From a virus (Duplodnaviria > Heunggongvirae > Uroviricota > Caudoviricetes), in IMG/VR virus record IMGVR_UViG_2740892232_000004: a DNA stretch of 41,358 bases; one strand, 5' to 3'. The translations under genes were made by a program, and so were the position numbers. Positions within the stretch are counted from its first letter, which is position 1; the number at the start of each line of letters is the position of its first letter. The notes under the pieces were generated by a model. It made no database searches and was not told the origin of the DNA. It saw nothing but the letters and a program-made list of their open reading frames with translations. Shown here one piece after another: positions 1 through 41,358 of this stretch.

Positions 1-516
1 ATGAAATTTAAAAAATGTCTTCTGCCTGTGGCAATGTTAGCGTCATTCACTCTGGCAGGATGCCAGTCAAATGCTGATGATCATGCCGCCGATGTTTATC
101 AAACCGATCAACTGAATACCAAACAAGAAACTAAAACCGTTAATATTATTTCCATTCTTCCCGCAAAAGTTGCCGTAGACAACTCCCAAAATAAACGAAA
201 TGCACAAGCCTTCGGCGCGCTTATTGGTGCAGTCGCTGGCGGTGTAATCGGCCACAACGTGGGGTCTGGCAGCAATTCCGGAACGACGGCAGGTGCAGTT
301 GGCGGCGGAGCTGTTGGCGCGGCAGCGGGTTCTATGGTGAATGATAAAACCTTAGTGGAAGGTGTTTCTCTAACGTATAAGGAAGGCACCAAAGTGTATA
401 CCTCCACCCAGGTGGGTAAAGAGTGCCAGTTTACGACAGGTTTAGCCGTTGTTATTACCACGACGTATAACGAAACGCGTATTCAGCCAAATACCAAATG
501 TCCTGAAAAGAGCTAA
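1..516 (+). CDS. Lipoprotein with Gly/Ala-rich glycine-zipper-like segment
   Basis: Signal peptide ending in lipobox LAGC; GxxxG-rich stretch (GALIGAVAGGVIGHNVG...); complete ORF starting at window position 1. Confidence 0.6.
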   Translation: MKFKKCLLPVAMLASFTLAGCQSNADDHAADVYQTDQLNTKQETKTVNIISILPAKVAVDNSQNKRNAQAFGALIGAVAGGVIGHNVGSGSNSGTTAGAVGGGAVGAAAGSMVNDKTLVEGVSLTYKEGTKVYTSTQVGKECQFTTGLAVVITTTYNETRIQPNTKCPEKS

Positions 517-531
517 TAATCAGGAGGAGTC

Positions 532-1071
532 ATGAAGAAAGTTTTTCTTTGCGCCATCTTAGCCTCCTTAAGCTATCCGGCTATCGCCTCATCATTGCAG
601 GATCAACTCTCGGCTGTCGCAGAAGCGGAACAGCAAGGTAAAAATGAAGAGCAAAGGCAGCATGACGAATGGGTCGCGGAGCGCAACAGGGAAATCCAGC
701 AAGAGAAGCAACGTCGCGCAAACGCCCAGGCCGCGGCTAATAAAAGAGCGGCAACGGCAGCAGCGAATAAGAAAGCTCGTCAGGATAAACTGGACGCCGA
801 AGCCACTGCGGACAAAAAACGCGATCAAAGTTATGAAGATGAGCTACGCAGCTTAGAGATTCAGAAACAAAAACTGGCGCTGGCGAAAGAAGAAGCCCGC
901 GTTAAGCGAGAAAACGAATTTATCGATCAGGAACTGAAGCACAAAGCTGCGCAAACCGATGTGGTGCAATCTGAAGCTGACGCAAACAGAAATATGACTG
1001 AAGGCGGTCGCGATCTGATGAAAAGCGTGGGCAAAGCAGAAGAGAATAAATCAGATAGCTGGTTTAATTAA
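532..1071 (+). CDS. Secreted/periplasmic coiled-coil protein, unknown function
   Basis: AGGAGG-like RBS before ATG; N-terminal signal peptide (…SYPAIA); K/E/Q/A-rich helical composition. Confidence 0.55.
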   Translation: MKKVFLCAILASLSYPAIASSLQDQLSAVAEAEQQGKNEEQRQHDEWVAERNREIQQEKQRRANAQAAANKRAATAAANKKARQDKLDAEATADKKRDQSYEDELRSLEIQKQKLALAKEEARVKRENEFIDQELKHKAAQTDVVQSEADANRNMTEGGRDLMKSVGKAEENKSDSWFN

Positions 1072-1110
1072 TCGATGTTAGTAACTTCAATCCTATGATT
1101 CGTGAGTATA

Positions 1111-1142
1111 AAAAACCCTCTGTAGTAACAGAGGGTTTTGTT
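1111..1142. terminator. Bidirectional rho-independent terminator between convergent lipoprotein genes and Rz
   Basis: 9-bp stem AACCCTCTG/CAGAGGGTT with 6-nt loop, flanked by an A-run upstream and T-run downstream. Confidence 0.6.
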
Positions 1143-1288
1143 CATTCATAGTGCAGAGTCAAATCATTCCCACTCAATTATTTACGATAACCATAACCAA
1201 TTGAGTGATAACATTTTTCCAAATCTCAATTTTTCCCGTACCGTTTTATATACCGTCACCGGAAATCAGTACCATGAAAAATGCCATG

Positions 1289-1771
1289 CTATCTGGTCAA
1301 AGTGTCGTACTGTTTTTCGCAGACTCTTCCGGCTTCGGCTGCCCGGTCAGCATACTCTGCCAGTTGTCTGTTTCTCTCGAGAGATTTGCTGAGCACGTCG
1401 GCAAGCAAAACTCCGGTGTCTGCGGCTGACGACCCAGCGCCGACAATGGCGTTATACTGCCTGAGCTGCTCACGGATGGCAAAGAGTTGTTGCTGCAACC
1501 GGCCAGCGCTAGCGGCAGCATCAAGAGCATCATTGCGCGCCTGGTCGATCCTCTGCTGAGCTTCACGTTCATTGGTCACTTTCTCCTGTTCGTAGTACTG
1601 ACGAACTTTGTCTTCTTCGGCTTTGCGGTCTTCTTCCGCCTGAGCATACCCGGCATCGTACTGGCGACTGCCGTGTATATTCCAGGCAACCACTCCTGAT
1701 ATGACCAGAACAGCAAGCACTGCCACGATAAGAAACTGTTTCCAGTATGCTTTTACGAATGCCCAGATCAT
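1289..1771 (-). CDS. i-spanin (Rz-like) lysis protein
   Basis: N-terminal TM helix then long coiled-coil region; start overlaps endolysin stop; contains out-of-frame embedded lipoprotein ORF. Confidence 0.75.
1297..1533 (-). CDS. o-spanin (Rz1-like) lipoprotein embedded in Rz in a different frame
   Basis: ORF inside Rz with signal peptide and lipobox LALAGC, Pro-rich mature part; start taken at the internal Met pair (MMLLML…). Confidence 0.6.
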   Translation of the reverse strand: MMLLMLPLALAGCSNNSLPSVSSSGSITPLSALGRQPQTPEFCLPTCSANLSRETDNWQSMLTGQPKPEESAKNSTTL

Positions 1772-2397
1772 ACCGCCAGCACCTTACTGGCAGTGATGTA
1801 CCGCGCTCGCCGGTCGTCGATGCCGTTCCGGCCACCATTGATAATCAGAGTTACACGTGCAATATCGCCGGTATACTTCATGCATCCTTTGCTGGCGAAG
1901 AACCACGCCGCGCTACGAGCCGCATATTCGTCCTGCGCCAGCAGTTCAGGGCTCTCCAGCAGGTCAACCTTCAGACCGTTTCCGCAATCACGATAGTTAT
2001 TCAAACCGGTAATCTGGATAAGTCCGCGCCCTCGGTAATTCCAGCCATCACCAGGGGCATTGTTCCCCATGCGTTTGCTGTATACCAGATTTGCGATCGC
2101 GCGCTGGCGCTCAAGTGGCAATGGTGGTTCACCAGCACGGCGCCCCAGTGCATTAGCCTGCCCCTGAGTGAGACGCCCAGCCCGAACGAAGTTAGCCAGT
2201 CCGCTGACACTGTAGTTGAAATTCTCCTGCAACCTGGTGAAGCCCCCAGACTCATGCCCGACTTGAGCAATAAACATTGCCTGATCTTCTGCTTTGCTGA
2301 TACCAAACTCTTTCATCGCAGAAGTTATATGCGAGAACCAGCGTGCGGCCAGTGCCTCGCTGATACCAGCAGCTCGCTGGAATTGTTTAATCTCCAT
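1768..2397 (-). CDS. Endolysin, glycoside hydrolase family 19 (chitinase-like) type
   Basis: Start at internal Met ([11 protein letters not shown]…); motifs [24 protein letters not shown] match what I recall of GH19 endolysins of epsilon15-like Salmonella phages. Confidence 0.8.
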
Positions 2398-2695
2398 GTT
2401 TAGACCTCGATACTTTAAAAATTTGAACGACGTTACCGCGCGTTTTAATAACCGCAGCCAGCATGACAGCGTTGATAATGACCTCAGATAAATCCACAGC
2501 CATTGGCGTACGTAACCAGATTGCATAGGCGACTCGAACAGGAATACTGGCCGCAGCAACAATCAGGAAATAAGCAAGCCATCCTCCCCACCTTCGATGT
2601 TGAGAGCCGTTACGCCGGAATGTGACAACGCGAATTGCTATGCCAGTGCAAATAACTGCATTGGTGATAAGCAAAAAAAACTCATGCGTTACCAT
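2387..2695 (-). CDS. Lysis-cassette membrane protein (holin/antiholin-like, 2 predicted TM segments)
   Basis: ATG with GGGGAGAA RBS; hydrophobic segments; overlaps holin stop and endolysin start. Confidence 0.55.
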
Positions 2696-3086
2696 CGTCT
2701 TTTCTCCCCGGAATTAACTCGCGTGGATTATCGGAACGGTGATAGAGCCATATACCAATACGCACAGCGACAATTGCTGACACGAATGCGCCTGCAGAGA
2801 AAACAATCCCTTTTTCAAAAGAGTCCTGCGTGATGGTAGGGATCAGGCTGGCTATGCCGATAAGAATTGATGCTGCTGGTTTGTAAAAGAGAAGGCCGCA
2901 AAGAAAGCTGAGCATCGACAGGAGCACCCGGCGACGGATGGGGTACTCTACTGCAGAGGTAACAAAAATTACCGCCCCAGCCAAAGCCCCTAAAGCAACC
3001 TCCGGAGGGGCACCTGCAATAACCGCAGCAAGAGAACTAAAACTAAGCAACTGATTTAATTGCTCACTTGTTACTTGAGCAGACAT
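2682..3086 (-). CDS. Holin-like membrane protein
   Basis: 134 aa, multiple hydrophobic helices, first gene of the lysis cassette upstream of endolysin. Confidence 0.6.
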   Translation of the reverse strand: MSAQVTSEQLNQLLSFSSLAAVIAGAPPEVALGALAGAVIFVTSAVEYPIRRRVLLSMLSFLCGLLFYKPAASILIGIASLIPTITQDSFEKGIVFSAGAFVSAIVAVRIGIWLYHRSDNPRELIPGRKDDGNA

Positions 3087-3367
3087 ACTTTCTCCTGTTT
3101 ACTATCTATAAGCCAGTCAATTATTGATGACTAAACCCGCATAGTAAACCATATATGAATCATTATTGTTCCATATCATATATCTCAATAAAAGTACTAA
3201 TGATTTTACAGAACGAGCCAGCAGAGTGGGGGCAGTTGTACAGGAACCATAGACTTAATTTTGTATTTAATAATGCTATGGTGTAATAAACCTGAACATG
3301 TATTTAAAATACGTACTGATTCATGATAGAATTCAAAGATAACTTTTCACAAACTCCGTTTTTGATA

Positions 3368-3394
3368 CCCGCAAAATATTGCGGGCTTTTTTTT
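3368..3394 (+). terminator. Hairpin plus T-run (plus-strand terminator-like) overlapping tailspike stop
   Basis: CCCGCAA-AATA-TTGCGGG followed by T8 on the plus strand; no T-run on the minus strand. Confidence 0.35.
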
Positions 3395-6300
3395 AACGTT
3401 CTTCCAGAGACTGAATCCGCTCTTTTATCTTATCCATTTCTCTGCGCTGCCATGCTGCCTCGATATAGAATAAGAGATCAGGTCTGACCCCCCATCTAGA
3501 TCCTGCTGGCGTTATTTCAACGCGCTCAATGATGTCTTCCATTACCATCACTGGATTATCATCCTCATCAACAATGATGCTCCCGTCATTATCAGTCAGC
3601 GGCATTTCCCTTTGGCCAGTAATGACGTCATCATATACTGCGGGATAATCGTCATAGCAAAGAAAGGCATAGCGGCATGTTGTGCTTTCTTCTTCCATGA
3701 GTCCGTGAGAAATAAGAACATCACGAAGTTGCTGCGCGATTACACCATGATGTATCCTCGCCCCTTCTTCCCCCTTTATAGCGACAGCGTTCAGCCATTT
3801 ATAAGCGATATACCTGACGTCACCCCAGGCATCCAGCAATGCTTCGTCAGGAGAGACCGGCTCTGTCTTTAATGTTCCGTCACTGGTAACCACAGGATTG
3901 GAGCCAAGATAAACTGTCGAGAACCTGTTTCCCGGACCACCAAGAGCATTTACATTATCAAGATAAGGTTTAACATCTCCGTTCTCAAAAAGATGTTCGA
4001 GTGCGTTATATACCGCGCGACGTGGAGTACTGCTTCCGGAACCATGCAACGTTATCATTGCACCATCTGCTGAAGACGTTGTTTCACCGCCGCTAACGAT
4101 TAATCTCTGAGCGGTAACATCATCAGACGGTACTTTCTTCGCAATAATGGCGTAATTACCCTCAAGTTTGACTTCCGCGCGAACTTGTCCTGATGTACCT
4201 GCATGGACAGTCAGTGACTGGACGGCAACATCATCTGTGAAATCAACGGGTACAGGAACCGTCCTCACGCCTGACGTCGACATAAAAGTAGGAAGCGTTC
4301 TGTTAGGAGTGGCTCCGTAGACAAAATCCCTTGAAACAAATTCTTCCTGTTTAATTTTCACCCTGAAACAATACAAATCAGCCGGGTGACCATCGTGAAC
4401 ATAAGGATATTTTCTGTTGTTATCCCCTATGCTCCATGGGTTTAGAAAGTCTTCCCCACCGAAAATGTAGTACAGCCAGTTGTCTTTGATACAAACTGAA
4501 CCAACACCAACTGCAGAGTTAACTATTCCGCCCTGATAAATCTGATCAGTAACATTAACCCACTCTACATTATCCAGACTCCACTCATTGACGTTAACTC
4601 TGGTCATAAATGTTCTTGGATAATTTCCTGCATAACGGTTATCAGGTTCTCCTCCTTCCCACTCACCAAATGCGCGCTCACTGCCAAAAATAATCAGCTC
4701 ATCGCCAACTTTGGCAAAAGGAAGGTTTGAGTGATGAACATTATTTGGGAAGCGAAGAGAATTCCATGATGTACCTAAATCAGAGCTTCTGTGCAATGAA
4801 CTACCGGGTTGAGTACTTAATGTCCCCCTGGTCGTCAGATACAGAATGCCATCATAATATTTTACACATGGCTCAGATGCATTCGCCTCATATTCTGCAG
4901 GTATGCGTCTGCGAACAAAGCTACCAGGAGAACCGAAAGCATCAGAGAAATAGAGTATCCCAAGCTCGCGTGGACCAATATCACCATTATGGTAGCCAAC
5001 AGCAAAACTGTTATCGCTAATCGTCGCAAAACTGTGAATCTCAGTAACAGGAGTGCTTCCGTCAACAAAAGAAGGAATAGTTCCAAGACTGGTTTTTCTC
5101 CATGGTGACGAGTGAAATGATGTACCAAAACTCCAGTATCTACCCTCGTTATTCTGATCCACATCCTGGGTATTTTGCGTCGTAACTGTAAAAGTATTTT
5201 TATCAATAACAGTAGTCACCGTCATATTCCCGGTAACACCTGTAACACCAGAGTTTGAGAAGTTGACAAAATCACCAGCAAATAATCCGTGATCAGTAAT
5301 GCGAATATAAGCGACTTGCTGATTTGCTGCTTTCGTTATACCACCATAAGCGCGAAGGCTGCGACTCATTGGGCGATCCCACAACTCTGCAACCTGCAGT
5401 TTATTTCCGCTCACGGTCCGCGTCTCAATTACAGCAAAAAGGCGATTTCTGACAACCCCCATACTCATGCAGTGATAGTTAACTGTGGGATAGTTTTCAT
5501 GTAAATCTGTAAGCCATTCCGGCGTTGTCCAGGTCTTCCCGTCATCTCCTGAGCGAACCCATGCAACATGGAGGTTATTTACACCATGGCGGTCTCCAGC
5601 CATAAAAGGCGCATAGATGACATTGTCATATACAAACGTTTTATCCTGCGTCCAGGCGTTGTACCACGGTGTATCTGTAATTTTAAATAACTCTCCCTGG
5701 ATAAAATCTTCAGAAGCATAAAAAAGAGGCTGGCCCGGTATTCTCTCAAATAAAAAACGAGCATTTTTAAATCGACTGACATCCGGAAGAGTTGATACTT
5801 TAAAAGTAAGCCCTAATCCGTCAATTTTATAACCTGGAGATGAGGCTTCAAGGCACGCGCTTATTGCAGTGGAATCGTCATTTATACCATCACCAACAGC
5901 TCCAAAATCTTTGGGGCTAATAGCATCACGCATTTTATCCTGGAACGTTCGGTACACAGCCCCAGAACCATACTGAATAAACCAACCAAAACCACCAACA
6001 ACCCCGGCGATTGCAGCATCGACATAATTACGCATTGAGCGATTATTTACAGCGTCCTGCTCAAATGATGGATCTGCAAGGTTAGAAATTTTGTTTTGCT
6101 TTGCATCGTAATATTTTGCAAGCAAAGATGGTTTCATCAATGCACGTCTGAACCACCCAAAACATTGCTGGATCAGCATCGTCAGGTAGTCAAAGGCATC
6201 TTCATGCACTTCGGGGAAAAATTTTCCCTGATTGCGAAGGTCTGTCTCCTGCACTACATCAAGCACACGATCTATCGTAATTCGCCATCCAGTAGCAAGC

Positions 6301-6512
6301 GGAGACGGAAGAACCACAGAACCGCCACTATAAGTGCCCGCCCCAGTTACCGTATAACCGGTATCCAGAACCAATTCTGTTACGTTTCCGTTCAGGTCAG
6401 ACACCTGAACAACCAGGTCTGATTTTCTGAAAATTCGAAAAGTATACGGAAACGATGTCGTAACGCCGTTACCGGTGTATTCGTTGTGGTCAACTTCGGT
6501 TGAGACCGTCAT
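3393..6512 (-). CDS. Tailspike/tail fibre: N-terminal particle-binding domain, central domain with sialidase-type Asp-box motifs, C-terminal intramolecular-chaperone (peptidase S74-like) domain
   Basis: 1039 aa; GGAGAT RBS; Asp-box-like SGDDGKTW and SSDLGTSW; C-terminal …TSDGTLK… region typical of auto-cleaving chaperone domains of endosialidases/tail fibres. Confidence 0.75.
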   Translation of the reverse strand: MTVSTEVDHNEYTGNGVTTSFPYTFRIFRKSDLVVQVSDLNGNVTELVLDTGYTVTGAGTYSGGSVVLPSPLATGWRITIDRVLDVVQETDLRNQGKFFPEVHEDAFDYLTMLIQQCFGWFRRALMKPSLLAKYYDAKQNKISNLADPSFEQDAVNNRSMRNYVDAAIAGVVGGFGWFIQYGSGAVYRTFQDKMRDAISPKDFGAVGDGINDDSTAISACLEASSPGYKIDGLGLTFKVSTLPDVSRFKNARFLFERIPGQPLFYASEDFIQGELFKITDTPWYNAWTQDKTFVYDNVIYAPFMAGDRHGVNNLHVAWVRSGDDGKTWTTPEWLTDLHENYPTVNYHCMSMGVVRNRLFAVIETRTVSGNKLQVAELWDRPMSRSLRAYGGITKAANQQVAYIRITDHGLFAGDFVNFSNSGVTGVTGNMTVTTVIDKNTFTVTTQNTQDVDQNNEGRYWSFGTSFHSSPWRKTSLGTIPSFVDGSTPVTEIHSFATISDNSFAVGYHNGDIGPRELGILYFSDAFGSPGSFVRRRIPAEYEANASEPCVKYYDGILYLTTRGTLSTQPGSSLHRSSDLGTSWNSLRFPNNVHHSNLPFAKVGDELIIFGSERAFGEWEGGEPDNRYAGNYPRTFMTRVNVNEWSLDNVEWVNVTDQIYQGGIVNSAVGVGSVCIKDNWLYYIFGGEDFLNPWSIGDNNRKYPYVHDGHPADLYCFRVKIKQEEFVSRDFVYGATPNRTLPTFMSTSGVRTVPVPVDFTDDVAVQSLTVHAGTSGQVRAEVKLEGNYAIIAKKVPSDDVTAQRLIVSGGETTSSADGAMITLHGSGSSTPRRAVYNALEHLFENGDVKPYLDNVNALGGPGNRFSTVYLGSNPVVTSDGTLKTEPVSPDEALLDAWGDVRYIAYKWLNAVAIKGEEGARIHHGVIAQQLRDVLISHGLMEEESTTCRYAFLCYDDYPAVYDDVITGQREMPLTDNDGSIIVDEDDNPVMVMEDIIERVEITPAGSRWGVRPDLLFYIEAAWQRREMDKIKERIQSLEER

Positions 6513-6615
6513 GTTAAATCTCCAGATAGTCGCAGCACCCGTTGCGCCGCATATCTGGTTATTCTATTACCTGGAAAACCACATATGGATAGAAAGGCTG
6601 TAAATACGAATAGAT

Positions 6616-6632
6616 ATTACCTTTCAGGTAAT
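6616..6632. repeat. Palindromic operator-like motif ATTACCT-TTC-AGGTAAT (copy 1)
   Basis: Perfect 7-3-7 inverted repeat in the intergenic region between tailspike start and the LexA-box gene; an ATTACCT half-site also at 6566-6572. Confidence 0.55.
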
Positions 6633-6668
6633 TTGCAAAACGTGCTGGATAGCAAACAAATTATTTGA

Positions 6669-6688
6669 TACTGTATAAATATACAGTT
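6669..6688 (+). promoter_or_regulatory. LexA (SOS) box
   Basis: TACTGTATAAATATACAGTT = CTGT-N8-ACAG with AT-rich spacer, overlapping a TATAAA-like -10; about 20 nt upstream of the ATG at 6708. Confidence 0.7.
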
Positions 6689-6707
6689 ATTGCATGGAGA
6701 AGATAAG

Positions 6708-6965
6708 ATGCAGCAGTATCACTATCCACTGGAAGACGGATTTACCGAAAGGATTCACACGCCGGGAGGCGTCAGGTCACTGGTGGAGGGATCGCACTTG
6801 ATGAAATTACTCCGGGATCTCGATAAGGATGGATTTAATGTCGATGGCCCACTTGCCGAACTGACTGCACTGATTAACTACGTCACCAGCTCACAGATGT
6901 CTATGCAGGATCTGCAAACACATCTCGACTATTGTGCCGAACAATTACGAAAACAAACCCGGTAA
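6708..6965 (+). CDS. Small SOS-regulated antirepressor candidate (stand-alone copy of the BRO-N protein C-terminal domain)
   Basis: ATG with GGAGAAG RBS; residues ~9-80 align to the C-terminal 75 aa of the 8114-8824 protein (shared …PLxxG…IH[ST]PxGV…LMxLL…DG…AELT…DxQTH…Y). Confidence 0.6.
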   Translation: MQQYHYPLEDGFTERIHTPGGVRSLVEGSHLMKLLRDLDKDGFNVDGPLAELTALINYVTSSQMSMQDLQTHLDYCAEQLRKQTR

Positions 6966-6987
6966 ATTTAAAGGCCGCAAGAGCGGC

Positions 6988-7716
6988 CTATCGTTTCGCT
7001 TTGTGCTCGTCCCAGCACGTTTTGCACCATGCCATTAAGCCGTCCGCATTTTGATTATTAGGGTAAAAGCTGGTCCGTTTTCTGCGGACATTACAAATTG
7101 GGCACCACTTCATATGGCGTGTATTCTTTGGGCCATCGAGACACCTTGCACACCACTTAGTCAATCCATCTGGATTTTTTGACGATTTCCGGAATTTGTC
7201 ATATGGAAGGTTTATTCTGCATCGCAAACACTGCTTGCGGCCACTTGAAACTCTGTTAGCTGATTCTTCTTTTGGCGGCGATACAGAAGGTATTCTTGCT
7301 GGCTCTGATACTGCCTGAGGTGCTTTTTTAGATGACTGAGACGATATGTCATCACCAGGGAATCTTCCATGATATGCCGGACGCATTGATACTCCAGGTG
7401 GAAGCTCAGCTGTAAACGGCTTTGGCTGAATCAGTTGCCTCTCTTTTGCTAACTCCTGCTGTTTACAATATGTCTGGATTACCGCACTATCATAAGCAGG
7501 AGGTGCGGAAATATTAGGCGCATTACCTCCAGTTTTTTGAAACTGAGTAGAGGTGTGTTCTATCACCTGTGTACGATTAATCGTTATCTCCCCATCTTCG
7601 GTCTTTATCGTTTTGTTATGATTAACGACCGTACGATCAGAGATCTTAGTCTTGTTCTGGTTGATAACGTAAATAATCACCGCAACCACACCAACAACTA
7701 TCCAGAAAACTTCCAT
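6988..7716 (-). CDS. Membrane-anchored protein with tandem CxxC zinc-ribbon repeats
   Basis: N-terminal TM helix, S/P-rich linker, C-terminal four CxxC pairs with repeated …DGLxxWCxxC; GAGGAAAA RBS. Confidence 0.6.
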   Translation of the reverse strand: MEVFWIVVGVVAVIIYVINQNKTKISDRTVVNHNKTIKTEDGEITINRTQVIEHTSTQFQKTGGNAPNISAPPAYDSAVIQTYCKQQELAKERQLIQPKPFTAELPPGVSMRPAYHGRFPGDDISSQSSKKAPQAVSEPARIPSVSPPKEESANRVSSGRKQCLRCRINLPYDKFRKSSKNPDGLTKWCARCLDGPKNTRHMKWCPICNVRRKRTSFYPNNQNADGLMAWCKTCWDEHKAKR

Positions 7717-7735
7717 TGCTTTTCCTCACAATAAC

Positions 7736-7752
7736 ATTACCTTAAAGGTAAT
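7736..7752. repeat. Palindromic motif ATTACCT-TAA-AGGTAAT (copy 2)
   Basis: Perfect inverted repeat 19 nt upstream of the ATG of the 6988-7716 gene. Confidence 0.55.
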
Positions 7753-7828
7753 ATCTTGCTTTCAGGTGATCAAGCGTTAAACGCCACCAACCAAATACGG
7801 TTGATTTTGATATTTCTCCGCGTTTATC

Positions 7829-7845
7829 ATTACCTTTGCGGTAAA
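7829..7845. repeat. Palindromic motif ATTACCT-TTG-CGGTAAA (copy 3, degenerate right arm)
   Basis: TTACC-N5-GGTAA core conserved; TTGATA -35-like hexamer about 17 bp upstream. Confidence 0.45.
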
Positions 7846-7935
7846 TTTACATCGCACTCCTCTTGTGCCATAGTAATCGGGCACTGGCAAAATCCAGTGC
7901 CGGGATTGGCGTCCCGGGTTACTAAGTGGCGCATA

Positions 7936-7957
7936 CCACGCCAGACGTGGTTTTTTT
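7936..7957 (+). terminator. Rho-independent terminator-like hairpin in a noncoding region
   Basis: CCACG-CCAGA-CGTGG followed by T7; preceded by a 9-bp stem-loop (GGCACTGG…CCAGTGCC) at about 7879-7902. Confidence 0.45.
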
Positions 7958-8113
7958 ATGCGTTAAGCACAGCTATATCCGAATTATGGTGGGCTGGGCA
8001 GGGGTCCGAAAGGACGCCGGTACCACTTAGGCCGGTACGCCAACCTTGTCCAGTTCACCACCAGTAATTGGCGTTGCGGTGGTGATTAAAATCACTAAGT
8101 GGAGATAACCACC

Positions 8114-8824
8114 ATGGCTAATGCTCAAACTTCCATCTTCAAATTTGAATCTGTTAACCCTATCCGTTCCATCATTATCGATGGCCAACCATGGTTTGTA
8201 GCCCAAGACGTTTGTAGTGCGCTGCGTATCCAAAACGTCACCCAAGCACTTGAAAAACTGGATGATGATGAAAGGTCTATGTTCAACATAGGGCATGAAC
8301 ATCGTGCAATTTTTGACAGCCGAGTAAAAGAGATCAACATCATCTCCGAGTCAGGCCTCTACACACTGATCCTCCGCTGCCGCGACGCAGTGACACCAGG
8401 CACTATCCCCTACCGCTTTCGTAAATGGGTTACGGGTGAGGTTCTTCCTCAGATCCGCCGCACCGGAAGCTACATTAAAAACTCGCTCCCGCAGGAAGAA
8501 CGCATAAAGATGGTTGCCGACCAGGTGGCCAACGCCACGGCGTCAGCAGTAATGCAGGCGATGAAGATAGAGAACAAAACCTACAGCGCCCCACTGAATC
8601 CCGGCTACCGCAGCCTGATTCATTCGCCGTCTGGTGTTCTCGGCCTGACGGAGAACTCACTGCTGATGAATCTGCTGAACCAGTTACAGGACGACGGGCA
8701 CGACGTATCGGGCGCGGCGGCGGAGCTGACCACCATGTTCTGCTACATCGTCGGTGTGAGCAAATGCCTGCGTGATATCCAGACCCACGCGGAATACATC
8801 AACGACAAGGCAGGGTTCTTCTGA
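8114..8824 (+). CDS. BRO-N domain antirepressor-like protein
   Basis: ATG with GGAG RBS; N-terminal BRO-N-like segment (FVAQDVCSAL…ISESGLYTLILR…FRKWV); C-terminal domain homologous to the 6708-6965 product. Confidence 0.75.
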   Translation: MANAQTSIFKFESVNPIRSIIIDGQPWFVAQDVCSALRIQNVTQALEKLDDDERSMFNIGHEHRAIFDSRVKEINIISESGLYTLILRCRDAVTPGTIPYRFRKWVTGEVLPQIRRTGSYIKNSLPQEERIKMVADQVANATASAVMQAMKIENKTYSAPLNPGYRSLIHSPSGVLGLTENSLLMNLLNQLQDDGHDVSGAAAELTTMFCYIVGVSKCLRDIQTHAEYINDKAGFF

Positions 8825-8895
8825 CGGGCGGTGGCACAGGGATGTGCCTTTAAATAATTCTGTACAGATTGCAGACTGTGGGTGAATAGCGTACT

Positions 8896-8912
8896 ATTAC
8901 CTTAAAGGTAAA
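8896..8912. repeat. Palindromic motif ATTACCT-TAA-AGGTAAA (copy 4)
   Basis: Directly abuts the AGGAGG RBS of the 8924 ORF. Confidence 0.5.
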
Positions 8913-8923
8913 GGAGGCGCGAT

Positions 8924-9091
8924 ATGACAGCGTTGAAAAATCGTACTCAGCACAATGAACAAGCCAAGCAATGCTGGGATGTCATTGGAAAAGTTATGCT
9001 TGGCCGCGCAAGCAAAGAGCGCGACAAGGATATGGTTTACCAGACAGGAACATCTTTCAGCGACTTCAAGGCGGCATTTCGCTCCAAATAG
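8924..9091 (+). CDS. Small hydrophilic protein (55 aa), unknown function
   Basis: Strong AGGAGG RBS 6 nt before ATG; below the ORF-track size cutoff; first gene of a two-gene cassette. Confidence 0.45.
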   Translation: MTALKNRTQHNEQAKQCWDVIGKVMLGRASKERDKDMVYQTGTSFSDFKAAFRSK

Positions 9092-9111
9092 AAGCACATC
9101 AGGAGTTTTCC

Positions 9112-9552
9112 TTGAAGTTTAACATTAGAATATCTAATAGTTTTCTACATGGGGAAAGCAACACCCCTTTCGCTGTAGACGGACCTTTCCTTACTGATGA
9201 TGAAATAAAAATCATACAAAGTTTTTTAGAGGATGTTGCCAATGGAAGGGCGCTTGTTGGAAAAAACAAGCCCTCGTGGGTTGATGATAACCATGATAAA
9301 ATTCCCGGCTCAGACAATTATGAGCAAGAGAATTATTGGCATTATCATTGTGGGCCAACATGGTATCCAAACACATTTAAGAATTATACCATTAACTTAA
9401 ATTTCAACCCTGGCGGAAGGCATTCTAATGAATGCATTCATTATGCAAAAAATGATAATGAAATTGTCATTGTTGGATTTTCAAGAGAACACATACCTTT
9501 CCTTTCATCAGATGGAAACAACAATCCGCTTTTTAATGATGAAGAAGAATAG
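9112..9552 (+). CDS. AT-rich moron protein (146 aa from proposed TTG start), unknown function
   Basis: Visibly lower GC than flanks; AGGAG 6 nt before TTG; no in-frame ATG except the overlapping one at 8971; N/D-rich product with single CGP and C-H pairs. Confidence 0.5.
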   Translation: MKFNIRISNSFLHGESNTPFAVDGPFLTDDEIKIIQSFLEDVANGRALVGKNKPSWVDDNHDKIPGSDNYEQENYWHYHCGPTWYPNTFKNYTINLNFNPGGRHSNECIHYAKNDNEIVIVGFSREHIPFLSSDGNNNPLFNDEEE

Positions 9553-9573
9553 CCCGCGCTGCGGGCTTTTTTG
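9551..9573 (+). terminator. Rho-independent terminator of the moron cassette
   Basis: AGCCCGC-GCT-GCGGGCT followed by T6. Confidence 0.7.
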
Positions 9574-9644
9574 TGGACGAAACAAAAGTCAGTGCTACAC
9601 TCATTGACGCCACATTGAGGTGGCTTATAGATGGAAATTTCACA

Positions 9645-9806
9645 ATGAAAAAAGCATTTGCTGCACTGTTCGTTTTGTTGTCTCTGGTAGCTTCAACTCA
9701 GGCCTTTGCCGGTCGTTGTCAGCACGACAGCGACACTGCTGCTGACGGCTCCCGCTGCGGTGGGCGTTCTGCGGACTCCCGTCCGGGCGGCGGTGGCATT
9801 CGTTAA
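9645..9806 (+). CDS. Small predicted secreted protein (53 aa)
   Basis: Signal-peptide-like N-terminus (MKKAFAALFVLLSLVASTQAFA), Gly-rich mature part with 2 Cys; TTGACG-16-TATAGA promoter-like elements upstream. Confidence 0.3.
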   Translation: MKKAFAALFVLLSLVASTQAFAGRCQHDSDTAADGSRCGGRSADSRPGGGGIR

Positions 9807-9829
9807 AAACAAGGCCGCGAAAGCGGCCT
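9800..9829 (-). terminator. Minus-strand terminator at the end of the virion operon
   Basis: GGCCGC-GAAA-GCGGCC hairpin followed on the minus strand by TTGTTTTT. Confidence 0.5.
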
Positions 9830-9841
9830 GTGACATGTCAC
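9830..9841. repeat. 12-bp perfect palindrome GTGACATGTCAC (copy 1 of 3)
   Basis: Exact copies also at 27026-27037 and 29291-29302. Confidence 0.6.
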
Positions 9842-9848
9842 GCTCACG

Positions 9849-9989
9849 TTATGACAAGCCTATGTACCCTGCTACACCAGATAATATCATAATAACTGCA
9901 ACAGCAAATTCGCCATCGTCAATGATACATTTACGGTTCATAACGCCAAGTGCAACAAGCGCAAACACAACAAGAATAAAAGCAATCAT
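9849..9989 (-). CDS. Small membrane protein (46 aa) at the end of the virion operon
   Basis: AAGGA RBS then ATG immediately after the stop of the 824-aa virion protein; two hydrophobic segments; followed by the minus-strand terminator. Confidence 0.4.
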   Translation of the reverse strand: MIAFILVVFALVALGVMNRKCIIDDGEFAVAVIMILSGVAGYIGLS

Positions 9990-9998
9990 TTCTCATCC

Positions 9999-12473
9999 TT
10001 ATTGCGGAGTGACATCCTGTGGTCGCCACCAGTATGTCTGGTTAAACTCTTTCTTCGAACGTTGCTCCATTTTACGCAAATAACCTGGTGAAAAATACTC
10101 CTGCATCTGGTTAAAGATCATGTGATCGAGAGCCGCCTTCAAGTACCAGAGATTCGCACCTGGCATCAGACCTTTCCCCAGCTTAACCAGATCACCACCA
10201 GTCTGCTCACTCTTCCCTTCCACAGCATTTAACGGTATGCCCTGAGCAATCTTCACTACGTCATCAACCAGACCAGCTACCGGGCCAAGCATCGACGCCA
10301 GCGCGCCGCTTCCGTACCTAGTGTGATCTGACAATAAAAAGTCACCGTAAAGGCCAAGACCACCACCTTTCAGTAGAGCACCAAGCCAAAATTTAGCAGC
10401 ATCTTCTCCTGTCATCTCGCGAGGATTACGACCAGACGCAAGGTCGTTAAGTTGCTGCGACAAAGCGCCAAGAATGGTCGTACTGGCAATAAACGTCGCA
10501 ATATATGCCGCACGCCCACCAGCAGACGGCATACCCATAGCGCGTGACCAGTGACGCATAACCACCGAGATAGGGAACGATTTAAACAGGAAAACACTTC
10601 TCGTTAATTCACCTTTCCATGTTCCACGCTGAATACCAGAACCGGTTATCAGTTGCTCACGTGCTCCCGGTGTAATAACAGCCATATCAACTTCTTCAGT
10701 TACGGCACCGAGCAGTTTACGCATTGCCTCAAATTTCACGCGTTCAGGCTCACCAAGATGTTTAACTGCTGAATCAGGGATACGCATAATGCTTTCCGGT
10801 GTCAGCATCGTATTATTACCGTTCCCCCAGTCCTCCTGTTTCGCCAGCTTCCATACGCTCCAGTCTGTGTCAGTAATCCCTTTGCTTTTCAGGATACGAA
10901 AATCAGAGTCATCGAGGCTACGAAGGTCTGGTGTACGTGACACTACTTCTCCCAGGCTTCCCATCATGGTTACGCCATAGGCGCGCTTGTGCGCATCTGA
11001 CCATGCTGTAAGCCCACTGGCACGCATTACCGCCGTTGCCGCCCAACGAGACACTGACGGCCCCATATTATCCATCGCCCAGCGGTTAACGCTGCCAAGT
11101 AGAGATTCCATCGCCAGACCAGCGCGGCGCGCCCGCGCAAGTTCTGTACGGTTCGTTGGGTCCATAGCTTCAAGCTGGTTGCGGAATAACTGGTTCATTG
11201 GAAGGTTGGTAACCTTCGCAGACAGATACATGGTTCCAAGATCAGAGAACGATGACAGCAACGCGGATCCGAGTCTGCTGGCAACCAGCCAGTTGCGGAT
11301 ATTGTCAGACCATCGCGCGATGTGCGGATTCGCTACAGGCTGTGTCTTTCCGGAAATAAAGTTGTACAGATTCTCTGTGTTGTTCGCCAGCCGCTCGACT
11401 TTACCGGTTTTACTCGGGTTAGCTGTTGCCGTTTCTGCCTTCACCTGATCAAGAAGAGAGCGGAAAACATGATCGGGGTTTGGGCCATATGTTTCCACCA
11501 GTGCAATATCTTTACTGATACCTTCCAGGTGACCGACCATGATTTCCCATAGAGAGCGATCGCCATAAAGTTGCTGATATTGCAGATAGGAATCTGCATC
11601 TTTGAAATGTATCTGTCGTGATGCATTACCACGGTTAGCACGTGCGCCGGAAATTCGCATTCCGGTATCAGTAAGCTTATTCAGCCCACCAGTAGCGATC
11701 GTGTTATAAGCCTCTCCAAGAAATGAAGACAACTCGGCATCGTTCATCAGTTGTCCATCGGCTCGGATATAATATTTGCGATCCAGCTTACCTATAACAT
11801 CGCTAACCCACTTATCCTTTGATACTGCCCCAACCTTTTCCATAGAATGATGTTGAGGGATCCCCCAGTTTTCGAGATAGCCAATGTCCCCACCAGCATC
11901 ATTAAACCGGCGGCGCAGCAGCTCTGTAACTTCTCTCCACGCCTTAGCACCGTTTCTTGCTTTAGCATTGCCAGTATTTTGCCCCCGCATTTCATATACC
12001 AGGTCACGTACGCCCGCTTCATCTTCAAACAGACCAAAAAAGCGAGGATCAACTGCTTCGAATGCCTCCTGCAATTGACTCAATGCATAATCACGGGTGG
12101 CTTTTGTTCTGGATTCAACAGAGAGGAAATTAGATTTACCGTCTGCATTAAAAGCTATAGTACGGTTAAGAGCGCCAAGTTTCCCATCAGCCCCTTGATA
12201 GCTATTGATAAATTTATCCAATCTCTGACGCGCGGCTATAGTGAGAGCCACACGACGTTTCTTTAATGCCGCTTCTCGCTGTAATTCTTCAGATGCCAAT
12301 TGTGCTGCTCGATATAGCCGCTCTGATTCGGAAAGTTGTCTCCACGACATCGGGTCATCACGAGCAATGGAGCGCATATTTCGATAAATGCGGTCTTCAA
12401 TGTTCTGTATTTCTCGCGCCGTTAACGTGCGCTGCGCCGCCTGCTGGACCGCTTGTATACATTCCTGTCTCAT
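9999..12473 (-). CDS. Internal virion / DNA-ejection protein (824 aa)
   Basis: Large ORF in the run of internal virion genes downstream of the tail tubular genes; no catalytic motif recognised. Confidence 0.7.
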   Translation of the reverse strand: MRQECIQAVQQAAQRTLTAREIQNIEDRIYRNMRSIARDDPMSWRQLSESERLYRAAQLASEELQREAALKKRRVALTIAARQRLDKFINSYQGADGKLGALNRTIAFNADGKSNFLSVESRTKATRDYALSQLQEAFEAVDPRFFGLFEDEAGVRDLVYEMRGQNTGNAKARNGAKAWREVTELLRRRFNDAGGDIGYLENWGIPQHHSMEKVGAVSKDKWVSDVIGKLDRKYYIRADGQLMNDAELSSFLGEAYNTIATGGLNKLTDTGMRISGARANRGNASRQIHFKDADSYLQYQQLYGDRSLWEIMVGHLEGISKDIALVETYGPNPDHVFRSLLDQVKAETATANPSKTGKVERLANNTENLYNFISGKTQPVANPHIARWSDNIRNWLVASRLGSALLSSFSDLGTMYLSAKVTNLPMNQLFRNQLEAMDPTNRTELARARRAGLAMESLLGSVNRWAMDNMGPSVSRWAATAVMRASGLTAWSDAHKRAYGVTMMGSLGEVVSRTPDLRSLDDSDFRILKSKGITDTDWSVWKLAKQEDWGNGNNTMLTPESIMRIPDSAVKHLGEPERVKFEAMRKLLGAVTEEVDMAVITPGAREQLITGSGIQRGTWKGELTRSVFLFKSFPISVVMRHWSRAMGMPSAGGRAAYIATFIASTTILGALSQQLNDLASGRNPREMTGEDAAKFWLGALLKGGGLGLYGDFLLSDHTRYGSGALASMLGPVAGLVDDVVKIAQGIPLNAVEGKSEQTGGDLVKLGKGLMPGANLWYLKAALDHMIFNQMQEYFSPGYLRKMEQRSKKEFNQTYWWRPQDVTPQ

Positions 12474-12478
12474 TTAAT

Positions 12479-14281
12479 TTAACCTCTCAAGAAACACGCC
12501 ACAGCGACATCAAACAGGCTGGAATCCTGTATTGCCTGCTCACTTTCCCTGTTCGCTTCATCCAGTACTTCACGCGCGCTGCGCGATTGTGGATTACCAT
12601 CATCATCCAGCACGGTGATTATCATGTCCGGATATTCAAGCAGCGAGTCTTCAGCTATACGCAGATCAATATCTCCTGCCGGATCTGCCATCATTTTTTG
12701 TTCTGTCTGTTGCAATATCTTACCGGGATCAAAAGGAGCTACTTCGTCTGGCGTCCTGACCTCTGCTGTTTTATAGAATGAAACAGCCTGAGCATTAAGT
12801 TCACTTTCTGCCTGCTGTCTCCGAGCCAGTTCTGCTCGAGCTTCAAAAAACTGACCGCCAGGCTCATGCGGTGCCAACGCGTTACGGGAAAATTCCAGGC
12901 GTTCTTGTGCCTGCCGGATTCGTTGGTCAATATCCCGAAGTCTGGCCTGTTTATCTGATCGAGCACGAGACAAAGCTTTACCGCTACCGGCTGGATCTTC
13001 TGCAAGAATTTGTGCGCGCTGTTCAGTGAGATTTTCAATAATTCGTTGGCTATTAGCGATTTCAGACTGGTAAACCTGTCTATCGCCACGCGGCAAAAGC
13101 TGCGCGGCCTGTTCTTCAAGCAACCGATTTTCTATAGCGCGCGCCGTTACTCCATCATCTACAGATGACAGAGCCTCATTAACTGCCTGAGACAGCAGAC
13201 TCTTGCGTCCAGGAATTTCACTGAAAGATGCAGACTCAACAATGCTGGCAACGTCTACAGGTCTCCCCTGGCTAACATCAGACATGGCTTTTCGCAGAGC
13301 CTGAATGTGCGAATTACGCGAAAGCACGTTGATCGGCACGCCGGGAGCAATATCAATTTCAGCATGATGAGCGGCATTCGCCGCCAGTGCAGCATCGATA
13401 TCAACTGGTGAAAAATTTGGTGCGCTTGTAGACTCGCCGCGAGAGTTAATAAATCTGCCGACACCACCAAACGCCACCCCAAGAACAGCATCAATAGCAA
13501 TTGCCTGTCGATCCAACACATCATACTGGTTAGCCATTTCGCTATAGCCACCATCACGAAGCGTTTTTGCAGTAAGCCCACGCTGTGCCATACCGAACGC
13601 AATATTTGTACCTGCGGCATAGGCAATATCTGGCGTTGCACGTACTGCTGTTGCTGCGGCGCGTCGCACTGAACTTTCACCCGTCCGCGCAAGCTGAGCC
13701 GCCACACCTTCCGCCAGCGCACCACCAGCACGTAACCCGAGGCTCATAGGGATCAGTGTTCCGGCACCAGCAGTAATACCCTGCACTAATCCCGCTTCCT
13801 GCGCCGTCCTGAAATCAACACCCTGTGCTGTAAGCCGTTCAAACTCAGAAAAACCCTGTAGAGAAGTTACCGCCGCAGCACCTCCGACCGGACCACCGAG
13901 CGTTGTACCGACAACAGCCTGCCCGCCCATATCGAACAACCCATAAAGGACCTGCCCGGCGGTTCCGGTTGTCGCGGCATCAGGCGTCAGCCGCTTAACC
14001 TGCTGCTCTGCTAGTTTTCTCTGCTCAGCAATGTATGAAACTGAAGTGTCATTGATCGAGGTGTTTTCGTTAACAAACTGAGCAATCGGGGATACGATTT
14101 TATCCATCCCTGCCCATAGCAACTGATCTGGCTTTGCCACCAGCCCGGAGTACAAACCAGACAATGCCGCTCCTACAGCATTGTCGAAAAAACCAACATC
14201 GCTGTTAAAGCCAGCTGGATTTGATGCTGCTTCGTCAAGCTGCTGATTCTGGTTTACTGGATTAAGGCCAAAGTAACTCAT
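12479..14281 (-). CDS. Internal virion protein (600 aa)
   Basis: Gly/Ala-rich N-terminal half, coiled-coil C-terminal half; position in virion operon. Confidence 0.65.
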   Translation of the reverse strand: MSYFGLNPVNQNQQLDEAASNPAGFNSDVGFFDNAVGAALSGLYSGLVAKPDQLLWAGMDKIVSPIAQFVNENTSINDTSVSYIAEQRKLAEQQVKRLTPDAATTGTAGQVLYGLFDMGGQAVVGTTLGGPVGGAAAVTSLQGFSEFERLTAQGVDFRTAQEAGLVQGITAGAGTLIPMSLGLRAGGALAEGVAAQLARTGESSVRRAAATAVRATPDIAYAAGTNIAFGMAQRGLTAKTLRDGGYSEMANQYDVLDRQAIAIDAVLGVAFGGVGRFINSRGESTSAPNFSPVDIDAALAANAAHHAEIDIAPGVPINVLSRNSHIQALRKAMSDVSQGRPVDVASIVESASFSEIPGRKSLLSQAVNEALSSVDDGVTARAIENRLLEEQAAQLLPRGDRQVYQSEIANSQRIIENLTEQRAQILAEDPAGSGKALSRARSDKQARLRDIDQRIRQAQERLEFSRNALAPHEPGGQFFEARAELARRQQAESELNAQAVSFYKTAEVRTPDEVAPFDPGKILQQTEQKMMADPAGDIDLRIAEDSLLEYPDMIITVLDDDGNPQSRSAREVLDEANRESEQAIQDSSLFDVAVACFLRG

Positions 14282-16791
14282 TGCGGAATATCTCCGGAGA
14301 ATCTCTGACGCTTCTGTGTCAGATTAAGAACAACGGGAGAACCATCATCTTTCAGCAGATAACCAGTACCAAGTTTCACCAGGTACTGACTATCGCCGTA
14401 ACTTTGCAAACCATACTGACCAGGCGGTGTTTTTATCCCGGAGCCGACAACTTGTTCATTCCAAGCCTGATTAACCTGCTTATCGAATTGCTCTGCAGAC
14501 ATTCCCCACGGCAAAAGGACATTCCCCATTCCGTTATAGTCATGCACGCCACCTGTAGCTACGTTAACAGCCTGTTTCCAGACATCATTGTCAATTTCGC
14601 CTGATACCACGCCTTTTTTCGCCATCACACCAGCGTAATAATCCTTTGCGATCTCGTATGCCATTGATGCGCCCTGAGCGTCACCAGCAAATGCATCCTT
14701 CACCATGTCAGAAAACTCAAGGCGAAGATCAGCATCTTTAGGCATCGGAATACCTTTCGCATCATCAGTACCTTTACGAGCCGCCGCGCCAGCAAGAATT
14801 GTCTGCGCAGCGGTTTCAGGAGACACGGAAACATCCGGATTAAACCAGTTTTTTTCTGCCAAAATACCACCAGGCTTATCCATCAGTATCCCGGCAACGG
14901 CAGCAGATGGAGCGTTGGCACTGATCTGCTGTAGTGCTGACATATACACCTGCCCACCACCAGTGCTCTGCCTGATGGTATCGAGATATGCTGCCTGTTG
15001 GGAAACTGGAGCATCACGAAAGAAAACACCGATCTGATTGGCCTCGTCTTTGGAAAAGAACGTCAGTGGAGTGCCATATGACTTAGCAAGGTCACTGACC
15101 TGAGCGGCACGCAAGGCAACGCTCTGTCCAAAGTTATCCTTATTGCTCATGTCGATAGGCTTTGCCTGTCGGGAGGCAAGAGAGAACTGCACAGGATCCG
15201 ACTGCCGCTGCTTTATCACCTGATTTGCAGCCGAAACAACGTTGTCATAAAGAGTTGCGCGTGCCGCATACCCCTCCCCTGTATCACCAGTATCCGGGCG
15301 TAATTGCTCAACATATGCTGTAATGCTGCTTGTCGGCATGTTGCGGAAAGAGCCTATATACTGTCCGGCGATCTGCGTATTCTTAAACTCGGTATATCGC
15401 AGGTTTCCTTCTCTGACTCCATAAGCTGCAATAAAATCATCCTCACCAGGTGGGTTAGGAAATTCAATGCCACGCATATACGCAGCCGTCGCATCGCGAA
15501 CCCGGCTGTCGAGCATCGTTTTATATTCAGCCTGCTGTTGTCTGGCTAGTGCATCAGTCTGTCGCAACACGCTGGCCTGATCTGATTCACTTAAAGCATC
15601 GAACCAGGCTACACCGGTATAACGTTTATTTTTTGTCGGTAGCTGAGAAAGCCCCAGCGCAGCACTAACACCTGCAGTTAACTGCTGATCACTGTATGGC
15701 TGGCTACCGTTTTCATGATGGATAATGGCTGCACAAAGCGCCTTCAGGGTATCAGGATTTGATGCATCGAGAGGCTCATCAGCAGAAACGCCAAGTTGTT
15801 CGCACACTGCTTTGATATACGACATAGTGTCATTTTTATCAGTAGGCGGTGCCCAGCGATTAATTATCTCGCTGACGGTATCAATACCCTGCCGCTGATA
15901 CGACATCAGGTTCCGCCCTAATGCACGAATACCGTGTTCAGGGGTTTCGAATTTGGCAAAGCGACCATCATCACCAGTCTGCCCAACCCACGGATTAGTT
16001 TTGCTGTATTCAAGATTGCCGGGGTTATTGTTGCGTATACCGCGGGTACGATCGGAAGAGCCACTATCTGCTACAGCACGGCGAGAACCAGCAGCAGTAT
16101 CGCTTAACTCGCCGTTTTGCTGTCTTACCTGAAGATAGTTTGCTCCAATAGCATTTTGAGCAGTTGCTTTTGCTGTTGCTTCTTTAAACTCGATTTTCTT
16201 GGCCTGGATTTGCTCGTCACTCCAGCCATGTGCAATGCCGTAATCCTCAATTTGCTGGAAAGTTTGCTTATTAGCCAATACGTATGCGGCGTTGTCGCCA
16301 TACAATGCTGCGGCATTTTTACCATTGTTCAGCAGCGTAGCCTGAAACTGGCCTTCTTCGTAGGCATTTATTTGCCCTATCTCGTGCCGCCCGGCCTGCG
16401 TAGTGAACTGAATGCGCTGCTGCTGCGCCTGCTGCATGAAAGCATTACGAGCCTGTTCATCCGGCAGCGACATAGCCAGTTGTTCGACCTGAGCATCAAA
16501 CTGCTGCGTATACTCCTGACCTTTTCCAATAGCATTTTTCCCTTTCAGGTTAAGCAAACCTGTTTCAGGGTTATTCAGCAGATCGCTGCTTATCTGGCTT
16601 AAGCTAAGAGAAGCATCCTGAGCCATAGCAACATTCGCACGCTGTTTTGCCTGCGCAATAATACCTGCATATTGCTCTGCAACATCGCCAAGTACATCAC
16701 CGACATTTGGTGTCTGAAACGATGAGAATCCCTGCGTCGAAATCCCTCTGCTCTGAACCTGACGGCCCGATGTTGTTGGTACAACTGGCAT
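14278..16791 (-). CDS. Internal virion protein with putative peptidoglycan-hydrolase-type motif
   Basis: 837 aa; segment GIRNNNPGNLEY…WVG…FAKFETPEHGIRA resembles motifs I recall from virion-associated cell-wall hydrolase domains (uncertain). Confidence 0.65.
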   Translation of the reverse strand: MPVVPTTSGRQVQSRGISTQGFSSFQTPNVGDVLGDVAEQYAGIIAQAKQRANVAMAQDASLSLSQISSDLLNNPETGLLNLKGKNAIGKGQEYTQQFDAQVEQLAMSLPDEQARNAFMQQAQQQRIQFTTQAGRHEIGQINAYEEGQFQATLLNNGKNAAALYGDNAAYVLANKQTFQQIEDYGIAHGWSDEQIQAKKIEFKEATAKATAQNAIGANYLQVRQQNGELSDTAAGSRRAVADSGSSDRTRGIRNNNPGNLEYSKTNPWVGQTGDDGRFAKFETPEHGIRALGRNLMSYQRQGIDTVSEIINRWAPPTDKNDTMSYIKAVCEQLGVSADEPLDASNPDTLKALCAAIIHHENGSQPYSDQQLTAGVSAALGLSQLPTKNKRYTGVAWFDALSESDQASVLRQTDALARQQQAEYKTMLDSRVRDATAAYMRGIEFPNPPGEDDFIAAYGVREGNLRYTEFKNTQIAGQYIGSFRNMPTSSITAYVEQLRPDTGDTGEGYAARATLYDNVVSAANQVIKQRQSDPVQFSLASRQAKPIDMSNKDNFGQSVALRAAQVSDLAKSYGTPLTFFSKDEANQIGVFFRDAPVSQQAAYLDTIRQSTGGGQVYMSALQQISANAPSAAVAGILMDKPGGILAEKNWFNPDVSVSPETAAQTILAGAAARKGTDDAKGIPMPKDADLRLEFSDMVKDAFAGDAQGASMAYEIAKDYYAGVMAKKGVVSGEIDNDVWKQAVNVATGGVHDYNGMGNVLLPWGMSAEQFDKQVNQAWNEQVVGSGIKTPPGQYGLQSYGDSQYLVKLGTGYLLKDDGSPVVLNLTQKRQRFSGDIPQ

Positions 16792-16803
16792 CTTATTATC
16801 CCC

Positions 16804-17343
16804 TTATCGACCGGTTGGAGTGCCAACAGCAGCAGAAATCGGCGCAGCCTTCTGAGAGAACGGGCTCCACGTTCCGCCGCCCATCTGGTATGCACCGTAT
16901 GCTTTTAGTGGTGCCGTTAACAAAGTGCTGGTCATCGATGATTTAGCAGCCGACTGAGCAGCAGCCCCCTGTGCCTGAGCATTCATTCCCTGAACCTGAT
17001 ACCCATATGCCTCACGCTGAGCATTATTCACTGTCGTTAACGCATCAAGAGTGCCGAACTGAGCATTATCCGCAAAAACGTCAAGAGCTGTTCCGCTACT
17101 TAATTCCGCACCGGTAGCCCCCATAGTGGCCGCCGCAGTGCCTGAGCGTTGACGCATTTCACGACGACGCTGATCCGCTTCAATATTCCCACGATTGATT
17201 GAATCCTGTGCCTGAGCTTCAGCAATTTCAGCATTCCGATCAGCTATGGCTGACTGGTATTTTGCCTGCTTGCTCTGGCTGTACATTGACGCGGCTGTGG
17301 ATGCCACTGTGACGGCAACCAAAGCGATGGCTGGGTTACACAT
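16804..17343 (-). CDS. Virion-associated protein (179 aa)
   Basis: Position between tail tubular B-like gene and large internal virion genes; Ala/Gln-rich. Confidence 0.55.
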   Translation of the reverse strand: MCNPAIALVAVTVASTAASMYSQSKQAKYQSAIADRNAEIAEAQAQDSINRGNIEADQRRREMRQRSGTAAATMGATGAELSSGTALDVFADNAQFGTLDALTTVNNAQREAYGYQVQGMNAQAQGAAAQSAAKSSMTSTLLTAPLKAYGAYQMGGGTWSPFSQKAAPISAAVGTPTGR

Positions 17344-17807
17344 TATTTTCTCTCCATGTGAAATCTGTGGAAATTAAGACCAAGAGCACCATAAGGCGCG
17401 GCTTCTTCAAGCCTGAATCCAAGCCAGTGCAGCCATGCTTTGGCAACATGGTTTCGCTCGTCGACGTAGTTTTCCAGGCGCGGATAAACTGCCAGCATCT
17501 GCTGCAATACAGGGCGGCAGTGGCGAAGAAATGTCTTCTGATATTTTTCAATACGGCTGGTTCCTACCAGCCAGGGCGTACCATTGCCACCGATCATTGA
17601 CGCCGGAGATACGCCAAACATGGTTACCAGTTCTCCGTTCGCAAATCCTGACCAGGCCATAGTCGCAGTACGCAGACCAACACGCAGCGCATCTTCGGTA
17701 GTCATCAGTGATACCGCATACAGTTCGTCAATATCAGCCTGACGAACATCCGGCAAAATCATCTGAAGATGCTCTTCGGTTGCGGGAATAATTTGAACAT
17801 CGATCAT
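17343..17807 (-). CDS. Virion-associated protein (154 aa)
   Basis: Start/stop coupled to flanking genes; unknown function. Confidence 0.55.
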   Translation of the reverse strand: MIDVQIIPATEEHLQMILPDVRQADIDELYAVSLMTTEDALRVGLRTATMAWSGFANGELVTMFGVSPASMIGGNGTPWLVGTSRIEKYQKTFLRHCRPVLQQMLAVYPRLENYVDERNHVAKAWLHWLGFRLEEAAPYGALGLNFHRFHMERK

Positions 17808-20278
17808 CAGAACCCACCAACAGTAAGGCGAGGAATAACGGCAAGAACAGACAGCGGCAACGGATCAAGCTGACGGATTTTTACACGTCCGTTTTTGCCC
17901 CAGTTACTGTCCAGTTTCACTTCTACTTTTCCGGTAGCATCATCAACAGGATCATCGTAGAACTCGAATTCACGCTGTGGATATTCGTACCATTTACCGC
18001 CGGGCGTAGTCGCCCAGATGCCGCGACTGGCATTCACAACCAGAGTAACGGACGGGATCACCTGTTTTTTGTCCAGCAGCGTTTCCTGTCCGTTAATGTT
18101 GATATCCAGTGTTTCGAATTCAGCAGTTATTGGCAGGCCGATGTGCACTACAGCCCCCGGTGATTCCAGCGTGACGGCACATCCGGAAACCACTTTCTGT
18201 GGTTCCACGTTCGCATCAGAGAGAATGTTTACGGTCTGGCCTTCAAGATGAGACAGGCCTCCAAATGTCCGGCGCGCCATCTGCCAGTTCGTGGTGGCCA
18301 CATTCCTGAGGGATGGCGGGACGTTCCTGTTAGCACGAACCACTACAGCGGTATTGCTGGTTACAGAAATAATGTCGCAACGTAATTCTTTTGACACCTC
18401 ATCGCCAGTATCAGGATCAGTTCCGGTATAAGGGAACTGTAGTTGCGCGCCGACATCACTACTGGTGAAGTACGCACCACCAGAAACACTGATTGTATAT
18501 TCCGCGCGGTAATCCCATTCGCCAGAACCACCAGTGATGATCATCGTTCTGTCAGACGTATTTCTTCCATCATAGCTAAGGCCAGAATCAACAAAGAAAG
18601 CATCTTCATCGCTGGTAAATAAACGGCTGGACAGTCGCTCGATGTATCTCACTGTTTGCCCGTTAACGGTTCGGTTAACGACGAAATACACCGCATCTTC
18701 ATTGCCTTCGCTGATACTGCATGTGCTTTCATATTTTCCGGTACTGGATTGTGGTGCCCATGCAAAAACCTGCTGATCACGCAAATAGGTCATCACCAGT
18801 AATTTACCGTCATCACGGATGCAGAAGGCGCTGGAGTAAGGGACTATTGAGAAGCACCAGTCAACAATGCTGTGCTTCTGAAAAAGATGATTGGCAAGGA
18901 TAGTAAGGTCGTTCCCCTGATAGCCGTCAACATCGAATGAGTAGGCCAGATCACGGACAACACTGCCTTTCTCCTGGACGAACAGAGCAATATTCGCCAC
19001 GGCAATTGGTGGGACATTGCTCGAGCCATTTGATCCCTGAGAGCTGAATGCAAATGATGATGGGGTAAGCACTTTGTTCTGGTCGCCAGTGATGACGTAC
19101 TCACCTCCGGAAGTCAGCGCCACCAGCGAACCAACATCAATCAGGTGACGGATCTCATTAACCTGACGCCCGGCATAGGTGTAGATAATTCTGTCGTCAT
19201 CCTGCGTAGGATTGCTTTTGCCAAAATCCTTATAATCCCCAGTACGGCTGGCCCAGATAGTCTGAGGGAACGCAGTCGATGCGGCGAAGTAAAGACGCTG
19301 TTGATAATAAACAACAGTGCCAGGATAACCATTAACACTGTTCCAGGCATATTTAGCCCATTTATAGCTGGCATTATCCTCGCCAACGACCTGCGAAGGG
19401 ATATAGGAAATCACCTCGGCAGTTGCAGTAGTGCCATTTGCAGCAGTGATACGGGCAATGCCAAAACCACTGTGCAGATACTCCCACTCAATGCCAGTAT
19501 CATCATCACCGGATCCGCCCCAGCCATCCCATGATGTGCCTTCTGTATGCGAAGGGCGCAAAGTACCTGTTTTGCCTGCTGTAACGGCGCGATAGTAGTT
19601 ACTGTCTGCACGGCGAATATCGCCAATCGACGTACTCTTACTGGTTTCCCATACAGGTACTGAATCCACTGCAGGCTGTTCCAGATAGAACAATTTGCCT
19701 ACCTGCTCCGCGCCAAAAATAGAGACGCTTGCCGTTAACGTAATTGTCCCGGTGCTGGCGCTGGCATAAACCGTCACTGACTCATCAATATTGATATCTT
19801 CAAATGGCCCGTTCTTCGTTACCACATCAACCAGTTGCCAGTTGTCATGCGCATAGCGACGCAACTCTTTCGGCGGGTATGCCGGATGAACAAGCGTAAG
19901 CACGTCTGCGCTTTGCGTGAATTTAATTCGGAACAGATCGGCTTCAGTATATGGCGTGGCAATTTCATAAATAACATTGCTGCTGTTCAGCACCAACGCA
20001 CCATCTTTGATAACGCGCATGTACTGGTGTCCGAACTCCAGAGCATAGGTCTGAACCGTCGAGAACTGGAACGGGATCAGGCGGCATTTCCGATTTGGGT
20101 ATTTGGCGGCACCGACAAAACGCGTACCAGGTCGATTCTCAACGCCGCCATACTGCCGCACGATAAAGTTATCGCACTTGCGCAATGCCACCTGGTACTT
20201 CGCCATGTCGATACGTCCGTACAACGACGGTCCAATCTCACCACCAGCAAAGCTGGGCTGGATCCAACTGATAGCCAT
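17807..20278 (-). CDS. Tail tubular protein B-like / tail hub protein
   Basis: 823 aa, follows the tail tubular A-like gene with overlapping stop/start; size and position as in T7-type tails. Confidence 0.65.
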   Translation of the reverse strand: MAISWIQPSFAGGEIGPSLYGRIDMAKYQVALRKCDNFIVRQYGGVENRPGTRFVGAAKYPNRKCRLIPFQFSTVQTYALEFGHQYMRVIKDGALVLNSSNVIYEIATPYTEADLFRIKFTQSADVLTLVHPAYPPKELRRYAHDNWQLVDVVTKNGPFEDINIDESVTVYASASTGTITLTASVSIFGAEQVGKLFYLEQPAVDSVPVWETSKSTSIGDIRRADSNYYRAVTAGKTGTLRPSHTEGTSWDGWGGSGDDDTGIEWEYLHSGFGIARITAANGTTATAEVISYIPSQVVGEDNASYKWAKYAWNSVNGYPGTVVYYQQRLYFAASTAFPQTIWASRTGDYKDFGKSNPTQDDDRIIYTYAGRQVNEIRHLIDVGSLVALTSGGEYVITGDQNKVLTPSSFAFSSQGSNGSSNVPPIAVANIALFVQEKGSVVRDLAYSFDVDGYQGNDLTILANHLFQKHSIVDWCFSIVPYSSAFCIRDDGKLLVMTYLRDQQVFAWAPQSSTGKYESTCSISEGNEDAVYFVVNRTVNGQTVRYIERLSSRLFTSDEDAFFVDSGLSYDGRNTSDRTMIITGGSGEWDYRAEYTISVSGGAYFTSSDVGAQLQFPYTGTDPDTGDEVSKELRCDIISVTSNTAVVVRANRNVPPSLRNVATTNWQMARRTFGGLSHLEGQTVNILSDANVEPQKVVSGCAVTLESPGAVVHIGLPITAEFETLDININGQETLLDKKQVIPSVTLVVNASRGIWATTPGGKWYEYPQREFEFYDDPVDDATGKVEVKLDSNWGKNGRVKIRQLDPLPLSVLAVIPRLTVGGF

Positions 20279-20886
20279 CAGGACAACCTCGCAATGGTAA
20301 ACTCGTCAACCGGTGGCTGTGGTTCCTGTGATTCATTCTGGCTATGCGAGCCAGCACTAAGAATCACGCGATTGTACATATTGAGAGCAAATGTACCGAG
20401 ATCCGCATTCCCAGTCAGCGCCATGTTAATGGCTGCCGCAAGACGCCAGGCCAGCGCCTCCATAAAAATGGCATCAAACATGTTTACATCTGAAACGCGA
20501 GAGACATACTTGAGCCATGCCTGAGGCTGGTCTGTGTAGATCAACTTTCCTGTTCCGTTGGTGTCTGCACCAACTTCGTACTGAACGCGCATTGCTGCTG
20601 TTGGATTGCGTACACCAGGAAGCATAATTTCAGTAATGCGCAGACAATCTGACGGGTACTGGTACGCATATTCCCAGTCAGGCGGTGGATTGCTCGTATC
20701 TGCAAGCGCCACGCGTTTGGTAGCAAAGTTCCAGTCAAAATCAGAAAGCACAGCATCACGGCAGGCCTCAAAGTGCAGCGAACATTCCCCCGCTTCCTTG
20801 CTGGCTTCCGTCAGGCTGTTAATGCTGCGGCTGTTGCCAATATTGGACAGCGCACGATTACAGATCTCTACTACAGAGGCCATCAC
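20278..20886 (-). CDS. Tail tubular protein A-like
   Basis: 202 aa immediately upstream of the tail tubular B-like gene. Confidence 0.6.
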   Translation of the reverse strand: MMASVVEICNRALSNIGNSRSINSLTEASKEAGECSLHFEACRDAVLSDFDWNFATKRVALADTSNPPPDWEYAYQYPSDCLRITEIMLPGVRNPTAAMRVQYEVGADTNGTGKLIYTDQPQAWLKYVSRVSDVNMFDAIFMEALAWRLAAAINMALTGNADLGTFALNMYNRVILSAGSHSQNESQEPQPPVDEFTIARLS

Positions 20887-21206
20887 TCACCTCCGTTACC
20901 GTACAGAGTTTCAGCCGCTGATTTTTCTACATCCCCGGAAACAGGAGCGATCGCCATATCAGTGATCTGCAGATCGGCGCTGCGATTAACACCATCGTCA
21001 GTTTCTTTGGCAGACAGGCCTCGAATAACAGCCTTTGCAGTTATCATCACTTCTGTTCCGACGCCCTGAGGTTGCGCCTTCAGCTTATTCAATGTGTCGT
21101 TATTAAGAGTGATGCACAGCCCCCACGGGTATTCATCGCGAGTTCTGGTTTCTCCGCTCTCATCCTGGTAGCTGTCAGTGCCGGTTTTGAGGTTTACGAG
21201 TTCCAT
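20883..21206 (-). CDS. Structural-module protein, unknown function
   Basis: ATG with AGGAG RBS; the track ORF begins at an upstream GTG. Confidence 0.55.
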   Translation of the reverse strand: MELVNLKTGTDSYQDESGETRTRDEYPWGLCITLNNDTLNKLKAQPQGVGTEVMITAKAVIRGLSAKETDDGVNRSADLQITDMAIAPVSGDVEKSAAETLYGNGGE

Positions 21207-21214
21207 ATACACTC

Positions 21215-21240
21215 CTGCAATAAAGGGGCCGAAGCCCCTT
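21215..21240 (-). terminator. Intra-operon hairpin (attenuator/terminator-like) downstream of capsid-proximal genes
   Basis: AGGGGC-CGAA-GCCCCT hairpin followed on the minus strand by TTATTG. Confidence 0.4.
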
Positions 21241-21256
21241 GTCTGATCCGCGAGGC

Positions 21257-21601
21257 TTACACGCCCAGTTCTTTACGCTTATCTGCGATCTTCTCGCGGA
21301 GCGTTTCGGCTTTGGCGTTATGGTGTGGCTTCTCGTTAAAGAGCAATTCGTACTCTTCACGGAGCTTATCCAGTTCACCATCATCTGACACGTCGTTGAT
21401 GATTTTGGTGCTGGTTGCTGCCATTGACACCTTTCCTGCAACTTTTGCTTTTGCCTGTCTGGCTGCATCGTTAACAGGTTCCAGTGCGCTACCAGGCTCA
21501 CCTTCGTATTCGATTTCTGCCCCCTCCGGCCACAGAGTGTTATGGATATGAGAGAGGCGCAGAACGCGGTATCTTGGTTTCTCACCTGACATCGATATCA
21601 C
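21257..21601 (-). CDS. Structural-module protein, unknown function (114 aa)
   Basis: ORF in virion operon; K/E-rich C-terminus. Confidence 0.55.
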   Translation of the reverse strand: MISMSGEKPRYRVLRLSHIHNTLWPEGAEIEYEGEPGSALEPVNDAARQAKAKVAGKVSMAATSTKIINDVSDDGELDKLREEYELLFNEKPHHNAKAETLREKIADKRKELGV

Positions 21602-21602
21602 C

Positions 21603-22040
21603 TTAACCAGTTACTTTTGAGCGGATCGGATACGGCGTATTGGCATCAACATCAAGACTGATACCAGCAGTGAATTCGCCAGCCGTTAGTGGGCCAGTTG
21701 CGACGGAGTAGTTAACACGCAGATATCGCTGAACACCGGCAGGCACCTTTGCAGAAACAACTCGTTTACCTGCTGTCAGGGCGGTCTTTGCCAGTGCGCC
21801 ACTATCATAAATAGTGGTCCATGAGCTGTTATTCTCACTCGTCTGCAACTGGATGTTTACAGTTGCATCACCGCTTGCTGCGGCGGCTGTGTTAACCAGC
21901 GCCCAAAACTCAAGCGGGTAACCCACGCCGATATCACGACGTTTTCCGTCAATTGGACCGAGATCGATTACGTCAGTAGAAGCCGCGGTATTCGTAACCG
22001 CCTGAGCTTCGGAGAACATCAACAGTTTGTCGGTGATCAT
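21603..22040 (-). CDS. Capsid-associated protein (possible decoration protein)
   Basis: 145 aa directly downstream of the major capsid gene. Confidence 0.55.
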   Translation of the reverse strand: MITDKLLMFSEAQAVTNTAASTDVIDLGPIDGKRRDIGVGYPLEFWALVNTAAAASGDATVNIQLQTSENNSSWTTIYDSGALAKTALTAGKRVVSAKVPAGVQRYLRVNYSVATGPLTAGEFTAGISLDVDANTPYPIRSKVTG

Positions 22041-22091
22041 CTTCTTTCTCCATTAGTGGGTCTGTTACGACCCACAGGTTAATAACAGGCG

Positions 22092-23078
22092 TTACACCAC
22101 GCGGGCTTCTGTTTCCAGAAGCGCATCAGTTTCACGGATTGGTACACCACGGAATGAAGTCCACCACTCGCCTTCTGTCTCTTTTACGCTGATAGCCAGA
22201 GATGTTTTCTCCAGAGACTGCAGATCAAGAGCCTGGCCTACAGTGCGGTTCATGTAGAACACCGGGCGGCCCATGCCACGGTTTGGAATGCGATGTAGTG
22301 CTTTAACCATCAACTTCGCAATATTTGCGGCAGAGGATGGTTCTGAAAGATTGCTGACATCGATGTTTGCAATGCGAACAACATAACGCCAGTCACGCAG
22401 AGCAAGTCCGTTATCCCATTTGTAATGGGTGCGATAGCCTTCGTACTTGCCGCCATTAGCATCTTCCAGTGTCACCTGGCCTTTATCTTCCATCTGGATG
22501 CCAGCCTTCTGCCCTTTCGGGAAGATGCCATGCACGGTGTTTTCGCCCCACACCACTAACCAGATTGAGGTGTTATCTGTACCCGTGCCACCAGCATCAA
22601 TGATGTTCTGAGCATTACCCGCAGACAGGCTGGAATAGCGGGAGGACAGTCCCATAAACTGCTGAGGGTTAACGCTGGAATCACCATAAAACAGCGTCTG
22701 CGCCATCTGCTGATTCATCGCTTCAATAAATGCGCGGTCTTCAGACAGGCGGAATTCGGCGGTATTGCCGTTCAGATCAGCCAGTGACTTATCGACTTCC
22801 GCATAGGTTTCCAGCATGCCAACGGAATCGGTTACCTGCACTGTGGTTGATTTGCTTGGCTGTACGCCATAGTTCAGCAAACGCCAGGTAGCTGAAGGTA
22901 AACCAGAACGAATGGTGGTTCGGTGTCCGGTAGGAAGGTTCCCTTCGACAAAAGGCATATCCTGAAGGATCGGGTTAGTTTGACCGAGAAGCTCGATAAT
23001 CTTATCGACTTTCCCGTTTGGATCGACGCGCTTACCCCAGTCAGCCAGCGTTAGCGCAGTTAAGCCTTTAACAGCCAT
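22092..23078 (-). CDS. Major capsid protein
   Basis: About 328 aa following the scaffolding gene; start at second ATG (GAGAGGAA RBS). Confidence 0.8.
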   Translation of the reverse strand: MAVKGLTALTLADWGKRVDPNGKVDKIIELLGQTNPILQDMPFVEGNLPTGHRTTIRSGLPSATWRLLNYGVQPSKSTTVQVTDSVGMLETYAEVDKSLADLNGNTAEFRLSEDRAFIEAMNQQMAQTLFYGDSSVNPQQFMGLSSRYSSLSAGNAQNIIDAGGTGTDNTSIWLVVWGENTVHGIFPKGQKAGIQMEDKGQVTLEDANGGKYEGYRTHYKWDNGLALRDWRYVVRIANIDVSNLSEPSSAANIAKLMVKALHRIPNRGMGRPVFYMNRTVGQALDLQSLEKTSLAISVKETEGEWWTSFRGVPIRETDALLETEARVV

Positions 23079-23092
23079 TGTCATTTCCTCTC

Positions 23093-23788
23093 TTATTTGC
23101 CATAGAGCACTTCGGCCGCACTACGCTGGCCTTCATTACCACCGGTGACCATGCCATCTTCAGACATCGCCTTTCCGATTTTCACGAACGTTTTGACCAG
23201 ATCAGGGTGATTACCCAGCCCGGTGGTGTTCAGATATTCTTTGAGTTCAGGTGTCCCGAACTGGTCAAGCGCACGCTGTGCGGCGCTAAGGTTAGAAATC
23301 AACTTGTCGCCACCGATTTCTTTGTCGGCTTTTACATCCGCAGCCCACTGCTCGGTTGTTTTCTGCCAGGCTTCTGCCTGGCGCTGCTGAACACCTGCCA
23401 GAATCTTCGGATAAGCATCAACCAGCTTTTGCGCTTGCTCGTTGGTCAGGTTTAGTTCTCGCGCCACCGGCTCGAATTCCTTCAACGCTTCTGTATCCAG
23501 CTCTACGCCTTCGGCAGCCTGAAACTCGTACTTTTCAGGCGCACCCTCTGGTTTATCGCCGTCCTTTTTTTCATCCTGCTTATCGTTTTCAGGCTTTTTG
23601 TCATCAGCAGGTTTATCGCCATCAGCAACAGGTTGTGGCTTATCACCTTCCTGTTGTGATGGATCACCAACTGGAGCAGGGTTATCACCTGCAGGCGCTG
23701 ACGGTTCTGACGCAGCCGGAGCTGCTCCACCATCGACTGGTTGCTCATTGCAAAGACGGCGATACAGCAAACGCTCAAATAAATTCAT
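23093..23788 (-). CDS. Scaffolding protein
   Basis: Low-complexity acidic, Pro/Ala/Lys-rich N-terminal half and helical C-terminal half between portal and capsid genes; AGGAG RBS before ATG at 23788. Confidence 0.7.
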   Translation of the reverse strand: MNLFERLLYRRLCNEQPVDGGAAPAASEPSAPAGDNPAPVGDPSQQEGDKPQPVADGDKPADDKKPENDKQDEKKDGDKPEGAPEKYEFQAAEGVELDTEALKEFEPVARELNLTNEQAQKLVDAYPKILAGVQQRQAEAWQKTTEQWAADVKADKEIGGDKLISNLSAAQRALDQFGTPELKEYLNTTGLGNHPDLVKTFVKIGKAMSEDGMVTGGNEGQRSAAEVLYGK

Positions 23789-23790
23789 GA

Positions 23791-24087
23791 TCACTCCTGT
23801 TCACTGGCCTCTTTGGCCATCTTCAAATACTGTTCAGGGCAATGCGCCATAACGCGCTGAAACAGTTCCAGCGCCAGATTGCGTTGCCCCTCATTAAATG
23901 CCATTGCCATAGCATCCATCGGAGAGATAGCGGAAAACACCCGGCCTTTCTCCAGCACCGACCAGACAACGCGACGCCCCTGTTCACTGCTCATGACAAA
24001 GCGAATGTCATCAATTTCACGCTGTGCCATGTCACGTTGCTTACGGGCGTTTTCTTCTTTCAGTTGATCGTCTTCGAAATCTGTCAT
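23791..24087 (-). CDS. Small head-assembly-module protein (98 aa)
   Basis: Translationally coupled between portal and scaffold genes. Confidence 0.55.
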   Translation of the reverse strand: MTDFEDDQLKEENARKQRDMAQREIDDIRFVMSSEQGRRVVWSVLEKGRVFSAISPMDAMAMAFNEGQRNLALELFQRVMAHCPEQYLKMAKEASEQE

Positions 24088-25763
24088 TGTGATTGCCCAC
24101 CCTGACCACTAACTGCATTCGCCATAGCTGACAAAACACTCGGATCCGAAGTTTTAGCTTCGCTTAGCGTCTTGGCACCCTGTGCCGCCGCCATCCCCAT
24201 CGCCATCATTTGTTGCTGCTGTTGTTGCTGTGCCCGTTGCTGGCGAGCCTGCTCAACCTGTTCCTGCGGAACAATGACGGTTGGAGACACTCCGGACATA
24301 TCAGCGAATGCATCGATCGCCTGATCAACGTTGAGTTTGTCGAGAGCTTCTGGTTTCGCTTGCGCAAGTTGACCAATGAAGTTAACCGTGGACGCCAGAC
24401 TGGACAGGCCGATAGACTTCTGCGCCTGAGCCATGACGGAAATGTATTCGACCTTCAGGGGCATGCCTTCCATCGCGTCAGGCGGTGTCGGCAGCATGTT
24501 TTTACGCACCATCATCGAGAAAGCGCGGTCAATGAGAGGATTAAGACATTCGTCGTTCAGACGCTCCAGAACCGGCCCCAACATCAGAAGTTTTTCTTCT
24601 TTCATTTCGATCACCGCTTCAACAGGCATCGAGCGGGTATTGATGTTCTGCAACATCATGAACAGATCGACAAAGTAGGCGCTGTTAATGATTTGACGGG
24701 TGTCCTGAATGTCTGCCACCAAATCTGCTGTACTGGGGTTAACCAGATAAGCAGGCCTGAAACCATCCTGACCAGTAATCTGATCGATATACGTGATGTC
24801 GCCAGGAAGAAGGGAGGCACGCTGATTCTTGAGGGAAGTCGGAGCAACCATCGGCGGATTGGTGGCTTTATCAATCAACTGCGACTTGCGCTTCTGGAGA
24901 AGCTGCAATGCCTTAACAGGTCCAAGCGCCAGCATACCCGGGCATGATGATCCATAAACATCTTCGCCGTTAACTTCCCAGCGCGGAGCCATAATTGGAA
25001 ACTCATCGAATCCGGACTCACGCAACAACTTGTCGTTATCGCCACCAACCTCGTAATAAACCGATTTGAATGGCTTGTTCTTGCTATCCAGCTTCGATGT
25101 ATCGCGGTCAATGTTCGGGTAAACCGAATGCATCACTTCAATCCACTTCTCGTAGGTGCCGCTTTCCCACATGCTTTTTACGGATTCGCTGACGTTATTT
25201 AGCCCGAACTCCTGAACAAGCTGACGAACAGTCATAGAGAACTTGCGAAAACAGGTGTCCACACTGCCACGAGGTGAGTTAGCCAGGTAGTAACTGCCTA
25301 TCGGGAATGGCATTGTGCGAATGATGTCCTCGTCATCCTCCAGCACCGCCATTGCACCAGTGCTGTATGTGCCGAGGCTTCCGTATAACTGCGGAAGAGA
25401 CTGGTAGAGATTCGACTTATTGAACATATCGTTCATGCGGTTCTGAACTGCCTCAAGCCACAACTTAACAGGGCCATAGTCCATCATTTCAGGATCTGGC
25501 GTAGCCAGGCGAAACCACGGACGGGCGGGGCTTGTTATGCCTGACATCATGCCGCTGGCAAGAGTGCGCGCCGCCATAGTCCCGGTCGAATCAATAATGC
25601 GTGTATTGCGTCGATCGTTACGGTTAACCTCAGAAGTCAGAAAGCGGGAACCACGCGGGTTGATGTAATCACTCAACTCGCGCCAGTGCGGCTCGAACGA
25701 CTGACGCTCGCTTTCAAGTTGTGCGAACTGTTTGTTCAATCGCTCTTTAGTTGTTTCCGCCAT
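24084..25763 (-). CDS. Portal protein
   Basis: 559 aa upstream of the scaffold/capsid genes; Gln/Ala-rich C-terminal tail. Confidence 0.8.
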   Translation of the reverse strand: MAETTKERLNKQFAQLESERQSFEPHWRELSDYINPRGSRFLTSEVNRNDRRNTRIIDSTGTMAARTLASGMMSGITSPARPWFRLATPDPEMMDYGPVKLWLEAVQNRMNDMFNKSNLYQSLPQLYGSLGTYSTGAMAVLEDDEDIIRTMPFPIGSYYLANSPRGSVDTCFRKFSMTVRQLVQEFGLNNVSESVKSMWESGTYEKWIEVMHSVYPNIDRDTSKLDSKNKPFKSVYYEVGGDNDKLLRESGFDEFPIMAPRWEVNGEDVYGSSCPGMLALGPVKALQLLQKRKSQLIDKATNPPMVAPTSLKNQRASLLPGDITYIDQITGQDGFRPAYLVNPSTADLVADIQDTRQIINSAYFVDLFMMLQNINTRSMPVEAVIEMKEEKLLMLGPVLERLNDECLNPLIDRAFSMMVRKNMLPTPPDAMEGMPLKVEYISVMAQAQKSIGLSSLASTVNFIGQLAQAKPEALDKLNVDQAIDAFADMSGVSPTVIVPQEQVEQARQQRAQQQQQQQMMAMGMAAAQGAKTLSEAKTSDPSVLSAMANAVSGQGGQSQ

Positions 25764-25777
25764 TTCAATGACTCCGG

Positions 25778-25984
25778 TTACTGACCAAGCAGCGTTTTAC
25801 CGCTGGTATTAGCGGTTGATGTGTCGCCCTGAGAACCGGTAAGCAGCGTAGAACTACGACCAGCAGCAGCGCGACGGCGACGAGTTTCTTCGTCGCGGGC
25901 ATCAACAACGGCGGCATCCTGCTCCTGTGGTGCTGCCTGAACTTCTGGTGTTGCAGGCACTGATGGTGAGCTACCCATGCACAT
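25778..25984 (-). CDS. Small protein upstream of portal (68 aa)
   Basis: ATG preceded by GGAGTCATTGAT, nearly identical to the portal translation-initiation region; Ala/Thr-rich. Confidence 0.4.
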   Translation of the reverse strand: MCMGSSPSVPATPEVQAAPQEQDAAVVDARDEETRRRRAAAGRSSTLLTGSQGDTSTANTSGKTLLGQ

Positions 25985-26073
25985 ATCAATGACTCCGTAC
26001 GCAATTAAATTATTACCAATTTAACCACATATGATTTATTTATCGTAGGTAGTTGACATTTAACGCACAAATT

Positions 26074-26090
26074 ATTACCTTTCAGGTAAC
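26074..26090. repeat. Palindromic motif ATTACCT-TTC-AGGTAAC (copy 5)
   Basis: Upstream of the portal operon; consensus TTGACA -35 hexamer on the plus strand 17 bp upstream of the left arm. Confidence 0.55.
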
Positions 26091-26401
26091 CAAAGAGTTC
26101 ATTCCGGTTACTAACCTGACTGGCTTGTCGTTAAATTGAACAGGTGGAGTGAGCTTTTATTTTGAGCAGTACGGCGTATGGCACATGCGCCGATAGCGGT
26201 CTGGATACGTTTAAGGGGCACCCTCCCTTGCTCGGGCAAACGAACCAGGTAGCCGGAATGTGCAAGTCGAGCGGTTTTATTCCGCGCACGGGGATTCACC
26301 ATCCCGGCGATTCGGTGTGACGCCTCGGAAGAGACGAGGGTACAACGATGAGAGCATTTATGGAGCCGCGACAAAGTGTGGCGCCTTAACAGGCTAAGTG
26401 C

Positions 26402-26478
26402 TCTCAGCGTTGTGGCATTAGCTCAGTTGGACAGAGCAACCGCCTTCTAAGCGGTTGGTCGCAGGTTCGAATCCTGCA
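26402..26478 (+). tRNA. tRNA-Arg (anticodon UCU)
   Basis: Folded by hand: 7-bp acceptor stem GUGGCAU/AUGCCAC, D-arm GCUC…GAGC, anticodon stem ACCGC/GCGGU with loop CUUCUAA, T-arm GCAGG-UUCGAAU-CCUGC, discriminator G, encoded CCA. Confidence 0.85.
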
Positions 26479-26531
26479 TGCCACGCCAGAATCACGCCTA
26501 AGGACCGTGATGCCAGAAGTTCCAGGTGCTT

Positions 26532-26574
26532 GGCGGTGATGGTTTCCCTTGAAGGACTATCACCGCCCTTTTTA
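26532..26574 (+). terminator. Terminator-like hairpin downstream of the tRNA
   Basis: GGCGGTGAT…ATCACCGCC stem (large loop) followed by CTTTTT. Confidence 0.5.
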
Positions 26575-26651
26575 CAGCAGGACGCCATTGCGATGACTTC
26601 ATGCTGTAAACCAGTACAGCCACGGAAGGCATAACTCATTGCTTCCAGTTC

Positions 26652-26676
26652 GCCCGGTTCGTCCGGGCATTTTTTT
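26652..26676 (+). terminator. Rho-independent terminator/attenuator immediately upstream of the 26689 gene RBS
   Basis: GCCCGG-TTCGT-CCGGGC followed by T7, then AAGGTGA RBS and ATG. Confidence 0.6.
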
Positions 26677-26688
26677 AAGGTGAAAATC

Positions 26689-27021
26689 ATGAAAGAGAAG
26701 ACTGCAGCTGAGCGCTATGCCGCAGCTATCAATGCCGCGATGGCGATTGTAAACCTGCGTGAAGAGATTAAAGATCTCCTTGCAATTATCCATAACAACC
26801 TGACATGTACAGAGTTGCTTGGCGGTCAGTACAACGGTGAGGCGGTGAAGGAGGCATTTAAAAATGCCGAGGTAGGAATAATTCCAGCAAACTATGTCAA
26901 GGCTGAATGTGTGCTCCTAAAGGCACGAGTGAGTCTGCATGAAGATCCTGGTAATCTCGGTCGAACTGCAATGCGTTACGTGATAGACGAGTCGAATGCC
27001 AAACACAATCTACCGAAATAA
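26689..27021 (+). CDS. Hypothetical protein (110 aa) on the plus strand inside the morphogenesis region
   Basis: ATG with AAGGTGA RBS; opposite strand to flanking terminase/portal genes. Confidence 0.55.
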   Translation: MKEKTAAERYAAAINAAMAIVNLREEIKDLLAIIHNNLTCTELLGGQYNGEAVKEAFKNAEVGIIPANYVKAECVLLKARVSLHEDPGNLGRTAMRYVIDESNAKHNLPK

Positions 27022-27025
27022 CACC

Positions 27026-27037
27026 GTGACATGTCAC
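27026..27037. repeat. 12-bp perfect palindrome GTGACATGTCAC (copy 2 of 3)
   Basis: Between terminase large-subunit stop and the plus-strand gene; GTAGATT lies 11 nt downstream on the minus strand. Confidence 0.6.
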
Positions 27038-27111
27038 AAACAGACAGCCTATGAGCTGGCTTTGTTTTATCCTCACCAGAGGATATCAACGACATTATCC
27101 CCACCAGCGGA

Positions 27112-28587
27112 TTAAGCATAGGGATCGTAATCTGTGATGGCCTTGCCTTGCTGGTTCTGCTGACCGGGAATTCGCAGACGCTTCGACACAGGGAACGCAA
27201 ACGTCAGCAGTAGCGCATCGCCTTTACCAGGAGAACGCCCAAGTCGCTCTTTGATATCTTCCTTCGGTTCGATAACGATTTTACCGTCCACTCGAACTTT
27301 GTACTCTGCTGCCGACAGGTCGTCCGCTGTTTCCTGGTCATCCAGCATGCCGCCCAGCCTCAGCCATGTCTTGCATGAATTGAACATCTCCCCACGCTTG
27401 TTGAGCATCTGCGGGTCAGTAGACGCGCCACCGAACGGAACAAGTTGCCATGTACGACCCCATCCGTCACCGATTGACTTCAGACCGGTTCCGTAACCGA
27501 AGTCGATGAACACCGCGTCAGCCTGATACTGGTCTTCAAAGTCAGCGATACGCTTCGCCATAATCAGATCGTCGGTAGTCTTGTTGCCAGTCCACAGCAC
27601 CTTACTGTGTAGCCCCTGCCGCAGGTATATCACCGCGTCATCAACGCCTGAATATGCCGGGTCAACACCGATTATCACCGGAGCATGCGCCACCTGCGCA
27701 GCGGTTACCACCCGTTTCATTGCCTCATCAGTAAGACCGGTAGGGATAAACTGCAATTCAGATGCATCAGGGAATATGCCGCGCACACGGATTTTAACGA
27801 AGTCGCTGTCTTCCCCGTAGTCATCAACCCATTTCTGCAACTGCTGTTTGTTAGTGCCTTCCACCGTTCGGCTGTCAATCTGCGCAGTTTTCCAGCGGTG
27901 TTTATATTTGCGGAAACATTCGCGGAAACGTCCGGTATTACGCGTCGGGTTTCCGAACGCCACCCAGATAATCTCAGTGTCTTCGTCCGTTAGTGCACCC
28001 TCGGCAACTTCCCACACCAGATCCGCAATGTTCGACGCTTCATCGAATACCACGATGATGCGTTTGCGCTCGTTGTGTAGTCCGGCGAATGCCTCAGTGT
28101 TGTGCTCAGACCAGGGGATTGCGTCAGCTCGCCACCGCTTGTCGTGTCCAGGATCATTGCTGTACATCGCGGTAGCGGTACAGGTAAACCAGTCTTTCGT
28201 GATAGCAAGGTTCGACCACTTGATAATTTCCGGCCAGGTCTTCGTTCGTAGCTGGTTGTCGGTGTTGGCGGTCACCACGACCTTACAATCCTCGCAAGTG
28301 GACATGCCCCAGTTGATCAGCATTGAGATGAATGCGGATTTACCAATACCGTGACCCGAAGCACGTGCCAGCATAAGCGGCTGATAGCGCGTCTCTGGAT
28401 TCTGCAGGTGATCACGTATCTCTCGGAACGCATCAGCCTGCCACTGACGTGGGCCGGTAGCATGTGCCAGTTCAGTCCCCTCTTCCCCCCACGGGAACGC
28501 ATAGAGGGCATAGCCAAGCGGATCGTGAGTGAACCCTGCAATATCCTCGATCAACTGCTCTTCAGGAGATAACGCTGTATCTGTCAC
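27112..28587 (-). CDS. Terminase large subunit
   Basis: 491 aa; Walker A-like SGHGIGKS; acidic nuclease-type C-terminal half; start overlaps small-subunit stop. Confidence 0.85.
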   Translation of the reverse strand: MTDTALSPEEQLIEDIAGFTHDPLGYALYAFPWGEEGTELAHATGPRQWQADAFREIRDHLQNPETRYQPLMLARASGHGIGKSAFISMLINWGMSTCEDCKVVVTANTDNQLRTKTWPEIIKWSNLAITKDWFTCTATAMYSNDPGHDKRWRADAIPWSEHNTEAFAGLHNERKRIIVVFDEASNIADLVWEVAEGALTDEDTEIIWVAFGNPTRNTGRFRECFRKYKHRWKTAQIDSRTVEGTNKQQLQKWVDDYGEDSDFVKIRVRGIFPDASELQFIPTGLTDEAMKRVVTAAQVAHAPVIIGVDPAYSGVDDAVIYLRQGLHSKVLWTGNKTTDDLIMAKRIADFEDQYQADAVFIDFGYGTGLKSIGDGWGRTWQLVPFGGASTDPQMLNKRGEMFNSCKTWLRLGGMLDDQETADDLSAAEYKVRVDGKIVIEPKEDIKERLGRSPGKGDALLLTFAFPVSKRLRIPGQQNQQGKAITDYDPYA

Positions 28588-29177
28588 TGATTACCATCCT
28601 GACGTTCTTTGAGTCGCTTCCTGGCTGCTGCTATGCGATCAGCAATTGTCACATTCACATTAACATCCAGACGTTCTTTGAACGCGTTGACATCAACATG
28701 CTTACCAATCAGCTCAAGGTTCTTCACCTTGTCAGGCCATTTAATTTTTTTGAGGATTGTCTCTATCGAATCCTCGTTCATGTTCATGATGGTCGATGAC
28801 AGATCAAAGCCACTAAGCGTAGTGCGCCAGATTTTCGGCCACTCACGGATTGGTTTAAGGCTCCCATCGTCGTTGAGGATGTCGATCACGTCCATCTGGT
28901 CGATCTCCACCAGGCGCATGAGAACGTAATCAGCACTGACGCGCATTCGTTTGTTGCGCTCCTCCATCAACTCGGCAATCCGTTTTTGAATGCGTTCATC
29001 GCGCATCATGACACTGGCTTTAACTGCCGCTGTATTTGGGGAGAATCCTGCGTTAATCGCTGCCTGAGTCTGGTTTTCAGGCGTTTTGATGTATGACTGG
29101 CAATAAGCCTCCTGCATTGCTGTTAGTGGCTTAAATTGCGTTGATTTGCGTTTATAGGTTTTAGGTTCAGCAGGCAT
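28584..29177 (-). CDS. Terminase small subunit
   Basis: Immediately upstream of and overlapping the large subunit; start set at the internal Met pair because the track ORF 5' end runs through a terminator hairpin. Confidence 0.6.
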   Translation of the reverse strand: MPAEPKTYKRKSTQFKPLTAMQEAYCQSYIKTPENQTQAAINAGFSPNTAAVKASVMMRDERIQKRIAELMEERNKRMRVSADYVLMRLVEIDQMDVIDILNDDGSLKPIREWPKIWRTTLSGFDLSSTIMNMNEDSIETILKKIKWPDKVKNLELIGKHVDVNAFKERLDVNVNVTIADRIAAARKRLKERQDGNQ

Positions 29178-29196
29178 CATAACCACCGTGGTAATA

Positions 29197-29213
29197 GTTA
29201 CCGTTGTGGTAAT
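29197..29213. repeat. Palindromic motif GTTACCG-TTG-TGGTAAT (copy 6) within tandem ACTATTACCAC direct repeats
   Basis: TTACC-N5-GGTAA core just upstream of the terminase small-subunit start. Confidence 0.45.
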
Positions 29214-29221
29214 AGTACCAT

Positions 29222-29249
29222 GCAAAATAAAGCCGCCATAGTTGGCGGC
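29222..29249 (-). terminator. Minus-strand rho-independent terminator between the late promoter region and terminase genes
   Basis: GCCGCC-AACTAT-GGCGGC (minus-strand sense) followed by TTTATTTTG. Confidence 0.6.
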
Positions 29250-29290
29250 AGTATTCAAAACCCATCAAATTCATCATGCATAATCTACTC

Positions 29291-29302
29291 GTGACATGTC
29301 AC
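29291..29302. repeat. 12-bp perfect palindrome GTGACATGTCAC (copy 3 of 3)
   Basis: Lies between a TTAATA -35-like and a TAGATT -10-like hexamer on the minus strand, about 40 nt upstream of the terminator at 29222-29249. Confidence 0.6.
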
Positions 29303-29535
29303 ACTATTAATTTCGTTTCATGCCAGCCTTTAGTCACCCAGCATTGCGAGTCACCATTACACGGGCATGAATTAACTGGAACTCTCTCGCCGCACTTACC
29401 GCAACATTTTCTGCTGATCGATTTTATACGCCCGCGCACGCGTGCATCATCCTGGCGGATCAGTAACGCGATGTACTCGGCCATTTCATAGGGATCGCGA
29501 CCAGGGCGCCGGGCGGCGCAGTTCCGCGCCAGCAT
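29299..29535 (-). CDS. Small Cys-rich (zinc-finger-like) protein; candidate late-gene regulator
   Basis: ATG with AGGAG RBS (track ORF extends to a GTG at 29646); C-terminal CCGKCG…CPC…C cluster; last gene before the late promoter-like region. Confidence 0.45.
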   Translation of the reverse strand: MLARNCAARRPGRDPYEMAEYIALLIRQDDARVRGRIKSISRKCCGKCGERVPVNSCPCNGDSQCWVTKGWHETKLIV

Positions 29536-29629
29536 TTCCTGCTCCTGCTTATCCAGCACCAGTTCAATTTTGCGCTCACCGGCGGCGGACTGCCGAGCGC
29601 GCTGCGCGGCTTTGCGTTCTGCGGGGGAT

Positions 29630-29751
29630 TTAGCCACGAATCGCACTCCACGCCAGATTGATTAATGACTCCCAGGTAATATAAACCCGGATACCAGCAG
29701 CCAGGCCGAAACCAATCACCATGGCATAAAGCAGAGCGTTGCACTTGTTCA
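29630..29751 (-). CDS. Small hydrophobic membrane protein (40 aa)
   Basis: GGAGGTG RBS then ATG abutting the stop of the upstream gene; single TM helix. Confidence 0.4.
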
Positions 29752-30759
29752 TCACTTCACCTCCTGCGGCGGTTCTGGTAGCGGCATCCAGAACAAGGCG
29801 TTCCCTAACCACGATAAAGTGCCGTCGCTCAACTCCACGTATTCCCCTTGTACCTGTCCTGCCATATACTCGCCGTGCTTTGAATAAATTAAAATCCAAT
29901 CATCTTGAGGGGGCATTCGCTCACTACAGCTTATCCAACCATCCGGAGTCACCGGAAGCGAGAACGGCAGCACATCTCTGTGAACAAGTTTTTGCTGTGA
30001 CAGGTTATCCAGAACTTTCTGTACTGCTGCATCACCGAATACACCAAGCGCATCTGCCATAACTCCTACAACCTGATAAGCCTCAGCGCATACCGTGGAT
30101 AAACCATCCGGAATATCCGGATAGTTGCCTGCCAGTCTACGCAAAACAGCCTTAACAGCCTCAATACGGTCATCATCGTAACTTTCCGCCGTATCTATGC
30201 GGTCGAGCATGATGATTGCGTTATCAATATCAGGATTGCCGGTCCACTCATTACCGCGATTGGATTCGGCAGCCTGGTTGCCGCGTACTGGTTGATTGTC
30301 GGCTTTACCCAGTCTGTCGTCGCTGCATGAATGCCCTTCCAGCCAGGCCAATGCTTGTCGCATGAAATACGCAATATGTTTGCCGTGGTAATCGTCTTCA
30401 TCGATGTGAAAAGCGATACTACGAATGTATTCAATTGCGTTTTCAATGGCCTCTAACGCTATCGGCGCTGGCGGAGTGGTATATAGTTTTCGACATTTGT
30501 ATATCCAACCGGCATGGTCAGGCGTGTCTGTAAAACGCAAATCGTCTTCGTAGCACTCACGACTACGTTCTTTCCATTCCGTCCACGGAACACCGCTATT
30601 CCAGGTGGGGCGAGTGCAGGACTGATACAGAACAGGCTCTGCTTCCAGCGATGCCAGAGCAATTTCATAAGCCAGGCGCTCAATATTGTCTCGCACGTCC
30701 AGGCTGCCGATTCGCTCTCTGATTTCTTTAATCAGTTCTTTGTCGGTAAAAGTAGTCAT
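29752..30759 (-). CDS. Phage protein with DUF551-like C-terminal domain
   Basis: C-terminal W/C-rich segment (WISCSERMPP…DGTLSWLGNALFWMPLPEPP) resembles the DUF551 pattern as I recall it. Confidence 0.55.
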   Translation of the reverse strand: MTTFTDKELIKEIRERIGSLDVRDNIERLAYEIALASLEAEPVLYQSCTRPTWNSGVPWTEWKERSRECYEDDLRFTDTPDHAGWIYKCRKLYTTPPAPIALEAIENAIEYIRSIAFHIDEDDYHGKHIAYFMRQALAWLEGHSCSDDRLGKADNQPVRGNQAAESNRGNEWTGNPDIDNAIIMLDRIDTAESYDDDRIEAVKAVLRRLAGNYPDIPDGLSTVCAEAYQVVGVMADALGVFGDAAVQKVLDNLSQQKLVHRDVLPFSLPVTPDGWISCSERMPPQDDWILIYSKHGEYMAGQVQGEYVELSDGTLSWLGNALFWMPLPEPPQEVK

Positions 30760-30762
30760 GTG

Positions 30763-31050
30763 TTAGTCCTCATCCACTTCAACGCCATCTTTCAGCGTGA
30801 TGCCGTGCCAATCATCAGCCCAACTGGTTAGCCCTGGCGCATCAATGCTAGGCATATAGACGCTTGCAGTGTGGTAGCCCTTATCGTTATCAATGCTGGC
30901 AACGTGCTCGCCGTTGTATGCGCTCAGCGTGTCCAGGACGCTATAAAACTTTCCTCCGGCTGCCCTGAAATCCTTTACAGCCTTCACAAGGCGATTCCAC
31001 GCTTTTTCCTGTTCTGGCGTCAGGTCGATTAATTCCTGCAAAGTTGCCAT
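30763..31050 (-). CDS. Hypothetical protein (95 aa)
   Basis: ORF in the nin-like region, tightly packed with neighbours. Confidence 0.5.
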   Translation of the reverse strand: MATLQELIDLTPEQEKAWNRLVKAVKDFRAAGGKFYSVLDTLSAYNGEHVASIDNDKGYHTASVYMPSIDAPGLTSWADDWHGITLKDGVEVDED

Positions 31051-31051
31051 A

Positions 31052-31780
31052 TCACTCTCCTTTGATGCCTATATTTACAGCCTGGCAAGCCTCTTTGAGC
31101 ACCCAGTCAATAGCGTCTTTCCATGCTCCGGTTTCGACTGACGGATTTTCACGCTTAACCTGTTCATAGAAGCGCACTGCTTTAACCAGTCCTTCCGGTA
31201 CTACTGGCGATGGCTGTTTAGCTTCTAAATCAGCAATTCTGTCAACCACGGCATCGACAGCATCTGAAAAGCCGAACCAGTTACTCCACTCCGGTCTGTC
31301 CCCGGTTGCTGCAAAGTACATATCAGCTAAAGCAGACTCAGCATGGTCACGCTCATTGATGAGTTGCTCTTCGCTTTTCTCCAGTTCAGCAATACGATTA
31401 CTTCCATCCGAGATAACACCTTCGTAATACTCACGCTGCTCGTTGAGTTTTGATTTTGTCTCCTCAAGCTCAACACGCAGCTTCCCTACCGTTAGCGCAA
31501 TATCCTCGTTCTCCTGGTCGCGGCGTTTGATGTATTGCTGGTTTCTTTCCCGTTCATCCAGCAGTGCAAGCACGGTAGCCGGATTAGCCTTGGCAACAAA
31601 ATCCCGGACTGGCTTACAATCAATCTCCGCAATGGGTTGATACGATGTGTAGCCATGCTGTCTTGTATAACTACCGTGACGAATAACGAAAAAATCACCA
31701 TTTATTTTTTTAGCCTGCCACTTATCTTCACCGGCTTTCTCTGCCGCTTCACGCAGTGCATGATAGTTAATTTTGATCAC
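31052..31780 (-). CDS. Ea22-like coiled-coil protein
   Basis: Start proposed at GTG with GAGG RBS (track ORF extends to 31861); central coiled-coil. Confidence 0.5.
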   Translation of the reverse strand: MIKINYHALREAAEKAGEDKWQAKKINGDFFVIRHGSYTRQHGYTSYQPIAEIDCKPVRDFVAKANPATVLALLDERERNQQYIKRRDQENEDIALTVGKLRVELEETKSKLNEQREYYEGVISDGSNRIAELEKSEEQLINERDHAESALADMYFAATGDRPEWSNWFGFSDAVDAVVDRIADLEAKQPSPVVPEGLVKAVRFYEQVKRENPSVETGAWKDAIDWVLKEACQAVNIGIKGE

Positions 31781-32069
31781 TGGTTGCCTCCTTTGCTGGG
31801 CTTTCGAATGTATCAAGCTCAAACAACTTAACCACGTCATCAAACAGGACATAATCGCCATCAGAATCTTCAGTCATGTCAGCGCCACAATCCTGACCGC
31901 ACGAGTCACAACCATCCATATCAAGCTCGTATCGCTTCAGGTTTGCGATATTTGATAAATTCAGCGCCAGTACAGCCAGGTCATAAACCTCTTCGGCAGT
32001 GACATCGCTGTTCAGTCCCATTTCATGGCGATATATGATTTTTCCTACTCGTTGTTTTGTGATTGTCAT
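31767..32069 (-). CDS. Hypothetical protein (100 aa), acidic, Cys cluster
   Basis: ORF with CDSCGQDCG motif; nin-like region. Confidence 0.5.
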   Translation of the reverse strand: MTITKQRVGKIIYRHEMGLNSDVTAEEVYDLAVLALNLSNIANLKRYELDMDGCDSCGQDCGADMTEDSDGDYVLFDDVVKLFELDTFESPAKEATSDQN

Positions 32070-32614
32070 TTTTGCTCACCGCCCTGTTCTTCCAGAAAAA
32101 TACGCATAGCCTCAAGCATCTCTTCGGTGTCATACGGTGACAACTTGTCACGCAGGATGTGTTCAATGCTGTTAATGAACTTGCGGATTGCTTTGCGTTC
32201 AATTTCAGCCAGGAAAGCGTCGGTGGCTTGGGTTTCGATATCGTTAATTTCAGGAAGAATCTCTTCCCATGTAGCGATATCGCCATTCAAATGCCATCCG
32301 GCAATTCCACTGGAGTTATCCGCAACACTGCGAACGGCTTCAATAGTTTCATGCATTGCCGCATTCTCCGCTGCCAGCGCCGAAAACTTCTCGTGTGCCA
32401 ACTTAACAGCCGCATCAGCCTGCTTAATTGACTCAATCGCTTTCTGCTGGTCTTCGGCCAGCGCATTAGCACGCACCAGTTGCACTTCCAGTTGCGTTGC
32501 CAAATCGCTGATCAGCTTTGCCACACTGCGCATATCAACGGCACCACATTCTGCTTTCAGTTCCGAAGCCATCTCATGCCCGGCGGCAACTAACCCTTTG
32601 ATATTACTTTCCAT
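32066..32614 (-). CDS. Hypothetical coiled-coil protein (182 aa)
   Basis: ORF coupled to downstream gene; Ala/Glu-rich helical. Confidence 0.5.
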   Translation of the reverse strand: MESNIKGLVAAGHEMASELKAECGAVDMRSVAKLISDLATQLEVQLVRANALAEDQQKAIESIKQADAAVKLAHEKFSALAAENAAMHETIEAVRSVADNSSGIAGWHLNGDIATWEEILPEINDIETQATDAFLAEIERKAIRKFINSIEHILRDKLSPYDTEEMLEAMRIFLEEQGGEQK

Positions 32615-32675
32615 CTTTACCCTCGCTTATCCACATAACTTATTGATTACATTGATAACTAAAAAGATCGTCGAT

Positions 32676-33020
32676 TCAGAACTCTTCGATGTTCCAGCCA
32701 CCACCTGCTTTCTTTGGTTTAACCGTTACCCCGATGATTCGGAACGGATACTGATCTGCGGCGACTTTGGTTTTCACCCTGGCGTCGTCGGTCCAGAAAC
32801 CTTTCACTTCGTGCAGTTCCATCTCTCCGGTGGCGAGCATCACAGCGAAATCGGGCGTATAGAACGTGTTGTCAGCTAACCGCAGCTTGATACCCTCGAA
32901 TCGATACCAGGCGATTTCCCCTGCACGTTTACGCTGCTCAAGGTGCTGGCAATACGCAGATTCTGTTTTGTTCATCTGGCCTGTTTTGAGTCGACCAAGA
33001 GCCTGTATCTGTTTTCTCAT
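32676..33020 (-). CDS. DUF1064-like putative nuclease-fold protein
   Basis: 114 aa with …YTPDF…E…K pattern; start codon abuts palindrome copy 7, whose AGGT arm sits in the RBS position. Confidence 0.55.
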   Translation of the reverse strand: MRKQIQALGRLKTGQMNKTESAYCQHLEQRKRAGEIAWYRFEGIKLRLADNTFYTPDFAVMLATGEMELHEVKGFWTDDARVKTKVAADQYPFRIIGVTVKPKKAGGGWNIEEF

Positions 33021-33022
33021 GA

Positions 33023-33039
33023 TTTACCTCTAAGGTAAT
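33023..33039. repeat. Palindromic motif TTTACCT-CTA-AGGTAAT (copy 7)
   Basis: Two nt upstream of the 32676-33020 gene start codon. Confidence 0.55.
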
Positions 33040-33084
33040 TAAAAACCATATAAGACACGAAATCAATAGAGTTTAGAATATTTT

Positions 33085-33101
33085 GTTACCTTGTAGGTAA
33101 T
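33085..33101. repeat. Palindromic motif GTTACCT-TGT-AGGTAAT (copy 8)
   Basis: Between a weak terminator after the P-like gene (about 33111-33135) and copy 7. Confidence 0.55.
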
Positions 33102-33137
33102 TGTTGAGGCGTAAAAAAATGCGCTATCGCGCTGGTA

Positions 33138-33914
33138 TTACTTGATAAATCCTGCCGCCTTTCCCCGCCTGTATTCCTCCATCAGCCACTGCGCCGGTGT
33201 TATTCCCCCAAGGGTGGCGGCGTTAGGCATGCACCCGAAACTTCGCCCTGGTGGATGGTAAACGTCTCTCCCTGTGTCCGGAGGTGTACTCATGGGCTCT
33301 GGCTTTGCCTGTATGCTGATCACCGGATCGGGTATCTGCTGTCCGGAAGCCACCTTTTTCGCCCAATCATCGAGCAGCCTGCGCGCGTGTTTCTCAACCT
33401 CACTCTCGCTAAGCTGGCGCTGATACATTGCACGACGGGTATCACATACGACCCAGTACATAACCGGATGCCGCCACGGGAATCTTTCGGGACCACCAGG
33501 ATATAAACTTTTTTCCTTGCTGTACCGGTGAAACTCCGCCATCACATCGTCAATGGTGACGCCAAGAACCATCTTGCTGTCTTTGCACCACTTGATGAAT
33601 TGCCCTGGCGACGGCCAGAACGGAGATTCACTGGCGCGGGCGTGGCGCATACCAGCGTTAACCTGTTCCATTGTAGTGATCCCATTCTCCAGAAACGCAA
33701 GCATCCATTGCTTACGGAATTCATTAAGTTTGTTCTGCTCCCTTATGGTCGAAACGCTTGCAGGAAATGCAGCCTGTAACTGGACAAATAGTTCATTGAA
33801 AATTCTAGCAACCTGCTCCTTTTTGCCATTGCTGTCACGCCGCTCTTCATGCACAGCAACACCATGCTCACGTAAGCGATCGTACTCATTGAGAAGTTCT
33901 GGAGTTGATTTCAT
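33138..33914 (-). CDS. P: Replication protein P-like (helicase loader)
   Basis: Central region …FPAS…QNKLNEFRKQWMLAFLENGITTMEQVNAGMRHAR…PFWPSPGQFIKWC closely matches lambda P as I recall it. Confidence 0.8.
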   Translation of the reverse strand: MKSTPELLNEYDRLREHGVAVHEERRDSNGKKEQVARIFNELFVQLQAAFPASVSTIREQNKLNEFRKQWMLAFLENGITTMEQVNAGMRHARASESPFWPSPGQFIKWCKDSKMVLGVTIDDVMAEFHRYSKEKSLYPGGPERFPWRHPVMYWVVCDTRRAMYQRQLSESEVEKHARRLLDDWAKKVASGQQIPDPVISIQAKPEPMSTPPDTGRDVYHPPGRSFGCMPNAATLGGITPAQWLMEEYRRGKAAGFIK

Positions 33915-34716
33915 CCCACACCCCTTCTATCCAGTCAGTGTTATTCCAGTCAAGCTCATCGCTTTTCCCGGCATTTTTTGATTTTCCCCTGATATGATTT
34001 ACGTGCCTGGCGAATTTTTGTTCCCACTGAACCTGCGTGAACACTTTGCCCTCAGCCATCCAGTAATCCCGGAATGCAGCAAGTTCAGCAGGTGTAAATT
34101 CCGGTTCCGGCAGGGCCGTTCCCCACAGCGCAGCACGCCGCCGAAAATCTGGCGACGGTAGCCAGCCATCTGTCATCGGAAATTTCCCGATGGGTTCACT
34201 CAGGCCATCCAGAAATTCAGGTTCTGCCACCTGCAACGGCGTACTGTTCGCTTCACTGGTCGGAGCACCCTCGCGCACGTGCGCTATGTGTGGGGTTTTA
34301 TATATATCTTCCTCTTCCTCTTCCTCTGGTAACTCCTTTTGTAACGCTGTTGGCGTTACTTTTTGCGTTACTCGTTTTCTATGCTCTGCCACTCTTCTAT
34401 TCGTAAGTGCACGTTTTTTCGATGATTCTCCATTATGTCGCTCAAAGTTTGGAAGAATTAGTTTGCCGTCATGATAAGCAAGCCATCCGACGCTAATGAG
34501 GGCGTCAGCAAATCCTGTAATAAAAGCGAGTCTATCAAGTACTCCTTTTGTAACGCTGCCAGCGTTACCGTCTATTGTTTGCTGGTCAGCCCATGCCCAT
34601 ATACGAACCAGCTTTCCAAGAACAGCATCTGGATCAATACCCAGAATTTCTGCTATCTGAAAAATTTCAGGTTTATCAGGAGTGATAACTTCAACCTTAA
34701 TCCAGCTGCTTGCCAT
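33886..34716 (-). CDS. Replication initiation protein O-like (replisome organiser)
   Basis: Upstream of and overlapping P; ATG with GAGGGG RBS (track ORF starts at GTG 34734); acidic EEEEEE linker. Confidence 0.6.
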   Translation of the reverse strand: MASSWIKVEVITPDKPEIFQIAEILGIDPDAVLGKLVRIWAWADQQTIDGNAGSVTKGVLDRLAFITGFADALISVGWLAYHDGKLILPNFERHNGESSKKRALTNRRVAEHRKRVTQKVTPTALQKELPEEEEEEDIYKTPHIAHVREGAPTSEANSTPLQVAEPEFLDGLSEPIGKFPMTDGWLPSPDFRRRAALWGTALPEPEFTPAELAAFRDYWMAEGKVFTQVQWEQKFARHVNHIRGKSKNAGKSDELDWNNTDWIEGVWDEINSRTSQ

Positions 34717-34891
34717 AGGTTTCCCCTCTTGCACTCTTTAGTGCACAAGCAAATTCATTACGATGGCGGTTGGCGCTATTCATTGCACATTCAACACATG
34801 TTCCGTTCAGAACATACCTTTCAGAGAGATGGCCGTGACGGCACCGCTTTCCTGTGAAATAGCGATTTAACCCGGCTTTTGCGGCCTCCAT
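34697..34891 (-). CDS. Small zinc-finger-like protein (65 aa), cII-position
   Basis: CRHGH…CVEC motif; lies between the cro-like and O-like genes; weak RBS. Confidence 0.4.
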   Translation of the reverse strand: MEAAKAGLNRYFTGKRCRHGHLSERYVLNGTCVECAMNSANRHRNEFACALKSARGETYGKQLD

Positions 34892-35057
34892 TCTGGTTAC
34901 TATCTTCAATTTTTCCGCCCCTTTTTGTTATTGATATTGGCTATTTTGCACAATTGGAAAATTTGATCAACCAGATTTGGTTTTTTATTACCCTTAAGGT
35001 GCGAATAGATATGAAAAGACCGCCGGATGGCGGTCTACAGAGGGTTGTGGCTGGATA

Positions 35058-35288
35058 TCATGAGTAGAAGAAGTATGCCAGTTCTGCTTTTGAGCGCAGC
35101 CATTGTCTTGTTTTACAGGCTTTAAAAAGCCCATTCATCAATACTTTACCTGGCATTTTGCGCTTGCCTGTTAAGTGAGTCTGGATATAGTGACTCGTCG
35201 TTCCGGCTTCCTGTGCGAAGGCTTCACGCTCATCCGGAGTAAGTGCAAGCCAGTGCTTTTTGAAATCGAAATGTCCGTTATCGCTCAT
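35058..35288 (-). CDS. Cro-like HTH regulator
   Basis: 76 aa, HTH-like segment, first gene of the replication operon, divergent from the CI-like gene. Confidence 0.6.
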   Translation of the reverse strand: MSDNGHFDFKKHWLALTPDEREAFAQEAGTTSHYIQTHLTGKRKMPGKVLMNGLFKACKTRQWLRSKAELAYFFYS

Positions 35289-35354
35289 AGCTATTGCCTG
35301 ATATTTATTTCAGATAATAAATATTCACCCATAAGGTAACAAAAATCAAGGATA

Positions 35355-35388
35355 GTTACCTATGAGGTGCATTTACCTGTTGGGTAAT
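35355..35388. promoter_or_regulatory. Immunity-region operator cluster (degenerate TTACC-N5-GGTAA copies)
   Basis: GTTACCT-ATG-AGGTGCA and TTTACCT-GTT-GGGTAAT, plus an AGGTAAC half-site at 35334-35340, between divergent cro-like and cI-like starts. Confidence 0.5.
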
Positions 35389-35442
35389 ATTGCTTTAAAT
35401 TGAATCATCTACTGATTCATATATGAGGCGATTTTCCAGAAA

Positions 35443-36027
35443 ATGAAAAGTATCCAGGACGTCCGCAGGCAAAATCTCAACGACTTGATCGACCGTGAAT
35501 TCAATGGTGTTCAGACGCGGATGGCAGAAAAACTTGGAACTCAGGCAAATCTGGTAAACCGCTGGGCTCTTGGCAAGAAGGTTATCGGCGACCAGGTTGC
35601 ACGAAAAATTGAAGCTGCCGCCAATAAACCCCGTAACTGGCTTGATATTGATCGTTCGCTTTCTCAGGAGGGTTTTCAGCCTGTCGGCCCGAGCGATATA
35701 GGTCAGCTGGCGGCTCACAACCTGGAACGCTGGATGAGCGAAAGCCGCGACCTTTCAACACAGGGAAAACTTCACCGCGCATCCGGCGTCGCCCAGGTGA
35801 CAATCAGCCGCCTGTTAAACAATGAGGTCAGCGTTTCCATTTCCACCCTGGAGAATGTTGCATCCGCATTCGGGCGTCACGGATATGAACTACTGATTCA
35901 CCCGCACGACCCTGCGACTATCAACTATGACCGCTCACGCTACGCATTGTTACCCGAAACCGAGAAAGCAAAGATCGAAAGTTACATTGAATTTGTCATC
36001 AACCAGAACGAAAAAAGCAAACAATAA
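35443..36027 (+). CDS. CI-like repressor with two HTH-like segments and no LexA-type (S24) autocleavage domain
   Basis: 194 aa; HTH-like regions around residues 25-45 and 105-135; no GDSM / Ser-Lys dyad motif; no obvious SD upstream of ATG. Confidence 0.65.
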   Translation: MKSIQDVRRQNLNDLIDREFNGVQTRMAEKLGTQANLVNRWALGKKVIGDQVARKIEAAANKPRNWLDIDRSLSQEGFQPVGPSDIGQLAAHNLERWMSESRDLSTQGKLHRASGVAQVTISRLLNNEVSVSISTLENVASAFGRHGYELLIHPHDPATINYDRSRYALLPETEKAKIESYIEFVINQNEKSKQ

Positions 36028-36048
36028 AACTATAGTTTTCAGTAAGTA

Positions 36049-36072
36049 AGCCGCCTCATGGCGGCTTTTTTA
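36049..36072 (+). terminator. Rho-independent terminator after the cI-like gene
   Basis: AGCCGCC-TCAT-GGCGGCT followed by T6. Confidence 0.7.
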
Positions 36073-36083
36073 TTGCCAGATAG

Positions 36084-36100
36084 ATTACCTTACGGGTAAT
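36084..36100. repeat. Palindromic motif ATTACCT-TAC-GGGTAAT (copy 9)
   Basis: Upstream of the early recombination operon. Confidence 0.55.
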
Positions 36101-36145
36101 TTTTTTAACTCATATCTATTGACACCAAACCAAATAAGCATAATT

Positions 36146-36162
36146 ATTACCCCAACGGTAAC
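36146..36162. repeat. Palindromic motif ATTACCC-CAA-CGGTAAC (copy 10, degenerate)
   Basis: TTACC-N5-GGTAA core; extra AGGTAAC half-site at 36169-36175 overlapping the RBS of the 36181 ORF. Confidence 0.45.
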
Positions 36163-36180
36163 AGACCGAGGTAACAAGTT

Positions 36181-36333
36181 ATGCAGTGGAAAATCATCAA
36201 CGGTTGGTACTGCGTTACTGCATGCGGATTCATGAGCTGGAAGTTCCGCACCTTACAGGAAGGCATTAAGTGGGCTTTCGTCAGCAAAGAAGCTCGCGAT
36301 GTAGCCAACGATAACGAGATATGGGAGGGCTGA
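36181..36333 (+). CDS. Small protein (50 aa), first gene of the early recombination operon
   Basis: GAGGT RBS; W/C-containing; below track cutoff. Confidence 0.4.
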   Translation: MQWKIINGWYCVTACGFMSWKFRTLQEGIKWAFVSKEARDVANDNEIWEG

Positions 36334-36335
36334 TA

Positions 36336-36635
36336 ATGAACGTTAATCAGCAGAAAAATCTTCAAAAAATCATGCTGGCATTCGACAAGGACTACCGCCT
36401 GTCAGAACAGCTATATGACCGACAAGTTGAACTGATTGAGAGCATCCGACTTCATCAACTGTCCTCAACTTTCGACGTTGTAACAGGCAAAGGCGTTCGT
36501 CAGGAAGTGCTGGAGGCTGCTAAAGACAGCCCTGAGTTCGAAGAACTGATGGATGCCTACCGGCGCGAGGCAATGGCAATTATAGCGCGCTGGGATCTGG
36601 CGGATCAGCTTGATGGGCAGAGGGACGCGGCATGA
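36336..36635 (+). CDS. Hypothetical early protein (99 aa)
   Basis: GGGAGGG RBS 6 nt before ATG; precedes the exonuclease gene. Confidence 0.55.
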   Translation: MNVNQQKNLQKIMLAFDKDYRLSEQLYDRQVELIESIRLHQLSSTFDVVTGKGVRQEVLEAAKDSPEFEELMDAYRREAMAIIARWDLADQLDGQRDAA

Positions 36636-37531
36636 TGCGGAACGCTGGAATCATGGATAGAACAAAATACATCGGAGGAAGCGATGTTGCAGGGATTCTT
36701 GGAATTAGCCCATGGCGCACCCCGCTTGAGGTTTATCTGGATAAGGTCCAGCCACGTGTCAAACCAGTAGACCCAAGCAAGCAGAAAGTTTTCACGCGTG
36801 GCCAGCGTATGGAGCCATACGTAATAGACCTGCTTTCTGAGGAAACAGGGATGGAAATCGTTCATCGCGGAAACCGCTATATCCACCGTGATTACGATTT
36901 TATTGCAGCTGAGATCGATGCAGAAGCAGCGTCAGGCGAGAACATTGAGATCAAAACAGTTAGTCCGTTCAAAGCCAAAGAATGGGGAGAAATCCAGACA
37001 GATGCAATTCCTGTGCATTACACGGCCCAGGCCATGCACGGGTTGATGGTTACAAACAAACAGGTATGCGTTTTCGGTGTGCTTATCGGTGGCGACGACT
37101 TCCGAATCTATCGGGTTGAGCGTGATGAAGAAACTATCCAGGCGATCTTAGAAAAAGAAATCGCTTTCTGGGACCGAGTGAAAAATCTTAACCCGCCGGA
37201 AGCTACCAGCGTAAGCGATGTATCGCTGATGTTTGAGAAAGATGCCGGGACAAGTATCGAGGCTGACGGAAAGGCACTCGCACTATTCAACGATCTACGA
37301 GACATGAAATCACGCAGAAAATCACTGGAAGAAGAAATAGCTATATCAGAAGAGAAGCTGAAGATGTACATGCAAGAGCACTCAGTCCTGACCCTGGACG
37401 GAAAGCCGCTCTGCACATGGAAATCTCAGATCAGCAACAGATTCGACCAGAAGCTATTCCAGTCAGTACACCCTGAGTTATTCGAAAAATTCAAAACAAC
37501 AACGACACAACGCGTCTTCAGAATGAAGTAA
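36632..37531 (+). CDS. YqaJ-like (lambda Exo-type) recombination exonuclease
   Basis: Motifs GGSDVAGILG, …EIK…; adjacent to recT; ATGA overlap with upstream gene. Confidence 0.8.
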   Translation: MMRNAGIMDRTKYIGGSDVAGILGISPWRTPLEVYLDKVQPRVKPVDPSKQKVFTRGQRMEPYVIDLLSEETGMEIVHRGNRYIHRDYDFIAAEIDAEAASGENIEIKTVSPFKAKEWGEIQTDAIPVHYTAQAMHGLMVTNKQVCVFGVLIGGDDFRIYRVERDEETIQAILEKEIAFWDRVKNLNPPEATSVSDVSLMFEKDAGTSIEADGKALALFNDLRDMKSRRKSLEEEIAISEEKLKMYMQEHSVLTLDGKPLCTWKSQISNRFDQKLFQSVHPELFEKFKTTTTQRVFRMK

Positions 37532-37540
37532 GGAGAAAAA

Positions 37541-38563
37541 ATGTCTATCAATGCACTTAAGGCAGCGGCTACCGGTAACCAAGTTGCACATCATAATGAG
37601 AAACCAACAACTCTGGCCGGACTTCTGGCAGACCCAAAAATTAAAGCTCAGATGGCTTTGGCACTTCCAAAGCACATGACAGCAGACCGTCTGGCGCGCA
37701 TAGCAACCACAGAGATCAGAAAGGTTCCAAAACTTGCATCATGCGACCAAGCCAGCTTCCTGGGGGCAATTATGCAATGTGCCCAATTGGGTCTTGAACC
37801 AGGCGGAGCTCTTGGACACGCTTACCTGATACCGTTCGACAAACGCCAGAAAGTAAATGGAAGATGGGAAACCGTATCTACAGAAGCACAGCTGATTATC
37901 GGCTATCGCGGAATGATTGACCTTGCCCGCCGCTCTGGGCAGATCCTGAGTATCTCGGCTCGTACCGTACATACAAACGACAAATTCAGCTACTCATACG
38001 GCCTGGAAGAAACGCTCGAGCATTTACCTTGCGAAACAGGTGACCGCGGAGAATTAACGCACGTTTACGCCGTTGCACGACTGAAAGATGGCGGAGTCCA
38101 ATTTGAAGTTATGAGCCGGGCAGACGTTGAGAAAGTTCGTGCACTGAGCAAAGCCGGTAGCAGTGGCCCATGGGTTGATCACTTCGATGAGATGGCTAAA
38201 AAAACAGTAATTCGCCGACTGTTCAAATATCTTCCTGTTTCTATTGAAATGCAGAAGGCTGTTGTTATGGATGAGCGCGCTGAAGCTGGACTTAGCCAAG
38301 ATAACGCAGCTGTTATCACTGGTGAATATTCCGTAGTTGACGATGAGCGTCAACACCTGTCGCCAATTTCAGATTCAGAACGAGAAGAAGCTCGAGAATA
38401 TATCATCGCGATACTTAATAGCCTGGATCCATCTGCTGAAGATGCAAAAACGATGTTCAAGCGCGCTGAAAATGAAATTAACACCATGGCTGAAAAGCTC
38501 GGTGATGAATATCACCAAAAATTCATGATGACGCTTAACGATATGCGTCCAGAATTCGAGTAA
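37541..38563 (+). CDS. recT: RecT-family single-strand annealing protein
   Basis: Blocks ALPKHMTADRLARIATTEIRKVP, IIGYRGMIDLARRSGQI, THVYAVARLKDGG, IRRLFKYLPVSIE match RecT as I recall it. Confidence 0.85.
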   Translation: MSINALKAAATGNQVAHHNEKPTTLAGLLADPKIKAQMALALPKHMTADRLARIATTEIRKVPKLASCDQASFLGAIMQCAQLGLEPGGALGHAYLIPFDKRQKVNGRWETVSTEAQLIIGYRGMIDLARRSGQILSISARTVHTNDKFSYSYGLEETLEHLPCETGDRGELTHVYAVARLKDGGVQFEVMSRADVEKVRALSKAGSSGPWVDHFDEMAKKTVIRRLFKYLPVSIEMQKAVVMDERAEAGLSQDNAAVITGEYSVVDDERQHLSPISDSEREEAREYIIAILNSLDPSAEDAKTMFKRAENEINTMAEKLGDEYHQKFMMTLNDMRPEFE

Positions 38564-38612
38564 CCACCACCGCGGCGCCACGTGCGCCGCACTGCAACCA
38601 AGAGAGGTATTC

Positions 38613-38861
38613 ATGAAAGGTGCATTAGGTAAGAAAGAACTCCTGGCGGTGGTGCCACTGTCATGGAGCACTATCGACCGTATGGAGCGCGCAGGGGAAT
38701 TTCCTAAACGCTGGTATATCACCGATAAACGCTGCGCATGGAACCGTGATGAAGTTGAGCGTTGGCTTGATGAACGTCAGGCAGCAAGCCCGGCAGAGTT
38801 CCAGGGTAAAAAGCCTCCTGTTCAGCAACGTGTATATCGTCCCGTGAGCAACGCTGCATGA
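38613..38861 (+). CDS. AlpA/excisionase-like small DNA-binding protein
   Basis: 82 aa; …LSWSTIDRMERAGEFPKRW…WNRDEVERWL pattern typical of AlpA/Xis family. Confidence 0.6.
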   Translation: MKGALGKKELLAVVPLSWSTIDRMERAGEFPKRWYITDKRCAWNRDEVERWLDERQAASPAEFQGKKPPVQQRVYRPVSNAA

Positions 38862-38970
38862 GTGCGCTGCTAAGGCACTGGAGCAAATGGTCAGGATGGT
38901 ACTTATTCCTGGCCTCTGTTTCAGCATGGCTTTATCTGCTGGCATTAATTTTCAGAGAGGGTTGGATTAA

Positions 38971-39270
38971 GTGAGAAAGTTAAGCCGACTTGAAAAATAT
39001 CACATGAATAAGGTTTCAATGCGCAGTCCGTCAAAGATTGTCGCCGTTACTCCTGCGGCGATAGAGATCGAAAAACGCGCGATTGAAAGAGAGAAAAAAG
39101 GGCAATTCCGCATTGCCGCTCACCTTTGGCTTCAGTGTATGGATGTTGCTTCTGGTGATGTTGAACGTGCAAGGATCGCGGTTCGCAGGGACCAATGTAT
39201 CACAAAAGGTAACGGCCTTCGCCGTGGCGACTATAGCGGCATAGGATGTTGTGGGGTGGTTTATGACTAA
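38971..39270 (+). CDS. Small regulator-like protein (possible PerC-family)
   Basis: …FRIAAHLWLQCMDVASGDVERARIAVRRDQC resembles PerC-like proteins from memory; start uncertain (GTG 38971 or ATG 39004). Confidence 0.4.
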   Translation: MRKLSRLEKYHMNKVSMRSPSKIVAVTPAAIEIEKRAIEREKKGQFRIAAHLWLQCMDVASGDVERARIAVRRDQCITKGNGLRRGDYSGIGCCGVVYD

Positions 39271-39913
39271 GAAATACACACTAATCTATGCAGATCCACC
39301 CTGGGTATACCGGGACAAAGCCGCAGATGGTAATCGCGGTGCCGGTTTTAAATATCCGGTTATGAGTGTGCTGGATATCTGCCGCCTTCCTGTGTGGGAT
39401 TTGGCCGATGAAAACTGTCTGTTGGCCATGTGGTGGGTGCCAACACAACCACTCGAAGCACTAAAAGTTGTTGAAGCCTGGGGATTCCGTCTGATGACGA
39501 TGAAGGGCTTCACGTGGATAAAATGTGGTAGTCGACAACCAGATAAACTGGTTATGGGTATGGGACACATGACTCGCGCCAATAGTGAAGATTGCCTGTT
39601 TGCGGTAAAGGGAAAACTACCTACGCGCATTAATGCAGGGATCGTTCAGTCATTTACCGCACCGCGGCTTGAGCATTCAAGAAAGCCAGATATCGTTCGT
39701 GAAAAACTTGTGCAATTATTAGGCGATATTTCTCGCATTGAACTGTTCGCCCGCCAGACGTCTCATGGCTTTGATGTTTGGGGTAATCAGTGCGAAGACC
39801 CGGCAGTGCAACTACACCCTGGATACGCGTTGGATATTGGCGGATTAACAAATGCATTCAGCAATGCTCCGCTGTCACCAACAGACATCCAGGGGCGGGA
39901 GCGTGCTGCATGA
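39263..39913 (+). CDS. Orphan DNA N6-adenine methyltransferase (MT-A70-like)
   Basis: Catalytic DPPW motif in LIYADPPWVY near N-terminus; no adjacent restriction endonuclease gene. Confidence 0.75.
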   Translation: MTKKYTLIYADPPWVYRDKAADGNRGAGFKYPVMSVLDICRLPVWDLADENCLLAMWWVPTQPLEALKVVEAWGFRLMTMKGFTWIKCGSRQPDKLVMGMGHMTRANSEDCLFAVKGKLPTRINAGIVQSFTAPRLEHSRKPDIVREKLVQLLGDISRIELFARQTSHGFDVWGNQCEDPAVQLHPGYALDIGGLTNAFSNAPLSPTDIQGRERAA

Positions 39914-40104
39914 ACAGGGCATCACCAGCAGATTTAAGAAAATGCCTTGAAACTGCAAACATGCTTGCACACAGCGGGATCAGGTTTGTTCCAATTCCCG
40001 CTGTCACTGATGCTGAATTTGCAACACTGTCAGCAATATTCGAAAACAAAATTGAATCACTGGCAGCAGAAGCAGAGATGGAAGAAAATCAGCAGAACTA
40101 TTAA
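39910..40104 (+). CDS. Hypothetical small protein (64 aa)
   Basis: ATGA overlap with methyltransferase stop; convergent with integrase. Confidence 0.45.
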   Translation: MNRASPADLRKCLETANMLAHSGIRFVPIPAVTDAEFATLSAIFENKIESLAAEAEMEENQQNY

Positions 40105-40107
40105 ACG

Positions 40108-41358
40108 TTATTCCCCCGCCATCCACTTCTCAAACTTCGACGGGGAGAACGGAATCAGATCCGTATGCTCCCCGTCAATCCATGAATCAATCATATCGGC
40201 CCACTGCTGCAACATGTAGGCGCGCTGTCTGGCGTATTCCGCTTTGTTATATACGGCGCGCACACCTTTCTGCTCATGTGCCAGAGCCTTTTCAATCCAG
40301 TCTGAAGGATAACCAGCCTCATGCAACAACGTACTGGCTGTACGGCGCATATCATGTACAGTGAAGTCCTGAATATGCTCACCATCTTCATTTATTATTT
40401 TCACCGTTCTGTCGATCAGAGAGTTCAGCGCGGCATTAGATAATGGCTTCCGGAAATTGTAACGACCAGGAACCAGATATTCACTTCCACCAGCGCACAT
40501 CTGCAACCCGACCAATATATCCTGTGCCTGTTTAGGCAGGTAAATAACGTGCGCCCGGCTTCCCTTCATGCGGTCTGGAGGAATTGTCCATGTCCATTTT
40601 TTAAAATCTATTTCATCCCACGTTGCATTGGTGAATTCGCCCTTACGAACCATAGTGATAAGCACCAGTTTTAAAGCCATTTTCATAGTGCCCATAGCAC
40701 CAATGGCATCCAGCGTGCGGAAGAACAGGCCAATTTCTTCTGGTGCCAGTGTTCGCTCTCGTGGTTTAAATATGGCGATAGACGAAGGTTTAATGTCAGC
40801 CGCAGGATTAAACAAACCATGACCACGGTCATTGGCGTGACGGTATACGCTACTGATGATCTCCCTGGCCTGCACTGCTGTTGCCCGGCCACCGCGTTCG
40901 ACAATCCGGTCACACAAATCACGAACCATCGATGTGGTAATTTCAGCCATCATTTTATTGCCAAGAACCGGAAGTATGTCACGGTCGATCACCGCCTGTT
41001 TCATTGCGCGGGTACTGTCAGCCAGGATGACGTGTTTCATATAACTGTCGGTATGTACCGCAAACGTCTCGGCACCACGAATCTTTTTGATACCGTCACG
41101 TTTAGCCGCAGCCGGTGACTGGCCTGCTTTAAGCAGCTTCTTTGCAGCAATCAGTTCTTCTCGCGCTTCTGCCAGGCTGATACCGTCACGCCCATACTGC
41201 CCGATTACCAGTGTTTCGCGGCGACCGTTGATACGGTAGTCATAGCGAAACGAGACCGTGCCTGACGTAAGCACAGCTACATACAGCCCGTCACGATCGG
41301 AGACCTTGTACAGTTTGTCCTGCGGCTTGAGGTTTTTTAATTTTGTATCGGTAAGCAC
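40108..41358 (-). CDS. Tyrosine integrase with N-terminal arm-binding domain; 5' end beyond window
   Basis: N-terminal …LTDTKLKNLKP…LYKVSDRDGLYVAV… and C-terminal catalytic region (…HDMRRTAS…; LAHE…); ORF runs to the window edge. Confidence 0.85.
   Translation of the reverse strand: MLTDTKLKNLKPQDKLYKVSDRDGLYVAVLTSGTVSFRYDYRINGRRETLVIGQYGRDGISLAEAREELIAAKKLLKAGQSPAAAKRDGIKKIRGAETFAVHTDSYMKHVILADSTRAMKQAVIDRDILPVLGNKMMAEITTSMVRDLCDRIVERGGRATAVQAREIISSVYRHANDRGHGLFNPAADIKPSSIAIFKPRERTLAPEEIGLFFRTLDAIGAMGTMKMALKLVLITMVRKGEFTNATWDEIDFKKWTWTIPPDRMKGSRAHVIYLPKQAQDILVGLQMCAGGSEYLVPGRYNFRKPLSNAALNSLIDRTVKIINEDGEHIQDFTVHDMRRTASTLLHEAGYPSDWIEKALAHEQKGVRAVYNKAEYARQRAYMLQQWADMIDSWIDGEHTDLIPFSPSKFEKWMAGE

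Follow-up and report, generated by a model that had tools for sequence, protein, structure and literature searches.

An endosialidase tailspike gene that joins a Uetakevirus adaptor to a CUS-3 siaK1-type cassette

The tailspike studied here consists of an N-terminal Uetakevirus adaptor, an endosialidase and a C-terminal chaperone. Its gene is a mosaic of a Uetakevirus adaptor and a siaK1-type cassette. It lies in a window of 41,358 nucleotides, the whole stretch of DNA analysed (IMG/VR record IMGVR_UViG_2740892232_000004). We argue that the product is almost certainly the receptor-binding and receptor-destroying spike of a temperate, phiV10/epsilon15-like podovirus of K1-encapsulated E. coli. 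No feature of the sequence argues against an endosialidase tailspike. The sequence analysis shows how the domains are arranged, which catalytic and cleavage residues are present, that the gene is of mosaic origin and that it sits in a prophage. The activity, self-cleavage and K1 specificity of the window copy are predicted from its identity to SiaK1 over aa 234-876 and from the fact that ZX5 has a K1 host.

Architecture of the tailspike

The complete gene occupies 3393..6512 on the minus strand and codes from ATG to stop for 1039 aa. The plus-strand frame of this interval is riddled with stops, which rules out a plus-strand reading and puts the gene on the minus strand. GGAG is found 7 nt 5' of the ATG. 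The sequence-only reading described a 1039-aa tailspike with the motifs SGDDGKTW, SSDLGTSW and TSDGTLK, and the open reading frame and its translation contain all of them. That reading did not give the strand.

Given its Pfam modules and its identity to the K1F enzyme, the central region can be taken as a true endosialidase (CAZy GH58 type). The earlier claim was of a sialidase-type region with Asp-boxes, and the profile search it called for found all four endosialidase modules far above their cut-offs. All four features are on the minus strand. The N-terminal extension (aa 205-271, 5700..5900) matches the full profile of End_N_terminal (PF12218) with 109.6 bits. Next comes the catalytic domain, a six-bladed beta-propeller (aa 272-721, 4350..5699), where End_beta_propel (PF12217) matches over profile positions 1-367 of 367 with 775 bits against a cut-off of 24 (E 1.2e-233). 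Inside the propeller is a beta-barrel domain (aa 383-465, 5118..5366) that covers the full profile of End_beta_barrel (PF12195) with 154.4 bits. The stalk (aa 722-876, 3885..4349) covers the full profile of End_tail_spike (PF12219) with 260.4 bits.

The best characterised comparison is EndoNF, which is gp17 of the Kayfunavirus K1F (structures 1v0e, 3gvl and 3gw6). The two proteins share fold modules, catalytic residues, Asp-boxes, cleavage site and chaperone. A phmmer search with aa 205-876 against 1v0e/3gvl gives E = 0 and 65.7% identity over 665 residues. The catalytic residues H350, R549, E581, R596 and R647 of K1F are invariant in the alignment, where they correspond to H309, R515, E547, R562 and R613 of the tailspike. 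K1F residues Q330, D331, H527, S528, K585 and N699 are conserved too; the roles of the catalytic and substrate-binding residues are taken from PMC12632334. Asp-box 1 (SGDDGKTW, aa 321-328, 5529..5552, minus strand) aligns with K1F SGDDGQTW, and Asp-box 2 (SSDLGTSW, aa 576-583, 4764..4787, minus strand) with SRDIGQTW, column for column in both cases. At this composition about 0.0007 strict SxDxGxTW motifs would be expected by chance, and about 0.05 of the looser S.D.G..[WFY]; 2 are observed. These Asp-boxes belong to the endosialidase-specific propeller family. The generic exosialidase/BNR family (PF13088), whose score of 17.3 bits falls short of its cut-off of 31.4, was rejected.

One can imagine that the Asp-boxes are chance motifs in a beta-helix, or in a depolymerase of some other specificity. 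Pfam does report a pectate-lyase-like match at aa 201-221, but those 21 residues score 14.3 bits against a cut-off of 27. They are the sole trace of such a domain, and they correspond to the generic DFGAxGDGxxDD motif with which many enzymatic domains of tailspikes begin. With a full-length propeller match, this degree of EndoNF identity, and Asp-boxes and catalytic residues in register, we consider this scenario so improbable as to be negligible. The non-sialidase beta-helix that the sequence-only reading had set against its own proposal is thus excluded at the sequence level by the Pfam matches and the EndoNF identity.

The endosialidase does differ from that of K1F in places. It has a 7-residue insertion, FVDGSTP, at aa 482-488. 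K1F Q853, which contributes to the polysialic-acid binding site of the stalk, is replaced by M819; the active CUS-3 enzyme carries the same M. One substitution is found in the window copy alone: it has A385, and the four copies aligned with it (from CUS-3, ZX5 and APEC O1) have V. This position is not among the known catalytic residues.

The last domain (aa 877-1039, 3396..3884, minus strand) was earlier read as an endosialidase-type chaperone, and that reading holds. Peptidase_S74 (PF13884) matches aa 877-937, directly after the stalk, with 41.4 bits against a cut-off of 22. From S877 to its last residue the chain aligns with 3gw6, the solved structure of the K1F chaperone domain (E 5.9e-73), and the domain is 53.9% identical to that of K1F. 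TSDGTLK (aa 876-882, 3867..3887, minus strand) contains the cleavage dyad, S877 (3882-3884) and K882 (3867-3869), which aligns with K1F S911/K916. The GVIAQ trimerisation motif is conserved at aa 923-927. The roles of this motif and of the Ser-Lys dyad, with Lys five residues after Ser, are described in PMC3742440. T876, at the end of the stalk, is the predicted C-terminus of the mature spike. It aligns with T910, where the K1F crystal construct ends and where the RefSeq mat_peptide boundary of K1F lies (910/911), so the K1F cleavage site T910/S911 corresponds to T876/S877. By its identity to CUS-3 SiaK1, the tailspike would release aa 877-1039 autoproteolytically.

A mosaic gene in a phiV10-like prophage

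The adaptor for virion attachment (aa 1-194, gene nt 1-582, 5931..6512, minus strand) was identified by its identity to phiV10-like tailspikes. Its 582 nt are 98.5% identical to the 'eliminase' tailspike gene of phage EC.W1-9, and the proteins diverge beyond it. More than 20 PHROG tail families match from aa 1 to ~166-205 only, and the N-terminus of Dpo31 in the PDB matches the adaptor as well (E 9.6e-36). The adaptor is common to phiV10-like (Uetakevirus) tailspikes with unrelated enzymatic domains. phiV10 gp25 and other Uetakevirus tailspikes, such as the EC.W1-9 'eliminase', share the adaptor, the locus and the virion scaffold, but their enzymatic domains target O-antigens and are unrelated to endosialidase. 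The ZX5 paper (2022) calls this N-terminal domain a 'T7-like tail fibre'. A Pfam scan with E up to 0.1 finds no T7 tail-fibre family at aa 1-204, and identity to the T7-type adaptor of K1F is only 22%. It is better described as a phiV10-type tailspike N-terminus. K1F is a lytic phage with a T7-type adaptor, whereas the window holds a temperate one with the Uetakevirus type.

The 5' mosaic junction is at gene nt ~701-705. It falls inside the N-terminal extension of the endosialidase, which diverges from CUS-3 up to aa ~234. From there gene nt ~705-3077 (3436..5808, minus strand; megablast and base-level alignment) are nearly identical to CUS-3 siaK1, with 9 mismatches, 99.6% nucleotide identity and sharp edges. 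At the protein level, the catalytic and stalk regions (aa 234-876) are 99.4% identical. SiaK1 (ABQ88383.1) belongs to CUS-3, a P22-like Lederbergvirus prophage of E. coli K1 RS218. It shares propeller, barrel, stalk and chaperone with the window tailspike, at about 99.4% amino acid identity over aa ~235-1025, but its N-terminus is a head-binding domain of the P22 gp9 type rather than a Uetakevirus adaptor, and its last ~14 residues differ.

The window is a Uetakevirus (phiV10/epsilon15-like) prophage integrated between yfgI and guaA. The sequence-only reading had proposed a different phage scaffold, and this one does differ from that of the classical K1 phages. The prophage ends at the attachment core ATTGAGTGGGAATGATT (1162..1178, minus strand), which is identical to the att core published for ZX5. 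Host yfgI, identified from the APEC O1 annotation, adjoins it at 532..1071. Elsewhere the window shares ~97-98% identity with phages of the phiV10 type, a level that its structural genes show against HEMP4, phiv142-3 and phiV10. The tailspike lies between a gp19-like small ORF/antirepressor and the holin-endolysin cassette, in synteny with phiV10-like genomes; both marks of a Uetakevirus tailspike, the N-terminal adaptor and the conserved locus, are therefore found.

It is worth considering whether a defective prophage carries the gene as a relic. Its sequence would be intact, yet the product would never reach virions, or the gene would be kept because it serves the host, for instance in capsule remodelling. 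In favour, the prophage is in its integrated state. At 6513-9700, where accessory genes separate the tail genes from the tailspike, it is unlike ZX5 and APEC O1, and a homologous prophage in strain MS15052 has frameshifted or partial accessory genes. Against this, the tailspike is a full-length ORF with a ribosome-binding site, and long, apparently intact ORFs are seen for all structural, lysis, replication and integrase genes. Conservation of the tailspike gene is at least 99% in 185 genomes. ZX5, whose protein is two residues apart, plaques and lysogenises. We regard a relic as very unlikely.

phiV10 has oac in the slot downstream of the tailspike, but here that slot is empty. A hairpin (3368..3385) stands immediately after the stop codon, and the 306-nt spacer between tailspike and lysis cassette (3087..3392) has no ORF of at least 60 aa. 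In CUS-3 the phase-variable O-acetyltransferase neuO follows siaK1; the window prophage is without neuO. The tandem-repeat scan was empty, with no heptanucleotide repeat, and the annotations of the homologous prophages examined list no acyltransferase. A neuO-like phase-variable repeat or acetyltransferase was rejected on the empty scan and the slot without an ORF. No receptor-modification (superinfection immunity) module comparable to phiV10 oac or CUS-3 neuO was found beside the tailspike.

CUS-3 integrates at argW and the window prophage at guaA. The cassette is at least 99% identical in 253 copies, across P22-like CUS-3 (argW) and phiV10-like (guaA) prophages, which are temperate lineages unrelated to each other. 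This near-identity may come from homologous exchange that still goes on where both prophages reside in one K1 chromosome, bounded by gene ends that are homologous but diverged (nt ~705 and ~3077), with the phiV10-like lineage, which unlike phiV10 or CUS-3 lacks a receptor-modifying gene, avoiding self-adsorption or superinfection by another route. We offer this joint reading tentatively, as plausible but somewhat doubtful.

Relatives, receptor and significance

The same gene is found in ZX5 (vB_EcoP_ZX5, MW722083, Uetakevirus) as ORF7 (QTH80017.1; 99.8% nucleotide identity, 1039 aa, two residues different) and in APEC O1 (RefSeq WP_000218907.1, 1039 aa). Across its full 3120 nt the gene is 99.8-99.9% identical, with 1-2 aa differences for ZX5 and APEC O1, where V stands in place of A385. 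In both it lies upstream of the holin/endolysin cassette, as in the window, and both share the guaA integration site. Among 5426 complete E. coli genomes, 72 carry the gene, and RefSeq names it 'endosialidase catalytic beta-propeller domain-containing protein'. The listed carriers include O1:K1:H7, APEC O1/O18 and CSF isolates (ExPEC). The ZX5 paper (2022) names the same three domains, adaptor, endosialidase and chaperone, and describes an infectious phage from an O87:H52:K1 host that plaques, lysogenises and integrates at guaA. The adaptor-endosialidase fusion has thus already been sequenced, annotated and published, which makes this an ordinary find, and no novelty is supported. The K1F and CUS-3 enzymes have been characterised structurally and biochemically, and RefSeq names the gene in dozens of genomes.

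Capsule genes are absent from the window, so we infer the host K type from matching genomes. The sequence-only reading predicted the host receptor, and K1 polysialic acid fits both the K1 host of ZX5 and the O1:K1/O18 ExPEC carriers. It had proposed a depolymerase of polysialic acid 'or other acidic capsule'. The hedge is unnecessary. The GenBank record of CUS-3 siaK1 carries direct-assay evidence for endo-alpha-sialidase activity (PMID 16689790), and by its 99.4% amino acid identity the window tailspike would probably cleave alpha-2,8-polysialic acid too. The enzyme could instead prefer another sialic-acid polymer, such as O-acetylated polysialic acid or the K92 alternating alpha-2,8/2,9 polymer. 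The enzymes of the temperate clade (CUS-3/ZX5) share only ~58-67% identity with those of lytic K1 phages, and the FVDGSTP insertion and the change of Q853 to M would be in line with such a preference. However, the enzyme with the direct-assay annotation comes from a K1 strain, ZX5 comes from a K1 host, and the listed carriers include O1:K1:H7, O18 and CSF isolates. Another preferred polymer seems to us very unlikely.

The proposed working of the endosialidase tailspike is modelled on the K1F and CUS-3 enzymes. Three chains would assemble, with the chaperone (aa 877-1039) nucleating the folding of the triple-beta-helix stalk. The S877/K882 dyad would then cut before S877 and free the 163-residue chaperone. 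The Uetakevirus-type adaptor (aa 1 to ~194) would attach the mature 876-residue trimer to the tail. The trimer's propeller, with E547, R562, R613, H309 and R515, would cleave alpha-2,8-polysialic acid, so that the virion could tunnel across the K1 capsule and reach the outer membrane.

The gene is one more case of capsule depolymerase modules moving between phage scaffolds. Its practical relevance is to K1-targeting phage therapy and to the use of enzymes that remove the capsule from neonatal meningitis and ExPEC strains.

Domain make-up and catalytic residues of the tailspike

The ORF listing and its translation give one ATG-to-stop frame of 1039 codons at 3393-6512, as the sequence-only reading had it, and the strand is minus. 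The plus-strand reading of 3393-6512 is ruled out by many stops in frame. GGAG lies 7 nt upstream of the ATG, from which gene nucleotides and residues are numbered here. A motif search of the translated minus-strand product confirms all three motifs named in the sequence-only reading: SGDDGKTW at aa 321-328, SSDLGTSW at aa 576-583 and TSDGTLK at aa 876-882. The first two are the Asp-box-like motifs that had been proposed for the central region, and they share alignment columns with two Asp-boxes of the endosialidase of lytic phage K1F (gp17 or EndoNF). A strict Asp-box would be expected by chance about 0.0007 times in a protein of this composition.

The tailspike was searched with Pfam-A profiles, scored against the family cut-offs. 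Every endosialidase-specific module is matched full-length: End_N_terminal at aa 205-271 (109.6 bits), End_beta_propel at aa 272-721 (775 bits, E 1.2e-233), End_beta_barrel at aa 383-465 (154.4 bits), End_tail_spike at aa 722-876 (260.4 bits) and Peptidase_S74, the 'chaperone of endosialidase', at aa 877-937 (41.4 bits, cut-off 22). Two other families, the generic BNR_2 sialidases and a pectate-lyase-like one, each fall below their Pfam cut-offs. Aa 205-876 match the solved EndoNF structures 1v0e and 3gvl with E = 0, and aa 757-1038 match 3gw6, the structure of the K1F C-terminal domain. Both the sialidase propeller and the C-terminal resemblance to an endosialidase chaperone, suspected from sequence alone, are supported by the profiles.

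Against K1F gp17, the crystallised catalytic part (K1F 246-910) is 65.7% identical, the C-terminal domain 53.9% and the N-terminal adaptor only 22%. Deep mutational scanning of K1F identified H350, R549, E581, R596 and R647 as key residues for catalysis or substrate, and found Q330, D331, H527, S528, K585 and N699 to be additional intolerant positions (PMC12632334). All 11 are identical in the tailspike when it is aligned to full-length gp17, the first five corresponding to H309, R515, E547, R562 and R613. A depolymerase of some other specificity is excluded, being contradicted by both the profiles and these residues. By the RefSeq mat_peptide boundaries, T910 is the last residue of the mature K1F chain and S911 the first of the chaperone domain; these align with T876 and S877. 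A serine-lysine dyad makes the autoproteolytic cut and a GVIAQ motif is required for trimerisation (PMC3742440). The aligned counterparts are S877/K882 and aa 923-927.

A mosaic gene and its proposed specificity

In gene nt 1-582 (aa 1-194) the sequence shares 98.5% identity with the beginning of the phage EC.W1-9 tailspike, which past this common start is an unrelated 'eliminase'. More than 20 PHROG tail-protein families match the tailspike in its N-terminal adaptor segment only, and so does the N-terminus of the solved tailspike Dpo31. Since all of these match this segment alone, aa 1-194 is the exchangeable virion-attachment adaptor of phiV10-type tailspikes. The N-terminal domain has been called a 'T7-like tail fibrin' in the Uetakevirus vB_EcoP_ZX5 (PMC9782041). 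Pfam scanning of aa 1-204 (5901-6512) with an E limit of 0.1 brings up no T7 tail-fibre family, and the K1F adaptor, which is of T7 type, is the one with 22% identity; the matches are instead to the Dpo31 N-terminus and the PHROG tail families.

From gene nt ~705 to 3077 (3436-5808) the gene is 99.6% identical, with 9 differing positions, to siaK1 of the P22-like prophage CUS-3. The edges of this cassette are sharp on both sides of the alignment. Beyond them, at 5808-5930 and 3396-3435, in-frame siaK1 homology persists in strongly diverged form: gene nt 601-700 have ~58% nucleotide identity, and the last ~14 codons differ. Possibly the CUS-3 allele replaced the middle of an older, diverged endosialidase fusion, or the replacement ran the other way.

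The CUS-3 record lists endo-alpha-sialidase activity with direct experimental evidence, and we assign K1 specificity to the tailspike because it is nearly identical to that enzyme. K1F lacks the FVDGSTP insertion of 7 residues (aa 482-488) and carries Q853 where the tailspike has M819; the active CUS-3 enzyme has the same insertion and methionine. One can imagine a preference shifted to another sialic-acid polymer. This has little support, as the CUS-3 and ZX5 data speak against it. A non-functional relic is unlikely too, since the ORF is intact and ZX5, whose protein differs by only two residues, is infectious.

We argue that the tailspike almost certainly works as a self-processing enzyme that cleaves polysialic acid. 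Its sequence prerequisites are verified, and the mechanism itself follows published work on K1F and CUS-3. Three chains would associate through their C-terminal domains, which would template the triple-beta-helix stalk. The S877/K882 dyad would then cut before S877 and free the chaperone, and the adaptor would join the mature trimer to the phiV10-type tail. The trimer would bind and endo-cleave alpha-2,8-polysialic acid, letting the virion pass the K1 capsule.

The prophage and its empty receptor-modification slot

The window outside the tailspike belongs to a phiV10/epsilon15-like (Uetakevirus) genome, so the sequence-only reading was right that this endosialidase sits on a different scaffold. 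Window 6513-30000 is ~97-98% identical to phages HEMP4, phiv142-3 and phiV10. Window 1-1071 is host DNA with yfgH and yfgI, by comparison with E. coli APEC O1. The 17-nt att core published for ZX5 occurs exactly once, at 1162-1178, and marks the prophage boundary. The integrase ORF (40108-41358) forms the window's end and adjoins guaA in homologous lysogens. Because the window stops at this gene, the guaA-side junction lies just beyond it.

From 6513 to 9700, where accessory genes separate the tailspike from the tail genes, the window differs from ZX5 and APEC O1. This stretch holds a minus-strand 242-aa ORF (6988-7716) with C-terminal zinc-ribbon/endonuclease VII-like and Lar-like PHROG matches, a plus-strand BRO-N antirepressor (8099-8824) and several ORFs without a family. 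A phage-borne tRNA-Arg (anticodon TCT, 26412-26488) lies between the portal and terminase genes, the same position as in related phiV10-like prophages.

The genes 3' of the tailspike encode a Phage_holin_8-type membrane protein, a 3TM holin, an endolysin-sized ORF (by synteny) and a DUF2514 Rz-like product. Between tailspike and lysis genes phiV10 carries oac, an O-antigen acetyltransferase giving superinfection immunity, and CUS-3 has the capsule O-acetyltransferase neuO after its endosialidase. Here the slot is a 306-nt spacer (3087-3392) with no ORF of at least 60 aa and no repeats. No heptanucleotide repeat or acetyltransferase was seen anywhere in the window, and no acyltransferase is annotated elsewhere in homologous prophages.

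Distribution and possible cassette exchange

The tailspike is already known. Over its whole length the gene is 99.8-99.9% identical to ZX5 ORF7 (MW722083) and to two phage fragments of 2014 that stand in GenBank without annotation, and RefSeq names it 'endosialidase catalytic beta-propeller domain-containing protein'. ZX5 was isolated on an O87:H52:K1 strain and integrates at the guaA 3' end; its ORF7 is described as having a tail-fibre domain at the N-terminus, an endosialidase in the centre and an endosialidase chaperone at the C-terminus (PMC9782041). Of 5426 complete E. coli genomes, 72 contain the gene at full length; APEC O1, APEC O18, O1:K1:H7 strains and CSF isolates are among the carriers. 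When 50,697 phage records were searched at the protein level, endosialidases turned up on many other scaffolds, namely Kayfunavirus K1F, the K1E/K1-5 group, Kagunavirus K1G/K1H, large myoviruses, CUS-3 and also Mannheimia phages, with the temperate CUS-3/ZX5 clade ~58-67% identical to coliphage endosialidases. Another scaffold is therefore neither new nor surprising.

Across 185 genomes the propeller sequence is present at 253 places, always with >=99% identity and at up to four places per genome. K1 E. coli chromosomes often have two or more cassette copies, in CUS-3 (argW) and in a phiV10-like prophage (guaA). APEC O18 has a CUS-3-type copy at argW and a Uetakevirus-type copy ~170 kb away; in the two extracted loci the copies lie at L007:4365-7310 and L008:501-3620. 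When six copies are compared, only the cassette-edge SNPs (nt 729, 780 and 3078-3084) sort by phage scaffold, while interior SNPs do not. Inside the cassette, 1 nt separates the APEC O18 CUS-type copy from the Uetakevirus-type copy that is co-resident with it, but 5 nt separate it from RS218 CUS-3. Since interior SNPs ignore the scaffold that the edge SNPs follow, these few sequences suggest the hypothesis that co-resident prophages exchange the cassette by recombination or gene conversion.

Follow-up and report, generated by a model that had tools for sequence, protein, structure and literature searches.

A dispersed palindromic operator in a Uetakevirus prophage and its probable reader, the immunity repressor

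Introduction

Why should one short palindrome recur at the boundaries of so many transcription units of a single prophage? The window, that is, the whole stretch of 41,358 nucleotides analysed here, is a prophage from E. coli whose genus is Uetakevirus (epsilon15/phiV10 type); phages already published match it with 95-98% identity. The original prediction, made from its letters, was that the palindrome TTACC-N5-GGTAA stands at the start of essentially every operon, where it would either bind one dimeric regulator that gates all operons directly, or be transcribed into a hairpin that hides the ribosome-binding site, both unlike the lambda cascade.

The sequence evidence assembled below makes it very likely, in our judgement, that these palindromes are operators of the prophage's own immunity repressor, Rep, and form a dispersed regulon, with a Cro-like protein probably binding the same sites. 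Such an operator regulon is already known: it is annotated for epsilon15, the type phage of the genus.

Copies of the motif and their placement

The exact pattern TTACCNNNNNGGTAA (TTACC-N5-GGTAA), searched in the whole window, has 11 matches, at positions 6617, 7737, 7830, 8897, 26075, 29198, 33024, 33086, 35373, 36085 and 36147; in 100 dinucleotide-preserving shuffles, the mean number of copies is 0.00, and none of the shuffles (0/100) reached a single one. With at most one mismatch there are 13 sites for 0.53 expected, the additions being 29180 and 35325, and the longer form ATTACCTNNNAGGTAAT, with at most two mismatches, is found at 9 sites for 0.06 expected. Two extra sites with two mismatches, 35356 and 34988, lie in regulatory gaps adjoining other sites, bringing the total in the window to 15 (11 exact, two with one mismatch and two with two). 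An unbiased count of all palindromes with 5-mer arms and spacers of 0-12 ranks TTACC-N5-GGTAA first by far: it has 11 copies, and the next in line, itself this motif offset by one base, has 6.

The palindrome first noticed is thus real, and all the coordinates listed for it were recovered (35355 there is 35356 here). The sites are all located at gene boundaries, in agreement with the claim that copies are intergenic only, and the window search found no copy within the 17-kb block of structural genes, in the flanking host sequence (1-1161) or in the leader of the lysis operon (3087-3392). Most operons carry a site, but "essentially every operon" was a slight overstatement, since the lysis leader has none.

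The repressor gene and its flanks

The candidate regulators of the window, and the LexA box next to one of them, are the following:

35443..36027, plus strand: repressor gene (Rep, 194 aa), two helix-turn-helix domains, no S24 peptidase domain
35058..35288, minus strand: cro-like gene (76 aa), divergent from rep; PHROG 35, transcriptional repressor
6708..6965, plus strand: antirepressor gene (Ant, 85 aa), matches PDB 5D50_E, Anti-repressor protein, E 4.1e-47
6669..6688, no strand assigned: LexA (SOS) box TACTGTATAAATATACAGTT, precedes ant; conserved in 7/7 genomes

Rep matches the SPC32H Repressor (PDB 5D50_A, E 3.5e-42) over residues 1-190, a full-length homology. Pfam recognises HTH_3 and a YdaS-like N-terminal HTH in it; no S24 domain was found by the same search, and a second HTH_3 domain is present instead. 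The protein is 99.5% identical to the ZX5 repressor, whose overexpression lowers holin and endolysin transcription by 99.97-99.99%. Between clades Rep is only 43-45% identical, yet the segment NLVNRW is invariant in seven genomes, and we take it to be the putative recognition helix. The Cro-like protein is better conserved than Rep (58-100% identical), its segment AGTTSHYIQ(T/V)HLT is conserved in the seven genomes, and it is a possible second binder of the Rep sites. A small Ant behind a LexA box, as a Uetakevirus Rep operator regulon should have, is found in the window.

The densest clusters of sites occupy both flanks of the repressor gene: five to six sites flank rep, as in classical immunity regions. 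No strand is assigned to these operators, or to those of the later lists.

34988..35002: degenerate operator TTACCCTTAAGGTGC (2 mismatches), just past the cro-like gene terminator, 337 bp from OR1
35325..35339: OR1-like operator (1 mismatch), in the spacer and -35 region of the predicted leftward cro-like promoter
35356..35370: OR2-like operator (2 mismatches), 31 bp from OR1 and 17 bp from OR3
35373..35387: OR3-like operator TTACCTGTTGGGTAA, exact, the closest of the OR sites to the repressor gene
36085..36099: distal OL-like operator, exact, directly past the repressor gene terminator, 62 bp from the proximal one
36147..36161: proximal OL-like operator, exact, abuts the predicted -10 of the recombination operon's rightward promoter; syntenic with annotated repressor sites of epsilon15

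The homologues of the degenerate site, at 33112 in phiV10 and 35365 in Tyrion, have one mismatch and keep the distance of 337 bp. By consensus match, the promoter of the cro-like gene would consist of TTGTTA (35342-35337), 17 nt and TATTAT (35319-35314), leftward, and that of the recombination operon of TTGACA(36119)-17-AATTAT(36142-36147), rightward.

Early, late and accessory operons

Six operators are found at early and late operons, and three on accessory cassettes:

6617..6631: operator TTACCTTTCAGGTAA, exact, in the divergent ant / tailspike control region; syntenic with epsilon15 19895-19911, annotated "protein_bind repressor"
26075..26089: operator TTACCTTTCAGGTAA, exact, between the portal operon (minus strand) and a predicted divergent rightward promoter; syntenic with the annotated epsilon15 repressor site 2931-2947
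29180..29194: operator TTACCACGGTGGTTA (1 mismatch, minus-strand sequence), ends 2 nt before the terS ATG (29177)
29198..29212: operator TTACCGTTGTGGTAA, exact, 18 bp from 29180, just past the early-right terminator; syntenic with the annotated epsilon15 repressor site 12-27
33024..33038: promoter-proximal operator of the nin-like operon, exact, conserved in 7/7 genomes
33086..33100: distal operator of the nin-like operon, exact, 62 bp from the proximal one, directly past a terminator; syntenic with the annotated epsilon15 repressor site 35906-35922
7737..7751: operator TTACCTTAAAGGTAA, exact, 21 bp upstream of the ATG of gene 6988-7716 (minus strand)
7830..7844: operator TTACCTTTGCGGTAA, exact, abuts the -10 of a predicted rightward promoter
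8897..8911: operator TTACCTTAAAGGTAA, exact, abuts a predicted -10 ahead of an accessory cassette, followed by AGGAGG and ATG

The site at 26075, first assigned to the portal operon, does lie upstream of it, and also overlaps a divergent promoter, predicted by consensus match as TTGACA(26053-26058)-17-TACCTT(26076-26081), that points at the tRNA-Arg (26412-26488). The minus-strand promoter of the nin-like operon is likewise a consensus match, TTGATT(33066-33061)-17-TTTAAT(33043-33038).

The suggestion that an arm can double as a Shine-Dalgarno sequence holds for two sites. At 33024 (GAGGTAAatcATG), the right arm GAGGTAA is the Shine-Dalgarno for the ATG at 33020; at 29180 (GGTGGTTAtgATG), GGTGG is the ribosome-binding site of terS, and that of Tyrion is annotated within the homologous arm. 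On the minus strand, a -10-like TACTAT abuts the neighbouring site 29198, and a search for its -35 element found none. Lying past a terminator, the terS pair could act as a roadblock.

The sites 7737 and 7830 are 93 bp apart. Both had been given to a zinc-ribbon gene, but the second belongs to a rightward promoter, TTGATT(7801)-18-TATCAT(7825-7830) by consensus match, that leads into an isrK-like RNA, a C4-like RNA and a Bro-N gene. At 7737, the arm TACCTT lies 17 nt past TTGATC on the minus strand, a layout that suggests a promoter. The promoter predicted at 8897 is TTGCAG (8869-8874), 17 nt, TACTAT (8892-8897), again a consensus match; the TL-2011b homologue of the gene downstream is named as a YafO-family toxin. 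We also observe that an isrK/C4 antisense-RNA plus Bro-N cassette is present in the window.

Seven sites overlap a sigma-70-like promoter in its -10/+1 or spacer regions, promoters here being consensus matches, which these regions contain no more often than shuffled sequence does. The operator begins on the last base of the predicted -10 at 36147, 33024, 7830 and 8897, and its arm TACCTT is itself the predicted -10 at 26075 (tRNA-Arg promoter) and 7737 (gene 6988-7716). Paired sites are 31, 62 or 93 bp apart, which is 3, 6 or 9 helical turns.

Comparison of seven genomes

The comparison covers seven Uetakevirus genomes from four host genera (E. coli, Salmonella, Enterobacter and Klebsiella), with 94 sites. 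The motif is the top palindrome in 7/7 of them. Its 5-bp centre varies, whereas the ACC/GGT core is invariant at 99-100% of sites; among the 28 changes in the arms, 0 are compensated. The sites are found at syntenic positions across the genomes, the exception being the lysis-leader site, absent from the window. The promoter overlaps and the 62-bp pair spacing are conserved in 7/7 genomes, one pair being at 63 bp; conserved spacings are 18 bp at terS, 62 bp for the OL-like and nin-like pairs, and 17+30/31 bp for the OR-like triple.

A DNA site or an RNA hairpin, and which protein?

Such a repeat might be a product of composition or chance, or the functionless relic of a mobile repeat, and the sites do have A+T-rich flanks. 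We consider that reading refuted, its probability being practically nil: the shuffles did not yield one exact copy, the motif heads the palindrome ranking, its arms are conserved, and its syntenic positions and spacings are kept although the surrounding sequence diverged between genomes. That the palindromes act as transcribed RNA hairpins, hiding a ribosome-binding site or pausing or terminating transcription, is hardly more credible, even though every site folds as a hairpin of 5-9 bp (z-scores of -1.3 to -4.0 against shuffles) and the Shine-Dalgarno bases at 33024 and 29180 fall within the 3' arm. The stems are weak, from -3.2 to -6.9 kcal/mol, and the uncompensated changes mean that the arms keep their sequence and not their pairing. 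At five sites the last base of the predicted -10, a consensus match, is also the first of the palindrome; RNA would hence start inside the palindrome and leave the 5' (left) arm untranscribed. Many sites are distal partners lying upstream of promoters. The stems have no T-run, and the true terminators are separate, adjoining G+C-rich hairpins; a marginal terminator-like exception is a 13-pair, 3-GC stem at 36177-36144, overlapping site 36147. Rfam gives no family match at any site. The hairpin alternative of the original prediction finds no support.

If the palindrome is a DNA site, which protein reads it? Binding by something other than Rep, be it the Cro-like protein alone, a further phage regulator or a host factor, is unlikely but deserves more attention than the two preceding readings. 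The Cro-like protein is, as we saw, the better conserved of the two, and sequence does not separate it from Rep, both having conserved helix-turn-helix segments; moreover PHROG classes gene 29299-29646, directly upstream of terS, as a "transcriptional regulator", and the gene stands where a late regulator would. Against these points, the depositors of epsilon15 ascribe the sites to the repressor, and rep is the gene flanked by the densest clusters. Further, an unrelated Pseudomonas siphophage has four copies of TTACC-N4-GGTAA (0.26 expected), solely on the two sides of its cI gene: the half-site is the same, and all that this distant cI shares with Rep is a homologous N-terminal domain, fused to a different C-terminal part. 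A host-specific factor is disfavoured because the sites are conserved across phages of four host genera. As for Rep and the Cro-like protein sharing the sites, this is part of the model that we favour and no true rival to it.

Known systems

In the GenBank record of epsilon15 (AY150271.2 / NC_004775; associated paper, Kropinski et al. 2007, Virology 369:234), seven copies of the motif are marked "protein_bind: repressor", at syntenic positions. Phage and window share the genus, the core TTACC-N5-GGTAA and its places: ahead of terS, of the portal operon and of the nin-like operon, to the left of the repressor gene, and between ant and tailspike. Where 7 sites are marked in epsilon15, our search finds 14; among these are three to the right of the repressor gene and one ahead of the lysis genes. 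The window has three extra sites on accessory cassettes (7737, 7830, 8897) and misses the lysis site. With the curated annotation of epsilon15, 11/11 exact copies fall in the non-coding 6.6% of the genome (P about 1e-13). Since they are already annotated in this related Salmonella phage, the operators are ordinary for the phage group. A consensus of the repressor sites, ATTACCWDWWNGGTAAT, has reportedly been published; a full-text literature search found no paper containing it.

The Rep-Ant-LexA switch of the Salmonella phage SPC32H (Kim and Ryu 2013 J Virol; Kim et al. 2016 PNAS; PDB 5D50, 5D4Z) is the second close relative: homologues of Rep and Ant and the LexA box are also in the window, and the SPC32H genome has the same motif in the same places, but the two Rep proteins are only about 43% identical. 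In the account of a citing paper, SPC32H Rep is a tetramer on palindromic DNA sites, with pairs of DNA-binding domains coming from different dimers, and Ant breaks the tetramer. The epsilon15 annotation, the homology to SPC32H Rep, the clusters flanking rep and the predicted promoter overlaps make the CI-like repressor the right candidate. The idea of one phage regulator reading the sites stands, with one amendment: by analogy, this regulator probably forms a tetramer, its DNA-binding domains making two pairs, and not a simple dimer.

As with the C1 operators of P1 and the stoperators of the mycobacteriophages L5 and Bxb1, one immunity repressor would have many sites genome-wide, not just beside its gene. 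P1 couples its dispersed operators to the c4 antisense RNA and an ant module, and the C4-like RNA of the window is a P1-like trait. However, the P1, L5 and Bxb1 sites are asymmetric and their repressor families unrelated, whereas the sites of the window are symmetric and on or next to predicted promoters. Stoperators lie inside transcription units in one orientation; these sites lie at promoters or past terminators, and are not stoperators in that sense. A passage of PMC1934351 similarly opposes the few symmetric operators of lambdoid phages to the multiple asymmetric ones of mycobacteriophages and some other phages.

With CI/Cro of lambda, the window shares divergent repressor and cro-like genes, operators arranged as a triple and a pair on opposite sides, and promoter overlap. 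It differs in that 9/15 sites are outside the immunity region, and in that Rep has a second helix-turn-helix domain and no S24 autocleavage domain, induction going via an antirepressor. The design is indeed unlike the lambda cascade, as was claimed, though it is not new. An analogy only is offered by KorA/KorB of the IncP plasmid RP4, for which part of PMC2665229 describes a symmetric operator at many operon promoters with cooperative binding: one symmetric operator also serves the operons of a mobile element, but that element is a plasmid and not a phage, and proteins and motif are unrelated.

Proposed mechanism

In the lysogen, Rep would occupy its 17-bp sites through paired N-terminal helix-turn-helix domains, and RNA polymerase would be directly blocked at seven of them: 36147, 33024, 7830, 8897, 26075, 7737 and 35325. 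With partner sites 31, 62 or 93 bp away, two operators would face the same side of the DNA, where one Rep tetramer, or several cooperating Reps, could hold both. Induction would proceed as in SPC32H: after DNA damage, LexA would leave the box before ant, and Ant would bind Rep and remove it from all sites simultaneously. Early, accessory and several late units would then be freed together, not by a cascade in the style of lambda.

A second conserved box follows the sites of the portal and tailspike operons, 41 and 29 nt downstream of them, and no obvious sigma-70 promoter for these operons was found underneath the sites. Consequently, these sites could influence late transcription by repression, by looping or in some other way. 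The second box, CATATGTGGTT, is at a fixed 41, 29 or 32 nt from the Rep site in the portal, tailspike and lysis leaders.

Wider reading

The operator has been copied onto at least 8 control regions (14-15 sites per genome), and its specificity may for this reason be frozen genus-wide. We put this forward tentatively, as a possibility that we hold to be less probable than not, together with two companions: cassettes that need a Rep site, and a composite module made of the Rep site and CATATGTGGTT. If specificity were frozen, immunity would extend across the entire genus, in contrast to lambdoid phages with their many immunity types, and new cassettes such as isrK/C4/Bro-N, the toxin-like gene or the tRNA-Arg would have to gain a Rep site in order to be tolerated. 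If the composite module is real, Rep would gate a putative late activator site.

Counting the palindrome

The palindrome TTACC-N5-GGTAA, written as TTACCNNNNNGGTAA, occurs 11 times without mismatch in the 41,358 bases of the window, and not once in 100 dinucleotide-preserving shuffles: the expected excess over shuffled controls is thus borne out, and the pattern search returns every coordinate of the original prediction. With at most one mismatch there are 13 sites, adding those at 29180 and 35325, against 0.53 expected, and the longer form ATTACCTNNNAGGTAAT, with at most two mismatches, gives 9 sites against 0.06 expected. Two copies with two mismatches lie in regulatory gaps: the one at 35356, between the sites at 35325 and 35373, adjoins good copies, and the one at 34988 directly follows the terminator of the gene for a Cro-like protein. 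The total in the window is 15 sites. An unbiased count of all palindromes with arms of five bases, and spacers of 0 to 12, ranks this motif first. Among the viral contigs listed as matching ATTACCTNNNAGGTAAT, many with a length near 40 kb contain several. Integrase arm sites, IHF sites and a pac site were considered as the identity of the motif and rejected, because it is symmetric, present at at least eight loci, and has its highest density near the repressor gene.

From base 1 to about 1161 the window is host DNA, a piece of E. coli chromosome with genes yfgI and yfgH; this flank occurs in 5422 of the 5426 complete E. coli genomes, and the junction with the prophage lies near 1162. The prophage is 95-98% identical to Escherichia phages vB_EcoP_ZX5, HEMP4, TL-2011b, phiv142-3 and phiV10, all members of Uetakevirus, the genus typified by Salmonella phage epsilon15. 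The integrase start codon marks the exact end of the window: consequently, the attachment site and the int-proximal site of the relatives fall outside it. Gene placement is judged on the curated annotation of epsilon15, since a greedy ORF model of the window proved too crude, its spurious ORFs covering real regulatory gaps.

Sites already annotated in epsilon15

The record of epsilon15 (AY150271.2, by its depositors, and the RefSeq copy) contains seven "protein_bind" features with bound moiety "repressor", and each is a TTACC-N5-GGTAA site. One each precedes terS, the portal operon and the nin-like operon, a fourth separates the ant-like from the tailspike gene, and three more stand to the left of the repressor gene; the operons first listed for the window are these same places. 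The same search in epsilon15 yields 14 intergenic sites: the annotation is thus incomplete, and the idea is not new. Phage phiV10 has 14 sites with at most one mismatch, none annotated in its record. A full-text literature search returned no paper containing the presumed consensus string; for the half-sites it returned unrelated papers only, the one on LF82 giving just primers.

The sites also bear on gene starts. In phiV10, terS is annotated at 41-715, with a start codon upstream of both operators, so that the annotated CDS swallows them. In epsilon15 and in Enterobacter phage Tyrion, terS starts directly past the proximal operator, and in the window the ATG at 29177 corresponds to this start (28584-29177, minus strand).

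Comparison of seven genomes

The window was compared with phiV10, epsilon15, SPC32H, Tyrion, Salmonella phage 66FD and Klebsiella phage BUCT711. The motif is the top palindrome in all seven genomes, with 8-11 exact copies in each, and the sites can be grouped by synteny into classes whose spacing is conserved.

Syntenic classes of sites in the seven genomes
terS: two sites at a distance of 18 bp
Portal leader: single site
ant / tailspike: single site
Lysis leader: single site of the TCACC variant
Before int: single site of the GGTAT variant, outside the window
Left of rep: pair, 62 bp apart (63 bp in BUCT711); Salmonella phages have a third at 76 bp
Right of rep: triple, with spacings of 17 and 30-31 bp
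Past the cro-like terminator: single site, 337 bp from the first, OR1-like, site of the triple, in the E. coli and Enterobacter phages
nin-like operon: pair, 62 bp apart

A conservation profile was built on 94 sites, or 77 distinct 23-mers. The triplets ACC and GGT are 99-100% invariant, conservation is 91-95% for the flanking TT and AA and 66% for the outer A/T, and the 5 bp in the centre are A+T-rich and variable.

Repressor, antirepressor and LexA box

The gene at 35443-36027 (plus strand) encodes a protein of 194 amino acids, Rep, that matches the SPC32H repressor from end to end (PDB 5D50 chain A, E 3.5e-42). Its N-terminal domain is a Cro/YdaS-like helix-turn-helix, and a second domain is HTH_3; the domain search found no S24 peptidase domain. 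The gene at 6708-6965 (plus strand) matches the SPC32H antirepressor, Ant (5D50 chain E, E 4.1e-47), and is preceded at 6669-6688 by a near-consensus LexA box, TACTGTATAAATATACAGTT, kept in all seven genomes. A weaker CTGT-N8-ACAG lies at 26604-26619, about 60 bp upstream of gene 26680-27021. According to the summary in a later paper, the SPC32H Rep binds palindromic DNA as a tetramer, its pairs of DNA-binding domains being drawn from different dimers; dimeric Rep binds DNA weakly, and tetrameric Ant breaks the Rep tetramer.

Every sequence-level defining feature of the Rep/Ant/LexA system of epsilon15 and SPC32H that was looked for in the window is present. Judged on sequence, the system of the window is thus, by membership, that of epsilon15- and SPC32H-type phages.

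Rep of the E. coli/Enterobacter clade shares only 43-45% identity with Rep of the Salmonella and Klebsiella clades, and 53% in the N-terminal domain, yet the segment NLVNRW, the putative recognition helix, is invariant. The repressor of ZX5 is 99.5% identical to that of the window; its overexpression lowers holin and endolysin transcripts by 99.97-99.99%, in a paper that maps no operator. The Cro-like protein (76 amino acids) is 58-100% identical across genomes, with a conserved helix-turn-helix segment, and sequence alone cannot separate it from Rep as the binder.

Two outgroups bear on the half-site. The cI of PseuP_224, a Pseudomonas siphophage, shares with Rep only the N-terminal domain, at 39-41% identity, fused to a different C-terminal part. 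Its genome has four copies of TTACC-N4-GGTAA (0.26 expected), the spacer being one base shorter than in Uetakeviruses, at 10906-10945 and 11768-11820: two on each side of cI, and nowhere else. This pattern links the TTACC half-site to DNA-binding domains of the Rep type, and shows that the speciality of Uetakeviruses is the dispersal of the sites. Moraxella phage Mcat9 has a protein 36% identical to the N-terminal domain of Rep, and a divergent control region with TTACC- and TAACC-like half-sites, too degenerate to lend more than weak support.

Sites and predicted promoters

Promoters were assigned by reading the sequence and by consensus scans, and are predictions. At five sites the first T of TTACC is also the last base of a -10-like hexamer, so that the operator would cover the transcription start; at two others the operator arm TACCTT itself lies 17 nt past a good -35.

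Predicted promoters at operators
36119-36147, TTGACA-17-AATTAT, before the recombination operon
33066-33038, minus strand, TTGATT-17-TTTAAT, before the nin-like operon
7801-7830, TTGATT-18-TATCAT, into the isrK/C4/Bro-N cassette
8869-8897, TTGCAG-17-TACTAT, before an accessory cassette
Distal terS site, TACTAT without a -35
26053-26081, plus strand, TTGACA (26053-26058) with TACCTT, the arm of site 26075, as -10, toward tRNA-Arg(UCU) at 26412-26488
Site 7737, minus strand, -35 TTGATC, before gene 6988-7716

The tRNA gene (plus strand) is transcribed away from the portal operon, and the TTGACA of its promoter is kept in other genomes. The cro-like gene would be read leftward from a promoter whose spacer contains the OR1-like site at 35325. 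The distal sites at 36085 and 33086, and the site at 34988, lie directly behind terminator hairpins, which gives the unit the order terminator, distal operator, promoter, proximal operator. Consensus scans show no enrichment over shuffles: the weight thus rests on the conservation of layout, which holds in all seven genomes for the recombination and nin-like operons. Pairs of sites in the window are spaced by 31, 62, 62 and 93 bp, each a multiple of three helical turns, and by 17 and 18 bp, which would fit cooperative or tetramer-bridged binding.

Protein or RNA

The original prediction left two readings, a dimeric regulator acting on the DNA, or a transcribed hairpin that hides the ribosome-binding site. 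Part of what invited the second does hold: the arm doubles as a Shine-Dalgarno sequence at two sites, 33024 (GAGGTAAatcATG, in all seven genomes) and 29180 (GGTGGTTAtgATG), and the record of Tyrion annotates a ribosome-binding site inside the arm homologous to the latter. The hairpin itself is not borne out. Folded as RNA, the sites reach only -3.2 to -6.9 kcal/mol, no Rfam family matches at any of them, and the left arm would be outside the transcript at the five sites that abut a promoter. Over the 94 sites, none of 28 arm changes is compensated: arms that are kept without compensation are the signature of sequence-specific recognition by a protein, rather than of RNA pairing. The overlap with Shine-Dalgarno sequences is best read as a very short leader rather than as sequestration.

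Late leaders and accessory cassettes

Most promoters have a site, and the claim that essentially every operon begins with one holds to that extent; it fails at the lysis operon leader (3087-3392), where no Rep site was found. The six other Uetakeviruses carry one there, adjoining a divergent O-antigen modification gene. Since the window lacks both the site and this gene, in the relatives this site may act on the divergent gene and not on the lysis genes.

A second conserved box, CATATGTGGTT, has four copies with at most one mismatch, against 0.64 expected.

Copies of CATATGTGGTT
3147-3157, minus strand
6577-6587, minus strand
26023-26033, minus strand
33044-33054, minus strand, in the spacer of the nin promoter

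It is found in the lysis, tailspike and portal leaders, with a two-mismatch copy, CTTATATGGTT, in the spacer of the nin promoter, and it is a full palindrome, AACCATATATGGTT, in the lysis leader of phiV10. Its distance past the Rep site is fixed at 41, 29 or 32 nt in the genomes that carry each (7, 7 and 5). The sites before the portal and tailspike operons thus lie 41 and 29 nt upstream of the box, with no obvious promoter there; trials of hexamers by eye, toward tailspike and toward ant at site 6617 and in the late-operon leaders, gave no convincing sigma-70 promoter. Direct repression of the late operons by Rep is consequently only plausible. The box may be a late promoter or a late-activator site, the regulator gene at 29299-29646, directly upstream of terS, being a candidate activator, and Rep site and box may form a composite module at late operons.

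Directly downstream of the putatively Rep-controlled promoter at 7801-7830, the isrK Hfq-binding sRNA (7881-7957, plus strand) and the C4 antisense RNA (7982-8065, plus strand) match Rfam above the gathering score, upstream of a Bro-N domain gene (8099-8824, plus strand). The arrangement resembles the immI region of P1 (c4-ant), and may be a second, RNA-controlled antirepressor-like cassette besides the SPC32H-type Ant. Behind the site at 8897, the cassette at 8924-9552 (plus strand) has no Pfam match and, in PHROGs, only a family of unknown function; TL-2011b has a homologous gene labelled as a type II toxin of the YafO family.

Discussion

The sites are real and correctly located, and the first interpretation is largely right; its hairpin alternative is not supported. 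The finding itself was already known: the sites were annotated earlier in epsilon15, hence no new kind of biology is at stake. The system is comparable in its working to a dispersed-operator regulon such as that of P1 or those of mycobacteriophages. Stoperators are, however, asymmetric, and the sites of the window are symmetric and on promoters; the general contrast between symmetric and asymmetric operators is drawn in PMC1934351. The global Kor repressors of IncP plasmids (PMC2665229) offer a working likeness.

Practical uses are modest. The 15 sites are a ready map for ChIP, footprinting and reporter work, they help to correct gene starts, such as that of terS in phiV10, and they flag accessory genes that are likely silent in the lysogen. 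One repressor acting on most promoters at once would keep the prophage silent, and one SOS-controlled antirepressor could release all those promoters together: this would account for the silence, and later the activation, of a prophage family that is common in E. coli and Salmonella. The dispersal of the operator may also have frozen immunity specificity across the whole genus.

Follow-up and report, generated by a model that had tools for sequence, protein, structure and literature searches.

Organization of the antirepressor region

The 41,358 nt stretch of phage DNA analyzed here (IMG/VR record IMGVR_UViG_2740892232_000004; hereafter the window) contains two genes for related proteins within about 2 kb: a small gene, ant, preceded by a LexA box, and a larger Bro-N gene preceded by matches to the IsrK and C4 RNAs (Table 1). 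Between them lies a leftwards-transcribed ORF coding for a membrane-anchored, cysteine-rich protein of 242 residues. In Klebsiella phage ST11-OXA245phi3.2 and ZX5, ant and IsrK are not separated by this ORF, which is probably cargo outside the switch. The repressor gene, rep, is in the right part of the window.

Table 1. Coordinates of the antirepressor region and of rep in the window.
Feature	Coordinates	Strand	Basis and details
Predicted Rep operator, tailspike-ant intergenic	6616-6632		ATTACCTTTCAGGTAAT; TTACC-N5-GGTAA
Putative ant promoter	6644-6674	+	-35 TGGATA 6644-6649; extended -10 TG 6666-6667; -10 TACTGT 6669-6674; conservation
LexA (SOS) box	6669-6688		TACTGTATAAATATACAGTT; consensus match; orthologous to SPC32H box
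ant, 85-aa antirepressor, SPC32H Ant orthologue	6708-6965	+	PDB 5D50_E match; tblastn
Bidirectional terminator-like hairpin	6972-6989		3' of both ant and the 242-aa ORF
242-aa ORF	6988-7716	-	phrog_6762, unknown function
Predicted Rep operator, upstream of 242-aa ORF	7737-7751		TTACCTTAAAGGTAA
Predicted Rep operator, adjoining -35 of isrK promoter	7830-7844		TTACCTTTGCGGTAA
isrK promoter	7846-7874	+	TTTACA-17 nt-(TG)CATAGT; promoter scan; conserved in six phages
IsrK sRNA / c4-a1b1 element	7881-7957	+	a1 TTGGCGT 7906-7912; b1 CTAAGTGG 7922-7929; intrinsic terminator 7935-7957
C4 antisense RNA	7982-8065	+	b2 loop CCACTTAG 8023-8030; a2 ACGCCAA 8037-8043
C4 targets in Bro-N leader	8068-8102	+	a' TTGGCGT 8068-8074; b' CTAAGTGG 8095-8102
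Putative Bro-N/Ant-C antirepressor, 236 aa	8114-8824	+	Bro-N residues 17-112 (8162-8449); Ant-like residues 155-231 (8576-8806)
Predicted Rep operator, upstream of downstream cargo ORFs (8924-9552)	8897-8911		
rep, 194-aa non-cleavable repressor	35443-36027	+	PDB 5D50_A match; no S24
Predicted Rep operators flanking rep	35325, 35373, 36085, 36147		TTACC-N5-GGTAA count

The small antirepressor and its LexA box

The ant reading frame (ATG at 6708, stop at 6965) is preceded by GGAG at 6696-6699, and its 85-residue product matches the SPC32H Ant chain PDB 5D50_E over residues 2-84 (3-85 of the chain; E 4.1e-47); by tblastn it is 88% identical to the SPC32H gene annotated as ant. PDB entries 5D50 and 5D4Z belong to the SPC32H Ant-Rep-LexA system (Kim and Ryu 2013, J Virol; Kim et al. 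2016, PNAS). Small Ant orthologues are in general 84-100% identical, and the domain forms a small family (59 representative clusters among 1.84 billion proteins); the phage records found all belong to the epsilon15-like group. A word-indexed homology search with Ant returned stand-alone homologues only, and the fused forms described below came from an exhaustive profile search.

The sequence TACTGTATAAATATACAGTT agrees with the 20-nt LexA consensus TACTGTATATATATACAGTA at 18 of 20 positions (2 mismatches), lies 20 nt upstream of the ant start codon, and is the one site in 41 kb with three or fewer mismatches to the consensus (0.00 expected, from 100 shuffles). The shorter motif CTGT-N8-ACAG occurs three times in the window (0.45 expected), and the copies at 22062 and 26604 were rejected as SOS boxes, having more than three mismatches to the 20-nt consensus and spacers that are not AT-rich. 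In a five-phage alignment (A2) the box occupies the same columns as that of SPC32H, and an exact TACTGT-N8-ACAG lies 5' of ant in the six relatives TL-2011b, phiV10, ZX5, SPC32H, epsilon15 and L010. All three elements of TGGATA-17 nt-(TG)-TACTGT are invariant in the same alignment, and the LexA box would therefore begin at the -10 hexamer. The first-pass annotation had placed a near-consensus LexA box over the promoter of the 85-aa gene; the box is borne out and is unique in the window, and the overlap is suggested by these promoter-like elements, although a consensus promoter scan made no call at this site.

SPC32H and SPC32N differ at a single position in the aligned 208-nt region, a C to A change inside the LexA box. 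In SPC32H, LexA is reported to bind the box at ant, SPC32N being a LexA-box mutant (Kim and Ryu 2013, J Virol), and Ant reportedly binds Rep and releases it from DNA (Kim and Ryu 2013; Kim et al. 2016, PNAS). We infer from the conserved box that LexA would also occupy 6669-6688 in this phage.

The repressor and its operators

Rep matches the SPC32H Rep chain PDB 5D50_A over its full length (E 3.5e-42). In Pfam, Rep matched nothing but HTH_3 and related HTH families, and Peptidase_S24 (PF00717) was not among the matches at E <= 0.1; Rep has two HTH-type domains without an S24 autocleavage domain, as an SPC32H-type repressor does. This agrees with the initial description of a CI-like repressor lacking a LexA-type protease domain. 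Binding between the cognate Ant and Rep of this phage is assumed, since Rep shares just 43% identity with the epsilon15 repressor (its match to SPC32H Rep being similarly distant) while the window Ant is 84-88% identical to the SPC32H and epsilon15 Ants.

Predicted Rep operators of the form TTACC-N5-GGTAA number 13 in the window, against 0.5 expected, and Rep presumably occupies them. The half-sites of the operator at 6616-6632 are invariant in five phages, and the equivalent site is annotated as 'protein_bind repressor' in the epsilon15 record. The operator at 7830-7844 has invariant half-sites and a variable spacer in six phages, and is centred near -44 of the isrK promoter. A repressor at that position can activate, and either sign of Rep control on this promoter is conceivable.

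A Bro-N protein with an Ant-like C-terminal domain

Small Ant residues 2-75 and residues 155-228 of the Bro-N protein are identical at 31 of 74 positions (42%; E 2e-15), and one PHROG profile, phrog_450, matches both proteins (9e-48 and 5e-36). The proposal that the 85-aa protein is homologous to the C-terminal part of a Bro-N protein 1.4 kb away is thus upheld, with the distance correct from start to start and the stop-to-start gap being 1.15 kb. In the PDB, the Bro-N protein has one sequence match, SPC32H Ant (E 3e-13), in which its residues 155-231 align with residues 3-79 of the 86-residue chain. Pfam Bro-N (PF02498) accounts for residues 17-112 (9.6e-20), and phrog_130, 'anti-repressor Ant', also matches (3e-56). 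An AlphaFold2 model of the 236-aa protein, built on a 15-sequence alignment, is poor (mean pLDDT 42.8).

Alignment of the stand-alone and fused forms of Ant (A1) has 19 invariant columns. AntA and Rha N-domains are likewise found joined to the Ant domain at the same locus, in every case downstream of IsrK and C4; in P0122 the N-domain is swapped and the C-domain nearly identical. The shared C-domain is a reasonable candidate for a repressor-binding module, because it aligns with nearly the whole of the Ant chain crystallised with Rep, and inactivation of Rep by way of this domain is in our view the most likely action of the Bro-N/Ant-C protein. Overexpression of the 81% identical ORF4 of phage ZX5, as a GST-tagged protein, reduced lysogens from 1e9 to 1e6, approximately 1000-fold (PMC9782041). 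At about 40% identity to Ant, another partner or a purely oligomerising role for the fused C-domain is conceivable.

The IsrK/C4 leader

The isrK promoter puts the +1 position near 7881, where the match to IsrK begins (RF01394 of Rfam; 67.7 bits against a gathering score of 50). C4 is matched over its full length (RF01695, 66 bits; gathering score 45), and the c4-a1b1 family (RF03163) scores 44.1 bits at 7868-7920, just below its gathering score of 46.7. The C4 loops contain exact complements of their putative targets, 7 nt of a2 with both a1 and a', and 8 nt of b2 with both b1 and b' (7906/7922 and 8068/8095), and b' overlaps the Shine-Dalgarno GGAG of the Bro-N gene. Across six phages, in which a has two specificities and b has four, these pairings show three-way covariation. 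Cognate pairings are 7-9 bp long and non-cognate b pairings 4-6 bp, with the one exception of the KpST11 b2 loop against the window b', which reaches 9 bp with G-U pairs counted. Whole-molecule duplex energies of C4 with the leader or with IsrK are weakly discriminating (3/300 and 30/300 shuffles, respectively, reached the observed value), and we therefore use the exact complementary words and their covariation between phages.

IsrK and C4 lie upstream of every fused Ant-C gene examined (10/10 loci) and are absent from SPC32H and epsilon15, both of which lack the fusion. The leader does not contain an icd- or orf45-like coupled ORF; the ORF that opens within C4, at the ATG at 7986, stops after 14 codons at TAG 8028-8030. 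The Bro-N paralogue lies outside the SOS circuit: the gene has its own promoter with a predicted Rep operator and a P1 immI-type IsrK/C4 leader, and no LexA box with three or fewer mismatches was found at its cassette.

Proposed mechanism and alternatives

We propose that these are, very probably, two antirepressor cassettes of an epsilon15-like (Uetakevirus) E. coli prophage, with a shared effector domain and different inputs. Cassette 1 (6616-6989) would be an SPC32H-type SOS switch in which host LexA sits on the box starting at the ant -10 hexamer. Upon DNA damage LexA would be removed and Ant made, and Ant would bind Rep and strip it from its operators, derepressing the whole phage. Induction through a LexA-derepressed antirepressor, as the first-pass annotation had suggested, is supported by homology to the SPC32H Ant/Rep pair and by the position of the box in the same alignment columns.

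Cassette 2 (7830-8824) would be a module of the P1/P7 immI or Gifsy-1 isrK-anrP type, with its promoter next to a Rep operator. Most transcripts are predicted to end at the IsrK terminator, with read-through carrying C4 RNA and the Bro-N/Ant-C gene. Loops a2 and b2 of C4 would then pair with a' and b', and translation of Bro-N/Ant-C would be blocked because the paired b' covers the Shine-Dalgarno; the decoy copies a1 and b1 in IsrK could relieve this block. Bro-N/Ant-C may serve in anti-immunity or commitment, governed by RNA specificity rather than by SOS.

More tentatively, the SPC32H-type Ant may be a portable repressor-binding domain in its free-standing form, one that also occurs fused to interchangeable Bro-N, AntA or Rha domains under IsrK/C4 control, such that one repressor would be addressed through two channels, SOS via LexA and RNA-specified anti-immunity, and the paralogues might co-assemble. 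An alternative that we regard as unlikely is that Bro-N/Ant-C targets the Rep of heteroimmune epsilon15-like prophages and not its own, acting in trans against immunity or in cross-talk, as do P22 Ant and the Gifsy antirepressors. The paralogues within one genome are 42% identical, compared with 84-100% among small Ants, as would fit different partners; the window and its closest relatives have different C4 b specificities, as in P1/P7 heteroimmunity (PMC12197685); and antirepressor cross-talk is documented in Salmonella (PMC7380047). However, ZX5 ORF4 lowered lysogeny of ZX5 itself (PMC9782041), and phages throughout the group have the same operator half-sites, so the DNA-binding surface of Rep is probably the same too.

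The shared domain could also be a tetramerisation module only, with the Bro-N protein acting through its DNA-binding-type domain, as a transcription factor or operator competitor, without binding Rep. SPC32H Ant is described in PMC9638917 as tetrameric, binding two Rep dimers and disrupting the Rep tetramer, and the shared domain would therefore carry an oligomerisation function; it is joined, moreover, to three DNA-binding-type N-domains (Bro-N, AntA and Rha), and the readout of the ZX5 experiment was the number of lysogens. Nonetheless, the alignment extends over more of Ant than an oligomerising sub-helix, stand-alone and fused forms agree without exception in 19 columns, and the swap of the N-domain next to a nearly constant C-domain in P0122 suggests that it is the C-domain that is specific to the system, so that we think a solely structural role quite improbable. 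RecA-stimulated self-cleavage is the default model for CI-like repressors, and this status is all that speaks for classical induction by Rep cleavage with the LexA box and small gene incidental, a reading we consider highly implausible given that Rep lacks Peptidase_S24 and is a homologue of the repressor in the Ant co-crystal, that the LexA box occurs once in the window and is maintained in relatives, and that in the aligned region SPC32H and SPC32N are distinguished solely by a mutation in the box.

Implications

The LexA-antirepressor switch is already described for SPC32H and is not a new inference; LexA-dependent Ant synthesis is credited to Kim and Ryu 2013 in PMC7380047. The window thus adds an E. 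coli member to a published switch, rediscovered here, and not a new principle. Of 5426 complete E. coli genomes, 534 contain matches, 102 of them at full length. The analysis also has consequences for annotation: in this phage group the small ant is usually 'hypothetical', the RNAs are unannotated or overlaid with ORFs, and only the Bro-N protein is named 'anti-repressor', whereas the SOS-responsive trigger would be the small gene, with the Bro-N protein under RNA control. If the portable-domain reading is true, it would provide the first functional and structural assignment of a C-terminal domain in the Bro/AntA/Rha 'antirepressor' class, which is large and poorly understood, and the N-domains would be accessory. 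The domain shared by small Ant and the Bro-N protein and the diversification of C4 specificity offer testable handles on prophage cross-talk and immunity among enterobacterial podovirus prophages.

Comparison with known systems

SPC32H belongs to the same phage genus and has its ant at the same locus, between the tailspike and injection-protein genes. It resembles the window in its 88% identical Ant, in a homologous Rep without a protease domain, in a LexA box in the same alignment columns and in identical Rep operator half-sites. It differs in that the window Rep has diverged far more than the window Ant, and in lacking the Bro-N/Ant-C gene, IsrK and C4, which in the window are carried by a 3-kb insertion.

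ZX5 (vB_EcoP_ZX5), an Escherichia phage, has a 100% identical small Ant, and at the same locus IsrK and C4 upstream of ORF4, which is approximately 99% identical to Bro-N/Ant-C from residue 75 onwards. The N-terminal 75 residues of ORF4 differ, as does the C4 b specificity (CTAAAAGG in ZX5, as in TL-2011b, and CTAAGTGG in the window). Its annotation places an 'ash family protein' ORF over C4, and the paper describing it makes no mention of the small Ant, LexA or the RNAs (PMC9782041).

The P1/P7 immI region (c4, icd, ant) shares with the window the a1b1 element, C4 RNA and a'/b' targets, the position of b' at the ribosome-binding site 5' of the antirepressor gene, where in P1/P7 C4 stops ant translation (PMC12197685), and specificity loops that vary between relatives. 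Unlike P1/P7, the window has no icd-like leader ORF, and its b' lies on the antirepressor gene's own Shine-Dalgarno; the predicted antirepressor is a Bro-N protein with an SPC32H-Ant-like domain and the phage is a podovirus. The isrK-orf45-anrP region of Gifsy-1 likewise has an IsrK sRNA that ends at a terminator of its own, beyond which read-through transcription reaches an antirepressor gene; a C4/CI-like RNA (STnc1160) is processed 3' of IsrK, and control is translational, with IsrK activating anrP translation (PMC4825925, Hershko-Shalev et al. 2016); the window lacks the orf45 coupling and an antQ target. In addition, a separate small antirepressor of Gifsy-1 is controlled by LexA (Lemire et al. 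2011, as cited in PMC7380047). In 186 Tum, Gifsy GfoA/GfhA and N15 AntC, to which no sequence relationship of Ant was detected, a LexA-repressed small protein similarly inactivates a non-cleavable repressor (PMC7380047).

A predicted SOS-controlled antirepressor system

The near-consensus LexA box reported at the promoter of the gene for the 85-aa protein in the first-pass annotation (TACTGTATAAATATACAGTT) carries two mismatches to the 20-nt consensus. No other stretch of the window comes within three mismatches of that consensus, and 100 shuffles yielded no such site. The homology proposed between the 85-aa product and the C-terminus of the Bro-N protein is borne out by pairwise alignment (31/74 identities with residues 155-228 of 236, E 2e-15) and by one PHROG profile, phrog_450 (annotated 'unknown function'), that matches both proteins (9e-48 and 5e-36). 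The CI-like repressor was said to lack a LexA-type protease domain, and it has HTH-type Pfam matches only, with no S24 peptidase. Each element of the earlier observation is real and far exceeds chance expectation.

The small protein matches chain E of PDB 5D50 ('Anti-repressor protein', E 4e-47) and the repressor matches chain A ('Repressor') over its full length (E 3.5e-42), and by sequence the two are the predicted orthologues of the Salmonella phage SPC32H pair Ant and Rep; in SPC32H, ant has the same annotated position between the tailspike and a large injection-type gene. An alignment of the 200 nt 5' of ant, covering the window, phiV10, SPC32H, SPC32N and epsilon15, places the LexA box in identical columns throughout. 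Within this stretch a single base separates SPC32H from SPC32N, namely the C in the ACAG half-site (CTGTATGTTTATACAG versus ...ATAAAG); Kim and Ryu reportedly described it in 2013 as the change by which Ant becomes constitutive and SPC32N lytic. In the SPC32H system LexA cleavage leads to Ant synthesis (PMC7380047), and the Ant tetramer is described as binding two Rep dimers and disrupting the tetramer in which Rep contacts DNA (PMC9638917). Given the 5D50 matches and the LexA box in the SPC32H columns, the mechanism put forward in the first-pass annotation, induction by a LexA-derepressed antirepressor, is supported and was already established for the orthologous system.

An exact TACTGT-N8-ACAG is present 5' of ant in TL-2011b, phiV10, vB_EcoP_ZX5 (ZX5), SPC32H, epsilon15 and one AntA-carrying prophage; one half-site is ATGT in two Klebsiella phages and a metagenomic prophage, and no LexA box was found upstream of ant in the prophage record L013. 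TGGATA, a 17-nt spacer ending in TG, and TACTGT are invariant in the five-phage alignment. We infer a putative ant promoter of the extended -10 type, its -10 formed by the 5' half of the LexA box; a consensus promoter scan made no call there.

Segment 6400-9100 shares 91-97% identity with Escherichia phages TL-2011b, HEMP4, phiv142-3, ZX5 and phiV10, with the Salmonella epsilon15-like phages as more distant relatives, a relationship that marks the window as a predicted epsilon15-like (Uetakevirus) phage or prophage. Segment 6600-8830 is matched in 534 of 5426 complete E. coli genomes (full length in 102), nearly always in the chromosome.

Features of the window, in window coordinates
Feature	Position	Strand	Remarks
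Putative Rep operator	6617		between tailspike and ant
LexA box	6669-6688
GGAG 5' of ant	6696-6699
Small ant	6708-6965		85 codons
242-aa ORF	6988-7716	-	N-terminal membrane helix, Cys-rich C-terminus
IsrK sRNA	7881-7957		Rfam, 67.7 bits; with C4 directly 5' of Bro-N gene
C4 antisense RNA	7982-8065		Rfam, 66 bits
Bro-N/Ant-C gene	8114-8824		236 aa
Cargo ORFs	8924-9806	+	55 aa (phrog_8607); 193 aa (phrog_5954); 77-aa membrane-associated 'moron' protein (phrog_14503)
tRNA-Arg (anticodon TCT)	26412-26488	+	strand opposite structural genes; near putative Rep operator 26075
rep	35443-36027
Putative Rep operators, rep/cro region	35325, 35373, 36085, 36147
TTACC-N5-GGTAA, all sites	6617, 7737, 7830, 8897, 26075, 29180, 29198, 33024, 33086, 35325, 35373, 36085, 36147

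Putative Rep operators

The window holds 13 copies of TTACC-N5-GGTAA where 0.5 would be expected, including sites 5' of the terminase and portal blocks, and 'repressor' binding sites are annotated at equivalent positions in the epsilon15 GenBank record, one of them upstream of gp19, the ant homologue. Since these copies precede early, late and cargo operons, Rep looks like a genome-wide direct repressor. Pairs of sites are spaced by 18, 48, 62, 62 and 93 bp. Rep is 43% identical to epsilon15 Rep and Ant 84-88% identical to the Salmonella Ants, with the operator half-sites unchanged; across the group Ant is much more conserved than its target, an unusual pattern where co-evolution of antirepressor and repressor is expected.

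The 242-aa ORF is inserted between the two antirepressor cassettes with a putative Rep operator 21 bp 5' of its start codon; it has weak Stc1, endonuclease VII and Lar-like zinc-finger matches and falls in phrog_6762 (unknown function), and the corresponding stretch of TL-2011b is annotated merely as a misc_feature. The cargo ORFs, 3' of the Bro-N gene, lie behind a putative Rep operator and a strong AAGGAGG.

Predicted IsrK/C4 control of the Bro-N/Ant-C gene

The Bro-N gene is outside LexA control. A promoter-like TTTACA-17-(TG)CATAGT ends 7 nt 5' of IsrK, its -35 adjoined by a putative Rep operator (7830-7844); a c4-a1b1 motif over the 5' part of IsrK scores 44.1 bits, slightly below threshold, and an intrinsic terminator lies at the IsrK end. 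The C4 hairpin loop CCACTTAG (8023-8030) is the exact complement of CTAAGTGG in IsrK (7922-7929), and is complementary also to the copy at 8095-8102, which overlaps the Bro-N GGAG. A further C4 segment, ACGCCAA (8037-8043), has its complement, TTGGCGT, at both 7906-7912 and 8068-8074.

Covariation in six phages (the window, TL-2011b, phiV10, ZX5, ST11-OXA245phi3.2 and Kp4865-1) confirms this predicted C4 pairing. The b element and C4 b2 loop are CTAAGTGG and CCACTTAG in the window, CTAAAAGG and CCTTTTAG in TL-2011b, phiV10 and ZX5, CTAAACGG and CCGTTTAG in Klebsiella phage ST11-OXA245phi3.2, and CTACAAAGG and CCTTTGTAG in Klebsiella phage Kp4865-1, where all three a elements have changed together as well (TTGAGAC with GTCTCAA). 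Cognate pairings are 7-9 bp long and non-cognate b pairings 4-6 bp, with one exception, the ST11-OXA245phi3.2 b2 loop on the window b' target (9 bp, G-U pairs counted); from these lengths, the predicted C4 specificity of the window differs from that of its closest relatives.

In ZX5 an 'ash family protein' CDS is called over the C4/IsrK RNA region (1950-2063), and in L013 (10001-10230) the 319-aa Rha protein P0133 is N-terminally over-extended, its first ~75 codons covering IsrK and C4; both gene calls are likely artefacts of annotation. TL-2011b has an Rfam match to the P22 sar antisense RNA (7508-7575; 44.8 bits, gathering score 43) downstream of the part it shares with the window, and the window has no Rfam sar match.

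The shared Ant domain

A profile of the stand-alone Ants and the Bro-N C-domain, searched against 1.84 billion proteins, found only 59 representative clusters, mostly stand-alone proteins of 80-95 aa. In longer proteins the domain is C-terminal, after Bro-N (P0124, P0174), AntA (P0122) or Phage_pRha (P0133, P0175); in the window protein Bro-N spans residues 17-112. In the AntA form the C-domain shares 92% identity with that of the window, and the N-domain is unrelated. The three alternative fusions occupy the same locus of epsilon15-like prophages, beside stand-alone ant and downstream of IsrK and C4, which precede the fused gene in 10/10 loci examined; both RNAs are absent from SPC32H and epsilon15, which have no fusion.

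SPC32H Ant is the only PDB sequence match of the Bro-N protein (residues 3-79 of the 86-residue chain). The C-domain, we think, probably binds Rep; alternatively, its main role could be oligomerisation, or its targets could be the Reps of foreign phages. ORF4, the ZX5 orthologue, has 81% identity over the whole protein and is almost the same from residue 75 on; its overexpression lowered lysogens from 1e9 to 1e6, in a study that says nothing of the small Ant, of LexA or of the RNAs (PMC9782041).

In phiV10 (3071-3750) two ORFs, of 194 and 29 aa, stand in place of an intact Bro-N/Ant-C gene, and an internal deletion in the variant P0147 (183 aa) takes out the first half of the Ant-like domain; the fused paralogue thus decays in some lineages. 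The small ant is intact in all phage records but one (YDC107_2, a 2-piece match).

SOS induction would most likely proceed via the small Ant, as in SPC32H, and the Bro-N/Ant-C protein, which binds Rep in our preferred reading, would most likely be a second antirepressor. Rep, acting at the promoter, and C4/IsrK pairing would together govern its synthesis, and its role is probably anti-immunity on superinfection, or reinforcement after a drop in Rep, much like that of P1 Ant. At the isrK promoter the putative operator is centred near -44, a position from which Rep might even activate transcription and supply C4 in the lysogen.

Relation to known systems

In the accessible literature, with the primary SPC32H paper outside this scope, we found no description of the homology between stand-alone Ant and the Bro-N, AntA and Rha C-domains, of the constant pairing of stand-alone and fused forms in one locus, or of C4 specificity diversification in this epsilon15-like group; the abstract of the primary paper reportedly refers to 'numerous potential Ant homologues'. 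What is found here is, at its core, orthologous to a system that has been published and solved structurally, and C4/IsrK control of a Bro-type antirepressor is of a known kind. In P1/P7, c4 RNA prevents translation of ant by acting at its ribosome-binding site, and it determines heteroimmunity (PMC12197685), and the a1/b1, a2/b2, a'/b' layout of immI is present in the window. P1 (icd) and Gifsy-1 (orf45) have a coupled leader ORF, whereas the window is without one, an ORF from 7986 ending after 14 codons. In Gifsy-1, IsrK and a processed C4/CI-like RNA (STnc1160) control AnrP translation, with IsrK activating in trans (PMC4825925), and the window has the same succession of IsrK element and C4-type RNA before the antirepressor gene.

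What the first reader, a model, noticed from the sequence alone, without database searches (positions are those of the whole stretch)
6988..7716. Membrane-anchored tandem zinc-ribbon protein convergent with the antirepressor gene
One N-terminal TM helix, a long S/P/Q-rich linker and four C-terminal CxxC pairs in an internal repeat (…DGLTKWCARC… / …DGLMAWCKTC…). The positive residues after the TM helix predict a cytoplasmic zinc-ribbon domain. The gene has its own palindrome-bearing upstream region. I know no characterised phage function with this layout; candidates are superinfection exclusion, a sensor, or an anti-sigma-like factor.
Basis: partly seen in the sequence, partly recalled or inferred. 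Interest (0 to 1): 0.55.

Follow-up and report, generated by a model that had tools for sequence, protein, structure and literature searches.

The report
Membrane-tethered zinc-ribbon phage accessory protein
This is a real, conserved but uncharacterised temperate-phage gene: its protein sits in the inner membrane and hangs a DNA-binding-type double zinc module into the cytoplasm, and the repressor and antirepressor genes beside it suggest an untested role in excluding or defending against other phages.

Summary
The ORF at 6988-7716 (-) is real. It has one N-terminal TM helix, a conserved juxtamembrane hairpin, a 103-aa S/P/Q-rich disordered linker and a basic C-terminal domain (net +15) with four CxxC pairs in two homologous units. 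All eight Cys are invariant in 29 relatives, and dN/dS is 0.26 overall and 0.06 in the Cys domain.

One detail is wrong. The gene is divergent from the Bro-N antirepressor gene (8099-8824) and convergent only with a 91-aa paralogue of the Ant C-terminus (6690-6965).

The window is an epsilon15/phiV10-like (Uetakevirus) E. coli prophage. Compared with phiV10, the gene is a self-contained ~880-bp cassette of terminator, gene, promoter and operator. Its palindrome, ATTACCTTAAAGGTAAT, is one of 13 copies of the phage repressor operator and overlaps the -10.

The family is PHROG 6762, function unknown, and every source calls it hypothetical. In at least five other phage lineages it lies 15-19 nt downstream of a CI-like repressor, the slot that rexAB occupies in lambda.

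The zinc module is the Stc1-like unit that accompanies HNH/EndoVII nucleases and helicases.

Best reading, at about 0.4 confidence: an exclusion/defence factor that catches nucleic acid at the membrane. The operator wiring in this window argues instead for early or induced expression. Function is unproven.

The parts
6988..7716 (-). CDS, 242 aa (stop codon TAG at 6988-6990); family PHROG 6762
   Evidence: Intact in 38 of 38 alleles; dN/dS 0.26.
7648..7710 (-). N-terminal transmembrane helix (residues 3-23), predicted N-out/C-in
   Evidence: AF2 helix 3-23 with pLDDT about 90. Hydropathy and charge bias are conserved in 30 of 30 relatives.
7552..7647 (-). Conserved basic/polar juxtamembrane segment (residues 24-55), predicted beta-hairpin 29-52 at low confidence
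   Evidence: Nearly invariant T29, T36, K38, T39, G42, E43 and T49. Retained in relatives at 28-37% identity. pLDDT about 50.
7243..7551 (-). Disordered S/P/Q-rich linker (residues 56-158); 64-107 aa across the family, sequence not conserved
   Evidence: dN/dS 0.67.
6991..7242 (-). Basic tandem zinc-ribbon domain (residues 159-242): unit 1 with C163/C166/C189/C192, unit 2 with C205/C208/C231/C234; net charge +15, pI 10
   Evidence: pLDDT 92-97 in the full model and 86 in the domain-only model. Cys invariant. Best solved match is Stc1, 2LUY. Matches viral HNH/EndoVII proteins. dN/dS 0.06.
7736..7752 (.). Perfect 17-bp palindrome ATTACCTTAAAGGTAAT, one copy of the phage repressor operator (TTACC-N5-GGTAA)
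   Evidence: 13 copies in the window against 0.53 expected. Three lie between the repressor gene and the leftward gene. The operator type co-varies with the resident phage in Providencia loci.
7745..7773 (-). Predicted sigma-70 promoter: -35 TTGATC (7773-7768), 17-nt spacer, -10 TACCTT (7750-7745) inside the operator
   Evidence: The same -35 / 17 nt / -10-in-operator layout occurs in five lineages. It is nearly invariant in 37 distinct E. coli-lineage upstream sequences. The generic promoter scanner did not call it.
7724..7727 (-). Shine-Dalgarno GAGG
   Evidence: Read directly from the sequence.
6972..6989 (.). GC-rich hairpin shared by the two convergent genes; a terminator-like site for the minus-strand gene
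6960..7840 (.). Roughly 880-bp cassette (terminator + gene + promoter/operator) that is absent from phiV10 and most relatives
7830..7844 (.). Second operator copy at the divergent isrK-C4-ant promoter (context)
7881..8065 (+). isrK-like sRNA (7881-7957) and C4 antisense RNA (7982-8065) upstream of ant (context; immI-like module)
8099..8824 (+). Bro-N antirepressor gene, divergent from the gene (context)
6690..6965 (+). 91-aa ORF (epsilon15 gp19-like), paralogue of the Ant C-terminal domain; this is the gene that actually converges on the finding (context)

Best explanation
The gene encodes an accessory, immunity-region-associated exclusion/defence factor of temperate phages.

Shown or strongly predicted:
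- It is a bitopic inner-membrane protein, N-out/C-in.
- It has a conserved juxtamembrane hairpin and a 64-107-aa disordered tether.
- It has a strongly basic tandem Cys4 zinc-ribbon module in the cytoplasm.
- It is a self-contained cassette with its own promoter, terminator and a copy of the resident phage's repressor operator.

Inferred:
- The zinc module binds nucleic acid, because it is the same unit that accompanies HNH/EndoVII nucleases and helicases.
- The tether lets the module capture DNA or RNA close to the membrane. The target would be the leading end of an injected foreign genome, or a replication or transcription intermediate.
- Capture either blocks entry and establishment of that genome (Sie-like), or drives self-association of the TM/hairpin part and a membrane-level abortive response, like a one-protein version of lambda RexA+RexB.

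In lambdoid-type relatives the protein is made with CI in the lysogen. In this Uetakevirus-type prophage it is probably made when the repressor is absent or inactivated, that is, early after infection or on induction.
For: 1. It is a real, selected gene. The eight Cys, the TM helix and the hairpin are conserved. dN/dS is 0.26 overall and 0.06 in the zinc domain. It is intact in 129 of 5426 complete E. coli genomes.
2. The topology puts the zinc domain in the cytoplasm.
4. 19 of 25 loci with distant homologues, from about five lineages with GC 39-61%, have an HTH+S24 CI-like gene ending 15-19 nt upstream on the same strand. One further locus is convergent with cI. Aeromonas phage phiARM81mr is annotated Cro | CI | homologue | ... 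exo, RecT, int. By established knowledge, cI-distal genes in lambdoid phages are exclusion functions (lambda rexAB, HK022 nun).
5. In two of those lineages a secreted SNase+Excalibur nuclease gene overlaps the 3' end of the homologue.
6. In all non-E. coli Uetakevirus-like loci the gene lies between the ant module and the ejection-protein genes. P22 keeps sieA beside mnt in the analogous position (plus my own knowledge of the P22 map).
7. It behaves as a dispensable cassette, absent from phiV10, ZX5 and others.
Against: - There is no homology to any known Sie, Abi or defence protein (PADLOC none; Pfam and NCBIfam nothing significant).
- In this window the -10 lies inside a perfect operator, as it does at the adjacent ant-operon promoter, which must stay silent in lysogens. 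The gene is therefore probably off in the established lysogen, which is unusual for a prophage defence gene.
- That argument is weakened, not removed, by an imperfect operator-like site upstream of the lysogenic-conversion gene oac in phiV10.
- Only about 2 residues face the periplasm, so the protein cannot contact the periplasmic part of an injection conduit as SieA is proposed to do.
- Nucleic-acid binding is inferred from charge and domain associations only. The solved Stc1 domain binds a protein (Ago1; my own knowledge).
- Adjacency to immunity genes could simply reflect moron hot spots.
Confidence: 0.4

Rival explanations
1. The protein is an early or induction-phase helper of the phage's own lytic programme. 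It would tether phage DNA or a host factor to the inner membrane, like phi29 p16.7, which organises replication at the membrane, or like a ZipA-style tether that sequesters a host protein for takeover or a division block. It would be co-induced with the antirepressor.
For: - The promoter has -35 TTGATC, a 17-nt spacer and a -10 inside a perfect repressor operator. This layout is shared with the divergent ant-operon promoter and the tRNA promoter at 26075.
- The layout is conserved in five lineages, and the operator type switches with the resident phage.
- The promoter and operator are nearly invariant in 37 E. coli-lineage variants.
- The architecture (TM, flexible linker, basic globular domain) fits a tether.
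Against: - In at least five other lineages the homologue is co-transcribed with CI, with a 15-19 nt gap and upstream of the PL-type operon. That means it is made in lysogens when lytic genes are off.
- The gene is dispensable and absent from most Uetakeviruses, including phiV10 and ZX5.
- There is no homology to p16.7 or ZipA.
Confidence: 0.25
2. The protein modulates the lysis-lysogeny switch. It would sequester a regulator at the membrane (antirepressor, repressor, a sigma or anti-terminator factor, or an FtsH-type protease substrate), acting like an anti-sigma factor.
For: - In every context examined the gene sits next to repressor or antirepressor genes: CI-like genes, and Bro-N, KilA-N/ANT or Rha genes; the Rha reading for the neighbours rests on their N-terminal sequences alone.
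- In phiARM81mr an antirepressor gene is in the cro operon opposite the cI-homologue operon.
- The solved Stc1 tandem finger is a protein-binding module (my own knowledge).
- The string H201-x3-C205-x2-C208 is present.
Against: - The two phage groups use different induction logic. The lambdoid CI proteins carry an S24 autocleavage domain. The repressor in this window has no S24 domain and depends on Ant.
- There is no anti-sigma or zf-HC2 domain match, and the structure is beta zinc-ribbon.
- The Providencia loci and Yersinia phage YeP5 carry the gene with no full-length antirepressor gene in the held locus; Providencia keeps only the gp19-like Ant C-terminal paralogue.
- The extreme positive charge and the association with nucleases and helicases point to nucleic acid.
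Confidence: 0.12
3. The Cys-rich domain is periplasmic (N-in/C-out) and disulfide-bonded, and acts as an envelope sensor or receptor-masking protein.
For: Eight cysteines could in principle form four disulfides. The protein has a single N-terminal hydrophobic segment that could serve as a signal anchor.
Against: - There is no positively charged n-region before the hydrophobic segment, and +2 to +5 net charge follows it in all 30 relatives.
- An exported domain with net +15 is very unlikely.
- CxxC...CxxC knuckles are modelled with high confidence as zinc ribbons and match cytoplasmic nuclease-associated zinc modules.
Confidence: 0.03

Closest known systems
Stc1 tandem zinc-finger domain (Pfam PF12898; S. 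pombe Stc1, PDB 2LUY)
   Same: Two consecutive Cys4 zinc knuckle units. It is the best solved-structure match (Foldseek E 7.6e-3, prob 0.85) and the only Pfam match (E 3e-4). Longer prokaryotic proteins carrying the same repeat pass the Stc1 threshold.
   Different: The score of 21.6 bits is below the gathering score of 24.8. Stc1 is a soluble eukaryotic RNAi/heterochromatin adaptor that binds Ago1 (my own knowledge). It has no membrane anchor.
Zinc-ribbon accessory modules of phage and giant-virus HNH, beta-beta-alpha-Me and endonuclease VII proteins (PHROGs 1035, 2633, 2340, 2255; PacI, Hpy99I)
   Different: The protein has no nuclease domain; it ends right after the second zinc unit, and there is no HNH Pfam hit. 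Here the module is attached to a membrane anchor.
P22 SieA (superinfection exclusion, inner membrane)
   Same: A phage accessory inner-membrane protein encoded between the ejection-protein genes and the antirepressor (immI) module next to the tailspike gene. It is a candidate functional analogue.
   Different: No sequence similarity. SieA is 162-164 aa with three predicted TM segments and no zinc domain, and it is prophage-expressed. The present gene has one TM helix, almost nothing in the periplasm and an operator over its -10.
Lambda RexA/RexB and HK022 Nun (cI-distal exclusion genes)
   Same: Family members occupy the same slot: immediately downstream of cI on the same strand and before the PL-type recombination operon. 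The combination of a nucleic-acid-binding part and a membrane part in one polypeptide resembles RexA+RexB (my own knowledge).
   Different: No homology. In this window the gene is not in the cI operon at all; nothing lies between the repressor gene 35443-36027 and the next operators.
Phage phi29 p16.7 and E. coli ZipA (architectural analogues)
   Same: An N-terminal membrane anchor with the C-terminus in the cytoplasm, and a C-terminal globular binding domain. ZipA also has a flexible P/Q-rich linker. p16.7 binds DNA at the membrane (my own knowledge).
   Different: No sequence or fold relationship was detected. p16.7 uses a coiled coil and a helical DNA-binding domain; ZipA binds the FtsZ tail.
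ZAS-type membrane anti-sigma factors (for example RsrA and RslA-type HxxxCxxC proteins)
   Same: A zinc-binding cytoplasmic domain on a single-pass membrane protein. The bare string H-x3-C-x2-C is present at residues 201-208.
   Different: The order is reversed, with the TM helix first and no extracytoplasmic domain. The predicted structure is a beta zinc ribbon rather than a helical anti-sigma domain. There is no zf-HC2 or anti-sigma Pfam match.

Membership tests
PHROG 6762 (unknown function) | Full-length match to the family profile | tested here: met
   E 1.9e-149 over residues 1-242 of a 242-position profile. cI-linked distant homologues also match, at E 4e-42 and 3e-27.
Stc1 domain (Pfam PF12898) | Score at or above the Pfam gathering threshold | tested here: not met
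   21.6 bits against a cut-off of 24.8, E 3e-4.
Stc1 domain (Pfam PF12898) | Tandem Cys4 zinc-finger fold like 2LUY | tested here: inconclusive
HNH / endonuclease VII nucleases | Catalytic beta-beta-alpha-Me (HNH) or EndoVII core | tested here: not met
   PHROG and BFVD matches cover only the zinc-ribbon units. There is no HNH or EndoVII Pfam hit, and the protein ends 8 residues after the last Cys.
ZAS anti-sigma factors | HxxxCxxC motif within a helical anti-sigma domain (zf-HC2) N-terminal to the TM segment | tested here: not met
   The string H201-x3-C205-x2-C208 is present, but it lies in a predicted beta zinc knuckle C-terminal to the TM helix. There is no zf-HC2 or anti-sigma Pfam match at E <= 1.
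ZAS anti-sigma factors | Cognate ECF sigma factor gene adjacent | tested here: not met
   The neighbours are the gp19-like ORF, isrK and C4 RNAs, Bro-N ant and the tailspike gene. No sigma factor gene is present.
Known superinfection-exclusion or defence proteins (PADLOC models; P22 SieA) | Sequence homology to a described defence or exclusion protein | tested here: not met
   PADLOC gives 0 families at E <= 1. No PHROG, Pfam or NCBIfam match is annotated as exclusion. SieA has 3 TM segments against 1 here.
Known superinfection-exclusion or defence proteins (functional class) | Reduces infection by a challenging phage when expressed | not testable with these tools
   This needs plaque, DNA-entry and K+ efflux assays.
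cI-operon distal accessory genes (rexAB-type slot) | Located immediately downstream of, and co-oriented with, the prophage maintenance repressor | tested here: not met
   Met for 19 of 25 distant-homologue loci and for phiARM81mr. Not met for this window, where the gene lies about 28 kb from the repressor gene and beside the ant module.
Moron-type autonomous cassette | Own promoter and terminator; present or absent between otherwise collinear relatives | tested here: met
   An 880-bp indel relative to phiV10, bounded by the terminator hairpin and the operator. Promoter and terminator are predicted. Transcription was not measured.
Bitopic N-out/C-in inner-membrane protein | Single TM helix with positive charge bias on the C-terminal side | tested here: met
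   Hydropathy and charge computed for 30 relatives and AF2 helix 3-23. No dedicated topology predictor or experiment was available.

The most novel reading that the evidence does not exclude
PHROG 6762 would be a previously unrecognised single-polypeptide phage-exclusion system. A membrane-anchored nucleic-acid sensor uses Stc1/HNH-type tandem zinc ribbons on a flexible tether to catch incoming or replicating foreign DNA at the cytoplasmic face of the inner membrane. It then blocks genome entry or collapses the membrane through TM/hairpin oligomerisation, combining the RexA and RexB roles in one 200-240-aa protein. Different temperate phages would have placed it under opposite regulatory regimes: the cI operon in one group and a repressor-controlled early promoter in the other.
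Probability: 0.3. Interest if true: 0.65.

Novelty: new variant of a known kind. Interest (0 to 1): 0.45.

Why it matters
If the exclusion/defence reading holds, this would be a compact defence or exclusion family with no homologue among described systems. It is carried by about 2% of complete E. coli genomes and by prophages of Enterobacterales, Aeromonas and other bacteria (loci with GC from 39% to 61%).

Its architecture is simple and easy to test: membrane anchor, tether, DNA-binding-type zinc module. It would also assign a first function to a zinc-ribbon unit that is very common in phage homing nucleases and giant-virus proteins.

Even without that, two results stand. The gene should be annotated as a CDS in phage TL-2011b, where it is only a misc_feature. 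The work also maps a dispersed 13-site repressor regulon in Uetakevirus-type prophages and shows how accessory cassettes plug into it.

Tried and rejected
- Chance ORF or pseudogene: rejected. 38 of 38 alleles are intact and dN/dS is 0.26. Short N-terminal-only hits in the representative search are frameshifted or truncated fragments, not a separate module.
- A longer 362-aa gene, as implied by the 1089-nt misc_feature in TL-2011b: rejected. The upstream frame has four stop codons, and that stretch holds the isrK and C4 RNAs on the other strand.
- Nuclease: rejected. No catalytic domain.
- Known defence system: PADLOC, NCBIfam and Pfam gave no significant match.
- LexA box in the Serratia-type upstream regions: rejected. 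CTG-N9-CAG has the wrong spacing (inspection).
- Sequence search of PDB with the domain alone and as a profile: only insignificant hits.
- The AFDB50 fold library was unavailable.
- The epsilon15 genome paper could not be retrieved, so I could not check my recollection that it describes the same operator.
- The species-representative genome scan found only 2 loci.
- Literature searches for the family, its accessions or the layout found nothing.
- The generic promoter scanner did not call the gene's promoter, because the -10 TACCTT is weak. The promoter is inferred from conservation across lineages.
Full report
**1. Observation**

The minus-strand ORF 6988..7716 encodes 242 aa with an ATG start and a GAGG Shine-Dalgarno. 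Its features are as follows.
- One hydrophobic segment at the extreme N-terminus. Mean Kyte-Doolittle hydropathy is 2.3 over residues 1-19, and the next-best window scores 0.14. AF2 models a helix at 3-23 with pLDDT about 90.
- A basic stretch, NQNKTKISDR, follows the helix.
- A conserved polar segment (residues 24-55) is predicted as a beta-hairpin at low confidence.
- The linker 56-158 is 103 aa and disordered (pLDDT <50). It contains S14, P14, A11 and Q9, so S+P+Q make up 36%.
- The C-terminal domain is 84 aa with CxxC pairs at 163, 189, 205 and 231.
- The two CxxC...CxxC units are homologous to each other (35% identity over 37 aa, E 3e-7).

One contextual statement is wrong. The Bro-N antirepressor gene (8099-8824, +) is divergent from this gene. 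The convergent partner is a 91-aa ORF (6690-6965, +) that is a paralogue of the Ant C-terminal domain (42% identity, E 4e-15).

**2. It is a real gene**
- BLAST finds it intact in 129 of 5426 complete E. coli genomes, always annotated 'hypothetical protein'.
- 55 E. coli-lineage loci give 38 distinct alleles, all intact. Pairwise dN/dS is 0.26 overall, 0.31 in the TM/hairpin part, 0.67 in the linker and 0.06 in the zinc domain.
- A 5.8-billion-protein search finds 33 clusters, and every one that carries a source name is from Enterobacterales (Escherichia, Superficieibacter, Enterobacter, Citrobacter, Salmonella, Serratia, Providencia, Pectobacterium, Buttiauxella).
- In the alignment the eight Cys, the TM helix and the hairpin are conserved, while the linker varies in sequence and length from 64 to 107 aa.
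- A profile search of 1.84 billion cluster representatives finds 1739 proteins at E <= 1e-3. A few dozen are full-length family members; the rest share only the zinc unit.

**3. Where it sits**

The window is an epsilon15/phiV10-like (Uetakevirus) prophage. The closest sequenced phage is TL-2011b, where the gene is recorded only as a misc_feature. phiV10, ZX5, phiv142-3 and others match both flanks but lack the gene.

Aligning with phiV10 shows an indel of about 880 bp (window about 6960-7840). It consists of a GC-rich hairpin terminator (6972-6989), the gene, and its promoter/operator. One junction falls at the operator of the neighbouring promoter.

To the right lie, on the plus strand, an isrK-like sRNA (7881-7957, 67.7 bits), a C4 antisense RNA (7982-8065, 66 bits) and Bro-N ant. 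This is a P1/Gifsy-type immI module. The 1089-nt feature in TL-2011b therefore does not represent a longer gene. The upstream frame is full of stops.

**4. The palindrome is the phage's operator**

The palindrome ATTACCTTAAAGGTAAT (7736-7752) matches TTACC-N5-GGTAA. That pattern occurs 13 times in the window, against 0.53 expected. It is found almost only in intergenic control regions:
- three copies between the HTH repressor gene (35443-36027, no S24 domain) and the leftward gene;
- two copies after the repressor's terminator;
- others before the replication, terminase, tRNA, ant and tailspike/gp19 units.

I read this as a dispersed repressor regulon. That reading is an inference, since the epsilon15 paper that may describe it could not be retrieved.

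On the gene's strand the layout is -35 TTGATC (7773-7768), a 17-nt spacer, and -10 TACCTT (7750-7745) inside the operator. The same layout recurs upstream of the homologues in Superficieibacter, the Citrobacter/Enterobacter/Salmonella group, an unnamed metagenome lineage and Serratia, although the spacer sequences are unrelated.

In Providencia the palindrome is TTAACC-N5-GGTTAA. That variant recurs elsewhere in those loci, while the TTACC type is absent from them. The operator therefore co-varies with the resident phage, which argues that it is functional.

Within the E. coli lineage the promoter and operator are nearly invariant in 37 distinct upstream sequences, while the stretch between the two operators varies. 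In the window only three operators have this '-10 inside the operator' design: this gene, the divergent ant-operon promoter, and the promoter before tRNA-Arg.

Because ant must be silent in a lysogen, the simplest prediction is that this gene is also repressed in the lysogen and is switched on after infection or induction. There is a caveat. In phiV10 the lysogenic-conversion gene oac also has an imperfect operator-like site just upstream, so the presence of an operator is not proof of silence.

**5. Family-wide context points the other way**

Distant homologues (28-37% identity, same PHROG 6762 at E 4e-42 and 3e-27, same TM-hairpin-linker-2xZn layout) were recovered from viral contigs.

In 19 of 25 such loci, representing about five lineages with GC 39-61%, a CI-like gene ends 15-19 nt before the homologue on the same strand. 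In four of these lineages the CI-like gene has HTH_3 plus Peptidase_S24; in the fifth it has the HTH only. A Cro-like gene is divergent from the CI gene, and the recombination (PL-type) operon lies further downstream. In one more locus the homologue converges on cI.

Aeromonas phage phiARM81mr is annotated Cro | CI repressor | this protein | ... ExoVIII, RecT, integrase. This is the slot that rexAB occupies in lambda and, as I recall it, nun in HK022, both exclusion functions made with CI in lysogens (my own knowledge).

In two lineages a secreted SNase+Excalibur nuclease gene overlaps the homologue's 3' end.

In every non-E. coli Uetakevirus-like locus the gene is the last plus-strand gene of the variable region, after gp19/ant and convergent with the ejection-protein genes. 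The E. coli lineage has the cassette inverted and relocated. This is analogous to P22, where sieA lies beside mnt-arc-ant between the ejection-protein genes and the tailspike gene (plus my own knowledge).

**6. The zinc module**

The domain is modelled with pLDDT 92-97 in the full model and 86 alone. It forms two beta-hairpin zinc knuckle units, each followed by a short helix.
- The best solved match is the Stc1 tandem zinc finger 2LUY (Foldseek E 7.6e-3, prob 0.85). This agrees with the only Pfam hit, Stc1, at 21.6 bits against a cut-off of 24.8.
- A profile search of PDB sequences gives PacI's N-terminal zinc motif at E 0.08.
- In predicted viral structures 37 proteins match at E <= 1e-3. 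Many are annotated HNH, beta-beta-alpha-Me or EndoVII endonucleases of phages and giant viruses. The PHROG hits say the same.
- Elsewhere the unit is repeated up to 10 times and fused to SF2/SF1 helicases, HEAT repeats, HNH or a J-domain. It also occurs alone.
- The domain carries net +13 to +17 (pI about 10) in nearly all complete family members.

I infer nucleic-acid binding from these points. This is not shown, and Stc1 itself binds a protein.

**7. Mechanism**

The following are shown or strongly predicted: a bitopic N-out/C-in membrane protein, a cytoplasmic basic double zinc module on a long flexible tether, a conserved juxtamembrane element, an autonomous cassette, and a link to the phage's repressor regulon or operon.

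The rest is inference. The protein would capture nucleic acid near the membrane. It would then either exclude a superinfecting genome at or just after entry, or trigger a membrane-level abortive response.

I put this at about 0.4. It best fits the cI-operon and sieA-like contexts, but it conflicts with the predicted repression in this particular prophage, and there is no homology to any known exclusion protein.

The rivals are:
- an early or induction-phase membrane tether for phage DNA or a host factor, like phi29 p16.7 or ZipA (0.25);
- a modulator of the immunity switch that sequesters a regulator (0.12);
- a periplasmic Cys-rich domain (0.03).

**8. Comparison with the known, and novelty**

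The protein is a member of PHROG 6762 (unknown function). It is not a member of the Stc1 Pfam family by score. It is not a nuclease, a ZAS anti-sigma factor or any PADLOC defence protein.

It may work like SieA, Rex or Nun (exclusion), or like p16.7 or ZipA (membrane tether). I found no paper on the family or the layout.

I rate it a new variant of a known kind: a temperate-phage accessory membrane protein of the immunity region, with an undescribed domain architecture. Interest is 0.45. It is a solid, testable candidate, but function remains inferred.

Noticed in passing
window 7868-8065 (+), then 8099-8824: A P1/Gifsy-type immI module. It contains an isrK-like sRNA (7881-7957, 67.7 bits), a sub-threshold c4-a1b1 target element (7868-7920, 44.1 bits against a cut-off of 46.7) and a C4 antisense RNA (7982-8065, 66 bits), directly upstream of the Bro-N antirepressor gene. 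This suggests antisense-RNA control of ant in a Uetakevirus-type prophage.
   Followed up: partly
window 6617, 7737, 7830, 8897, 26075, 29180, 29198, 33024, 33086, 35325, 35356 (variant), 35373, 36085, 36147: A dispersed regulon of the palindrome TTACC-N5-GGTAA, with 13 sites against 0.53 expected, sited at nearly every transcription-unit boundary. The variant at 35356 is a 2-mismatch site and is additional to those 13. Three copies sit in the repressor/cro-type divergent region and two sit after the repressor terminator. This looks like P1-C1-style multi-operator control rather than a single immC.
   Followed up: partly
window 6690-6965 (+) and 8099-8824 (+): The small epsilon15 gp19-like ORF is a stand-alone paralogue of the C-terminal domain of the antirepressor (42% identity over 74 aa, E 4e-15; both match PHROGs 450 and 15539). 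Its role is unknown; it could be a decoy or modulator of Ant.
   Followed up: partly
window 35443-36027 (+): The presumed maintenance repressor has two HTH regions (YdaS-like at 21-61, HTH_3 at 106-147) and no S24 autocleavage domain. This fits antirepressor-dependent induction, as reported for the related phage ZX5 (PMC9782041).
   Followed up: partly
window 26075-26488 (+): tRNA-Arg(TCT) at 26412-26488 lies behind a promoter with a consensus -35 TTGACA, a 17-nt spacer and a -10 inside an operator copy. The tRNA therefore appears to be repressor-controlled.
   Followed up: no
L001 (phage TL-2011b, JQ011317.1) 4387-5475: The GenBank record annotates this region only as a 1089-nt misc_feature 'similar to hypothetical protein'. 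The 729-nt ORF is intact there, and the remainder of the feature overlaps the isrK and C4 RNA genes on the other strand.
   Followed up: yes
L002 (phiV10) 202-216, upstream of oac (256-1272): An imperfect operator-like site, TTACCCGATAGGTGA, lies just upstream of the O-acetyltransferase lysogenic-conversion gene, next to a possible extended -10 (TGaTATTAT). Operator-like sites therefore also occur at a gene that is annotated as functioning in superinfection immunity.
   Followed up: partly
L114 and L117, 6648-7301 (+): A secreted SNase + Excalibur (Ca-binding) nuclease gene overlaps the 3' end of the family member in a cI - homologue - nuclease operon. It may be a functional partner, for example degrading DNA that is blocked from entry.
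   Followed up: partly
P0103, P0106, P0045, P0104 (representative-search hits): The same tandem zinc-ribbon unit is fused to a DnaJ J-domain (176 aa), to an Upf1-like SF1 helicase (C-terminal), to a 2046-aa protein with about 10 repeats plus wHTH, HEAT and an SF2 helicase, and to an HNH nuclease. It is a widely reused module whose binding target is not known to me.
   Followed up: partly
window 8971-9552 (+): A 193-aa ORF (PHROG 5954, unknown function) has its own operator copy at 8897 just upstream. In the one lineage (L066) where its homologue was detected, that homologue precedes the zinc-ribbon gene on the same strand.
   Followed up: no

Follow-up and report, generated by a model that had tools for sequence, protein, structure and literature searches.

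What occupies the 360-bp stretch between a zinc-ribbon gene and a BRO-N gene in this Caudoviricetes genome, and what might it control? The window, that is, the whole stretch of DNA analyzed here (41,358 nucleotides, IMG/VR record IMGVR_UViG_2740892232_000004), contains an intergenic region at 7717-8113. It is flanked by a gene for a membrane-anchored zinc-ribbon protein on the minus strand (6988-7716) and by a BRO-N antirepressor gene on the plus strand (8114-8824), which encodes 236 amino acids (Pfam Bro-N, 9.6e-20; PHROG 130 'anti-repressor Ant', 3e-56) and which we propose as the regulated gene. The initial annotation had suggested that this stretch specifies either a small RNA or a structured 5' leader of the BRO-N gene. 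Our analysis indicates that it is, with high probability, a P1-type (immI-like) RNA control region for secondary immunity in a phiV10/epsilon15-like Escherichia coli prophage. The reading draws on RNA family memberships, on the architecture of the region and on the three-way co-variation of its pairing boxes, all of which were established in this analysis. The module is genuine and functional-looking but of an already described kind, and the copy at this locus is new and unannotated.

The region carries a predicted sigma-70 promoter on the plus strand at 7846-7874 (TTTACA, a 17-nt spacer and (TGc)CATAGT), which reaches 9/12 in a consensus scan and has an extended -10 TG. The transcription start predicted from the promoter consensus lies near 7881, the first base of an RNA family match, and hardly any variation is seen in the promoter across 60 related loci. 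An operator-like palindrome, TTACC-N5-GGTAA, abuts the -35 of this leader promoter at 7830-7844. The palindrome copy and the upstream -35-like hexamer mentioned in the initial annotation are both present (TTACCTTTGCGGTAA at 7830-7844 and TTGATT at 7801-7806). Its role, however, is most likely that of an operator rather than of a part of an RNA structure, as the window holds 13 copies against 0.53 expected (25-fold), a number reached by 0 of 100 shuffles. Copies precede several transcription units in the window, and pairs of them flank a two-HTH repressor candidate at 35443-36027. Across 60 homologous upstream regions, the half-sites are kept while the 5-nt spacer is variable. On these sequence features, the palindrome is most likely the operator of the prophage repressor.

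Downstream of this promoter lies an IsrK-type leader sRNA of 77 nt on the plus strand (7881-7957). It matches Rfam family RF01394 (isrK) on the plus strand over the full model length (1-77) with 67.7 bits, the gathering score being 50. An overlapping match to RF03163 (c4-a1b1, 'a1, b1 targets of C4') at 7868-7920 scores 44.1 bits, below the gathering score of 46.7. In the predicted fold, hairpin 1 (7881-7900) and hairpin 2 (7901-7917) are followed by a Rho-independent terminator on the plus strand at 7935-7957, in which a 6-bp stem closes a 5-nt loop and precedes seven U. RNA folding, a check proposed earlier, returned these two hairpins and the terminator with z = -2.4, and the whole of 7881-8130 gives a folding z-score of -4.4. 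The hairpin with its T run had been described correctly (ACCACG-CCAGA-CGTGGT at 7935-7951, then seven T to 7957), and the GC-rich stem-loop is also there (GGCACTGG / CCAGTGCC at 7880-7887 / 7894-7901), although its stem has 8 bp and not 9. All features listed earlier are found no more than a base or two from their stated positions. Within 90 nt upstream of C4, 131 of 133 unique modules have five or more consecutive T. The suggested plus-strand sRNA ending at the T run thus corresponds to the 77-nt IsrK-type RNA, which scores above the Rfam gathering threshold. Read-through of the same transcript constitutes a structured BRO-N 5' leader, so that the region is both an sRNA and a leader, not one or the other.

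What that candidate-sRNA reading overlooked is the main regulator, a C4-type antisense RNA on the plus strand at about 7988-8062. The Rfam match spans 7982-8065, and the ends of the RNA were inferred by alignment with the 77-nt C4 of P1. The match to RF01695 covers the full model length (1-87) on the plus strand and scores 66.0 bits against a gathering score of 45. The two family matches are well above chance, with Rfam E-values of 1.5e-13 for isrK and 7.9e-12 for C4. The C4 segment folds into a long basal stem around two hairpins (MFE -43.6 kcal/mol, z = -5.0). The covariation analysis that had been proposed as a further check supports this structure: in an RNAalifold consensus of 41 diverse C4 homologues, the basal stem and the first hairpin are retained, and compensatory changes are seen in 10 of the 21 consensus pairs. 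A promoter scan between the terminator and 7988 found no separate C4 promoter.

The three parts of the module are connected by short complementary boxes. Box a1 (UUGGCGU, 7906-7912), in the loop of leader hairpin 2, and box a2 (UUGGCGU, 8068-8074), 6 nt past the inferred 3' end of C4, are both exact complements of box a' (ACGCCAA, 8037-8043) in the single-stranded C4 junction after the second hairpin. Box b1 (CUAAGUGG, 7922-7929), in the single-stranded spacer ahead of the terminator, and box b2 (CUAAGUGG, 8095-8102) are the exact complements of box b' (CCACUUAG, 8023-8030), in the loop of the second internal C4 hairpin; all six boxes lie on the plus strand. Ensemble prediction for C4 leaves a' unpaired at 98% or more and gives b' an unpaired probability of 0.55-1.0, with a core near 100%. 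Box b2 overlaps the Shine-Dalgarno GGAG at 8101-8104, which sits 9 nt before the BRO-N start codon (ATG, 8114-8116). These boxes give a meaning to the repeated words that had been noticed, correctly, but left uninterpreted. ACTAAGTGG (7921-7929 and 8094-8102) is the b1/b2 target of the C4 loop, and the two copies of GCCGGTAC (8016-8023 and 8031-8038) form the arms of the C4 hairpin whose loop holds b'. Family members have a2 3-8 nt downstream of C4, and their b2 mostly ends 8-13 nt ahead of the start codon. Computed cognate b duplexes reach -12.6 kcal/mol, compared with -4.9 to -7.1 kcal/mol for pairings with other box classes.

A further conserved element lies between a2 and b2. The GGUGGUGA box (8078-8085, plus strand) is complementary to UCACCACC (8055-8062), which is the 3' strand of the basal stem in C4. 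Across the family, the spacers form predicted duplexes with this strand with a median of -14.1 kcal/mol, compared with -5.4 kcal/mol after shuffling, and 0.2% of shuffles do as well. This conserved complementarity points to an additional, putative structural switch. In the lineage of the window, the GGUGGUGA box is also complementary to the ACCACC just before the AUG. A hairpin between the a2-b2 spacer and the Ant start is found in this lineage only, with one compensatory change (G-C to A-U) between the window and the phiV10 class. As a family-wide feature this hairpin was rejected, with a complement of at least 5 nt in 20% of 50 leaders and in 16% of shuffles. A conserved small hairpin inside the spacer was likewise rejected on a weak signal (median z = -1.24, with z < -1.5 in 42%).

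Comparison with relatives yields clean co-variation evidence for bipartite a/b pairing. We fetched 79 IMG/VR loci that encode relatives of the Ant protein and left out one incomplete locus; the remaining 78, together with phiV10, TL-2011b and one E. coli prophage, form a set of 81 untruncated loci. Both isrK and C4 are present upstream in 81/81. Four box classes appear in the alignment of this set, and in each of them the members of one trio, a1/a'/a2 or b1/b'/b2, change together. For b1/b'/b2, the window class reads CUAAGUGG / CCACUUAG / CUAAGUGG, the phiV10 class CUAAAAGG / CCUUUUAG / CUAAAAGG, and a third class CUACAGAGG (with one G.U) / CCUUUGUAG / CUACAAAGG; in the fourth, a is altered instead (UUUGCAC / GUGCAAA / UUUGCAC). 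Scanning viral contigs with a pattern that put no constraint on the boxes added 120 further loci; among these, C4 came in 77 distinct sequences and the specificity region in 62. Exact complements of the a' 7-mer occur on both sides in 55 of 62 cognate pairings and in none of 3164 non-cognate ones; for b' the corresponding figures are 37/62 and 9/3456. Counting overlapping k-mers, the single mismatches comprise 18 of G.U type, 2 of A.C type and 3 others, and this predominance of G.U fits pairing at the RNA level on the plus strand. All single mismatches in the sample are on the leader side, and none is on the side of the ribosome-binding site. The boxes are diverse, with at least 19 variants of a' and at least 27 of b'.

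The architecture closely parallels that of the P1 immI region. The GenBank annotation of P1 lists the operator Oc4, the promoters P2c4 and P1c4, a1 (48255-48261), b1 (48269-48276), the C4 RNA (48343-48419), a2 (48423-48429), b2 (48452-48459) and the icd start (48470). The window shows the same series of operator (a putative one here), sigma-70 promoter, a1 (7 nt), b1 (8 nt), C4, a2 (7 nt), b2 (8 nt) and start codon. Its promoter is placed as P1c4 is (-10 TATAGT in P1), 32 nt separate the -10 from a1 in the window as in P1, and a1 falls at the same position as the annotated a1 of P1. The gap from C4 to a2 is 4 nt in P1 and 6 nt in the window, the distance from a2 to b2 is 29 and 27 nt, and that from the end of b2 to the start codon 11 and 12 nt, respectively. 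The geometry of b2 over a Shine-Dalgarno sequence is also common to both, that of icd in P1 and that of Ant in the window. The P1 leader has a hairpin and a U run before C4 as well, with scores of 35 bits for isrK and 51 bits for c4-a1b1, and the C4 folds are alike (68.8 bits in P1 and 66 bits in the window). P1 has scattered C1 operators, one of them at the c4 promoter, which the multi-copy palindrome of the window mirrors. A logic of box-specific heteroimmunity, which we propose for the window, would be common to the two.

The two systems also differ in several respects. The P1 boxes are different (a = UUGACAG, b = GUUAGUG), the putative operator in the window would belong to a different repressor, BLASTP showed no similarity between the window Ant and P1 Ant1, and the window phage is a 41-kb podovirus-type prophage, whereas P1 is a plasmid prophage. 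P1 avoids a shut-off of C4 through a second, constitutive promoter, whereas the window has one good promoter only. The putative operator abuts the -35 of that promoter, and full shut-off by the repressor would leave the lysogen without C4. Biere, Citron and Schuster reportedly found in 1992 that P1 C4 blocks translation of icd, so that ant is affected indirectly. The window has no icd-like ORF, with none in 8063-8113, and b2 lies directly on the ribosome-binding site of the antirepressor gene. Direct control is the commoner arrangement in the family sample, in which the first ORF after the module is mostly 175-250 aa long.

The second close counterpart is the antQ-anrP interval of the Salmonella prophage Gifsy-1, which contains the same three Rfam families as the window (isrK 79 bits, c4-a1b1 48 bits and C4 69 bits). 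The leader scores above the isrK (RF01394) gathering score in both, and the C4 match occupies the same place, being orf45/STnc1160 in Gifsy-1 (69 bits, against 66 bits in the window). The a1/a'/a2 boxes are identical in the two loci (UUGGCGU / ACGCCAA). Compensatory mutations in Gifsy-1 (G28A/C162U and G31A/C159U) prove the a1:a' pairing, and IsrK supplied in trans raises anrP translation more than 100-fold (PMC4825925). The window a1 corresponds to nt 26-32 of Gifsy-1 IsrK, spanning the G28 and G31 mutated in that work (PMC4825925), and the verified partners C162 and C159 fall exactly in a'. As in the window, the Gifsy-1 b2 abuts the Shine-Dalgarno sequence of the antirepressor gene. The Gifsy-1 b boxes differ (UCACCG / CGGUGA), the window has no antQ or isrJ neighbor, unlike Gifsy-1, and BLASTP showed no similarity between the window Ant and AnrP. 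The same RNA cassette stands behind different promoter/operator sequences in Gifsy-1 and P1.

Two other antisense systems are more distant. In P4, the CI RNA is a processed sRNA from the transcript of its own targets, seqA and seqC, and pairs with one site upstream and one downstream (PMC4825925). It belongs to a different RNA family, however, and its outcome is premature transcription termination, not occlusion of a ribosome-binding site. The immI region of the short-tailed temperate phage P22 (sar, ant, arc, mnt) lies beside the tailspike gene, and there too secondary immunity arises from an antisense RNA that keeps the antirepressor off. In contrast to C4, the P22 sar RNA is cis-encoded, being transcribed from the strand opposite ant, control rests mostly with Arc and Mnt, and the two RNAs are unrelated in sequence and structure.

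Translational repression, RNA processing, the decoy role and operator binding are carried over to the window from work on P1 and Gifsy-1, and on that basis the module may work as follows. Transcription would start from the sigma-70 promoter (7846-7874) near 7881, and many transcripts would probably end at the intrinsic terminator, yielding a 77-nt IsrK-type RNA that bears a1 and b1. Read-through transcripts would carry C4, which is probably excised by processing; Hartmann et al. are said to have described RNase P processing of C4, at its 5' end, in 1995. Of the C4 boxes, b' would be exposed by a loop and a' by a single-stranded junction. The read-through transcripts would also hold the BRO-N mRNA leader with a2 and b2, the latter over the Shine-Dalgarno sequence, and pairing of a'/b' with a2/b2 would block ribosome binding. 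The antirepressor may thereby be kept off both in the lysogen and when it is brought in by a superinfecting phage with matching box specificity, which would amount to secondary, box-specific immunity. Either as a free RNA or in cis, the a1/b1 leader would compete for the C4 boxes and so counteract C4. Each transcript that contains C4 also has a1/b1, and a decoy role would therefore need differences in stability or affinity. In P1, C4 RNA represses Ant synthesis and is needed for full repression of ant (PMC8546580, PMC8198154). The BRO-N protein is regarded as an antirepressor by family annotation, and its target is assumed to be a repressor; overexpressing the BRO-N ORF4 of vB_EcoP_ZX5, a related Uetakevirus, led to a lower prophage titre (PMC9782041).

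The P1 layout, taken together with the Rfam matches and boxes of Gifsy-1, suggests that IsrK and the 'a1b1' leader of P1 are a single element and that the window holds the complete module. We put forward tentatively, as a possibility that falls somewhat short of being probable, that this family forms a single kind of circuit of decoy leader, antisense RNA and ribosome-binding-site target. In such a circuit, the decoy boxes would deliberately be the weaker partner, and free reassortment of the a and b boxes would generate heteroimmune specificities by the dozen. In the published account of Gifsy-1, the C4 region is taken for an ORF, and the system is likened to P4 CI rather than to P1 C4 (PMC4825925). 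In that prophage, a mutation of a1 in cis raised, rather than lowered, translation of anrP, which implies that the a1/b1 leader is no simple decoy there.

The alternative that survives best is an activation switch of the Gifsy-1 type as the main function, in which read-through RNA folds into a silent form, the IsrK-type RNA opens it in trans, and a small upstream ORF starting at AUG 7986 is translationally coupled to Ant. Its appeal lies in the homology of the locus to isrK-orf45-anrP, the system in which experiments established this mechanism (PMC4825925). Moreover, AUG 7986, inside the C4 element, is invariant in the family, and the GGUGGUGA box can pair either with the 3' strand of C4 or with the ACCACC before the Ant AUG, as a switch requires. 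In Gifsy-1, however, a 45-codon ORF needed for coupling runs through the C4 element to anrP, whereas its counterpart in the window has 14 codons and stops at a TAG (8028-8030) inside b', 83 nt before the Ant ATG, which makes coupling unlikely. The length of this ORF also varies widely across the family (14, 15, 35 and, at the upper end, more than 100 codons), spacer complements to the Ant start occur at near-shuffled frequency, as noted above, and b2 lies on the Ant Shine-Dalgarno sequence itself, as P1 b2 does on that of icd. We therefore consider such a switch an unlikely main function of the module.

By analogy, the IsrK-type RNA could additionally, or instead, target host mRNAs as an Hfq-dependent sRNA. 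The Rfam entry for isrK calls it an Hfq-binding RNA, a property known from Gifsy-1 only (PMC4825925), and the leader RNA offers single-stranded boxes together with a U-tailed terminator hairpin. Nevertheless, its only conserved single-stranded elements, a1 and b1, follow the local C4 boxes and differ between phages, which argues against a fixed host target and makes this role rather improbable. A purely cis-acting leader, whose hairpins and terminator would only attenuate BRO-N transcription without any trans-acting RNA, would agree with the strong intrinsic terminator between promoter and gene and with the failure to find an independent C4 promoter. Attenuation alone nonetheless leaves unexplained both the three-way co-variation of boxes over about 200 nt in 62 variants and the tRNA-like, covariation-supported fold of C4; P1 C4, furthermore, acts in trans (PMC8546580). 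We regard a leader of this sort as very improbable.

A protein-coding role, through the 103-codon TTG ORF at 7756-8067 or small ORFs, can practically be dismissed: the ORF exists mechanically, its C-terminal third matches phrog_20442 (E 1.4e-6) and some records annotate hypothetical proteins here, but 1- and 2-nt indels break its frame in homologous loci, no Shine-Dalgarno sequence is seen ahead of its TTG start, and RefSeq annotates no CDS here. The phrog_20442 match, the sole family match, covers only the C4 RNA region, and for this reason phrog_20442 was probably built from mis-called ORFs. The earlier judgment that the stretch holds no credible ORF is in line with these results. The preferred reading thus remains that of a P1-type RNA control region of the antirepressor gene.

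The module is part of a locus found in other E. coli genomes: a query spanning 7650-8250 has a match in 472 of 5426 complete E. coli genomes, and at least 80% of it is covered in 24 of those. The RNA module is unmarked in all three annotated records that we inspected (phiV10, TL-2011b and a RefSeq E. coli chromosome), and our literature search found no description of C4 or IsrK in Uetakevirus phages. For the window, the result is mainly an annotation fix, in which two RNA genes and the control sites of a prophage antirepressor fill a gap; the module itself would not surprise a specialist in phage immunity. More broadly, the comparison links the literatures on P1 c4 and Salmonella IsrK, which a recent review lists as separate RNAs, and one RNA cassette sits before unrelated antirepressor genes, behind lineage-specific operators. 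If true, the single-circuit reading would reconcile the 'repressor' model of P1 with the 'activator' model of Gifsy-1, and Gifsy-1 orf45 would be recast as a C4 RNA, not a gene. For the phiV10-like prophage, which targets the K1 capsule, this region is the most probable determinant of spontaneous induction and of immunity to superinfection.

The C4 antisense RNA model matches the Gifsy-1 isrK locus with 69 bits (L204, 34131-34214, minus strand), covering the region published as orf45/STnc1160. The paper describing this locus likened it to P4 CI RNA, not P1 c4 (PMC4825925). In some phage records, the C4 region is annotated as 'hypothetical' or 'Ash family' proteins, and its translation in the window (7951-8067) matches the PHROG family phrog_20442 ('unknown function'); this family probably consists of ORFs called spuriously across C4 RNA genes.

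On the 3' side of the downstream target box a2 lies a GGUGGUGA box (8078-8085, plus strand), complementary in sequence to 8055-8062, the 3' strand of the basal stem of C4. Family-wide, the duplex between this box and the C4 3' strand has a median energy of -14.1 kcal/mol, versus -5.4 for shuffled spacers. In the window lineage, ACCACC (8108-8113), just 5' of the AUG of the BRO-N antirepressor gene Ant, also pairs with the GGUGGUGA box. The box may serve as an alternative-structure switch element.

Upstream of the zinc-ribbon gene, an 85-aa ORF (6708-6965, plus strand) shares 42% identity with residues 155-228 of the BRO-N antirepressor (E 2e-15), and both match phrog_450 and phrog_15539. This ORF represents a free-standing paralogue of the antirepressor's C-terminal portion, and its product might modulate or mimic Ant. 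It has its own copy, at 6617, of an operator-like palindrome, TTACC-N5-GGTAA, which occurs 13 times in the window against 0.53 expected. Further single copies lie at 7737, 7830, 8897 and 26075, and paired copies at 29180/29198, 33024/33086, 35325/35373 and 36085/36147; several transcription units are preceded by such copies, and a candidate two-HTH repressor gene (35443-36027) is flanked by them. This arrangement resembles the scattered operators of P1 C1, and the set looks like a scattered-operator system of that type.

Elsewhere in the prophage, the tailspike gene (3393-6512, minus strand) encodes an endosialidase-type protein, as annotated by RefSeq in a 99% identical prophage; this implies K1-capsule specificity for the phiV10-like prophage. 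A tRNA-Arg(TCT) gene is located at 26412-26488 (plus strand).

Several contigs carry more than one isrK+C4 module: three in tandem, spaced 656 bp, at L113 (IMGVR_UViG_2671181028_000005, 9700-11210), and two on some others (L099; L056 and L078 on IMGVR_UViG_3300045988_096329). The a'/b' boxes differ among all three L113 modules, and a paralogous ORF of about 110 aa lies downstream of each. Where a C4 box and a target differ by one base (L041, L099, L104, L110, L113, L123, L198 and others), the mismatch in this sample always falls in the leader copy, a1/b1, and never in the RBS copy; it is usually a G.U pair. Among P1-like C4 genes (P1 itself, L083; L086, L097, L125 and relatives), all four combinations of a' (CTGTCAA, CTGCTAA) and b' (CACTAAC, CACAATC) are present, a pattern indicating that the two specificity boxes reassort independently.

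Follow-up and report, generated by a model that had tools for sequence, protein, structure and literature searches.

Cargo of the toxin-antitoxin (TA) type is common in prophages, and a contribution of RelE-fold toxins from TA modules to defence is established in general. Prophage hotspots, including morons and the P2/P4-like defence hotspots, typically present conserved flanks around a variable, AT-rich cargo of one or two genes, and the Uetakevirus slot described here shares this layout. It differs from them in that its left junction coincides with a promoter-operator and its right junction with a terminator, which implies that the phage backbone supplies the expression signals, and its cargo differs from that of defence hotspots in matching no known defence system (PADLOC). 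The closest described TA systems are YafN-YafO and other modules with mRNA interferases of the RelE/ParE superfamily. YafO, a ribosome-dependent mRNA interferase, has been assigned to the RelE superfamily by secondary-structure prediction (PMC2814082). Its partner YafN has a Phd/YefM-type domain. DNA-binding folds are usual for the antitoxins of RelE/ParE interferase systems, but modules of the PaaA2-ParE2 type (PDB 5czf) have a short helical antitoxin that lacks a DNA-binding domain. We suggest with moderate confidence that the two genes analysed here, orfA and orfB, form a type II TA-like module composed of a toxin from a new family of the RelE superfamily and a small, helical, antitoxin-like partner, inserted into a repressor-gated socket of the phage backbone.

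The pair lies in a stretch of 41,358 nucleotides (IMG/VR record IMGVR_UViG_2740892232_000004; hereafter the window), and the phage that carries it is a Uetakevirus prophage of E. coli. Positions 8850-9620 share 100% identity with Escherichia phage phiv142-3 and 99.6% with phage HEMP4. Since the tailspike gene of the window (3393-6512, minus strand) encodes a K1 endosialidase, the window represents a related prophage and not phiv142-3 itself. The genus of phiv142-3, Uetakevirus, comprises podoviruses similar to phiV10 and epsilon15. The left neighbour of the locus is a Bro-N antirepressor gene (8099-8824), and to its right follow a small backbone gene (9636-9806) whose product has a signal-peptide-like N-terminus and, beyond it, virion genes on the minus strand.

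An initial sequence-only reading had described orfA-orfB as a self-contained moron in an accessory island. The pair is indeed exchangeable accessory cargo, since the same flanks enclose other genes in TL-2011b and in four E. coli prophage variants, but it is not self-contained, because promoter, operator, and terminator are common to relatives with other cargo. In the alignment to TL-2011b, near-identity extends to position 8912 and resumes from ca. 9547 with unrelated sequence in between; together with the junctions in five cargo variants, this alignment delimits the exchangeable cargo, orfA plus orfB, to 8913-9550 on the plus strand. At the same place, TL-2011b carries a 59-aa gene and a gene for a 181-aa YafO-family protein, a type of cassette that also fills the slot of many E. 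coli prophages, and the remaining variants compared encode a DUF4760 protein, a 210-aa hypothetical protein, or a pair of 62 and 110 aa. A further variant sharing the right end encodes a 108-aa protein and a DUF2335 protein. The left junction falls immediately 3' of TACTAT-TTACC-N5-GGTAA and the right junction immediately 5' of AGCCCGC-N3-GCGGGC-T6 in five of five variants, and all cargo is AT-rich (GC 0.39-0.42). With junctions that coincide precisely with palindrome and terminator, all three expression elements (putative promoter, operator, and terminator) are part of the phage backbone instead of the cassette; the unit is a moron slot, yet not a self-contained one. Among 5426 complete E. 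coli genomes, we found the flanks in 485 and the orfA-orfB cargo in 60.

The right cargo junction is an intrinsic terminator of the backbone (9551-9573, plus strand) that was kept in all five variants and consists of a stem-loop at 9551-9567 followed by a T run. Its 7-bp stem with six G-C pairs, loop of three, and T6 tract (-14 kcal/mol) agree with the strong terminator that had been proposed for the end of the pair. The only Rfam match, a sub-threshold one of the Trp_leader family over this element (21.5 bits; gathering score 41), was treated as chance.

Both gene models drawn from the letters alone proved accurate. The first gene, orfA (8924-9091, plus strand), is an open reading frame of 55 aa with homologues elsewhere whose ATG lies 6 nt downstream of a strong ribosome-binding site (RBS), AAGGAGG at 8911-8917. 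The second, orfB (9112-9552, plus strand), encodes 146 aa from a TTG start with AGGAG (9101-9105) as the RBS that we read 6 nt upstream. Its translation contains no methionine, and an internal ATG is therefore absent. Homologues start with MKF or MKI exactly at the position equivalent to 9112, the profile of PHROG 5954 aligns to orfB end to end (1-142 to 1-143), and RefSeq PGAP calls the identical CDS of 441 nt (WP_000671198.1). The frame is open further upstream, but a 193-aa version starting from ATG 8971 was rejected, given that it overlaps orfA and that homologues, PHROG profile, and PGAP all begin at 9112. A weak start codon is frequent among orfB homologues, with TTG at 33 of the 77 viral loci and GTG in Erwinia. 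The reading frame of orfB is open in all orthologues examined, which is true of no other frame at this place, and both orfA and orfB are real genes. Given the strong RBS and ATG of orfA and the TTG of orfB, we would expect orfA to be produced in excess.

The GC content of orfB is 0.356 compared to a mean of 0.489 across the window (sd 0.037, windows of 441 nt) and 0.54-0.59 in its flanks, which puts the gene into the lowest 0.2% of windows and confirms the sharp drop noted earlier. The view that this compositional break sets apart the cassette as a whole did not hold up: orfA is compositionally ordinary (GC 0.47), so the drop belongs to orfB, and orfB orthologues have a GC content of 0.33-0.42 in each host examined. 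The break is a trait of orfB and its whole family, not of the entire cassette.

The orfA protein (WP_000125783.1 in RefSeq PGAP) matches PHROG 8607 at 3.6e-39, and a word-indexed search returned close full-length homologues only. It has no match in Pfam, which distinguishes it from YafN, nor in NCBIfam or PDB sequence profiles, and none of these searches recognised a DNA-binding domain of the RHH, HTH, AbrB, or Phd/YefM type. AlphaFold2 models orfA with moderate confidence (pLDDT 71) as helical, with one long and one short helix formed by residues 2-42 and 45-53. The lack of the DNA-binding folds that are usual for RelE/ParE antitoxins is a departure from classical autoregulated type II systems and would fit a reliance on the backbone promoter; among described modules, those of the PaaA2-ParE2 type come closest to this architecture. 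Both proteins already belong to catalogued families without function (PHROGs 5954 and 8607) and appear in RefSeq as "hypothetical protein".

The orfB family comprises 34 close homologues with identities of 40-99% and 118 profile matches, most of them 140-190 aa long. Its invariant residues are G50-K-N-K53, S55-W56, W76-H-Y-H-C-G81, Y111, S124, and H127, and at least 90% of the sequences also retain P54 and H110. No match to orfB was found in Pfam, NCBIfam, PADLOC, or a PDB sequence profile search; a Pfam scan of 30 family members returned nothing relevant, as did NCBIfam and PADLOC, and ten distant homologues gave no significant Pfam family. From the family alignment, AlphaFold2 built a confident model (pLDDT 93, pTM 0.88) of a compact alpha/beta protein of the RelE/ParE type, with an N-terminal strand, helices, and an antiparallel sheet of 3-4 strands, that can be superposed on solved structures of RelE, YafQ, YoeB, HigB, or ParE. 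The best Foldseek matches are for the most part these same proteins and have TM-scores of 0.45-0.66 per target at E-values that are not significant, and a Foldseek search of the viral structures in BFVD found no match. The core in common with RelE/ParE proteins accounts for around 80 of the 146 residues. The remainder consists of an extension at the N-terminus and an insertion (80-107), and orfB is some 55 residues longer than the RelE/ParE mRNA interferases. The motifs GKNKPSW and WHYHCG are likewise unique to the orfB family in this comparison, and sequence similarity to RelE, YafQ, YoeB, or HigB (PDB 1wmi_C, 4q2u_B, 2a6q_E) is not detectable. The invariant K51, K53, H77, H79, and H127 and the near-invariant H110 lie on or beside predicted strands, with H77 and H79 probably on the first core strand, H110 on the next, and H127 just past the last. 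Judged from the order of secondary-structure elements, without superposition, these histidines may occupy the places where YafQ, YoeB, and HigB position their catalytic residues. The model thus suggests that orfB represents a separate new family within the RelE/ParE superfamily, placed there at the level of the fold only.

Since a YafO-family cassette is the positional equivalent of orfA-orfB, a closer relationship to YafO deserves attention. The gp45/gp44 cassette of TL-2011b occupies the same socket between promoter-operator and terminator and shows the same gene order, with the small gene in front of the larger one, and gp44 matches Pfam YafO_toxin (PF13957) with 26.3 bits at a cut-off of 25. 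YafO and orfB also resemble each other in motif order, G-K/R-N/D followed by hHxHh, and hhalign aligns the two in this register, although the similarity lacks statistical support. When 94 members of the orfB family were aligned to 27 YafO sequences, hhalign reported a score of 17.7 (E 0.025, probability 2%), which was equalled by one of 60 column-shuffled controls, and it found nothing with single YafO or gp44 sequences. None of 30 orfB-family members matches YafO_toxin (PF13957) at E <= 1, and BLASTP detected no similarity between orfB and gp44 (E 1.5) or between orfA and gp45. Membership of orfB in the YafO family is thus not supported, and we place it in the RelE/ParE superfamily by its fold only, as a family of its own.

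The association of the two genes reaches far beyond this prophage. Using an HMM of the ca. 50-aa C-terminal domain of the orfA-like partners on the ORF upstream of orfB homologues, we found this domain, ending 0-21 nt 5' of the orfB gene, at 73 of 77 viral (IMG/VR) and 13 of 18 genomic (GTDB) loci. Where the HMM gave no match, the orfB homologue is still directly preceded by a co-directional ORF, which in several cases shows the same C-terminal pattern by eye, and the DNA upstream of divergent orfB homologues encodes a homologous C-terminal domain of ca. 50 aa in every case. The orfA-like partner comprises 56-62 aa in Pectobacterium, Serratia, Erwinia, and Proteus, 102 aa in Klebsiella, and 159 aa in one Pasteurellaceae genome. 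Hosts belong to the Enterobacterales, Pasteurellaceae, and Neisseriaceae, and the genomic contexts are diverse: the pair occupies the Bro-N (Uetakevirus-like) slot in prophages of Pectobacterium and Serratia, the nin region of lambdoid Klebsiella prophages, and a position 3' of tape-measure genes in prophages of Haemophilus and Actinobacillus (Pasteurellaceae), and it forms a stand-alone two-gene island in Erwinia with accA on one side and a gene of the IF-2B family on the other. Two small, adjacent, co-directional genes thus remain paired in unrelated contexts, and such near-universal coupling between a small gene and one that encodes a toxin fold is the signature of TA-type modules. The earlier suspicion of a TA-like pair is backed by this pairing, by the predicted RelE/ParE fold, and by the YafO-family positional equivalent, but finds no counterpart in orfA as far as a DNA-binding domain is concerned. 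In the Pasteurellaceae and Neisseriaceae, partners can reach 185-211 aa with a hydrophobic stretch at the N-terminus, a feature that one would not expect of a cytoplasmic antitoxin and that may point to a membrane-associated variant.

The same pair may alternatively have been selected for defence against other phages by abortive infection or superinfection exclusion, which we regard as possible but clearly less probable than the general TA-like module. Under such a scenario, orfA would be a labile or sensing inhibitor, and orfB would be released once an incoming phage shuts off host expression. This idea draws on the location of the pair in a variable accessory slot of prophages where alternative cargo includes the RelE-type YafO toxin cassette, and on an orfB family that is almost entirely phage- or prophage-borne. 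It sits less well with the stand-alone chromosomal copy in Erwinia and with the low expression in lysogens that would result if the prophage repressor binds the operator. Neither orfA nor orfB, the TL-2011b pair, or the remaining cargo proteins matched anything in PADLOC-DB 2.0, and our literature searches found no description of the orfB family or of the Uetakevirus slot.

How the pair is likely controlled emerges from the left junction. A putative sigma-70 promoter of the backbone (8869-8897, plus strand) has its -35 element TTGCAG at 8869-8874 and, after a spacer of 17 nt, its -10 element TACTAT at 8892-8897. It is weak by consensus (7/12) and was missed by a promoter scan, but relatives whose cargo differs retain the stretch. 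It runs into the 15-bp palindrome TTACCTTAAAGGTAA (8897-8911), which marks the left cargo junction and, overlying the -10 element and the transcription start, is probably a repressor operator. A palindrome had been noted at the 5' end of orfB; it is indeed present, though at the 5' end of the pair. Sites with up to three mismatches occur as 24 strand-wise matches in the window against 0.49 expected. Perfect or near-perfect copies lie at 7737 and 7830, each right after a -10-like hexamer as at 8897, and the combination of a TAnnAT hexamer and an adjoining palindrome is thus found again at 7732-7751 and 7825-7844. Further paired copies flank an HTH_3 repressor-like gene of 194 aa (35443-36027), with 35325 and 35373 upstream and 36085 and 36147 downstream. 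Across the five cargo variants the half-sites TTACC and GGTAA are kept and the centre varies. Taken together, these patterns suggest that the prophage repressor uses TTACC-N5-GGTAA as its operator and would thereby gate the cargo promoter; the presence of the palindrome on both sides of the repressor gene makes it probable that the cassette is gated in this way and not constitutive in lysogens. Since the upstream palindrome is a phage-wide backbone motif that is kept with other cargo, the autoregulation of type II systems is not apparent at this locus.

Experimental data on the locus come from a study of phiv142-3 in which "orf10" was investigated as a serum-resistance gene of avian pathogenic E. 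coli (APEC; Li et al. 2020, PMC7724020). This gene (9242-9400, plus strand; QGF19616.1, 52 aa, annotated in MN187550) lies inside orfB in another frame and is probably not a gene. The lambda-Red homology arms of the published knock-out map to 9182-9241 and 9401-9460, which means that the mutant lacks 9242-9400 and with them orfB codons ca. 44-97 (53 codons) including GKNKPSW and WHYHCG, with orfA left intact. The mutant was reported to be viable with normal growth in LB, as would be expected for the loss of a toxin, and to show serum survival of ca. 60% of the wild type, ca. 2-fold lower kps transcripts, and loads in blood and heart of 7-8% of the wild type (PMC7724020). Complementation was also reported, with an insert specified as "coding sequence and putative promoter region" (PMC7724020). 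Expression in a lysogen and a phenotype have thus been published for a deletion inside orfB, and this phenotype shows that the locus is expressed and matters. It is not firmly assignable to full-length orfB, because the complementing insert is undefined.

The same study reported that "orf10" is induced 2^4.12-fold in serum compared to LB, alongside the early replication genes orf40 (2^3.68) and orf41 (2^4.56), and that the adjacent ant rises only 2^1.31-fold (PMC7724020). The corresponding list of serum-induced genes includes orf10 but lacks orf9, which equals orfA (PMC7724020). An induction together with orf40/orf41 and far above ant is consistent with a separate promoter whose derepression accompanies that of the early genes. 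A pattern of this kind, with "orf10" following immediate-early replication genes, could also be expected of a lytic-cycle factor for host takeover that is silent in the lysogen and derepressed with early genes, orfB degrading host mRNA and orfA acting as a timer or chaperone instead of an addiction antidote. The perfect operator-like palindrome over the putative -10 element and the recurrence of this motif around the HTH repressor gene point in the same direction. We nonetheless deem such a role improbable, since the cargo is dispensable, with unrelated genes taking its place in most relatives, and since the pair also occurs outside prophages (in Erwinia) and in late-gene regions of Pasteurellaceae prophages.

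It is very unlikely that there is no TA pair at all and that the functional gene is the 52-aa "orf10" itself, or that orfB is a non-toxic regulator raising K1-capsule expression and serum resistance: the reported losses of serum survival, kps transcripts, and organ loads and their complementation (PMC7724020) would be accounted for, but the deletion also removes 53 codons of a gene with a predicted nuclease-toxin fold, the complementing insert included the undefined "putative promoter region", and RefSeq annotates orfB rather than orf10. The orf10 frame has stops or no start codon in eight of 11 orthologues, including ca. 75% identical ones, and the three in which it is open include one 95%-identical relative; orfB is intact in 11 of 11. 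We therefore rejected the orf10 frame as a real gene and consider it most likely a mis-call.

For the TA-like module that we favour, we infer the following course of events. Transcription would start from the backbone promoter, whose -10 element is overlapped by the operator TTACC-N5-GGTAA and which would thereby come under the control of the repressor, and would end at the backbone terminator. The orfB protein would be toxic through its RNase activity as a ribosome-dependent mRNA endonuclease similar to RelE, YafQ, or YafO, with K51, K53, H77, H79, H110, and H127 as candidate catalytic residues that would cluster on the exposed face of the beta-sheet, and orfA would neutralise it by binding and masking. 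Depletion of orfA, or derepression of the cassette together with early phage genes, would then leave free orfB to cut mRNA and the cell would be slowed or reprogrammed. Candidate biological roles are abortive infection, control of the host during induction, or a modulation of host expression that would underlie the serum and capsule phenotype of the deletion.

A more specific version of this mechanism, which we consider rather doubtful, would see the pair as a sensor-effector system instead of a classical addiction module. A His-rich nuclease of the RelE fold would be held by an unusual helical partner that has a membrane-anchor-like N-terminus in Pasteurellaceae and Neisseriaceae, and the repressor-gated socket would serve for plug-and-play swapping of toxin-type cargo, the whole acting as a device for abortive infection or host reprogramming. 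If true, such a device would account for the increase in serum resistance and capsule-gene expression that has been reported.

If the TA-like module is confirmed, orfB would define a previously unnamed family of the RelE/ParE superfamily that is absent from Pfam, NCBIfam, and PADLOC and that comes with an atypical partner. The published virulence phenotype of "orf10" would then probably reflect the loss of a predicted RelE-like toxin, which alters how it should be followed up. For Uetakevirus prophages more broadly, the defined cargo socket means that the remaining, wholly unknown cargo genes can readily be listed and tested.

The backbone position that holds the pair of orfA (antitoxin-like partner, 55 aa) and orfB (predicted RelE/ParE-fold toxin-like protein, 146 aa) behaves as an expression socket, represented by 8869-8912 and 9551-9573 in the window and by loci L002, L038, L040 and L041. 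Its inserts are five different AT-rich cargos of 600 to 830 bp with one or two genes each, and in all five the junctions with the backbone lie directly 3' of the operator palindrome on the left and directly 5' of the terminator hairpin on the right. PADLOC gave no match to any protein of the alternative cargo, which includes a DUF4760 and a DUF2335 protein.

The palindrome at the left edge belongs to a strongly over-represented set, with 24 strand-wise matches to TTACC-N5-GGTAA in the window against 0.49 expected (positions 6617, 7737, 7830, 8897, 26075, 33024, 33086, 35325, 35373, 36085 and 36147). Three of them each come after a -10-like hexamer (7732, 7825 and 8892), others flank a 194-aa HTH_3 repressor-like gene (35443-36027), and the set probably represents the operators of the prophage repressor. 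Upstream of the Bro-N antirepressor gene, Rfam detected a P1/P7-type immI RNA module (7868-8065). It comprises c4 a1b1 target sites at 7868-7920, which score slightly under the gathering threshold, together with two RNAs: an isrK-like Hfq-binding sRNA at 7881-7957 (67.7 bits) and, at 7982-8065, a C4 antisense RNA (66 bits).

Next to the slot, the backbone has two small genes. The product of the first (9636-9806) is 56 aa long, its N-terminus resembles a signal peptide (MKKAFAALFVLLSLVASTQAFAG...), and it is annotated as "transmembrane anchored protein" in other records. The second (9849-9989, minus strand) has the opposite orientation and encodes a hydrophobic protein of 46 aa. The sole other stretch of the window as GC-poor as orfB (ca. 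0.35 in 441-nt windows) spans approximately 2960-3500, with the lysis genes on one side and the tailspike gene on the other, and is a possible further cargo position.

Proteins of 168 to 211 aa in Pasteurellaceae and Neisseriaceae carry the orfA-like domain as their C-terminus, after a hydrophobic N-terminal stretch that resembles a signal anchor and a mid-section that is helical (about 2400-3000 in L020, L021, L024 and L028; 2366-3001 in L034; 1006-1599 in L035). The pair immediately follows a tape-measure gene in L020, L024 and L028. In one Pasteurellaceae genome (locus L012/L022, 1-2369), it is found downstream of a 2935-aa polyvalent protein with MuF_C, ART-PolyVal, LPD3 and LPD38 domains.

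The minus-strand tailspike gene (3393-6512) encodes a K1-capsule endosialidase (End_beta_propel, 1e-233) with a Peptidase_S74 chaperone, and it differs from the 710-aa Orf6 of phage phiv142-3. Deletion of orf10, the published serum-resistance gene of phiv142-3, decreased K1 capsule (kps) transcripts (PMC7724020), which may or may not coincide by chance with the K1 specificity of this tailspike. The orf10 frame (QGF19616.1; 9242-9400 in the window) lies within orfB and is not conserved, and the orf10 knock-out in the literature effectively removes an internal part of orfB.
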